This document shows, one piece after another, positions 1-29,613 of a stretch of 29,613 bases of DNA. Numbering within the stretch: position 1 is the stretch's first letter; each line of letters opens with the position of its first letter. The translations under genes were made by a program, and so were the position numbers. Source of the DNA: Gammaproteobacteria bacterium (GTDB taxonomy: Bacteria > Pseudomonadota > Gammaproteobacteria > JBPCXK01). The notes beneath the pieces are model-generated. The model was given only the letters and a program-made list of their open reading frames with translations. It made no database searches and was not told the origin of the DNA. The stretch covers positions 1 to 29,613 of the forward strand of contig JBPCXK010000123.1 of the NCBI GenBank assembly GCA_051008635.1. The letters run 5' to 3'.

Positions 1-603
1 ATCCTGGACGGTGAAAAAATAGTCACCGACTGCGGCGCCTACCTGTATACGTCGTCCTACAAGGATCGCAACAAATTCCGCTCCACTGCTTGTCACAACA
101 CCCCCCAGGTCGACGGCGAAGAAATCAATCGTTTTGTTCGGCCCGACTATTTGTGGAGCCTGCATTACGACGCGACGCCACAGGTGCATGCCTGGAATAC
201 CGACGGGCATATTACCGAATTCGTTGGTTCCCACGCCGGATATAGCAGACTGGAAGCGCAGCTTGCCCCGAAGCGTCGCATCAGACTGGAACACGCTTCG
301 CATACCCTGACGGTCACCGACGAAATCAGGGGCAGCGGCGACCACCACGTGGAGATACCGCTGCACCTGGCAGCCGGCGTGGACATCAGCGAACAAAACG
401 ACAACGGATTCTTGCTCGAAAAAAACGGCAAACTGTTTCGCCTGACCTGGCTCGCCAACGGTGGGTGGCAGGTCCGCAGAGAACCTGCCCGCGTATCTCC
501 CAGCTATGGGGTAGTTACGCGAACCCTCAAACTACTTTGGTGTTTCGACGGCTTGTTGCCTGCGAAGCTGGTGATCGTGGTCGTTCCGGTAACGAAGTTT
601 TAG
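1..603 (+). CDS. Heparinase II/III-family protein, C-terminal part (5' end outside window)
   Basis: Frame is open from base 1: ILDGEKIVTDCGAYLYTSSYKDRNKFRSTACHNTPQVDGEE. This matches the family pattern DxGxYxY...R..FRST..HNT..VDG and is followed by HAGY and a beta-rich tail. TAG at 601-603. Confidence 0.85.
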   Translation: MLDGEKIVTDCGAYLYTSSYKDRNKFRSTACHNTPQVDGEEINRFVRPDYLWSLHYDATPQVHAWNTDGHITEFVGSHAGYSRLEAQLAPKRRIRLEHASHTLTVTDEIRGSGDHHVEIPLHLAAGVDISEQNDNGFLLEKNGKLFRLTWLANGGWQVRREPARVSPSYGVVTRTLKLLWCFDGLLPAKLVIVVVPVTKF

Positions 604-613
604 CCCGCGTTTC

Positions 614-1411
614 TCACGGGGCGGGATATGCGGGATAGATCTCTCGAGACTTCAGAAACTCCCGGCAGCGATCGCATTTGGGATTATTTGCCTCGAGAAA
701 TGTATACACACTCATGTGCAGTGCAGGCAGTGGAAAGCGGCGGATGCTGACAGAGCCGAAGAAATGCCTGACCACGGAAACGATTTCATTGGCAGTGTTG
801 ACATGTTCATGGCGCATCAGGCTTTTGTAATCGAGACCGGTTCGTAGCCGATAAGCAATTCCAGTGGACATGCGCCAGGAAAGGCCCCAAAGCAGCCCGC
901 CCTCGCTCGGAATACCCGCCCTGAACGCACCGTGGGGGGCAAGCAGTAAGCCAGAGCGAGCAACGACCTCGGGCAGATCCAAGACATGCTCCAACACGGC
1001 TACAGACAAGATCGTCTGGTAGCGTGCGTCCTCGGGAATCTCTGCGATGTCTGAGTAGAAGTGTCTGATTTCCTGGCGATGAGACGAATCGGCGAACAAT
1101 TCCACGAAAGGCTCAACACAGTCGTATGTCTCTGCATTTTTTTCATACGCAACGTGATTCAGCGACCCGGCGCCGATTTCCAGAATGCGCCCCGTGTTGT
1201 TGGATGCAGCAACCTTGTGGTGCATCCAGGACTCCAAAAACTGCACGGCGCGTTGAAGCGTCCCTGCACCGGTACGATTTAGTTTGTACTCCTGCGTATA
1301 TATGTCCCTGTGCGCTTCCGTCATCGGCGGGCGAACACGTGGATAACTAGCCAAGAGCTCGTCGACCCTGTCCATGGCAGTTTGTCCAACCTTCGCACTT
1401 TCTTGTTTCAC
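614..1411 (-). CDS. Class I SAM-dependent methyltransferase (type A, copy 1)
   Basis: Motif I ILEIGAG, then VAVLEH, GIPSEGGLLWG and HEHVN. Paralog of 19633..20418. Confidence 0.85.
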   Translation of the reverse strand: MKQESAKVGQTAMDRVDELLASYPRVRPPMTEAHRDIYTQEYKLNRTGAGTLQRAVQFLESWMHHKVAASNNTGRILEIGAGSLNHVAYEKNAETYDCVEPFVELFADSSHRQEIRHFYSDIAEIPEDARYQTILSVAVLEHVLDLPEVVARSGLLLAPHGAFRAGIPSEGGLLWGLSWRMSTGIAYRLRTGLDYKSLMRHEHVNTANEIVSVVRHFFGSVSIRRFPLPALHMSVYTFLEANNPKCDRCREFLKSREIYPAYPAP

Positions 1412-1559
1412 AAAATCGCTTCGGTGATATTGTTAGCGGTGGCGGTCACGATGTGCAAGCGCTCGACGCAACGAGACGTTGTCTGATCTGCGCACAACCG
1501 GCGGGTCGCGCCAACTTTGCTATACAATGGCGCCTGCTATGCGGTTCAGCAACTCGTAA

Positions 1560-3257
1560 ATGCCTGTACTCCGATATTTGTTTGGAGTCGTACCCACTCG
1601 GGGCGCGCGGGAAACCGTGATAGTTTCAATTCTCGTCGTTGCGACCGCTGTCTTCGTGTCGTGGGAGCATATCAAACCTCTGAGCCTCCCGTTCCCTCCC
1701 GATCTGCATGCACGTTTGTCTTTTGAGATTGCCGTGAATCGGGTGTACTGTGGGATGACAAGTCACCTGATCACCCTGGCTTCAACGGAAGTAGCGGCCG
1801 GCGACCTCCAGCATATCCCGGCCGGTTCATTTCGCGACCTCGTACTGAGCAAGTCGCTGAGAGAATTCATATCAGAAAATACAGCTATCATCGATACACC
1901 GATTCGTCTTCTGGTCGAGCAGAACGCGGGCTCGCGCGAAATTTATTGCGCAGGGCAAGCGACTTCGTTTCTCAACAACGAGAATTCACTGATGTATCTG
2001 CATTCAGGGTTGCTGTCAGCAATTGGCGGCATCACGCCCTACCAGATCGGGCTTACTTTCAGATTCATCAGATTTGCCGCATTGATATTGTTTGCCGTCC
2101 TGTTGATCAGGGTGGGCTTCAGCCCGATCGTGTCGCTGCTGGCGCTCGTTGTGGCAACTTATACCGCGCATGTGGTTAGCACCACACACTACTACAGCAT
2201 CTATCCGTTTCTCGTTCCTGCCGTACTCTTCTTCATATCACTCTGCGGCCTGGCCCTTTCCGCTGAAACGCACCGGAGATGGCTGCCAACGATTGTTCTG
2301 GTCTTGCTGCTGGGATTTGCAGCCGCGGGAATCGTCAACGTGCGAACAAGCTATACAGTTGTCATTCTCTTTTTGTTCGGTTTGTTCCTGATGTTTGTCG
2401 TGGTGGAGTTGCTTCGAACCAGGAAAGAGAGTAGAGGCAGGACGTACCTGCTGGGTATCGCCGCAGCCGTTATGTTTGCGGTTGGTTATTCGGCGTTTAC
2501 AACGACGCTTATCAAACCGCTGACCAAGCTGAACACCCAGATGAACTATGCTCACCATCCGATTGCACACCCTCTGGTTCTGGGGCTCGCATGGCCTGAG
2601 AACGAGTTGTCCCGAGCGGAAGGCATCGAATGGAACGATGGTTTGGGCCTTGAGCTTGCGAGGCGCATCGATAACGACGTCACGTATCTCGGACCAACTT
2701 ATGAACAGGCGCTTTTTACGTATTACGCAAAGCTGTGGTTCTTTTACCCGGAGAGAATGCGGGCAGTATACGAGGCGAAGCTTCGCATGGCGGGGAGAAA
2801 CGGTGTCGACTATCTGTTAGGAAAGCTGAGGCAAAAAAACGACATGGCAAGCAAGCTGCAACGCCTGTTGCTCTGGCCGATAACCCTTTTCCCGGATGGA
2901 TTCGCTCTTTTCTTGGCTTACCTTGCCATTTGTGCGGCAACCTTGTTGCTGTGGTGTTTTCACAGAGCCCGTAGCGATATCGCGTATGTTTTGCTGGCCC
3001 TCGCGGGAGCAGCGACGTTGCTCCATCTGGAAGCAGCGATAATCATACCGGTCTTTAATCCTTCTCATCAAAGTTACCTGATGTTCTGGTTCTATATGGT
3101 CGGTATCCTGGTCTTTCAGCTTGCCGGCGCATCGACTGTTTATTTATCGGGCTTCATCGGAAAATTCCGCGCGAACGACCACAGCCCAGGTGACCGACAA
3201 GTGGTTGGGGGACATGATGATCGCAGGAAGCCTGAGCTCTTACGGGCAAAGACATAA
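1560..3257 (+). CDS. Polytopic membrane protein, putative GT-C-fold glycosyltransferase
   Basis: 565 aa. One N-terminal hydrophobic helix, a soluble loop, a run of hydrophobic helices, then a large loop (HHPIAHPLVLGL...GIEWND...TYLGPTYEQ) and further helices. Lies directly upstream of a polyprenyl-phosphate GT2. The CDS is secure; the GT-C call is inference. Confidence 0.6.
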   Translation: MPVLRYLFGVVPTRGARETVIVSILVVATAVFVSWEHIKPLSLPFPPDLHARLSFEIAVNRVYCGMTSHLITLASTEVAAGDLQHIPAGSFRDLVLSKSLREFISENTAIIDTPIRLLVEQNAGSREIYCAGQATSFLNNENSLMYLHSGLLSAIGGITPYQIGLTFRFIRFAALILFAVLLIRVGFSPIVSLLALVVATYTAHVVSTTHYYSIYPFLVPAVLFFISLCGLALSAETHRRWLPTIVLVLLLGFAAAGIVNVRTSYTVVILFLFGLFLMFVVVELLRTRKESRGRTYLLGIAAAVMFAVGYSAFTTTLIKPLTKLNTQMNYAHHPIAHPLVLGLAWPENELSRAEGIEWNDGLGLELARRIDNDVTYLGPTYEQALFTYYAKLWFFYPERMRAVYEAKLRMAGRNGVDYLLGKLRQKNDMASKLQRLLLWPITLFPDGFALFLAYLAICAATLLLWCFHRARSDIAYVLLALAGAATLLHLEAAIIIPVFNPSHQSYLMFWFYMVGILVFQLAGASTVYLSGFIGKFRANDHSPGDRQVVGGHDDRRKPELLRAKT

Positions 3258-3266
3258 AGGTACGAA

Positions 3267-4277
3267 GTGGACGACGACCGCGAAAGCGCGATCACGGATC
3301 CTGCTCTAGTCAGTATTACGATACCCGTTTTCAACGAAAACGCGGTTCTCCCGAAGCTGCTGGAGCGCCTCGCGGCTATCGCCAGGAGTCTGAAGTACAA
3401 ATACCGCTTTGAGTTCATCTTTGTGGATGACGGCAGCGACGACAATAGTCTCGACGTGCTGAGAGGTCTCGCGAGCCAGGACTCGCGCGTGCGCATACTG
3501 GAACTACGCCGCAACTATGGACAGACCGCAGCGCTACAAGCCGCCTTCGACACGGCGCGCGGCGCAATTATCATTTCAATGGATGCGGATCTGCAGCATT
3601 TTCCGGAAGACATCCCTTTGTTCCTGGAGAAAATAGAGGCAGGGAGCGACGTCGTGTGCGGATGGCGCCACCAAAGGCGCGAGGGAGTGATTCGCCGCTG
3701 GCCGTCGAAGATCGCCAATATTCTGATTCGCCGTGTTTCCGGCGTCAGCGTGCACGACATTGGCACGACTTTCCGCGCCTATCGGGCAGAAATCATTCGC
3801 GAACTGTTCCTGCTTGGCGAAAACCACCGATTCGTTCCCGTGTTCGCAAAGATGGCAGGCGCCAGAATCGACGAAGTGACGATCGAAAACATCCCCCGAC
3901 CGGCTGGGGAGTCGAGCTACGGGCTGTCGCGAACGGTCAATGTCTTCCTGGACTTGTTTTTCCTGTATTTCTATACCCATCACCTCGATCGGCCTCTACG
4001 CCTTTTCGGCAAAATAGCCTTGCTCTTGTTTCTGTTCGGCGGCGTGATCGCAAGTTGGTTATTGATACTTGCTCTCGTATACAACATTCCATCTGTGCGA
4101 GAGCATAGCGGCTGGTTCGTATTGTCCATGGTCATGTTTTTGACCGGTGTGCAATTGATATTGATCGGGATCGTTGCCGAAGTATTGGCAAGACTGTACT
4201 TTCAGCCAGGGAAAAGAACGCGCTATCGTGTGCGTCGGGAATGGGGCAACGTGGCGTCTTCCGGAGTCGAGTCCTGA
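3267..4277 (+). CDS. GT2 polyprenyl-phosphate glycosyltransferase (ArnC/GtrB/DPM1-like)
   Basis: IPVFNE, FVDDGSDD, RNYGQTAA, MDADLQH, VCGWR and two C-terminal TM helices. GTG start. Confidence 0.9.
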   Translation: MDDDRESAITDPALVSITIPVFNENAVLPKLLERLAAIARSLKYKYRFEFIFVDDGSDDNSLDVLRGLASQDSRVRILELRRNYGQTAALQAAFDTARGAIIISMDADLQHFPEDIPLFLEKIEAGSDVVCGWRHQRREGVIRRWPSKIANILIRRVSGVSVHDIGTTFRAYRAEIIRELFLLGENHRFVPVFAKMAGARIDEVTIENIPRPAGESSYGLSRTVNVFLDLFFLYFYTHHLDRPLRLFGKIALLLFLFGGVIASWLLILALVYNIPSVREHSGWFVLSMVMFLTGVQLILIGIVAEVLARLYFQPGKRTRYRVRREWGNVASSGVES

Positions 4278-4278
4278 T

Positions 4279-6243
4279 ATGTGCGGAATATTCGGGGTGT
4301 ACAGTTGGCGCAACGGAATTCACAACACCCATACGCTGTGCGCGCTGACAAACACCCTTCAACACAGAGGTCCGGACGACGGGGCTTACTGGACTGACAA
4401 CAGCTTTTTCTTCGGTCATCGCCGTCTGGCGATCATCGATCTGGTGCACGGGATACAACCGATGGCGACCCACGATGGGTTGGTCGTAGTCACCTTTAAC
4501 GGAGAAATATATAACTACATTGAGCTCCGCGCGCTGCTGGAACAGCGTGGTTATGTCTTCAGCACCAACTCAGACACAGAAGTGCTGCTTCACGGCTTTG
4601 TCGAATGGGGTACGCGCTTACCGGAACGATTAACAGGCATGTTCGCTTTCGCGATCGCAGACAGACGAGACAGGTCTCTGTTCCTTGCGCGTGACCCGTT
4701 TGGCGAAAAACCGCTGTTCCTGTTTGAGACTGCTGAAGGAGTGACATTTTCATCCGAGGTTCGGGCATTGGCGGCACTGCCGACATTGAGCGCCGCCGTT
4801 GATGGTGACGCGCTCGCTCGATACCTTTGCCTCAATTACGCGCCTGGCGAGCACACCCTTCTCGCCGGCGTGCGGCGCCTGAAGCCAGGTAACTGGCGAC
4901 TGTACGACAGCGCCGGAAAGACACGGGAGGAAACATATTGGTCGCCGCACGGCGCAGCCACAAGCGGGCTCGACGGGGCGACCGTAGAAGCGGCTGCGGA
5001 AAAACTGGGGCAGCGAATCGACAACGCGGTCGCGATCGCGCTGCGTAGTGACGTTCCCGTAGGTCTGTTCCTTTCGGGCGGAATGGATTCAGCGCTGGTA
5101 GCGGAAAGCGCGGTTCGACAGGGCGTTCTGGACCGTGCCTTCTGTCTCGACTTTGCCGAGTCGACGTTCAGCGAGTGGCACAAAGCCAGGCTCGTGGCAA
5201 TAAAGCTGGGCTTGCCGCTGACACGTGTCGTTCTCTCCTGTGATGTCATGGAGGATTTCCTGAGTATCGTTGCGCACGCGGATGACCCGCTGGCGGACTC
5301 ATCAGCGCTGGCCGTGTGGACGCTGGCAAGAGAGGCAGCCCGGCATCAAAAGGTGGTGATCAGCGGCGACGGAGGGGATGAGCTTTTTGCCGGCTACCTG
5401 ACATACAAAGCCACGCTGGCCCATAAGTATTTCGCGCGGTTGTTACCCGGCTGGGCACGACGAGGACTTGCCGGCCTGGGAGGGCTGATGCCAACAACCG
5501 AGAGGAAGGTGTCCGCCTCGTACAAGTTGATGCGGTATCTGCGGGCGGCTGACCTGCCGCCCGCACAAGCCCACTTCGCCTGGAACGGAGCATGGATGCC
5601 GGAAGAGGCGGCATCGTTGCTATTGGACGAGAACGCTCAGGAGACAGCCGCAGGATTTCTTGCGCATATCGCGAACCAACATAATTTGCCAAACGAGCCG
5701 GCTTTGACTGATTTACAACGCGCCGATGCCGAGGAATATCTGCCTAACGATATTCTGACCAAAGTCGACAGAATGAGCATGGCCCACGGGCTCGAGGTCC
5801 GCGCACCGCTATTGAACCCCGACGTGGCGAGGTTTGCGTTTGGCCTGCCCGACCGACTGAAGCTAAGCCCCGCGAGCAAGCCAAAGATGCTCCTGCGCGC
5901 GCTGGCGGAAAAAAAATACGGCCCCCAGATCAGCACGGCGGCGAAACAAGGGTTCAGCATTCCGATACACGCATGGCTTCGGGGCCCGGCTCGCTATCTG
6001 GTGGACGACTTGTTATCGACGACATCGGTGGAGAAGACCGGCATGCTGCGCAGCGAGGTAGTCGAGAGTGTAAAAAACCAACATATGTCCGGGCGGCGAT
6101 CTCTGGGCTACGAGCTTTGGGGACTCATGGTGTTTGTGGCATGGCACCGCGCGCGAGTTGAAACCAAACCGACTGCCTGTCCGGCAGATCTAAAGCAACT
6201 GTCGTTCGGCGCTGAAACTCGCCAACGGTACTTGAGCACGTAA
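4279..6243 (+). CDS. asnB: Asparagine synthase (glutamine-hydrolysing)-family amidotransferase, copy 1
   Basis: Start placed at ATG 4279 (MCGIFG, class II GATase N-terminal Cys). Also HRGPD, HRRLAIID, NGEIYNY, LSGGMDS, SGDGGDELFAGY and KVDRMSMAHGLEVRAP. Confidence 0.95.
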   Translation: MCGIFGVYSWRNGIHNTHTLCALTNTLQHRGPDDGAYWTDNSFFFGHRRLAIIDLVHGIQPMATHDGLVVVTFNGEIYNYIELRALLEQRGYVFSTNSDTEVLLHGFVEWGTRLPERLTGMFAFAIADRRDRSLFLARDPFGEKPLFLFETAEGVTFSSEVRALAALPTLSAAVDGDALARYLCLNYAPGEHTLLAGVRRLKPGNWRLYDSAGKTREETYWSPHGAATSGLDGATVEAAAEKLGQRIDNAVAIALRSDVPVGLFLSGGMDSALVAESAVRQGVLDRAFCLDFAESTFSEWHKARLVAIKLGLPLTRVVLSCDVMEDFLSIVAHADDPLADSSALAVWTLAREAARHQKVVISGDGGDELFAGYLTYKATLAHKYFARLLPGWARRGLAGLGGLMPTTERKVSASYKLMRYLRAADLPPAQAHFAWNGAWMPEEAASLLLDENAQETAAGFLAHIANQHNLPNEPALTDLQRADAEEYLPNDILTKVDRMSMAHGLEVRAPLLNPDVARFAFGLPDRLKLSPASKPKMLLRALAEKKYGPQISTAAKQGFSIPIHAWLRGPARYLVDDLLSTTSVEKTGMLRSEVVESVKNQHMSGRRSLGYELWGLMVFVAWHRARVETKPTACPADLKQLSFGAETRQRYLST

Positions 6244-6256
6244 GGTCGATATATCT

Positions 6257-6616
6257 ATGAAACCAGTTCAGATTTTTCTGTGCGTGGCCTGCATTTTGCT
6301 GATTACCGTTGGTCAGAGCCTGTTGAAGAAGGCCGTTGGGCATCATCACGACCTGGCCACTGTCCACGATATGCACGCACTGCTAACAAACGTCTGGTTA
6401 TGGCTGGGGTTCGGCGTCTATGGAATCTGCTTTGTTCTTTATCTGATTTTGCTGCGGGGCCTGCCGCTCGCATACGTCTACCCCGTCTTCGCCCTTACAT
6501 TCATCACCGTCCCCGTGACTGGTCTTGTCGTCTTCGGGGAAAAAATGACGCCGTATGGGTTTGCCGGCGGCGCATTTATCGTGCTCGGCATCTATTTGAT
6601 ATCGCGGCAATACTGA
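6257..6616 (+). CDS. SMR/DMT-family small membrane protein (ArnE/ArnF-like putative lipid-linked sugar flippase)
   Basis: 119 aa with four hydrophobic helices; GQSLLK, LPLAYVYP and GLVVFGEK motifs. Confidence 0.75.
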   Translation: MKPVQIFLCVACILLITVGQSLLKKAVGHHHDLATVHDMHALLTNVWLWLGFGVYGICFVLYLILLRGLPLAYVYPVFALTFITVPVTGLVVFGEKMTPYGFAGGAFIVLGIYLISRQY

Positions 6617-6638
6617 CGTTTGCCAACGGCAATCGTCA
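6614..6638. other. Stem-loop overlapping the SMR stop codon
   Basis: TGACG-T-TTGCC-AAC-GGCAA-T-CGTCA: 10 bp stem with one T/T mismatch and a 3-nt loop. No U-tract, so not called a terminator. Confidence 0.3.
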
Positions 6639-6825
6639 TAACCCCGCCGTCCGTCGCACCCCAGGCCCCGCCTGGATCAAGAAAGCCAGCCACTCGGCTT
6701 GCTGAGGGTCGTTTTTGCCATATAGTATCGGCACAGTTTTCGACCAACCCTGGAGCACGAGCCGCCACACCTCTCAGCCCGGAATGGGGCAGCGCGCGAC
6801 GCACGAAGTCCCTCGAGCAATCTGT

Positions 6826-7659
6826 ATGCAACAAAGCCAATCTATTCATCCGGACAAGCTGGAGATTCAGAAGCAGTGGGACACCGATCCGTGCGGCGCC
6901 TATACGGTCGACGACGTCCCGACCGAAACGCTGGAGTACTATCGGGCCATACGTAAACACCGTTATGACGAATACGCGCCATGGATGGGTGAGGCGATGG
7001 CGTTCTCGCGCTGGCAGGACAAAGACGTTCTGGAGATCGGTACGGGTGTGGGCAGCGACCATTTCCGCCTCGCCAGCCAAGGCAACCGCATGACCGCGCT
7101 CGATCTCAGTCGTGAGCATCTGCGCCACACATCGCGCCACCTCGAACTCGAAGGGCTGAGAACCGCGGCAATCTACGGTGATGCCGAGGGTATGCAGCTG
7201 GAAGACGAAAGCTTCGACCTCGTGTACTCCTTTGGCGTATTGCACCACACTCCTGACATTGCCAGAGCACTGTCGGAGGTCAAACGGGTGCTGCGGCCGC
7301 AGGGTACGGCGATCATTGGCCTATACCATCGCAATTCTGCTTTTTTCTGGCTCCGAACCATTGCAGAAAGAGGCATTGTCCGCGGCAGGCTGTTTACCCA
7401 AGGCTATCGTCGGTTGATGTCGGAGATCGAGGTGCGCACCGATCCCGACTCCGCGATACCCATCGTCAATGTCTATTCCAGACGCGAAGTTCGTCGCCTG
7501 TTCCGTAATTTCGCCTCGGTAAGTATCTCGGCACATCATATCGAGTGGCCACACCTCGGGATCCCACGAGGGCTATACCATGTGGTGGGGCGCGGGACGC
7601 TCGAGCGATTTGCAAGGGGCTTGGGGTGGTACCTGATTGTGCACGCTCATAAGGAATAG
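6826..7659 (+). CDS. Class I SAM-dependent methyltransferase (type B, copy 1)
   Basis: VLEIGTGVG, DAEGM, SFDLVYSFGVLHHTPD and RVLRPQG. Start at ATG 6826 is a judgement; the ORF is open from 6715. Confidence 0.9.
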   Translation: MQQSQSIHPDKLEIQKQWDTDPCGAYTVDDVPTETLEYYRAIRKHRYDEYAPWMGEAMAFSRWQDKDVLEIGTGVGSDHFRLASQGNRMTALDLSREHLRHTSRHLELEGLRTAAIYGDAEGMQLEDESFDLVYSFGVLHHTPDIARALSEVKRVLRPQGTAIIGLYHRNSAFFWLRTIAERGIVRGRLFTQGYRRLMSEIEVRTDPDSAIPIVNVYSRREVRRLFRNFASVSISAHHIEWPHLGIPRGLYHVVGRGTLERFARGLGWYLIVHAHKE

Positions 7660-7838
7660 TGCTCGTTTCCCGTATCGTTCGATCTCCGCCTGAAAAACCC
7701 ACAAAACCGCTTCGCAGGCCTGCCAGAAATAACTTCACATTTCTCGGCGGTCGCTCCTGCGTGTCCTGCGCCCGCGACACTTGCACATCCCTGTGCGACG
7801 TCTATCCATCCCGCGTGGCGGCGTTGCTTCGGCAGTTA

Positions 7839-7852
7839 AATAGCCGGCTATT
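7839..7852. promoter_or_regulatory. Perfect 14-bp palindrome upstream of wzx, possible operator
   Basis: AATAGCCGGCTATT is its own reverse complement and ends 43 nt before the wzx ATG. Confidence 0.3.
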
Positions 7853-7895
7853 CGCCTGCCTCGCGCCTTGCCACACGGGCGCCTGGACCTAAGAA

Positions 7896-9176
7896 ATGCG
7901 AACTTATTTCTGGCAGAACCCTAAAGCCCGCGCACAAGAGTTGCTGGCCCTGGACTTCGGTCGACAAGTCGCAGAGACCTTTGCGGTGCGCGTGCTGCTG
8001 ACAATCGTCTCCCTGATCACAACCGTATTGATCGCGCGGCTTTTGGGGCCGGACGGCAGAGGCCTGTATGCTGTTCTGATGACGATTGCGACCGTAGGCG
8101 TGCAGCTTGGCAACCTGGGCTTCCACTCATCCAACACGTACTACGTGGCCCAAAACAGGTCGCTCATGCCTACGCTGGCGAGTAATTCTCTTTTGCTGAG
8201 CGCATTCGCAGGCGGCGGCTGCGGCCTGTTGGCGTGGACACTGTTTGCGGCATGGCCGGAGGTCGCGCCGGCGCGCGGGAGCGTGTTGCTGCCTGCATTG
8301 ATCTGGATGCCAATCGGCCTTGCGTACCTGCTCCTGCAGAATCTTCTGCTCGGCATCCAGGATGTCCGCGCCTTCAACCTGATCGAGTTGGCGACCAGGC
8401 TGCTTGGGGTCGGGCTTATCGCAATTATCGTGTTGCTCGACCTGATATCCGTGCAGCAGTTGTTTGGCGCCGCCCTCATCGCGGTCGCACTCGGTGTGGT
8501 CTTCCTGATCTGGAGAATCTCACACCATATGTCTGGCTGGCTACCGCCATCAGTCGGGCTGATTCAGGAAAATATCCGTTATGGGCTCAAGGCATACCTC
8601 TCGGCGCTGTGTTCGTTCCTGGTGCTGCGCGTGGATGTCTTTATGGTGCAGCACATGCTGGGGAACGAGCAGACCGGCTACTATTCGATCGCGGTCGCCA
8701 TGGCGGATATGGTCCTGATGCTGCCTTTAGTGATCGGCATGCTTTTGTTTCCGAAACTTACGGCCATGCAGAATGCTGAGCACAAATGGTCGGCCACAGG
8801 TCGCGTGCTGAAGCTCACCGGCATGAGCATGGCCGTGCTGGGCGTCATAGCCGCACTTGTCGCAGAACCTCTGGTTCGGATGCTGTTTGGCGGCGAATTC
8901 AGCCCCGCGGTGCCGGCATTTATGTGGCTCATTCCCGGAGTCGTGTTGCTCTCTATAAACATGATTCTGATGAACTACTTTGCTGCCATAGGCATGCCCG
9001 CCATCACGGTGTACTCGCCACTCCTGGCGACGGTGGTAAACGTCGGCCTCAACATCGAGCTGATACCGCACTGGGGCATCTCAGGGGCAGCTATGGCTTC
9101 GACGCTTGCGTATGGGTTGATGCTGTTTGCGAGCATCATCTACTTGAAGAAAGAAAAACAAAAGCGCCAAGCATGA
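7896..9176 (+). CDS. wzx: Wzx-type oligosaccharide flippase (MOP superfamily)
   Basis: 426 aa, hydrophobic throughout; ARLLGPDGRG, LRVDVFM, GYYSIAV and LIPHWGISGAAMAS motifs. Confidence 0.9.
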   Translation: MRTYFWQNPKARAQELLALDFGRQVAETFAVRVLLTIVSLITTVLIARLLGPDGRGLYAVLMTIATVGVQLGNLGFHSSNTYYVAQNRSLMPTLASNSLLLSAFAGGGCGLLAWTLFAAWPEVAPARGSVLLPALIWMPIGLAYLLLQNLLLGIQDVRAFNLIELATRLLGVGLIAIIVLLDLISVQQLFGAALIAVALGVVFLIWRISHHMSGWLPPSVGLIQENIRYGLKAYLSALCSFLVLRVDVFMVQHMLGNEQTGYYSIAVAMADMVLMLPLVIGMLLFPKLTAMQNAEHKWSATGRVLKLTGMSMAVLGVIAALVAEPLVRMLFGGEFSPAVPAFMWLIPGVVLLSINMILMNYFAAIGMPAITVYSPLLATVVNVGLNIELIPHWGISGAAMASTLAYGLMLFASIIYLKKEKQKRQA

Positions 9177-10006
9177 CAACCTTACCCTTTCGTGAATTCG
9201 ACCGCAGCTATCAAGACGCCGTTGTCTCGGTTCTGAAGTACTGGACTCGCGACATGCAGACCGAAATCGCGCGGCACTGCTACGACTGGGGGCCGGGACG
9301 CACCGACTTCACCGAGTATCTCGAATCTTCATCGGTACGCTACTACAGGGCCTATGAAGTGATTTCGCAGAATAGTTATGGTCAGAACGTTTGCGACATC
9401 GGCGGTCTCTGGGGCGTCTTACCGCTGACACTCAAAATGCTGGGATTCGAGAACGTTACGATGACCGAGTCGCTCAAGTACTACAGCCAGGCCTATGATT
9501 CATTGTTCGGCTACATCGCGGACAACGGCGTTCGCATCCATGATCTTGATCCGTTCGAGGGCGACCCACAGCTTCCACAAAAATTTGATGTCATTACAGT
9601 CATGGCCGTGCTCGAGCACTATCCTCATTCCCTCAAGACAGTCATGGCAAACCTCATTGCCATGCTGCCGGACAGCGGACGCCTGTACATCGAAGTACCC
9701 AACATTGCCTACTGGCCCAAAAGAACCGATCTGTTGCTGGGCCGATCGCCTCTCGCGAATCTGGCGTCAATTTATCAGTCGCAAACCCCTTTCATAGGAC
9801 ATCACCACGAGTTCACCATTTCAGAGCTGCGTGAGCTCATCAGGCTCAGTGGGCTCAAAGTTGTTGCCGAGCACTTCTACAACTATTCGGACGTCAGGAC
9901 CAAGTCGTGGTCTCAGAGGCTGCGCCACCCAGTCTTGAATCTGATATACACGCTACTGCGGGACAGCCGGGAAGTTCTGGCAGTCGAGACAACGAAGTGC
10001 CGGTAA
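9173..10006 (+). CDS. Class I SAM-dependent methyltransferase (type C)
   Basis: ATGA overlap with the wzx stop. VCDIGGLWG, FDVITVMAVLEH, LYIEVPN and HHHEF. Confidence 0.85.
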   Translation: MTTLPFREFDRSYQDAVVSVLKYWTRDMQTEIARHCYDWGPGRTDFTEYLESSSVRYYRAYEVISQNSYGQNVCDIGGLWGVLPLTLKMLGFENVTMTESLKYYSQAYDSLFGYIADNGVRIHDLDPFEGDPQLPQKFDVITVMAVLEHYPHSLKTVMANLIAMLPDSGRLYIEVPNIAYWPKRTDLLLGRSPLANLASIYQSQTPFIGHHHEFTISELRELIRLSGLKVVAEHFYNYSDVRTKSWSQRLRHPVLNLIYTLLRDSREVLAVETTKCR

Positions 10007-10080
10007 CAAACGGAAACTCGGCACAGCGAAATGGCCGAGCCGCAGGGACTGATTTCGGTTTGAAAAAGACATACAAGATC

Positions 10081-10111
10081 GTAAGGTGGGTTGAGCGCAG
10101 CAATACCCACC
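10081..10111 (+). repeat. REP-like palindrome
   Basis: GTAA-GGTGGGT-TGAGCGCAGCAAT-ACCCACC: 7-bp stem with a GTA tetranucleotide foot; core shared with the other REPs. Confidence 0.65.
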
Positions 10112-10157
10112 ATTACCAGTTCACATTACAAAGAACACACCGGTCTGGAGACCACGA

Positions 10158-11831
10158 GTGATCTGCGCTCTCACCGCCTACCCTCTTTCGCAGCTGTTCA
10201 AGCAGGAGTTTGAAACCACCATCGGCGCGGTACCGCAATACATGACGCTTGCGGAACTTCGGCGCATGACGTGGAAGGATCTGATTGCAAGGTTACGCTC
10301 GTCAGACGCAGACAAGTTCATTATCCCGTTGGAAGACGTGAGCGCCAGCGCCCTGCTTCCCGTGCTCGAGGTCGTGGCTGCGATCTCGAAGGCCGGCTCA
10401 ATAGAAGTCGTTTATCCCGATCTCAAATCCAGGCAAGTGCAGCGATGGCAGGTAGCCGCCTCGCTGGTATTCCTGCTTGCCTGCTCCGTTTCCGCGGCCG
10501 TAGCCGCCGTGGTATGCAAACTGCAGTTGTTCTATCTTTCCACGCAAAAACGCATTGTTGCCCACCGCAAGCAATCGAACAGCATCCTGTATTTGAAGAC
10601 CAACTTCTGGATAGGCGTCAAAGCAGGGGGCTCGGTTGGACACATAGCCGGCGTCGTGAATGCATTGATGGAACGGGGTCTCGGCGTTGATTTCGCGTCC
10701 GCGCAAGCGCCGGCCATGGTCAGACCCGGAGTCCGATTTCTCCTCGTACCCTTCCCCAAAGGTTTCGGTTTGCCGCCGGAACTGAATCTATATCGATTTC
10801 AGCGGCATTTTGTAAGCAAGGTGCGAAGCGCCATACGCAACAGAGAGCATTCTTTTATCTATCAGAGAATGTCCCTTTCGAACTATGCCGGCGTGATACT
10901 GTCCCGGCAAAGAGGGATTCCGCTCGTACTGGAGTACAACGGTTCGGAGGCGTGGGTGGCGAAAAACTGGGGACGCCCACTCGTGTTTCAACGGCTCGCC
11001 GTCCACGTTGAAAATGTCTGCCTGAAGCACGCTCACCTGGTCGTTACGGTCTCGGACGTACTGCGACAGGAGCTGATCAACCGCGGCGTCGAACCGGAGC
11101 GCATAGTGTGTTATCCGAACTGCGTCGATCCCGAGATCTTCGACCCTGAAAAATTCGGGCCTGAGAAACGCACACAGCTGCGCAAACAACATGGCATCAG
11201 GGAAAACGCCATCGTCGCCACCTTTGTCGGCACTTTCGGCCAATGGCACGGCGTCGACGTCCTCGCCCGCGCTATCAGACACTTACGGGACACGGAACCT
11301 GCGTGGCTCGAACAACATGACGTCCACTTTTTGCTGGTCGGTGACGGCCTGAAGATGCCTGAGGTAAGAGAAATCCTGGGCAACGATAGCTGCAGCGAAT
11401 TCGTGACCATCACCGGTCTCGTTCCTCAAGCGCAGGCGCCGGACTATCTGGCCATTTCGGATATTCTGCTCTCGCCACATGTCGACAATACCGATGGCAG
11501 TCGTTTCTTCGGCTCTCCTACCAAGTTGTTCGAATACATGGCCATGGGCAAGGCTATCGTCGCATCAGACCTGGAACAAATCGGTGAAATTCTCGACGGT
11601 TCACAGCACGTCGACCAGCTCGATTCATCCGATGGCGCCGAACGAGCTCTACAGGGCTGCGCGCTTCTGGTTTCGCCGGGCGCGGTCGAAGAGCTGGAAA
11701 CCGCGATCCGATTCATGGTAAAAAACGCGGGCGCTCGGGTCGCGATGGGGAGAATGGCGAGGGAGAGGGTACTAGAAAAATATACATGGAAGCATCACGT
11801 TGAGGCGCTTTTTCGAGGCCCGATTTCATGA
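10158..11831 (+). CDS. GT4 glycosyltransferase with N-terminal extension
   Basis: GTG start after GGAG. KAGGSVGH, LEYN, HAHLVVTVS, PNCVD, FVGTFGQWHG and SPTKLFEYMAMGKAIVASD. Confidence 0.9.
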   Translation: MICALTAYPLSQLFKQEFETTIGAVPQYMTLAELRRMTWKDLIARLRSSDADKFIIPLEDVSASALLPVLEVVAAISKAGSIEVVYPDLKSRQVQRWQVAASLVFLLACSVSAAVAAVVCKLQLFYLSTQKRIVAHRKQSNSILYLKTNFWIGVKAGGSVGHIAGVVNALMERGLGVDFASAQAPAMVRPGVRFLLVPFPKGFGLPPELNLYRFQRHFVSKVRSAIRNREHSFIYQRMSLSNYAGVILSRQRGIPLVLEYNGSEAWVAKNWGRPLVFQRLAVHVENVCLKHAHLVVTVSDVLRQELINRGVEPERIVCYPNCVDPEIFDPEKFGPEKRTQLRKQHGIRENAIVATFVGTFGQWHGVDVLARAIRHLRDTEPAWLEQHDVHFLLVGDGLKMPEVREILGNDSCSEFVTITGLVPQAQAPDYLAISDILLSPHVDNTDGSRFFGSPTKLFEYMAMGKAIVASDLEQIGEILDGSQHVDQLDSSDGAERALQGCALLVSPGAVEELETAIRFMVKNAGARVAMGRMARERVLEKYTWKHHVEALFRGPIS

Positions 11832-11844
11832 GGAGAGTCAAGAA

Positions 11845-13404
11845 TTGAAAGTCACTGAGTGGGATCTGTCCCCACTGATTGTTTTTGTCCTGGCATATAT
11901 TGTAACGGGTTATGTGGGGGTCATGCTGTTGCTGTACGGGCCGCCCGCTTACAGTCATCTCTACACCTACTTCTCCGGCGTTGAGGTACCCGCCTTCACG
12001 GCGCAGGAGCGTTCGAAACTGCTCTATTTGCTGCATCTTCCAATCCTGGCTCTCGGTGCGGCCTACGCGGCAACGACGGTGATGCTGAAATCTTTGTGGA
12101 ACACTCGGAATACAAGCAACGCGGGGATTGAGTCTGGAACGGTACCAGCGGGGTTACTCCTGTTATCGATACTCGTTGCCATGATATCGCTCTACCGCGG
12201 AGAGGCGTTCGCCAATGCGGGCGCGTGGCTGGATCATGACCGATGGATTGCGATGCGCTGGCAGTTGTTCGACAGATTGTCGTTCTTCGAATTCGTCAAC
12301 ATCTATGTATTGATGCCCGCCTTGTCCGCGCTGGTAATAGTTCATCTGGGCGCTCGCAGATGGGTCTTGTCGGTAGCGGTAGTGACTATCGGCCTGGCGC
12401 TTTCTTTGCTGCTGTTCCAGAAGAAGCAGGTGATTGTCTACCTGCTGTTCGTTGCGGTGGCGTACACCCTGAGGAGGGGCGGCAACGCGCGGATCTGGCG
12501 CAATATGGTGATTGGCGGGGTGGCAATCGTGGGCGCCTATGTTGCCCTGGTGATCGTCCCGACGTTGGGGAAAGGCGATCTGTCTTCGATAGAGCGCATC
12601 AGCAGAGGCGATCCGGTCAGCATGGACTTCGCTAAGTTGGCCAGCGAGTCTCGTGAAGAAAAAAGGGATCAGGAAGTCGCCCGCAGATCCCCAAGAACCG
12701 CGGTTGGCGACGACTCTCCGGATTCCGAGAGCAATGACGGTTTCACGAAATTGGCGGATAGCCGTGACAAAAGTCCGGCCGCAGACGAACCACACCTGAT
12801 GAGTTTGTTCCGTACGCAAGTCTTCGAAGACACTGTCAATCACTACCTGGAGATGGAGTCCCGGGGCCAACAACTGTTGTATACGATGAGCTCGGTCATC
12901 TTTCGTTGCTCCGCTCCTGCGATCTTCTATCCAAGAATCTTCCCTGAACAACATCCATTTTACGGGCTGGATCTGCCCTTCGACCGGATGGCCGCCGATG
13001 ACAACCGCGTGGTGTGGAACTTCATGTGGCCGAACACACCGGGCGGCAGCATCGCGTCCGCGGTGCAGTTCTCGTTGTACGCCCAGATCGGCGTGCCGGG
13101 TGCGATCTTCTGGAGCGGGGCAGTCGGCGCGTTTCTGGCCCTCCTCTGGTTTGCAATGACCGCCGGTTGGTTCAGAAGATCACTTGCAGCCGTGTGGGGA
13201 ACGACCGTTGTGATGTTTGCAATATTCCTGGCCATAGACAGCCTGCGCAACGCATTGATAGTGAGCTATGGCATGATCTGGGCACTTATGCTGGTAGCAG
13301 CAATGGAACTCACGTTTCGCCTCATGGAGCGACAACGCGCGGGGGCCCTCCACCCCCCCAACTCGATTCGGCGCACCATCCCGACTTCCGCAACTCAGGG
13401 CTGA
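11845..13404 (+). CDS. Polytopic membrane protein, probable Wzy O-antigen/EPS polymerase
   Basis: TTG start after GAGGAG. Many hydrophobic helices, a large polar loop, QKKQ and FR motifs; located in a wzx-containing operon. Wzy proteins are poorly conserved, so the call is largely contextual. Confidence 0.6.
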   Translation: MKVTEWDLSPLIVFVLAYIVTGYVGVMLLLYGPPAYSHLYTYFSGVEVPAFTAQERSKLLYLLHLPILALGAAYAATTVMLKSLWNTRNTSNAGIESGTVPAGLLLLSILVAMISLYRGEAFANAGAWLDHDRWIAMRWQLFDRLSFFEFVNIYVLMPALSALVIVHLGARRWVLSVAVVTIGLALSLLLFQKKQVIVYLLFVAVAYTLRRGGNARIWRNMVIGGVAIVGAYVALVIVPTLGKGDLSSIERISRGDPVSMDFAKLASESREEKRDQEVARRSPRTAVGDDSPDSESNDGFTKLADSRDKSPAADEPHLMSLFRTQVFEDTVNHYLEMESRGQQLLYTMSSVIFRCSAPAIFYPRIFPEQHPFYGLDLPFDRMAADDNRVVWNFMWPNTPGGSIASAVQFSLYAQIGVPGAIFWSGAVGAFLALLWFAMTAGWFRRSLAAVWGTTVVMFAIFLAIDSLRNALIVSYGMIWALMLVAAMELTFRLMERQRAGALHPPNSIRRTIPTSATQG

Positions 13405-13661
13405 AACGATAGTAAGTCGTTGATTTTTGGTTGCGGGAGGCCCAGGGGTCGGCACTACAAAGCATCGACCCGATGAGTGGCGGGGGGAGGTGCGCCTACG
13501 CCGAGATTCCTGGGGGTGGTTGCTCGAGAAACTGCGCCAACGTAGTCCTGTCGCTGGTGTTGCCCGGCATCACCTCATAGGCCAGCGGGAAACCTTGTGC
13601 GGTCACGATCAACGCGATCACCACCTGCACGCAGTCCGGGCGCTGGTCGCGCGCGACTATA
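13380..13661 (-). mobile_element. IS1634-family remnant (3' end with internal deletion)
   Basis: Minus strand encodes RDQRPDCVQVVIALIVTAQGFPLAYEVMPGNTSDRTTLAQFLEQ, a typical IS1634 DDE segment, fused to QPPPGISA (resembles the C-terminal QPPP motif). This is followed by GTAGTGCCGACC...AAAATCAACGACTTAC...GAGTTGCGGAAGTCGGG, which I recall as an IS1634-like right end. Confidence 0.75.
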
Positions 13662-13691
13662 GGCGTGTCGCAAAAGTCCACGACGGCACCC

Positions 13692-13724
13692 GTAGGTTGG
13701 CGCTGAGCGAAAGCGAAGCCCAAC
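13692..13724 (+). repeat. GTAG-type REP
   Basis: GTAG-GTTGGCGCTGAGCGAAAGCGAAGCCCAAC, nearly identical to the copies at 18550 and 26438. Confidence 0.8.
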
Positions 13725-13929
13725 TGCAGTACCGCGGTGTCCGTAGCAAGCTGTCGGCTGGTCTCGACAGACCTTTGGTCCGCGCAACGGGTACCAGAAT
13801 ATCAGTCAAATAAACCGCTCATCGGCCATTACCACGAGTTCGCTATCGTGATGTGCGCGGGCTGGGTATCCGAGTAAATCCAAAGCTTTAAGGCACCTCG
13901 ATGTTGTCAGATTCTCGGCCCTGGTCGGA

Positions 13930-14082
13930 GCAATATTTCTTGCAATCGACAGTCTACGCAACGCGCTGATAGTGAGCCACGGTGTGATTCGGGCGCTCAT
14001 GCCGGTAAGCATGGAGATCGCGTTTCGATGCAGCGAGCAAAGATGCCAGCGCATACAGCTACCCTGTAGCAGGGTTGCTTAG
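13930..14082 (+). pseudogene. Relic 3' end of a second wzy-like allele
   Basis: Encodes AIFLAIDSLRNALIVSHGVIRALMPVSMEIAFR versus AIFLAIDSLRNALIVSYGMIWALMLVAAMELTFR from 13219 onward. TAG at 14080-14082. Confidence 0.85.
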
Positions 14083-14084
14083 GA

Positions 14085-15791
14085 TTGGAAACTTCTTTCC
14101 GGTACCCGTTCGACCAGAACCCTCATAGCGTGCGCGCCTGTGCTGCTACGATTTCCCGATACTTCCATACGCTTCGTTATCTGAAGCGAAGCCAGATCGT
14201 CGGGCGGCTGCTGCACCGCCTGTCGCGTCCGCAACCGGATTTACGCTCCGCCCCACCCTTGCGAAACCGCGCCGAAAATCGTGGCATCCCGGGGCCGGCG
14301 GAACCGCCCTGTCTGCTGGAGAAGTGGCGGTTTCGCTTTCTCAATGAAGACCACGCCCTCCAGTCGGCCTCGGACTGGAACAACCCGCACTGGGAAAAAT
14401 TGTGGCTCTACAACCTCCATTATTTTGGCGACCTCAATGCTGCCGAGTCTGCAGATCGGCAACACCGGCATCAAGAGCTGATCGAAAAGTGGATACGCGA
14501 GAACCTGCCGGGCCACGGCGTCGGCTGGGATCCGTATCCAACTTCGCTGAGGATTGTTAACTGGATCCAATGGGCACTGAGATTCGGCGCCCTCTCCGGC
14601 AACGCCGCGCAATCCCTTGCTGTGCAGACACGCTGGTTGCGGCGACGCCTGGAGTGTCATCTTCTTGGCAATCATCTTTTCGCGAACGCCAAAGCTCTCG
14701 TGTTCGCCGGCCTTTTCTTCGACGGTGAAGAGGCCGATCGCTGGCTGCGGCAGGGGCTGACGCTTCTCGACAGCCAGATCGGCGAGCAGATACTTGCCGA
14801 CGGCGGCCATTTCGAGCGCAGCCCGATGTACCACTCCATGATCCTCGAAGACGTGCTGGATTTGATCAGCCTTTTCAGAGTTTTTGACCGAAAGACACCC
14901 GAGCAGTGGCTTGATGCGGTCACGCGCATGCATCGTTGGTTGCGCGTCATGACCCATCCGGACGGCAACATTTCGTTCTTCAACGACGCCGCAGTGGGCG
15001 TCGCCGCCTCGCCGGCAGAACTTGACGAATACACATCGAGACTCGCACTTGAACCACCTGAACCGTCGGGCGCTGGCCTGACCCTGCTGGAGGACAGCGG
15101 CTATGCGCGACTCCGCGCCGGACAGGCGACACTATTGGTGGACGTCGCTCCGGTCGGGCCCGACTACCTGCCCGCACACGCGCATGCGGACGCATTGAGC
15201 TTCGAACTTTCCGCCGACAGCCGGAGAGTACTGGTCAATTCCGGCACTTCGGTATACGGCAACGGCGCCGAACGTAAGCGGCAACGCGGTACGGCGGCTC
15301 ATAACACAGTGTGTATCAATGATGAGGATTCATCGGAAGTCTGGGATGCATTCCGGGTCGCGCGACGCGCAAGAGTCTTCAACGTCGAATCGGCATCGGA
15401 CGACACATTACACATAGCCGCCGCGCATGATGGATATCGACACCTCTTCGGGAGACCGATACATCGTCGCCGGTGGGCAATGACTGAAAATGAATTGATC
15501 GTTGAGGATGGTATTTCAGGGACTGGCATCCACAAAATTGAAATTCGATTCCACGCACACCCGGAATTCGCCATTCACAAAGCTACCGGTAACAGGTTCG
15601 AATTTCGAGACGCCGCAGATTCTACAGTGCTCGAGATGCAGCTGGATGATCAGCTGGCAAGCCGCATAGAAGCAAGTTCCTACCATAGCGAGTTCGGCCT
15701 GTCCCAACCGAATCAGGTGGTTTCAGGTGTATTTATCGGGGCGCTTCCCATCAAACTAAGCTCGCGCATGGCCTGGCCGCGAGACGGCTGA
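14085..15791 (+). CDS. Heparinase II/III-family protein
   Basis: LWLYNLHYF, WDPYPTSLRIVNW, GNHLFANAKAL, DGGHFERSPMYH, HAHADALSFEL and RGTAAHNTV. True start could be GTG 14130. Confidence 0.92.
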   Translation: METSFRYPFDQNPHSVRACAATISRYFHTLRYLKRSQIVGRLLHRLSRPQPDLRSAPPLRNRAENRGIPGPAEPPCLLEKWRFRFLNEDHALQSASDWNNPHWEKLWLYNLHYFGDLNAAESADRQHRHQELIEKWIRENLPGHGVGWDPYPTSLRIVNWIQWALRFGALSGNAAQSLAVQTRWLRRRLECHLLGNHLFANAKALVFAGLFFDGEEADRWLRQGLTLLDSQIGEQILADGGHFERSPMYHSMILEDVLDLISLFRVFDRKTPEQWLDAVTRMHRWLRVMTHPDGNISFFNDAAVGVAASPAELDEYTSRLALEPPEPSGAGLTLLEDSGYARLRAGQATLLVDVAPVGPDYLPAHAHADALSFELSADSRRVLVNSGTSVYGNGAERKRQRGTAAHNTVCINDEDSSEVWDAFRVARRARVFNVESASDDTLHIAAAHDGYRHLFGRPIHRRRWAMTENELIVEDGISGTGIHKIEIRFHAHPEFAIHKATGNRFEFRDAADSTVLEMQLDDQLASRIEASSYHSEFGLSQPNQVVSGVFIGALPIKLSSRMAWPRDG

Positions 15792-15812
15792 CGATAGTTT
15801 AACACTGCGGCA

Positions 15813-16982
15813 ATGCGAATCCTGATTCTCAGCTTTTACTACCCACCGGATCTTTCGGCCGGGTCCTTTCGGACGCAGGGGCTCGTCAAAGCGTTGGAAG
15901 AAAAGATGTCGCCAAATGGAGAGATTGAAGTTGTAACCAGTCTCCCGAACCGCTATCACTCCCTGTCAACGGACGCGGATGAAGTGGAAGAAAACGGCGC
16001 TGTCCGCATCAAGCGGATACCGGTTCCATCGCATCGCAGCGGCCTGATCGATCAGTCTGTTGCATTTGGCGTCTTTGCTCTAAAGGCCTTTTCGTATGCA
16101 AGGCGCGGGAACTACGATCTTGTCTATGCGACCTCTTCCCGCTTGTTCACGGCTTTTCTCGGCGCCGTAATCGCCAGGCGCAGTAATATTCCGCTCTATC
16201 TCGATATCCGGGATATCTTTGTGGACACGATTCAGGAAGTGCTGCCACGAAGCCTGGGATTGGGGTTGCTGCCTACTCTGCGGGCGATCGAACGATACAC
16301 CATAAAAGCAGCGGCTCGCGTCAATTTGGTGTCCGAAGGATTCAGGCAATACTTCAGGAGCGGGTATCCCAATCAGACTTTCTCTTTCTTTCCCAATGGG
16401 ATCGACGAAGAATTTCTTGGCGTCGACTTCACCAAAGCTGAAACGAACAAAACACCGATTGTTCTGTACGCCGGCAACATCGGAAAAGGACAAGGACTCG
16501 ACAAAATCGTTCCGGAGTTGGCCAGCAAATCAATGGAGCACGAATTCTGGATCGTCGGAGACGGTGGCGCAAAACAGCCGCTCGAGAAGGGCCTGCGAAA
16601 GAAAGGCGCAGAAAATGTAAGGCTATCAACCCCGATCAATAGATCAAGACTCATTCAGCTGTATGCTGACGCCGATTATTTGTTTCTGCACTTGAATGAC
16701 TACCAGGCATTCAGGAGAGTGTTGCCCTCGAAGATATTCGAGTACGCGGCAACCGGAAAACCGATACTGGCCGGCGTCGATGGCTATGCGGCCGATTTTC
16801 TGCGCGAGAATGTAGACAATGTGGCGGTGTTTCCGCCTTGCGACGCGTCCGCGGCCGTGGATGCCATCCAAACGCTGTCCGAACGGCATACGCCACGCCC
16901 CAAGTTCATCAGCCGATTCGAAAGGAAGCTGGTAATGCGTGGACTTGCGGCAGACCTGCTTATGCTGCAGTTGCGCAATTAG
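15813..16982 (+). CDS. GT4 glycosyltransferase (WbuB-like)
   Basis: SFYYPPD, YATSSRL, LDIRD, YAGNIG and LPSKIFEYAA. Confidence 0.9.
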   Translation: MRILILSFYYPPDLSAGSFRTQGLVKALEEKMSPNGEIEVVTSLPNRYHSLSTDADEVEENGAVRIKRIPVPSHRSGLIDQSVAFGVFALKAFSYARRGNYDLVYATSSRLFTAFLGAVIARRSNIPLYLDIRDIFVDTIQEVLPRSLGLGLLPTLRAIERYTIKAAARVNLVSEGFRQYFRSGYPNQTFSFFPNGIDEEFLGVDFTKAETNKTPIVLYAGNIGKGQGLDKIVPELASKSMEHEFWIVGDGGAKQPLEKGLRKKGAENVRLSTPINRSRLIQLYADADYLFLHLNDYQAFRRVLPSKIFEYAATGKPILAGVDGYAADFLRENVDNVAVFPPCDASAAVDAIQTLSERHTPRPKFISRFERKLVMRGLAADLLMLQLRN

Positions 16983-17006
16983 GGAATGCTGATCAAGTCC
17001 GATCCG

Positions 17007-18272
17007 TCATTTCGACCGGAGCGACAAACCCTCTACTTTACTGGCTGCGCCAGAGACGGGCACAGCGCCCCGCCGATGAGGTCGATGGCCATCACGGACC
17101 CTTTCGTCCAGCAGTTCCTGGTAGACACCAAGCGTCTGCTCCACAACGTGCTCAATGGCGAACCCGGATTCAGCGTATTCTCGCCCCGCCTCACCCATTC
17201 GGCGCCTGAGCTCAGTGTCCTTCAGTAGCGTTTCTACGGCATCGGCAAGCGCACGGGAATTCTGGGGCGGAACCAACACACCCGTAACACCATTCTTCAC
17301 AATCTCCCGGCATCCCGGCACATCGGTGGCAACAATAGCTCTGCCGCTGGCCGCCGCTTCAATGAGCACCTTCGGCAAGCCCTCCCGATAAGACGGTAGA
17401 CACGCGAGATGGCACGCACGGAACACCGCGGACATGTCTTCCCTGTATCCCCACCATTCGACGGTCGTAGAGTCGCGCCATTCCTTTAGTTGCTGCTCCG
17501 GTATCGCAGCCGGGTTGCCGTCGTCACTTTCTCCAACCAGGACAAAGCGCGCCTCAACACCCCGATCGCTCAGCAAGCTGGCGGCGTCCACAAACTCGCC
17601 AACGCCCTTGTCCCACAACATCCGGGACGCAAGAACAACCGTCGGCTTACCATTCTGTTCCGGATAAGCCGCGAAATCGTCCAGATCTATGCCTGAACCC
17701 CGAATTAAAGTGGTCGTTTTGGGCTCGACCAGGCCCCGCCCGACAAACAACTGCCGGTCATCCGGATTCTGAAATATAACCCGCGAATTCCGATGCGCCA
17801 GCGCGACACGATACGCGAAATCCACGAACAGGCGCCTCAGCCTCGCCTTGATCCCGCTCGCAATATACAGATACCCAAGCCCCGACACCGCACTGACAAC
17901 AGCGGGTACTCGAGACAAGCGGGCCGCCACCCCGCCGTACAGAACCGGCTTGATCGTGACGTGATGAGCAACATCGGGACGCAACTTCAGGTGGAGCTTG
18001 AGTATCGCGGCGAACGTTCTGAGCTCCCCCCAGATGCTCGTGCCGCTCCGCGTTATGGGTAGCGGATGAAATTCCAGATCGCTATTCTCAATGAGCGATG
18101 CGTCGCAACCGCCCGCTGTTGCGACATGTACATCATAGCCAGCTTTGCGCGCAGCCAAGGCAAGCGCCAGCCTATGCGAGAGGAAGAATCCGAGATCATT
18201 GACTACAAAGAGCACCCTGTGATAAGCGCCCACCCCAGAAACCCTCGCGTCACGCGAATACATTTCCGACAT
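17007..18272 (-). CDS. GT4 glycosyltransferase (CapM/PglA-like)
   Basis: FFLSHRL, HHVTIKP, VIFQNPDD, SRMLWDKGVGEF and PSYREGLPKVLIEAAA. Confidence 0.92.
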   Translation of the reverse strand: MSEMYSRDARVSGVGAYHRVLFVVNDLGFFLSHRLALALAARKAGYDVHVATAGGCDASLIENSDLEFHPLPITRSGTSIWGELRTFAAILKLHLKLRPDVAHHVTIKPVLYGGVAARLSRVPAVVSAVSGLGYLYIASGIKARLRRLFVDFAYRVALAHRNSRVIFQNPDDRQLFVGRGLVEPKTTTLIRGSGIDLDDFAAYPEQNGKPTVVLASRMLWDKGVGEFVDAASLLSDRGVEARFVLVGESDDGNPAAIPEQQLKEWRDSTTVEWWGYREDMSAVFRACHLACLPSYREGLPKVLIEAAASGRAIVATDVPGCREIVKNGVTGVLVPPQNSRALADAVETLLKDTELRRRMGEAGREYAESGFAIEHVVEQTLGVYQELLDERVRDGHRPHRRGAVPVSGAASKVEGLSLRSK

Positions 18273-18493
18273 TTTTCTTGATCAGGCCAGTGGCTTACCA
18301 AGCCTGTTCCTCCCGTTGGAAACTATGGCCCAAAGCCTTGACTATTTGTTGTAGCGCTTCGGCCGATTGCTGAAACTCACGACGGAAGCAGCGCAATAAA
18401 GCAAATTATAGCGCAATTTTGCTACAAGGGGCTTTGGAACTGAGTGATTGTGAGGCGGTTAAGGGAGTGTCGTTAAACGCGAATGCAGGCGCA

Positions 18494-18580
18494 TTGGCAC
18501 TAAGCGCAGCGCATCCCCAACGTGCGATGGCCTCTACGGGCAGCGGCCTGTTGGGCTTCGCTGCGCTCAGCCCAACCTAC
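18494..18580. repeat. Inverted REP pair (BIME/REPIN-like)
   Basis: Degenerate forward copy TTGGCACTAAGCGCAGCGCATCCCCAAC (18494-18521) and an intact reverse copy GTTGGGCTTCGCTGCGCTCAGCCCAAC-CTAC (18550-18580). Confidence 0.75.
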
Positions 18581-18766
18581 AAACCACGAGTTTTGCGACA
18601 CGCTGCAGCCGCTCCCGTGATCTGAGGCTGGACGGATGAGCTTGTTCTTTTTTTCGGCTAAACATGCAACCATGGATCTCGGGCAGCAACGCATGCGATG
18701 TATCCAAAGCAGCCTGCAGTAACCCAGCCGGCATACGCTTATGCTGATCAACGGAAGTATCGACAT

Positions 18767-19618
18767 ATGGCAGAAAAGACAGTAGAAGATGTCAGAGAGT
18801 TCTGGGAATCAAACCCGCTGTTCAGCGGCGAATCTGTACACGAGACCGGTTCAAAGGAATTCTTTGAAGACCAGCTCGCCACAGTGGTCAAGGACGTATT
18901 TGCCGGGAAAATCAATGACGAGATTTTCCCTTCGTCCGATACCAACCAGAACGTCCTGGACCTCGGCTGCGGCCCGGGGCTGTGGACCGTCGAGCTTGCC
19001 CGCCGCGGCGCGCAACGCATCACGGCGGCTGATCTCACGGACAAGGCAATCGAGCTGACCAGAAAGAGGGCGTCGCTCTACGGAATCGATGTCGAAACAA
19101 GCGTCCAGAACGCCGAGCAAATGACTTTCGAGGATAATACGTTCTCGCACGTCAATTGCCAGGGCGTAATTCACCATACGCCGGACACTGAAGCCTGCGT
19201 GAGGGAAATTTCTCGTGTGCTGCAGCCGCAGGGCACCGCCCTTGTTACGGTCTATTACAAAAATATCTTTCTCAGATATTGGCCATTACTGAAATACCTG
19301 GGGAAGGGGCTGTCGAAACTGGGAGCCGGAATGAAAGGGCGCGGAAGGGAAGGTATATATGCCGCCGATGGCGTCGACGACGTGGTCCGGCTCTACGACG
19401 GGGAGGATAATCCGATAGGTAAGGCGTATTCGGCTCGGGAATTCGAGGAAATGCTGGCGCCCCATCTGACCGTAGGGCAGACGTTTCTGCACTTTTTTCC
19501 AGCTCGAACCCTGCCCTTCCCGATACCGCGCTTTTTACATTCGCTACTGAATAGAAGAGCCGGGTTTATGATTGGCGCCAGGTGTAGAAAGCCGCCGGTC
19601 AACGACGATTCTCTATGA
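18767..19618 (+). CDS. Class I SAM-dependent methyltransferase (type B, copy 2)
   Basis: VLDLGCGPG, NAEQM, GVIHHTPD and RVLQPQG. Start placed at ATG 18767; the ORF is open from 18698. Confidence 0.9.
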   Translation: MAEKTVEDVREFWESNPLFSGESVHETGSKEFFEDQLATVVKDVFAGKINDEIFPSSDTNQNVLDLGCGPGLWTVELARRGAQRITAADLTDKAIELTRKRASLYGIDVETSVQNAEQMTFEDNTFSHVNCQGVIHHTPDTEACVREISRVLQPQGTALVTVYYKNIFLRYWPLLKYLGKGLSKLGAGMKGRGREGIYAADGVDDVVRLYDGEDNPIGKAYSAREFEEMLAPHLTVGQTFLHFFPARTLPFPIPRFLHSLLNRRAGFMIGARCRKPPVNDDSL

Positions 19619-19632
19619 CGAGGTGGCGAGGC

Positions 19633-20418
19633 TCACGGCCGCCTGTACATGAACGAGATAATCGCGTTGATGTCGATAATAGGCAGACGAAACGGATGAA
19701 ACCAGACGCCCACGGGTTCCAAATGCGCTGTCAGGAAGTTCAATACGTCTGAAGCGTAGTTCACATGTTCCCAACAAATGACCTTATCGTAGTCTATTCC
19801 GAGGCGGCCGTAAGCCATTCGTCGAGTAGTCAGGAATCGCCCGACACCCCAGGCGAGGCCGCCCTCGGCTGGGATCCCTCCAATTAAGGCGCCTCCCCGC
19901 TTAAGCAGATCGAACGTCGGCGACAACGCCTCCTCGAGTGGATGTATATGCTCGAACGCATAGAAGGAAACCATAACATCGAAAGCTTCCCGGCTGCTCA
20001 TGAGCTGTTCATGCGCCGGCGTGCCGACGACGACACTGTCGCAATCGACGCCCATACCACTTAGCTGTCGAGCAGCAGTCTCAGTGAACTGTTGCTCGAC
20101 ATCGACGACAGTGTAGCTTGCCGGCTTCCCTTTCCAATGGCGCATGTGTTCGATCTGACCGGGACCAATCTCGATGACGTGCTTCCCTGTCAAATCAAGC
20201 CTCGACATCACCGAATAACCCCACTCATTGGACAACGCGCCGACGGACTGCTTTTGCGTTTCGTAGTAGACGTCAACGAACGCCCGCTTCCACGCCTCCC
20301 AGTCCTTGTCGCCCGGGATCGGGATTTTGCCGTAGCGTGCTCTGTCGCCAAACAAGGGAACAGAGAGCACATTGGGCAGTCGATGGCCAAATGACTTGTA
20401 CCTGAGCATGACGGTCAA
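19633..20418 (-). CDS. Class I SAM-dependent methyltransferase (type A, copy 2)
   Basis: VIEIGPG, YAFEH, GIPAEGGLAWG and WEHVN. TTG start overlaps the upstream stop; alternative ATG at 20409. Confidence 0.85.
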   Translation of the reverse strand: MTVMLRYKSFGHRLPNVLSVPLFGDRARYGKIPIPGDKDWEAWKRAFVDVYYETQKQSVGALSNEWGYSVMSRLDLTGKHVIEIGPGQIEHMRHWKGKPASYTVVDVEQQFTETAARQLSGMGVDCDSVVVGTPAHEQLMSSREAFDVMVSFYAFEHIHPLEEALSPTFDLLKRGGALIGGIPAEGGLAWGVGRFLTTRRMAYGRLGIDYDKVICWEHVNYASDVLNFLTAHLEPVGVWFHPFRLPIIDINAIISFMYRRP

Positions 20419-23108
20419 TGCTTTCGGTTAACAACCGAAAACGATCGAACTCTGAACCAGAGCCCGGTCTGCGAGAGGCTGCCCTCATCTACGACTTCAA
20501 GAGTTGCTCGTATACACATGTCTTCTTGCGCCGGTTCCGCAGCGACAGTACTCACGAAGCGAACAGGAAGGACTATGCTTGGATCTATACCCGGCCTGCG
20601 CTCACATCCTCCTACCGGCGTCAACCACGCGATGTGATAGGGTGGAAGCTTACGATCCAACGCACTTTGCGAGACACCTGGATCACCGAGGCCGTAGCTC
20701 GGGGGGTACATGCCAGCCCGAAGCAGGAGAAACGCCTGCAAAGTGTCACCGATCGAGACTTTCATTTCACGGCCGTCGGCGAAGTGAAGCTCACCACCCC
20801 GCCCGACTACGACAGGAATCGTCGGCGTTTGTGAGACAGGCTGCCCTGCAGACTGATGATAAGTTCCTTCGAGCACTCGCTGTATATGGTGCCGACCGTA
20901 ACTGACATGAGCCCCATAGCTGGCCGCCGCCAGCAGGACCAACCCCAGCGCAGCACGTGAGGGTGAGATTGCGGGCCGAAAAGCGATCATCGGAGCATTG
21001 GCGGGACTTGTTGAGGCAACAGCCTTCAGCCCGGACAACGCGACCAGTAGATGGATCAGCAGCACTGGATAGCACAGTCGCGGCTCGCCAAAGCCCGCAA
21101 AAACAATGATGACTACATTACTCACAATCAATGCCACGAGAAAGTAGATTTCTCGGGATCGGACGGCGAGGATCAACCCCAAGGCTGACGCGAGAAGAAC
21201 GGGCCAGTACAGACTAGCGCCATGAAGATAAGTGTACAACTCAGATGGATTTCTGAGGTTTGGGGGCTTGGGTCCATCCGTCGCCCATATACCAGCAGGG
21301 GCCAGACCGTAGAACGCCAGAAATCGCCATTTGACGGCTTCGATAAACCAAGTTGGATCTGAAGACAGTCGCTGGAGAAAATATTCTCGTTGCTTTCTGT
21401 CGCGCTCCGCTGCGTCTGGATACCTGCGAAGCCATTCGCTGGATATCTCCCGGAAGTTGTCGCCATACCGAAGGCCATAGAATCCGATTCGCGGATCGTT
21501 GAGAACAGCCAAACCCTCGCCGGCCTGTGTAGTTCCGGGTGAGAGTCGACCTTCCACGACATGGTTCCTCAACGTCCAGGGCATGATGCCGATCACAAGC
21601 AGAATCGCCCCAAATACCAGGCCGTGTCTCAATCGATCACGCCACCGCGCGCAGCGCGGAACCAACACCGCCAGGCCGAGTGCCGCACAGTAGAAAGCGG
21701 CCTGTAGCCGGAAATTGAGCACCAACGCGGCCACCAGGCCGAGCCAGATAACGTGGCGATAGTCAGGCTGCCGCAAATAGGCGATCGCAGCGAACAGCGA
21801 AGCGGCAAACACGGGGATATACCAGTTTTCTATTTGGGTGTACGAAACGGCATAGTGGAACTGGAAGTAGAACGCGACCACGACACCTGCCAAAGCACTG
21901 AGCAATCGCGATCCGGTCGCAAGCATCACGGCAAGGATCATTACGGTTGGCGTCGCGATCGCCATCAGCACGTTGATGATTTGCTGGGCTCTCCAGTCAT
22001 GGCCGAATATCCAGTAGAAGAAAGCCATGCCGTACTGGTAGGCGGGCATGTAATAGCTACTGCCCTGAGGCGACGAAGAGTTCGCGATCGCGTGGGCGAT
22101 CTCATCGTAAGTGTTCGAATCGTACCAACCTGACTGATTCCAATGCTCGACGACACCCGGGAGGACATTGATCAGTGTCAAAGCGACGGCAAACACGATG
22201 AGCACACGCACACCGATTCGCATCTCCGCCCACCGCAGTAACTGCTGGGTGCCGGAGTTTTTACCGGTATTGTGCAGATACGCAAAAACAAGTCCCGCCA
22301 GCATCCCGAGGATCAGCGGCGCAGAACTATCCCAGAACCCTACTATCGGCAGACCACAGAGGAATACAATCAACAGACCGGCCAGGTTGCGAATCGCTCC
22401 CGTCCATCGCCATTTCGCGAAGAGCCCGACATGTACACTTCCGACAAACGCCAGGATGAAAGCAGCAGGATCATTTATGAACTCCTTCACACTACTCAAC
22501 GAAGAAACCGCATGATCCTTCGACAGGAGAAGGGGTAACAACACGAGCACGGACAAAACGACGGCCCAAACGAACGCGCCGTGCCTCGACTGGTTGATTG
22601 TCCATGACTCGGCGCTCAAGTAACGGCGTAGCCCGCCCATCCTGTACACGCCGTAGACACCGGCAAGAATGCTGAGCACTATAGCCCCCAGCACGAGGGC
22701 GGCATTCAGTCTAAACTTCAATTGCGCACTATAGGTGTGAGCGTTGTCGATCGGGTTAGAGCCATCCCGAGAGGAGAAGTACAGCCAGTTTCGATAGTGA
22801 GAAAACCGCCCACGCCCATGATCGATAATTTCCTGATGGAGTGTGTGTGGCGGCCAAAGCGGATAACCGTTCTCGTAGACAACAGCGGACGACCGTCTGG
22901 GATGCTCATTCGTATCCGCATAGAGGGTGAGCAGTCGGTTACTGGCGGCGACCTCGTACATGACCATGTGCCCGCCAGCGGAATGAAGTGCCGACTGGTC
23001 TATGTGGAGATGGCGAACGATGCGGAGTTGCCCCGCGGCGGCCAGGATCAGCGCACAAACAATAGCAGCGCGAACTAACCAGATATATCTCGGGTTGGAA
23101 TGCATCAT
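20415..23108 (-). CDS. Large ArnT/PMT-like GT-C glycosyltransferase with extra N- and C-terminal extracytoplasmic domains
   Basis: Start placed at ATG 23108, just before the first TM helix. WYDSNTYDEIA...PAYQYGMAFFYWIFG, TQIENW, FRLQ and PWTLRNH...G motifs are typical of GT-C/ArnT-like proteins. Confidence 0.75.
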   Translation of the reverse strand: MMHSNPRYIWLVRAAIVCALILAAAGQLRIVRHLHIDQSALHSAGGHMVMYEVAASNRLLTLYADTNEHPRRSSAVVYENGYPLWPPHTLHQEIIDHGRGRFSHYRNWLYFSSRDGSNPIDNAHTYSAQLKFRLNAALVLGAIVLSILAGVYGVYRMGGLRRYLSAESWTINQSRHGAFVWAVVLSVLVLLPLLLSKDHAVSSLSSVKEFINDPAAFILAFVGSVHVGLFAKWRWTGAIRNLAGLLIVFLCGLPIVGFWDSSAPLILGMLAGLVFAYLHNTGKNSGTQQLLRWAEMRIGVRVLIVFAVALTLINVLPGVVEHWNQSGWYDSNTYDEIAHAIANSSSPQGSSYYMPAYQYGMAFFYWIFGHDWRAQQIINVLMAIATPTVMILAVMLATGSRLLSALAGVVVAFYFQFHYAVSYTQIENWYIPVFAASLFAAIAYLRQPDYRHVIWLGLVAALVLNFRLQAAFYCAALGLAVLVPRCARWRDRLRHGLVFGAILLVIGIMPWTLRNHVVEGRLSPGTTQAGEGLAVLNDPRIGFYGLRYGDNFREISSEWLRRYPDAAERDRKQREYFLQRLSSDPTWFIEAVKWRFLAFYGLAPAGIWATDGPKPPNLRNPSELYTYLHGASLYWPVLLASALGLILAVRSREIYFLVALIVSNVVIIVFAGFGEPRLCYPVLLIHLLVALSGLKAVASTSPANAPMIAFRPAISPSRAALGLVLLAAASYGAHVSYGRHHIQRVLEGTYHQSAGQPVSQTPTIPVVVGRGGELHFADGREMKVSIGDTLQAFLLLRAGMYPPSYGLGDPGVSQSALDRKLPPYHIAWLTPVGGCERRPGIDPSIVLPVRFVSTVAAEPAQEDMCIRATLEVVDEGSLSQTGLWFRVRSFSVVNRKH

Positions 23109-23249
23109 AGCTTGGGGGGCCTCTGACCTTCTCATGAGGCAGGACGGCAAATGCTTTTTTCCGCAATCATACCGGCATTCAGGAACCAGTACAAAGTACT
23201 CACCAGTACCAGCATAAACAAAAACGTTACGCTGAGGTATCGGCTCATA

Positions 23250-23280
23250 TTGACACAAACTCCTGATTTACCGCTACAAT
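23250..23280 (+). promoter_or_regulatory. Candidate sigma70 promoter for the GT2 operon
   Basis: TTGACA (23250-23255) and TACAAT (23275-23280) with a 19-nt spacer (longer than optimal), 30 nt before GTG 23311. Confidence 0.35.
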
Positions 23281-23310
23281 TGCTCGACCAGAACAATGTA
23301 GAAAAATCCC

Positions 23311-24249
23311 GTGCCCACCGCCGTCGTTGTCATACCCACGAAGAACGAAGAGCAAACCATATCGGATGTGATATCCGATGTACGTGGTGCGTTTGACACC
23401 CTGCACTACGACCGCGTCGAGATCGTAGTGACCGATGACTCCACCGACCGGACCCGAGGCATCGCAAAAGAACTCGGAGCCCGTGTCGTCAACGGTGGCG
23501 GCGAAGGCCTGGGCACCGCAATGTATCGCGGTTTGAAGGCGTCACTGAAACTCAATCCCGATGTGATAGTGAGTATTGACGGCGACGGTCAAACTAACGC
23601 CAGGGCGGAAATAGCGAGTTTTCTTGCGCCGATAGAGCAAGGCGATGCTGATTTGGTGTTGGGCTCGCGGTTTCAAAAGCAAGCGCTCGTCGAATACCGG
23701 TATCGGCCGGTGAATCGTTTTGGGACCGCAGTGCTTACCTGGATCCTACGAAGAATGACCAGCCTGAAGCTCACGGACAGTCATGGCGGCATTCGCGCGA
23801 TGGCGCCCGAGGTTGTCAGAGAGCTCCAGATTCTGGGGACGCACACTTACGTTCAGGAAACCATTGTGGATGCTTCAGAAAAAGGGTTTCGCATCGTCGA
23901 GCTTCCCAGTGTCTGGAAAAAACGCGAGTTTGGGAAATCACGTGTCGTTGGAAGCATTCCCAGATACATCGCCTATACACTTCCGGTTCTGCTGCTGCGG
24001 TCGGGCCAGCATATCCGCGCACTGTACACCTGCGGTGGGGCGCTGGTGCTCGGCGCTTTCCTGGTGTTCGTAACCGTTCTCGTCCAGGAGGGCTTAACGC
24101 TCGCGCTCGGTCATCGGACACCCGCGTTTATCCTGATCGCGCTGATGATCATGGCCGGGCTTCAGATGGTTTTCTTTGGTTTCAGCTTCCAGTTGCTCAA
24201 ACAGATGAAGCGATCGCTTGATCGTATCGAGCACAATGAACATCCGTGA
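23311..24249 (+). CDS. GT2 polyprenyl-phosphate glycosyltransferase (DPM1-like)
   Basis: VIPTKNEE, TDDSTD, IDGDGQ, GSRF and two C-terminal TM helices. Confidence 0.88.
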   Translation: MPTAVVVIPTKNEEQTISDVISDVRGAFDTLHYDRVEIVVTDDSTDRTRGIAKELGARVVNGGGEGLGTAMYRGLKASLKLNPDVIVSIDGDGQTNARAEIASFLAPIEQGDADLVLGSRFQKQALVEYRYRPVNRFGTAVLTWILRRMTSLKLTDSHGGIRAMAPEVVRELQILGTHTYVQETIVDASEKGFRIVELPSVWKKREFGKSRVVGSIPRYIAYTLPVLLLRSGQHIRALYTCGGALVLGAFLVFVTVLVQEGLTLALGHRTPAFILIALMIMAGLQMVFFGFSFQLLKQMKRSLDRIEHNEHP

Positions 24250-24282
24250 ACACGCACCACCAAACTCCCTCATGAGAGCACT

Positions 24283-25326
24283 ATGAATAATCCGGAGCCT
24301 TTGCGCACGGCGGTAGTGGGGATGGGTAAACTTGGCCTGCTCCACGCCGCAACTCTTAATGTTCTGCCTGCGTGCAGGCTTGTTGCAGTTGCAGATCCAT
24401 CAGATCAGGTGGTCAAGGCCTTCAGGTCAAAAAAGAAAGACGTGGCGACCTTCAGAGATCACCAGTCGCTTTTGGGGGAAGTGGGGCCCGACGTCGTCGC
24501 GGTCACCACACCTACCGGCCTTCATTGCCAAGTCGCGTCGGACTGCATCGATGCCAACGCGCACGTGTTCATCGAAAAGCCGCTCTGTCTGGTTCCGGAA
24601 GATGCAGAACCACTGTTGTCATCTCTGAGACAGAACCCGCGAGTCGCCATGGTCGGGTACATGACTCGCTTCCTGCCTACCTTCGAAAAAGCAAAAGAGA
24701 TCGTGGACCGGGGCATTCTCGGCAAACTACAGATGCTGAGATCGAGCATGTACGTGGAACAACTGTTCAGAAAGGGCAAAGGCTGGCGCTACGACCCGGC
24801 TGTCTCGGGAGGGGGTGTTCTCATGACGCAAAATTGCCATTTGATTGACATGTTGCTCTGGATGTTCGGCAAAGTCAGGCAGGTCAACGCGAATGTCTCT
24901 CAACTTTATTCGAGCGAAGTCGAAGATCACGCTCACGTCTTTTTCGACTTCGAAAGTGGGTTGAAAGGATTCTTCGACGCGTCCTGGTCGACGAGGCACT
25001 ACCGCACTCCGACGATGCGCATTCACGTTCAGGGTGAACGGGGAACGCTGGATGTTGACGACGACCAGGTATCGATGTTTCTGACTGAGGATTTTGAAGA
25101 AATGACACAGGGATGGCGCCGATGGAGAAAACCCGACCTTTACGACGGCGTGGCCTTCGACATCGGTGGTGAGAACTACACGAAACAGGCGATGGAGTTC
25201 ATCGCTGCAATCCGGGGAGAAGGTAATATCGGATCAGATATCGACTCGGCGTTGCGGGTACAAAGAGTCATTACAGCCGCTTACGAATCCGCGAAAGCCG
25301 GCGGCGCCCCGGTAACGCCGGAATGA
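24283..25326 (+). CDS. Gfo/Idh/MocA-family NAD(P)-dependent oxidoreductase
   Basis: VVGMGKLG, HVFIEKP, VGYMTRF and GGGVLMTQNCHLID. Confidence 0.93.
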   Translation: MNNPEPLRTAVVGMGKLGLLHAATLNVLPACRLVAVADPSDQVVKAFRSKKKDVATFRDHQSLLGEVGPDVVAVTTPTGLHCQVASDCIDANAHVFIEKPLCLVPEDAEPLLSSLRQNPRVAMVGYMTRFLPTFEKAKEIVDRGILGKLQMLRSSMYVEQLFRKGKGWRYDPAVSGGGVLMTQNCHLIDMLLWMFGKVRQVNANVSQLYSSEVEDHAHVFFDFESGLKGFFDASWSTRHYRTPTMRIHVQGERGTLDVDDDQVSMFLTEDFEEMTQGWRRWRKPDLYDGVAFDIGGENYTKQAMEFIAAIRGEGNIGSDIDSALRVQRVITAAYESAKAGGAPVTPE

Positions 25327-26255
25327 CCATGAGAAACGAAGCACTGGTCCCGGTCATCCTCGGACACAACGCTTTTTTCGGCGTCGATCATCTGTCTGCC
25401 GAACGTGGCTCTGAACGGGCAGCGCACTTTGCCGATAGCACGAAGATACTCGACGTCATCCACCTGGCTCGGACACACGGGGTCGGCGGGATGATGATGT
25501 CGACTCATGAGCGGGCTTACGACATTGCCGATGCGATCAGAGCAGACAAGACCCTGAGGGAGGGCCTGAGAATCTACCCGCTTTTACCCTACGCTCAGAA
25601 ATACGTAACCAGAGCCAACGAGGTCGGCATGGTGAATGTGGTGCTGGAGATGCTGTCCGGAACATCGTTGTCCGGCAAGTTGAATTTACTCTGGGCCGGC
25701 TCCAAAGCAACATTGGGCAAGGATCTCAACGCTGCTTTGTCGGCGCTCATGCGAATCGAGCTCAAGGCGTTCAAAAATCTGGATGTGGGCGCGGTTTTTC
25801 TGCATGACCTGTTTACGGATCTTGCTTTGGCCTTCGAGCTTCCGGAAATCTTCGAGTTCTATTGCAAGGAGGTTCCAAAAATCTGCGGGGGAGTCGGAGC
25901 CTTCGCAAGCAAGAACCTGCCGACCTTTCTCCACAAGTTCGCCGAATGGGGGCTGGAATCGCCGCTGGTGATGGCGCATTTCAACAAAACGGGGTTCCAG
26001 ATGAACCCCGGCCGGGCTGAATGCGAACAGGCAGCTTCCGAGCACGAGGCCTCGATTCTTGCGATGGGGCCGTTGGCTGCCGGGTATCTAAAGCCGAAAG
26101 ATGCATTCAGCTACCTCGCAACGGTAAAAAATATCGAAGGCGTGGTAGTGGGCATGTCCCGCCCGAGGCACATAGAAGAAACCATGGTGGCGATCCGTGA
26201 GCATTTGTTTTCGCAAGCTCCTGCCCCGCGTGTCGTGCAGGCAGAAAGCACTTAA
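25323..26255 (+). CDS. Uncharacterised protein, probable aldo/keto-reductase-like TIM barrel
   Basis: ATGA-coupled to the oxidoreductase. ILGHNAFFG, FNKTG, LAMGPLAAG and VVVGMS...HIEET echo AKR motifs; no clear DTA..Y catalytic motif. Confidence 0.55.
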   Translation: MTMRNEALVPVILGHNAFFGVDHLSAERGSERAAHFADSTKILDVIHLARTHGVGGMMMSTHERAYDIADAIRADKTLREGLRIYPLLPYAQKYVTRANEVGMVNVVLEMLSGTSLSGKLNLLWAGSKATLGKDLNAALSALMRIELKAFKNLDVGAVFLHDLFTDLALAFELPEIFEFYCKEVPKICGGVGAFASKNLPTFLHKFAEWGLESPLVMAHFNKTGFQMNPGRAECEQAASEHEASILAMGPLAAGYLKPKDAFSYLATVKNIEGVVVGMSRPRHIEETMVAIREHLFSQAPAPRVVQAEST

Positions 26256-26291
26256 TCGGTGCCCGTGCGGCAGCAAGTTGCCGGTTCCGCT

Positions 26292-26375
26292 GTAAGGCGC
26301 AATAGCGATAGCGTATTGCGCCGGAACGCAGCGTGGCGGTCGTTCGGTGCAATACGCTTCGCTATTGCACCCAGC
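26292..26375. repeat. Inverted REP pair, second REP family
   Basis: GTAA-GGCGCAATA-GCGATAGCG-TATTGCGCC (26292-26322) and GGTGCAATA-CGCTTCGC-TATTGCACC (from 26346); both have perfect 9-bp stems. Confidence 0.8.
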
Positions 26376-26437
26376 GCGTTTTCGCGATTTCCGATGGTTT
26401 TGGAGGTAAGTGCAGCGGGTTCTGCAAGCAATGGTCC

Positions 26438-26469
26438 GTTGGGCTTCGCTGCGCTCAGCGCCAACCTAC
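26438..26469 (-). repeat. GTAG-type REP
   Basis: GTTGGGCTTCGCTGCGCTCAGCGCCAAC-CTAC, one nucleotide longer than the 18550 copy. Confidence 0.8.
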
Positions 26470-26533
26470 GTTTTACAACACTCGCTGAAGCTGCTCCCAC
26501 AAGCGGGCAAAGACTCACTCAGAGCCCTGCTTA

Positions 26534-28384
26534 ATGTGTGGCATAGCCGGCTACATCGGGCGAACCAGGCCCGGATTGCTCGACGAGATGATCGACGCAA
26601 TCAGCAATCGGGGGCCAGACGGAAAGGGACGGTTCACGAATGGGCCTGTCCATCTCGGCCATACGCGCCTTGCGATAATTGATCTCGACTCTGGTGCACA
26701 ACCAATGAGTCTCGACGACGAACTCGTCATCTCCTTCAACGGAGAGATTTACAACTTCATCGAGCTGCGCGCTGAAATAGAAAAGGCCGGCTTGTCGTTC
26801 AGCACCAAATCCGACACCGAAGTAATACTCCAGGGCTACAAGGCGTTTGGGGAGCACTTTTTCGAGCGCCTGTTAGGGATGTTTGCGTTTGCATTAGCCG
26901 ACTTCGGGCGAAAACGAATCTGCCTGGTGCGCGATCACTTCGGCATCAAGCCGCTGTTCTACGCGCACACCAAAGACGGATTGATCTTCTCATCCTCGGC
27001 CACCGCAGTAGCATTACATCCGGATGTTGACCGATCGCTGTCGACTGATGCGGTCCGGGATTACTTGCAGTTTCGCTACGTTCCGACGGGCGAGCATTTC
27101 TTCGCAGGCGTGAAGACGTTGCCGCCCGCCACGACGCTGACCTGCAACCTTGATGGCGGGACCTCACTATCCGCGTACTGGCTGCCAAAAACTCGAGCGG
27201 CCTCAGCGAAATCGAGCATCGATGACTGGATTGAGCGAGCTACGGAACTCATCGACGATGCGGTCAGACTTCAACTGCGGGCCGACGTTCCGGTAGCAAT
27301 GTTCCTGTCAGGCGGTGTTGATTCCTCGGCCATTGCCACCTTCGCGGCGCGCCACGCCAAACAACAGATGACGGCGTACACGTACTCGATGCAAGGTACT
27401 CACGACGAGGTCGACGACGCCAAAGTAATTGTGGACAGCTCGCACGCCCGGCACCATGTTGTTCGTCACCGGGGCGAGCACGGCCTGGATGGACTATACA
27501 AAGCGATCGCCTGTATGGATTTGCCGGTAGGGGATGCGATTATCGTCCCAACCTATCGGCTCTGCGAATCAGCCGCCCAACACCACAAGGTCGTGCTTAC
27601 CGGGGAAGGAGCCGATGAGATCTTTGGCGGCTATGTGCACTTCGGCGCGTTGACAAAACTTGCAAGACTGGGCAGCACCCTGCCGTTCTTGAACAAGTTA
27701 GCTGGCGTTATTGACATGATTCCCGTTTGGGTACTGAATCGATTCTTCAGCTATCAGGCATCGTTGGGCCGGCAGGGTCGCACGAAACTGAAACGAATGG
27801 TGCGGGCTCTCGATGAACCGAGCACTGTCCATCGATTGGCTGGCTCTGTCATAGACGATATCGATATCAGTCGGGCCAGCCACCTGGGGCCCCCTTCCCG
27901 GGCCGCCGATGCAGAGATCAGTCTCGATCTCGCCTCCCTCATTCAAGATGCCCTCGTTACCTGGCTCCCCTATCAAATTCTTAACAAAATGGATCAGCTT
28001 TCGATGGCTCACGGCCTGGAAGCACGGGTCCCCTTTCTTGACCCAAGAATCCACGATGCACTGTTGCATGTTCCCGAAGACTTCCTCATTACGAACAGGG
28101 AAAACAAAATCCTGCTACGTCGCGTGGTTGAACAGGCTGGTGGCCCAAACTTCAACAAACCAAAGTTTGCTTTTCATGTTCCTGTGGAAAAGGATTATCG
28201 GGATGTGCTGAGGCGCATATGCGACGAGTGGTTGTCACGCAGTCAATGCCGACAGCACGGTATACTCCAGAGCGGTTTTGTGGAGGAGAACCTGAGGGCC
28301 CTGCAACACGGGGAGTTCCTGGCTTCCAAGCGGCTTGTCACCATGGTCGGGCTTCATATGTGGCTCGAGGCGAACAAGGCATGA
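26534..28384 (+). CDS. asnB: Asparagine synthase (glutamine-hydrolysing)-family amidotransferase, copy 2
   Basis: MCGIAG, RGPDG, HTRLAIID, NGEIYNF, LSGGVDSS, TGEGADEIFGGY and SMAHGLEARVPFLD. Confidence 0.95.
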   Translation: MCGIAGYIGRTRPGLLDEMIDAISNRGPDGKGRFTNGPVHLGHTRLAIIDLDSGAQPMSLDDELVISFNGEIYNFIELRAEIEKAGLSFSTKSDTEVILQGYKAFGEHFFERLLGMFAFALADFGRKRICLVRDHFGIKPLFYAHTKDGLIFSSSATAVALHPDVDRSLSTDAVRDYLQFRYVPTGEHFFAGVKTLPPATTLTCNLDGGTSLSAYWLPKTRAASAKSSIDDWIERATELIDDAVRLQLRADVPVAMFLSGGVDSSAIATFAARHAKQQMTAYTYSMQGTHDEVDDAKVIVDSSHARHHVVRHRGEHGLDGLYKAIACMDLPVGDAIIVPTYRLCESAAQHHKVVLTGEGADEIFGGYVHFGALTKLARLGSTLPFLNKLAGVIDMIPVWVLNRFFSYQASLGRQGRTKLKRMVRALDEPSTVHRLAGSVIDDIDISRASHLGPPSRAADAEISLDLASLIQDALVTWLPYQILNKMDQLSMAHGLEARVPFLDPRIHDALLHVPEDFLITNRENKILLRRVVEQAGGPNFNKPKFAFHVPVEKDYRDVLRRICDEWLSRSQCRQHGILQSGFVEENLRALQHGEFLASKRLVTMVGLHMWLEANKA

Positions 28385-29613
28385 TAAGCGAAGAAGGCCG
28401 ACTTTGGGACTGGGCGCACCCTGTGGACACAAACGCCGCAGCAGAATCCAGCGACGCTGAATTCATTGCTTCACTAGTGATACCGCACGTCGATCGCGCA
28501 TTGGCGCTTATGGACCGAAATCCCTCGGCCAGGACTCACGGATCGATGGATCGCGCGTTCTGGTACTACCGAACCTTGACAAATTTCCAAAGCGCAGTGT
28601 GGCAGCAACCGATGTTGGCGTTCGCTATCCTGCGCGACTATTACCCTGGCCCAACCGAGGATTTCGATCGTTCCGTGATGGAACAGGCGACCGAGTCGGC
28701 TCTTAATGCCTGGACACTTTGTCAGCACCGAAACGGGGCGTTTGATGAATGGTACTTGAACGAATACTCGTACTGTCCAACTGCGATCACTTCTGCAGGT
28801 GCGGCATTGACTCTGACTGTCTCAAGGGGCTGGCTGCACGCAAGCCCCCGTGCTAAGGCGACTCAGGCTCTGTCCACAAGTTGCGCCTGGCTATTGAAGC
28901 GCTACAACTCAAATGTCATGAATCAGAATCTCGCCGCGACAGTGGCTCTGGCAGGTCTTGCGCATGTGTCCGGTCAGCAGGAGTGGCTGGAGGGCGCACG
29001 TACAAAACTTCAGCGCATCGCTGATGATCAAAACAAAGAAGGATGGCTTCCGGAGTACGGTGGTTTCGATTTTGGATACAGCACGCTGACACTCGACTTT
29101 CTCTCAATCATCAGCAGCCTGGGGCTGGCGGAATTAGCAGATGCGATTGCAGACCGGTTGATTCGTTTTTTGAATATGGTGCTCGACCGTGGGTGCGCTA
29201 TTCCGGGGAGGATCGGCAGCCGTGGGACATCCCACGCTTTCCTGGCAGGAGCGATCAGCTATGGACGGCAATCTTCGCAAGCGCGCGCCCTGGAGTCATT
29301 GTTGCTGGATTTGCACAGAAAGCGCCTCGCGGCCAATCCCGGCAGTGTTGATGACAGATACTTCTCATATTTCTATTTTCCCCAGTTCGCACTCGCGCTG
29401 AAGGCGGCTGCCGATAAACGCGCTGACAGCGTTTCTTCCACGCGCGACGCCGCGACTCTTCCAGAATCGACGGCTCATTTGTCGTCGAGCGGTATTGCCC
29501 TTCACAGACTCGATCGAATCACTGTTGTTCAGAACAGACGACTCGGTGACGCGTTTGCTGTGCTAAGGCAAAACGAATCGCCACTCTATCACCTCGGCTA
29601 TACAGCAATGGTC
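28381..29613 (+). CDS. Uncharacterised protein, probable alpha/alpha-toroid enzyme (3' end outside window; missing from the ORF track)
   Basis: ATGA overlap with the asnB stop, 411 codons with no stop by my translation: ...MDRNPSARTHGSMDRAFWYY...QHRNGAFDEWYLNEYS...VMNQNLAA...QNKEGWLPEYGGFDFGYSTL...GSRGT...DDRYFSYFY. Confidence 0.75.
   Translation, partial: MISEEGRLWDWAHPVDTNAAAESSDAEFIASLVIPHVDRALALMDRNPSARTHGSMDRAFWYYRTLTNFQSAVWQQPMLAFAILRDYYPGPTEDFDRSVMEQATESALNAWTLCQHRNGAFDEWYLNEYSYCPTAITSAGAALTLTVSRGWLHASPRAKATQALSTSCAWLLKRYNSNVMNQNLAATVALAGLAHVSGQQEWLEGARTKLQRIADDQNKEGWLPEYGGFDFGYSTLTLDFLSIISSLGLAELADAIADRLIRFLNMVLDRGCAIPGRIGSRGTSHAFLAGAISYGRQSSQARALESLLLDLHRKRLAANPGSVDDRYFSYFYFPQFALALKAAADKRADSVSSTRDAATLPESTAHLSSSGIALHRLDRITVVQNRRLGDAFAVLRQNESPLYHLGYTAMV

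Follow-up and report, generated by a model that had tools for sequence, protein, structure and literature searches.

Three-component systems are the main known route by which bacterial surface glycans are decorated outside the cytoplasm, and they drive resistance to phages and antimicrobial peptides as well as serotype conversion. In the Arn pathway (ArnC, ArnD, ArnE/ArnF and ArnT), which is responsible for the aminoarabinose modification of lipid A, the lipid-linked donor is edited by ArnD at the cytoplasmic face of the membrane. The N-glycosylation pathway of Haloferax volcanii includes the Dol-P-dependent GT2 enzyme AglJ, the UDP-glucose dehydrogenase AglM and AglP, a SAM methyltransferase acting on a lipid-linked hexuronic acid. 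AsnB-like amidotransferases are known from O-antigen loci, where WbpS, WbtH and WbqG are linked to GalNAcA-amide residues; to our knowledge, no fixed association of these enzymes with a polyprenyl-phosphate GT2 and a GT-C enzyme has been reported. In the pentofuranose three-component O-antigen systems, extra enzymes edit the polyprenyl-phosphate-linked donor (Kelly et al. 2024, PMC11127046). These systems and the GtrA/GtrB/GtrC systems combine a polyprenyl-phosphate sugar synthase, a flippase and a GT-C enzyme within or near polysaccharide loci, a plan that the locus described here resembles. However, they add glucose, galactose or pentofuranoses, and none is described with an AsnB and several methyltransferases. 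A search of the literature likewise found no description of a three-component cassette that includes both AsnB and methyltransferases. We propose that the locus probably encodes two three-component periplasmic glycosylation cassettes of the Gtr/Arn kind, whose donor would be an amidated, methylated hexuronic acid and which follow one plan without being copies of each other.

The window, by which we mean the whole stretch of 29,613 nucleotides of gammaproteobacterial DNA analysed here, is one large polysaccharide locus that contains Wzx, three GT4 enzymes and heparinase-like genes. A preliminary description had listed two sets of the same five gene types (two methyltransferases, a GT-C membrane protein, a lipid-carrier GT2 and an AsnB) on either side of a Wzx/Wzy core. 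All ten genes are present (Table 1), and so is Wzx, while the Wzy of that core is a candidate without a family match whose homologues are all unnamed. Both sets are in fact larger than five genes, since set 1 also contains an ArnE/ArnF-like protein, and set 2 contains a Gfo/Idh/MocA oxidoreductase, a 310-aa protein, a lyase-like protein and a further methyltransferase that sits on the next contig. The lyase-like gene, cut by the end of the window, continues on contig C281, which shares 17 nt with the end of the window, one of them mismatched, and keeps the reading frame. We also considered whether the 5'-cut heparinase-like gene at positions 1-603 could be its missing C-terminus, as in a circular or wrapped contig, but that gene does not resemble the C-terminal part of the full-length homologue.

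Table 1. Genes of the two cassettes and of the polysaccharide core between them.
Feature	Position	Strand	Set	Basis or remark
MT-A1, class I SAM methyltransferase	614..1411	-	1	Pfam Methyltransf_23, 27.9 bits; divergent from the set-1 GT-C gene
g03, 565-aa polytopic protein, predicted GT-C fold	1560..3257	+	1	AF2 model, VIA-align
GT2a, ArnC-like, putative polyprenyl-phosphate glycosyltransferase	3267..4277	+	1	Pfam Glycos_transf_2, 125 bits
asnB1, glutamine-dependent AsnB-family amidotransferase	4279..6243	+	1	GATase_7 and Asn_synthase
119-aa 4-TM EamA/SMR-like (ArnE/ArnF-like) protein, candidate flippase	6257..6616	+	1	Pfam EamA, 25.7 bits
MT-B1, class I SAM methyltransferase	6715..7659, probable start 6826	+	1	Methyltransf_11, 78 bits
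Wzx	7896-9176			Pfam Polysacc_synt_3, 57 bits
Candidate Wzy	11800/11845-13404			11 predicted TM segments
MT-B2, class I SAM methyltransferase	18698..19618, probable start 18767	+	2	Methyltransf_25, 82 bits
MT-A2, SAM methyltransferase	19633..20418	-	2	Methyltransf_12/11; start overlaps the stop of the set-2 GT-C gene
g18, 947-aa polytopic glycosyltransferase, predicted GT-C fold	20415..23258	-	2	AF2 model, VIA-align, Foldseek
GT2b, AglJ/PpgS-like, putative polyprenyl-phosphate glycosyltransferase	23311..24249	+	2	Glycos_transf_2, 66 bits
Gfo/Idh/MocA sugar oxidoreductase	24283..25326	+	2	Pfam GFO_IDH_MocA N- and C-terminal domains
310-aa protein, no known family	25323..26255	+	2	Conserved operon member
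asnB2, glutamine-dependent AsnB-family amidotransferase	26534..28384	+	2	GATase_7 and Asn_synthase
Lyase-like partner of asnB2	28381..29613, cut by contig end	+	2	ATGA overlap with the asnB2 stop

The two membrane proteins, g03 and g18, escape recognition by sequence. The former has no match in Pfam (even at E 10), NCBIfam or the PDB sequences, and the latter has none in NCBIfam and none in Pfam beyond PMT_2 at E 2.1 (9 bits). Neither protein gives a significant HMM match to the ArnT/PMT_2 families (PF13231, PF02366), and no GT-C chain was found when the PDB sequences were searched with profiles of the g03 and g18 families. Their assignment to GT-C was made by structure comparison, which for g03 needed an exhaustive VIA-align search. 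The AlphaFold model of g03 (pLDDT 87, pTM 0.87) has ArnT (Z 17.6), Pmt1/2 (16.0) and AglB (15.5) as its best solved matches; ranks 1 to 19 are all GT-C proteins and the next scores are 8.8 or lower. Foldseek matches of this model agree with the assignment but are weak, with E values of 0.06 or worse and TM scores of about 0.3. The start of g03 at position 1560 retains the first transmembrane segment and a D.H motif, which aligns with the DGHA of its homologues. For g18 (pLDDT 83), VIA-align places Pmt1/2 (Z 22.8), Pmt4 (22.7), AglB (21.5) and ArnT (21.1) at the top, with ranks 1 to 20 all GT-C, and Foldseek gives a probability of 1.0 against Pmt4, PglB and STT3. The g18 model consists of an N-terminal beta-sandwich, extra transmembrane helices, a GT-C core at about residues 348-750 and a C-terminal beta domain. 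Both beta domains lie on the non-core side, the N-terminal one resembling accessory beta-sandwich domains of glycoside hydrolases, and the invariant residue D380 is located in the first loop of the core. As the preliminary description had supposed, both proteins are thus predicted from their models to be GT-C folds, and they define two new GT-C sequence families that no profile library recognises. Conserved acidic and histidine residues occur in the first loop of both families. The fold matches of g03 and g18 fit glycan, lipid A and protein acceptors alike.

The partner enzymes fit the same plan. By profile matches, both GT2 enzymes appear to be of the polyprenyl-phosphate type, as the preliminary description had held, and each has two or three predicted C-terminal transmembrane segments (two in GT2a). 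GT2a matches the NCBIfam models of ArnC (199 bits) and PgfS (154 bits) over their full length, both below cut-off, whereas GT2b matches AglJ (118 bits against a cut-off of 325 bits) and PpgS (80 bits). Both AsnB proteins open with MCGI, which provides the N-terminal cysteine nucleophile, and retain both domains of the family (GATase_7, 145 and 140 bits; Asn_synthase, 247 and 243 bits, for AsnB1 and AsnB2, respectively), in agreement with the earlier calls. Assignment to the XrtA/PEP-CTERM amidotransferase TIGR03108 was rejected, as the two proteins score 452.6 and 369.1 bits against a curated cut-off of 816.9. They are like WbpS, WbtH and WbqG in being two-domain glutamine-dependent AsnB proteins in a surface-glycan locus, a likeness drawn from description rather than from sequence. 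For the small flippase of the Arn and Gtr logic, which the preliminary description had invoked, set 1 has a candidate, the 119-aa protein with four predicted transmembrane segments, which matches ArnE (40 bits) and ArnF (36 bits) in NCBIfam below the cut-offs, and its slot is occupied by GtrA in L001 and by LPG_synthase_TM in L012, two of the homologous loci that we compared. No flippase of set 2 was found in the window, and PF03706 was not found in the genome searched, which is 80% complete; in homologous set-2 cassettes an LPG_synthase_TM gene follows the GT-C gene. The Gfo/Idh/MocA protein has UDP-GlcNAc 3-dehydrogenase as its best NCBIfam match (131 bits, below cut-off), and the 310-aa protein has no match in Pfam, NCBIfam or the PDB. 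The lyase-like protein has no Pfam match; an atlas lead likens it to Ulvan_lyase_N/C, and a homologue of 579 aa, 49% identical to it, comes after AsnB in L007. The methyltransferases are generic class I enzymes, and comparison of MT-A1 and MT-B2 with the PDB sequences gave no clue to their substrates.

The resemblance to the Arn pathway therefore concerns the plan, namely loading by a GT2 on undecaprenyl phosphate, donor editing, a small SMR/EamA-like flippase and GT-C transfer outside, with ArnC and ArnE/ArnF as the best NCBIfam matches of GT2a and the 119-aa protein (all below cut-offs) and ArnT as the solved structure closest to the set-1 GT-C protein. However, the cassettes are without ArnA, ArnB and ArnD, their editing enzymes are an AsnB amidotransferase and methyltransferases, and their GT-C proteins have no significant sequence match to ArnT or PMT_2. 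Similarly, the Agl pathway combines a GT2 (AglJ being the best NCBIfam match of GT2b, far below its cut-off), a dehydrogenase and a methyltransferase for a lipid-linked hexuronic acid, but it is an archaeal protein N-glycosylation pathway that ends in AglB and is without AsnB.

Both cassettes recur with their gene families and gene order across phyla, and the conserved co-occurrence whose absence would have spoken against the preliminary description is found in many unrelated genomes. The set-1 cassette (GT-C, GT2, AsnB and methyltransferases) is present in Cyanobacteria, Acidobacteriota, Planctomycetota, Chromatiales and metagenome contigs. Orthologues of GT2a (51-64% identity in 8 lineages) and AsnB1 (636-843 bits, 53-63% identity) are directly adjacent to each other beside a g03 homologue in about eight independent lineages (L003, L005/L011, L010, L012, L013, L015, L016 and L017/18), and MT-A1 orthologues (215-301 bits) belong to the set-1 cassettes of L005 and L010 to L013. 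In P0008, P0012, P0014 and L012 the g03 homologue is fused to a C-terminal SAM methyltransferase. A test for joint transfer of the set-1 genes by pairwise-identity correlation gave modest Spearman coefficients of 0.27-0.55, in what is a crude test on non-independent pairs. A search of 400 sampled genomes from the same phylum gave no member of the g18 family at E 1e-20 or better, and the context of this family was therefore taken from metagenome contigs. The recurring order of set 2 is GT2, Gfo oxidoreductase, unknown protein, AsnB, lyase-like protein, methyltransferases and GT-C, and in L025 and L027 orthologues of g18, GT2b (425-438 bits), Gfo (390-451 bits, same position), the 310-aa protein (320-390 bits, between the Gfo and AsnB genes), AsnB2 (699-733 bits), the lyase-like protein and the methyltransferases are kept in this order. 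A partial AsnB2 orthologue scores 387 bits in L007, and L009 and L014 have MT-B2 orthologues (163 and 250 bits, respectively) next to GT-C homologues. Methyltransferases adjoin every GT-C homologue with visible flanks. Both cassette types also exist as stand-alone islands among housekeeping genes, set 1 in L003 and set 2 on the 6.5-Mb contig of L027. Compact stand-alone versions were seen in L027 and in cyanobacterial MAGs.

What sugar the cassettes handle is suggested by their relatives. Homologous cassettes of both types contain genes for nucleotide-sugar 6-dehydrogenases (L005, L011, L025 and L027), and the only one scored in full, that of L011, matches the TviB UDP-GlcNAc 6-dehydrogenase model at 438 bits, below the 592-bit cut-off. 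Such a TviB-like enzyme fits a HexNAcA substrate. No nucleotide-sugar dehydrogenase is encoded within the window, and three candidates are found on other contigs. The earlier suggestion that each set builds an amidated and/or methylated lipid-linked sugar gains support from these genes, and we keep it in conditional form.

We infer the following scheme. The GT2 would use a nucleotide sugar to load undecaprenyl phosphate with a hexuronic acid (probably a 2-acetamido sugar) at the inner face of the membrane; the AsnB-family enzyme would convert the C6 carboxylate into a primary amide at the expense of glutamine, and two or three SAM methyltransferases would attach methyl groups. In set 2, the Gfo/Idh/MocA oxidoreductase, the 310-aa protein and the lyase-like protein may carry out extra sugar editing. 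The lipid-linked sugar could then be flipped by the ArnE/F-like candidate in set 1, or by the LPG_synthase_TM protein in the homologous set-2 cassettes, and the GT-C enzyme of the new family would move it to an acceptor in the envelope, for which the Wzx-dependent polysaccharide encoded between the sets is here the most likely candidate. If true, this scheme would extend the three-component route to charge-neutralised (amidated), methylated uronic acids and would offer a functional setting for the many paralogues that are annotated as "asparagine synthase" in polysaccharide loci. A narrower version, which we put forward tentatively and which may well be wrong, is that AsnB and the methyltransferases edit the undecaprenyl-phosphate-linked sugar itself rather than the nucleotide sugar, giving a previously undescribed donor, Und-P-(O-methyl)-HexNAc-uronamide, for two uncatalogued GT-C families that horizontal transfer would have carried into at least five phyla. 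Such editing of a membrane-bound donor is suggested by the tight pairing of GT2 and AsnB, with asnB1 starting 1 nt past the GT2a stop, and by the GT-C/methyltransferase fusions.

The acceptor could also be a different one, so that the cassettes would modify lipid A or core in the manner of ArnT or Rgt, or protein in the manner of PMT or PglB. The best structural matches indeed include ArnT, Pmt and oligosaccharyltransferases, and stand-alone cassettes are found away from polysaccharide loci. However, here, as in L001, L012 and L013, the set-1 cassette forms part of a polysaccharide locus, and g18 has terminal beta domains, the N-terminal one being like those that accompany glycoside hydrolases; neither point is decisive, and we regard a different target as rather unlikely. 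It would change the acceptor only and leave the remainder of the proposed scheme intact.

Somewhat less probable still is that the AsnB proteins and methyltransferases act as tailoring enzymes on nucleotide sugars or on the Und-PP-linked repeat unit of the main chain, as is assumed for WbpS, WbtH and WbqG, and stand near the GT2 and GT-C genes only as fellow glycan genes. The large polysaccharide locus that fills the window, with its Wzx, GT4 and heparinase-like genes, speaks for such a role, and so does L001, whose AsnB genes are in the common AsnB-GT4-heparinase (heparinase II/III-like) arrangement. AsnB thus also occurs in ordinary polysaccharide loci, and its presence alone is not specific to this kind of cassette. 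Against this, both cassette types are found as compact islands in which no genes for main-chain assembly were called (L003 and L027), the direct adjacency of GT2a and AsnB1 orthologues is kept in the independent lineages listed above, and GT-C proteins fused to methyltransferases exist.

The two sets had been described as a duplicated module, a view that our all-versus-all BLASTP comparison does not uphold. The paired proteins share only 24-34% identity: 24-27% for MT-A1 and MT-A2 (24% in BLASTP, E 2e-13), 26% for GT2a and GT2b (E 1e-13), 30% for MT-B1 and MT-B2 (E 2e-20) and 34% for AsnB1 and AsnB2 (E 5e-91). No BLASTP match exists between g03 and g18, and their profile-profile probability is only 24% over 32 columns. 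That one five-gene module was duplicated in this lineage and then diverged is very improbable: the same five gene types do occur twice, with methyltransferases that pair by subfamily and an MT-A gene adjoining the GT-C gene in both sets, but the GT-C proteins are without detectable sequence homology, the GT2 enzymes belong to different subfamilies (ArnC-like and AglJ/PpgS-like), AsnB1 is no closer to AsnB2 (286 bits) than to unrelated polysaccharide-locus AsnB proteins (248-267 bits), and far closer orthologues than the partner in the window exist in other phyla (51-64% identity for set 1, 390-733 bits for set 2). The sets are two different types of cassette whose separation is ancient, and they differ in GT-C family, GT2 subfamily, AsnB clade and extra genes. 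The pairing of the methyltransferases by subfamily does hold, as GIPxEGGLxWG (in the form GIPsEGGLlWG) and EHVN are common to both MT-A proteins, and GV[LI]HHTPD and RVLxPQGTA are present in the MT-B pair.

The window is one entire contig (29.6 kb) of a 4.83-Mb, 80%-complete MAG from a gammaproteobacterium without sequenced close relatives, and every gene named in the preliminary description was found in it by ORF listing and Pfam/NCBIfam scans; three GT4 enzymes also lie between set 1 and set 2. The long ORF of the core Methyltransf_23 gene overlaps wzx, and its likely start is an ATG that overlaps the wzx stop. This gene did not pair with any other methyltransferase of the window, and a 73-bit relative is present in L001, one of the loci compared here (L numbers). 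The candidate Wzy and a 128-aa ORF after it gave no family match; homologues of the candidate Wzy are few and unnamed, one of them adjoining a set-1 cassette in L013.

Features of the two cassettes and of the region between them
Feature	Position	Strand	Remarks
MT-A1	614-1411	-	set 1; methyltransferase
g03	1560-3257		set 1; 565-aa polytopic protein
GT2a	3267-4277		set 1
asnB1	4279-6243		set 1
MT-B1	6715/6826-7659		set 1
Wzx	7896-9176		between sets
Third-type methyltransferase (Methyltransf_23)	probably 9173-10006; long ORF 8786-10006		between sets
Candidate Wzy	within 11800-13813		between sets; 534 aa, 11 predicted TM segments
Heparinase II/III-like protein	14085-15791		between sets
MT-B2	18698/18767-19618		set 2
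MT-A2	19633-20418	-	set 2
g18	20415-23258	-	set 2; 947-aa polytopic protein
GT2b	23311-24249		set 2
asnB2	26534-28384		set 2

The two sets had been described as a duplicated module, a reading that our comparisons do not bear out, and we reject the duplication of one module. By all-vs-all BLASTP the paired proteins are only 24% (MT-A), 26% (GT2), 30% (MT-B) and 34% (AsnB) identical, and g03 and g18 show no similarity; profile-profile comparison of the g03 and g18 families reached 24% probability across 32 columns. GT2a is ArnC-like (199 bits on the ArnC model versus 33 for GT2b), while GT2b is AglJ/PpgS-like (118 and 80 bits). Judged by alignment score, AsnB1 is about as distant from AsnB2 (286 bits) as from AsnBs encoded in an ordinary polysaccharide locus (248-267 bits). 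The pairing of the methyltransferases by subfamily across the sets, with the motifs quoted for it, is real.

Both large membrane proteins are predicted to be GT-C enzymes by fold, as had been proposed, on the basis of AlphaFold2 models and structure comparison. Neither g03 nor g18 has a sequence match in Pfam, NCBIfam or PDB, family profiles included. The g03 model, built from 22 homologues (pLDDT 87, pTM 0.87), was compared exhaustively against 48,161 PDB chains and matched ArnT (Z 17.6), Pmt1/2 (16.0) and AglB (15.5), followed by ALG12, ALG3, Pmt4, PglB, STT3, AftA/B and others; the best 19 matches are all GT-C, after which Z falls to 8.8. In the g18 model (42 homologues, pLDDT 83), the core, at about residues 348-750, matched Pmt1/2 (Z 22.8), Pmt4 (22.7), AglB (21.5) and ArnT (21.1), and the best 20 structural matches are all GT-C, with a Foldseek probability of 1.0. 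The catalytic base of GT-C enzymes lies in the first extracytoplasmic loop, and in both families this loop keeps acidic and histidine residues: in the g03 family the alignments show D.H directly behind TM1, and the E of NNENSLM is invariant; in the g18 family D380 of WDxSGWMD is invariant. In the public annotation and in the Atlas entry, g03 starts at 1656 and lacks TM1; the homologue alignment supports the ATG at 1560 as the likely start. Residues 80-184 of g18 (window 22707-23021) form an N-terminal beta-sandwich domain with no Pfam model, which is found in many otherwise unrelated long proteins, often in multiple copies (P0072, P0076 and P0080 among them), and weakly resembles glycoside hydrolase accessory domains in structure (XylC, BT_1002).

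Co-occurrence of the gene families is strongly conserved elsewhere, separately for each set. For set 1, orthologues of GT2a (374-459 bits, or 245 in L010, where the gene is split) lie beside g03 homologues and are immediately adjoined by orthologues of AsnB1 (636-843 bits, or 461 in L015, where it is split), with identities to the window of 51-64% and 53-63%, respectively, in eight lineages. The loci compared (L003, L005/L011, L010, L012, L013, L015, L016 and L017/18) include two cyanobacteria, a Chromatiales MAG, Acidobacteriota and Planctomycetota; the L012 sequence is identical to G015, the Chromatiales MAG, which is of the same class as the window MAG. Five of them carry MT-A1 orthologues (215-301 bits), and the remainder other methyltransferases. 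In the g03 homologues P0008, P0012, P0014 and that of L012 (2972-5482) the GT-C continues at its C-terminal end into a class I SAM methyltransferase; this fusion implies that the C-terminus would be cytoplasmic and methylation physically coupled to the transferase; the g03 homologue of L003 (10001-12439) also has a C-terminal extension. The flippase slot differs, being ArnE/F-like in the window, GtrA in L001 and LPG_synthase_TM in L012. In L003 the cassette is a compact island amid housekeeping genes on a 117-kb contig.

For set 2, the gene order of the window is kept in L025 and L027, with orthologues of GT2b (425-438 bits), a Gfo/Idh/MocA oxidoreductase (390-451), a 310-aa protein without known family (320-390), AsnB2 (699-733) and the lyase-like protein (266-308). 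Both loci carry methyltransferases, then a g18 orthologue (401-453 bits) and then an LPG_synthase_TM gene, and their cassettes include a nucleotide-sugar dehydrogenase; in L027 the cassette has housekeeping genes on either side, within a 6.5-Mb contig. Partial versions occur in L007, L008, L009, L026 and one ENA contig. LPG_synthase_TM (PF03706) lies directly 3' of the GT-C gene in set-2-type cassettes (L007 3564-4511, L025 12718-13731, L026 3531-4511, L027 12909-13844) and occurs in one set-1-type cassette (L012 10118-11242); it is probably the flippase of the cassettes that carry it. The 80%-complete genome to which the window belongs yielded no such gene. A further contig of this genome, C281 (L034, 1-1257), shares 17 nt, one of them mismatched, with the right end of the window (29597-29613) and carries the reading frame on. 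It completes the lyase-like gene (C-terminal ~170 aa) and adds a Methyltransf_11 gene after it (L034 439-1257), as in L025 and L027; therefore, the set-2 operon extends beyond the window.

The MCGI nucleophile and the two catalytic domains are retained in both AsnBs, which are therefore predicted to be active glutamine- and ATP-dependent carboxylate amidotransferases. Because cassettes of both types can contain a nucleotide-sugar 6-dehydrogenase, the likely substrate is a (2-acetamido)hexuronic acid and the likely product its C6 amide. The cyanobacterial 6-dehydrogenase is TviB-like, reaches 438 bits (short of the cut-off) on the model for UDP-GlcNAc 6-dehydrogenase, and adjoins an SDR epimerase. 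Because ATP, glutamine and SAM are found in the cytoplasm, amidation and methylation would have to be complete before flipping, and the GT-C would then transfer the finished sugar outside. The adjacency of GT2 and AsnB and the GT-C/methyltransferase fusions suggest that both modifications are made on, or right at, the lipid-linked donor, with the nucleotide and lipid stages both possible. ArnD of the Arn pathway is a precedent for donor editing on the lipid. Lipid-linked epimerases are also a precedent for editing a lipid-linked donor (PMC11127046). The acceptor is probably the polysaccharide of the locus, with lipid A, core or protein as alternatives.

The overall plan is that of the known three-component systems (Gtr, Arn and pentofuranose). 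What is new is the fixed pairing of GT2 and GT-C with an AsnB amidotransferase and several methyltransferases, together with the additional set-2 enzymes and two GT-C families, g03 and g18, whose sequences no library recognises; we found no paper describing three-component cassettes with AsnB and methyltransferases. Members of the g03 family were present in 3-4 of the 41 genomes sampled within the class, a search of 400 sampled genomes of the phylum found no member of the g18 family, and the set-1 cassette nearest to the window is cyanobacterial rather than the same-class Chromatiales one, a pattern consistent with horizontally mobile cassettes. Among the three set-1 proteins, the correlation of pairwise identities is only modest (rho 0.27-0.55, the pairs being non-independent).

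The lyase-like protein (~580 aa) follows an asnB2-type gene every time (window 28381-29613, L007 5242-6981, L025 14672-16408, L027 15482-17014); it has no Pfam match, and its Atlas lead is ulvan-lyase N/C-like. Its pairing with AsnB resembles the common AsnB-GT4-heparinase II/III arrangement of L001, and hints at a shared role of lyase-fold proteins in uronic-acid glycan synthesis. Counting this gene, the locus holds three lyase-fold proteins, the other two being heparinase II/III-like (one at 1-603, one between the sets) and 23% identical to each other over the C-terminal domain.

Follow-up and report, generated by a model that had tools for sequence, protein, structure and literature searches.

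A truncated remnant of a second Wzy-like gene at a mobile element-scarred joint in the polysaccharide locus of an uncultured cave gammaproteobacterium

The polysaccharide locus and the resident Wzy-like gene

The DNA analyzed here (the window) was the stretch of 29,613 nucleotides of contig JBPCXK010000123.1 from a gammaproteobacterial MAG (GCA_051008635.1; 866 contigs and 80% complete) and it lay within a large Wzx-type polysaccharide locus. A left block with the order Wzx-MT-GT4-polymerase opened with a Wzx-type flippase gene (positions 7896-9176, + strand; Pfam Polysacc_synt_3 and Polysacc_synt) and included a 557 aa GT4 glycosyltransferase (10158-11831, +; Pfam GT4 domains) directly upstream of the gene for a Wzy-like polytopic membrane protein (11800-13404, +), which is referred to below as the resident gene and had an open reading frame (ORF) of 534 aa with a called product of 519 aa starting near 11845. 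The right block consisted of a heparinase II/III-like gene (heparinase #2; 14085-15791, +; Pfam Hepar_II_III_N and Hepar_II_III_C) and a GT4 glycosyltransferase gene (15813-16982, +; identified by Pfam and synteny) that was paired with it in all related clusters. Between the two blocks lay a spacer of 0.5 kb followed by a fragment of a second Wzy-like gene (the relic). The window was a mosaic with duplicated modules including two heparinase-like genes, two AsnB genes, and several methyltransferases, and no further relics of oxidoreductase, Wzx, or GT4 genes were found in it.

Comparison of window positions 1-17000 with related loci (L020, L021, L023, L042, L067, L068, and L070) revealed a conserved core of heparinase-like #1, MT, Wzx, GT4 (~560 aa), a polymerase slot, an ADH/GFO fusion oxidoreductase (~710 aa), heparinase-like #2, and GT4 (~393 aa). 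The core was seen in Tepidicaulis marinus, an Acidobacteria MAG, a Bacteroidales MAG, and several metagenome contigs, and its conservation ranges from Alphaproteobacteria to Bacteroidota and Acidobacteriota. To our knowledge, no characterised product has been assigned to this cross-phylum heparinase/Wzx/polymerase/oxidoreductase cluster. Orthologue identities to the core were 50-56% for the GT4 upstream of the resident gene (43-56% against the same-slot gene of related loci), 48-55% for heparinase #2, and 52-55% for the downstream GT4. The polymerase slot itself varied and is swap-prone, with L070 holding a member of the resident family (E 3e-141) and the otherwise syntenic L067 holding a non-member of 427 aa (family HMM E 4).

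The window differed from the core in lacking the oxidoreductase and in carrying a 7-kb insertion that separates heparinase #1 from Wzx. Contig C338 of the assembly abutted the left end of the window, where a truncated heparinase-like gene (1-603) continued from the end of C338 (…HGHNDCLSFEAIL / ILDGEKIVTDCG…; loci concerned L055 and L061), and this contig bore an ADH/GFO fusion oxidoreductase of 713 aa (39% identical).

The resident protein had no Pfam match at E<=0.01 (nor at E<=1) and no NCBIfam match at E<=1, the curated Wzy-type models at issue being Pfam PF14296, PF04932, PF01901, and PF06899 and the NCBIfam Wzy models. Among 60 family members, 0/60 had a significant Pfam match, the best being Wzy_C at E 0.015 with 3/60 at that level or weaker. 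A PF14296 search of 81 genomes gave zero matches with the controls likewise at zero and so carried no information, and a sequence and profile search of the PDB with the resident protein returned no relevant match. The family was sparse: a profile search of 1.84 billion representatives yielded ~330 clusters at 50% identity. Hydropathy analysis identified 9-11 hydrophobic segments (i.e., ~10 or more TM) and a large hydrophilic loop at approximately residues 255-430 that bears the conserved R369, D391, D395, and DDN400-402, such that the predicted topology was that of Wzy proteins (polytopic, ~10-14 TM, and a large hydrophilic loop). In the ESM Atlas, the resident protein scored TM 0.59/0.69 to the PF14296 cluster and 0.59/0.67 to the WzyE cluster, with feature scores of 0.97-0.98 versus Wzy-named clusters. 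It was the sole polymerase candidate in a cluster holding a Wzx flippase and glycosyltransferases; the window also encodes GT-C-like membrane proteins, among which no Wzy-model match was found. Topology, gene context, and Atlas similarity make "wzy" a reasonable, if predicted, label for the resident gene.

The C-terminal motif of the resident protein (AIFLAIDSLRNALIVS, encoded at 13219-13266, +) was compared across the family. In an alignment of 93 members that have the motif, D7, R10, Y17, and G18 were invariant (93/93) and S8, N11, S16, and W21 were present in 84-89/93, giving the signature LAxDSxRNSxxxSYGxxW and bearing out the suggestion of the first-pass annotation that the motif is constrained. 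Residues conserved along the whole protein were R153, Y169, Q207, R369, D391, D395, D480, R483, Y490, G491, and W494. Loci L015 and L016 held the nearest relatives of the resident gene (38% identical); both loci share the gene order Wzx-MT-GT4-polymerase with the window, and in both the polymerase gene ends the operon.

The relic and the joint between the gene blocks

The relic comprised the last ~55 codons of a second Wzy-like gene (13915-14082, +), lacking a start codon and ending with a TAG at 14080-14082. Its ~165 bases correspond to the last tenth (roughly 10%) of such a gene and are part of a frame (13852-14082) that is open over 76 codons up to the same stop. The peptide encoded at 13930-13977 (AIFLAIDSLRNALIVS) was the same as that at 13219-13266 of the resident gene in 16/16 residues, with the DNA identical at 40/48 nt and the differences being 8 synonymous and 0 non-synonymous; this recount agreed with the first-pass annotation, as did the looser homology that followed. 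In simulations on the 16-codon core, the probability that 8 random substitutions would all be silent was P ~5e-6 to 1.5e-5. Of the differences in the following 23 aligned codons (45/69 nt identical), ~16 were non-synonymous and 8 synonymous; there was also an indel of one codon, and the looser homology ran on up to the TAG. Over all 39 aligned codons, dS was ~1.2, dN ~0.2, dN/dS ~0.17, and pS 0.6.

The sole matches of the resident protein in a tblastn search of its own 4.8-Mb genome were its own gene and positions 13915-14046 (E 5e-8, 64% over 46 aa). A family HMM built from 22 members and run on all frames of 13380-14100 matched 13921-14061 (E 9e-12) with model positions 438-484 of 501 (i.e., the last 47), and no second match was found anywhere in that interval in any frame. 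Upstream of the motif, the relic frame held no ATG, GTG, or TTG. The relic is homologous to a functional gene, yet it is truncated and not translatable as such.

An extension of the relic upstream to 13851 was considered and rejected. The strings MCAGW (13851) and MTAGW (13156), which had been put forward as a possible further match, are present, but their similarity was at chance level since 418/500 and 738/1000 shuffles scored as well as the upstream local DNA alignments. As the alignment scored like an average shuffle and the HMM was silent in frame, the relic is placed at ~13915-14082 rather than 13851-14082.

The spacer that separates the resident gene from the relic contained two features unremarked in the first-pass annotation. 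Following the resident stop codon, 13405-13519 gave no match in homology searches including Rfam (scan of 13300-14250 without a match). Positions 13520-13654 on the - strand encode 45 codons of an IS1634-family DDE transposase (residues in part RDQRPDCVQVVIALIVTAQGFPLAYEVMPGNTSD) matching NCBIfam NF033559 at profile positions 157-201 of 483 (E 4.7e-14). Scoring 49-52 bits where the cut-off is 100 and covering 45/483 positions, this is a fragment of an IS1634 member, not a member gene, and amounts to dead scrap. In comparison with IS1634-family insertion sequences, the scrap aligns with the part of the DDE transposase that surrounds its first catalytic Asp, whereas only ~9% of the gene is left and no ends were identified. 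The genome has two full IS1634-type genes (contigs C639 and C791); these were considered as kin of the scrap and rejected as they had no similarity to it.

The second feature was a REP-like interspersed repeat of 64 nt (13662-13725), one of >60 genomic copies identified by BLAST (73 hits on 57 contigs of the MAG). Copies of the repeat often occurred as inverted pairs 30-60 nt apart, a partial copy lay at 26438-26470 in the window, and hairpin prediction was no better than for shuffled sequences (z -1.15). The rest of the spacer (13726-13914), which holds MCAGW at 13851, was without detectable homology by HMM and shuffled alignment. Given the IS1634 fragment and the REP-like repeat in the spacer, the relic lies at a non-homologous joint scarred by a mobile element.

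On the other side of the relic, the longest heparinase #2 ORF starts at TTG 14085 (568 aa) and extends ~15 codons beyond its homologues, which are mostly 540-556 aa long and start ~5 residues before RYFxTLR; on account of this common start position, GTG 14130 (553 aa) is likely the true start. The spacing of 2 nt reported between the TAG of the relic and the heparinase ORF consequently holds for TTG 14085, while the homologue-fitting GTG 14130 leaves a gap of 47 nt. The nearest relatives of this heparinase were at most 57% identical.

The motif DNA of the relic reads as a sigma-70-like TCGACA-16-GATAGT at 13946-13973, ~110-160 nt upstream of the heparinase start, and that of the resident gene as TAGACA-16-GATAGT at 13235-13262, both being consensus matches only. 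In a bolder version of the interpretation given below, the relic might have been kept because its motif DNA now drives the heparinase-GT4 pair, which the IS would have cut from its operon.

Both blocks had the order and orientation of the Tepidicaulis, Acidobacteria, and Bacteroidales clusters. The synteny proposed as a check across the junction was in this respect maintained, but the adjacency of polymerase and heparinase is absent from related clusters. Across 7 distinct related clusters, represented by 8 loci, the gene directly preceding the heparinase gene was the ADH/GFO oxidoreductase and never the polymerase gene. As related clusters place the oxidoreductase before heparinase #2, the relic-heparinase adjacency is a derived state here, and the proposal that the parent of the relic was the original neighbour of the heparinase gene found no support in these clusters.

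Origin of the relic and history of the joint

With silent sites near saturation while the peptide was held, the relic derives from a once-functional homologue deeply diverged from the resident gene. The dS of ~1.2, the dN/dS of ~0.17 over 39 codons (a check suggested beforehand), and the exclusively silent changes in the core support the earlier proposal of a functional, independently evolving parent. The relic has H at Y17 (Y in 93/93 of the family) and R at W21 (W in 89/93) along with an L to P change, and these replacements would fit modest neutral drift after inactivation. Relic and resident gene share the minority residue states F3, A12, A22, and M24, and when the relic was compared with 150 family representatives and 35 fetched loci, its best match was the resident gene (69% over 39 aa; next best 42%), for which reasons the two are each other's closest known kin.

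An intact allele was sought by word-indexed and profile searches with the resident protein followed by tblastn and blastp of the relic against all matches, in which the resident gene was always best. Nothing among the 150 family representatives (drawn from 1.84 billion proteins) or the 35 fetched loci came nearer to the relic than the resident gene, and no intact relic-type gene was found in genome_contigs, metagenome_contigs, the organism's own genome, or 60 same-class genomes. The full-length second allele expected by the first-pass annotation thereby failed to appear, an absence that is weak evidence because sampling of the lineage is essentially nil. In the collections searched, the organism itself had no near relative (60 same-class genomes; best heparinase match 57%).

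The homology, truncation, and selection signature of the relic, together with the IS fragment and the conserved synteny of both blocks, point to a non-functional 3' remnant of a second Wzy-like gene that was probably left by an IS-associated rearrangement joining the two blocks. In the proposed sequence of events, two genes of one Wzy-like family would have diverged with both under purifying selection, after which the second would have lost its first ~90% in an illegitimate, insertion sequence-associated rearrangement. The same event would have joined the Wzx-MT-GT4-polymerase block to the heparinase-GT4 block, leaving its scars in the 0.5-kb spacer (the IS1634 scrap and filler DNA that could not be assigned), where the REP-like repeat is also found, and the remnant would subsequently have undergone the small drift (Y to H, W to R, and L to P). 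The scrap's position, and that only, suggests that it had a part in the rearrangement.

The rearrangement may have been an exchange of the polymerase slot in which one allele functionally replaced the other. That the relic records such an exchange between two alleles of an unnamed Wzy-like family within the cross-phylum cluster is a tentative reading, to which we give clearly less than even credence. The displacement of the relic's parent by an incoming block, as previously proposed, gained no support: no better-matching allele was found and neither GC nor tetranucleotide composition had a break across the junction. Incongruence between the GT4 and polymerase trees was not significant (AU p 0.125); the resident gene grouped firmly with L015/L016 in the polymerase tree (alternative rejected, p 1e-5), and the GT4 data did not reject the same grouping (p 0.125). 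Either block may be the incoming one: the resident gene may have arrived together with its GT4 and overwritten an earlier polymerase-heparinase arrangement, as the first-pass annotation proposed, or a heparinase-GT4 block may have been imported with the relic as its ragged edge.

Among the alternatives, a recent partial duplication of the 3' end of the resident gene with neutral decay since is suggested by the two copies lying 0.7 kb apart on the same strand, but all 8/8 core differences were silent (P ~1e-5) and pS was 0.6 overall. Neutral decay that deep would have erased the peptide identity, and this explanation is consequently refuted with virtually no probability left to it. Another alternative is a pair of tandem paralogues, in which two intact family genes would have stood side by side until an IS1634 insertion and later deletions destroyed the downstream copy; each gene would perhaps have served one of the two modules of the locus, and nothing would have been imported or replaced. 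Such a history would suit the duplicated modules of the window (heparinase-like x2, AsnB x2, and several methyltransferases), the mutual closest kinship of relic and resident gene, and the lack of a compositional break. It would also need a very old duplication with both copies long intact to account for a dS of ~1.2, and 0/35 related loci had two family genes within 6 kb; with one family gene per locus in 35/35 loci, tandem pairs are not a known arrangement. We regard tandem paralogues as unlikely.

A chimeric contig was also weighed, in which the MAG assembly would have joined two loci via the REP element at 13662-13725 and the relic would be real, truncated, and beside the heparinase gene all the same, though no neighbour of the resident gene. 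The fragmented assembly (866 contigs at 3-6x word depth) leaves room for this, and the region was present at that depth in three cave-metagenome runs, where Logan contigs supported each flank: the pair 13002-13463 and 13170-13633 linked the resident gene with the IS scrap, and the pair 13918-14321 and 13964-14309 linked the relic with the heparinase gene. With a few SNPs among them and separate samples as their source, these contigs place both flanks in more than one strain or sample. The contigs broke at the repeat and none among those listed bridged the REP copy (13634-13917). Of the concern raised earlier that the junction is an assembly chimera, the doubt over the unbridged REP copy therefore stands while both flanks were confirmed in independent samples. 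Against a chimera, depth was similar on both sides of the junction in run X1, reads probably exceed the 64-nt repeat in length (an assumption), and the join reproduces the GT4-polymerase ... heparinase-GT4 order and orientation of other phyla. Conserved order and orientation on both sides make a chimeric contig unlikely, and we consider it highly improbable.

Logan contigs of run X3 agreed with the window to the right of 13286 and of 11712, but before these points they had 255 nt of unlike sequence, the 30-mers of which were absent from the MAG. They may represent a strain mosaic that broke within the polymerase gene and at the 3' end of the GT4, or unitig artefacts.

Comparison with known polymerases and O-antigen clusters

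The resident family resembles the Wzy/WzyE polymerases (PF14296 O-ag_pol_Wzy, PF06899 WzyE, and PF04932 Wzy_C) in polytopy, the hydrophilic loop, and conserved Arg/Asp residues, and the resident gene likewise lies beside a Wzx flippase and glycosyltransferases. It differs from them in having its own C-terminal signature and in being unrecognised by the curated HMMs. The silent-only divergence of the motif between relic and resident gene, along with its conservation across the family, marks LAxDSxRNSxxxSYGxxW as a functionally constrained signature and provides a handle for annotating this unannotated Wzy-like family.

Remnants of this kind have been described in the O-antigen gene clusters of Salmonella enterica (B1, D1, D2, and D3), where non-functional wzy remnants occur with IS fragments, IS remnants (H-repeat) lie at recombination joints, and the wzy remnants were read as footprints of one antigen form arising from another (Reeves et al., 2013, PMC3715488). 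In both systems, a truncated polymerase piece lies between intact genes with an IS fragment beside it while another wzy works. The putative replacing gene here is a homologue immediately upstream, in contrast to the unrelated wzy at a distant locus in Salmonella. Direction and history are known for Salmonella because sister serogroups keep intact alleles at the same site, whereas no sister genome or intact allele was found here, and the organism is an uncultured cave-metagenome bacterium without serology for which "serotype switch" can be used by analogy only.

The relic is genuine, yet it is a commonplace trace of gene-cluster reshuffling and otherwise an ordinary pseudogene. The kind of feature is already known and the new part is its instance in an unsampled lineage and an unnamed polymerase family. 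The relic indicates that the surface-polysaccharide clusters of an uncultured cave bacterium evolve like enterobacterial O-antigen clusters, with polymerase genes exchanged or lost at IS-scarred joints and datable remnants left behind.
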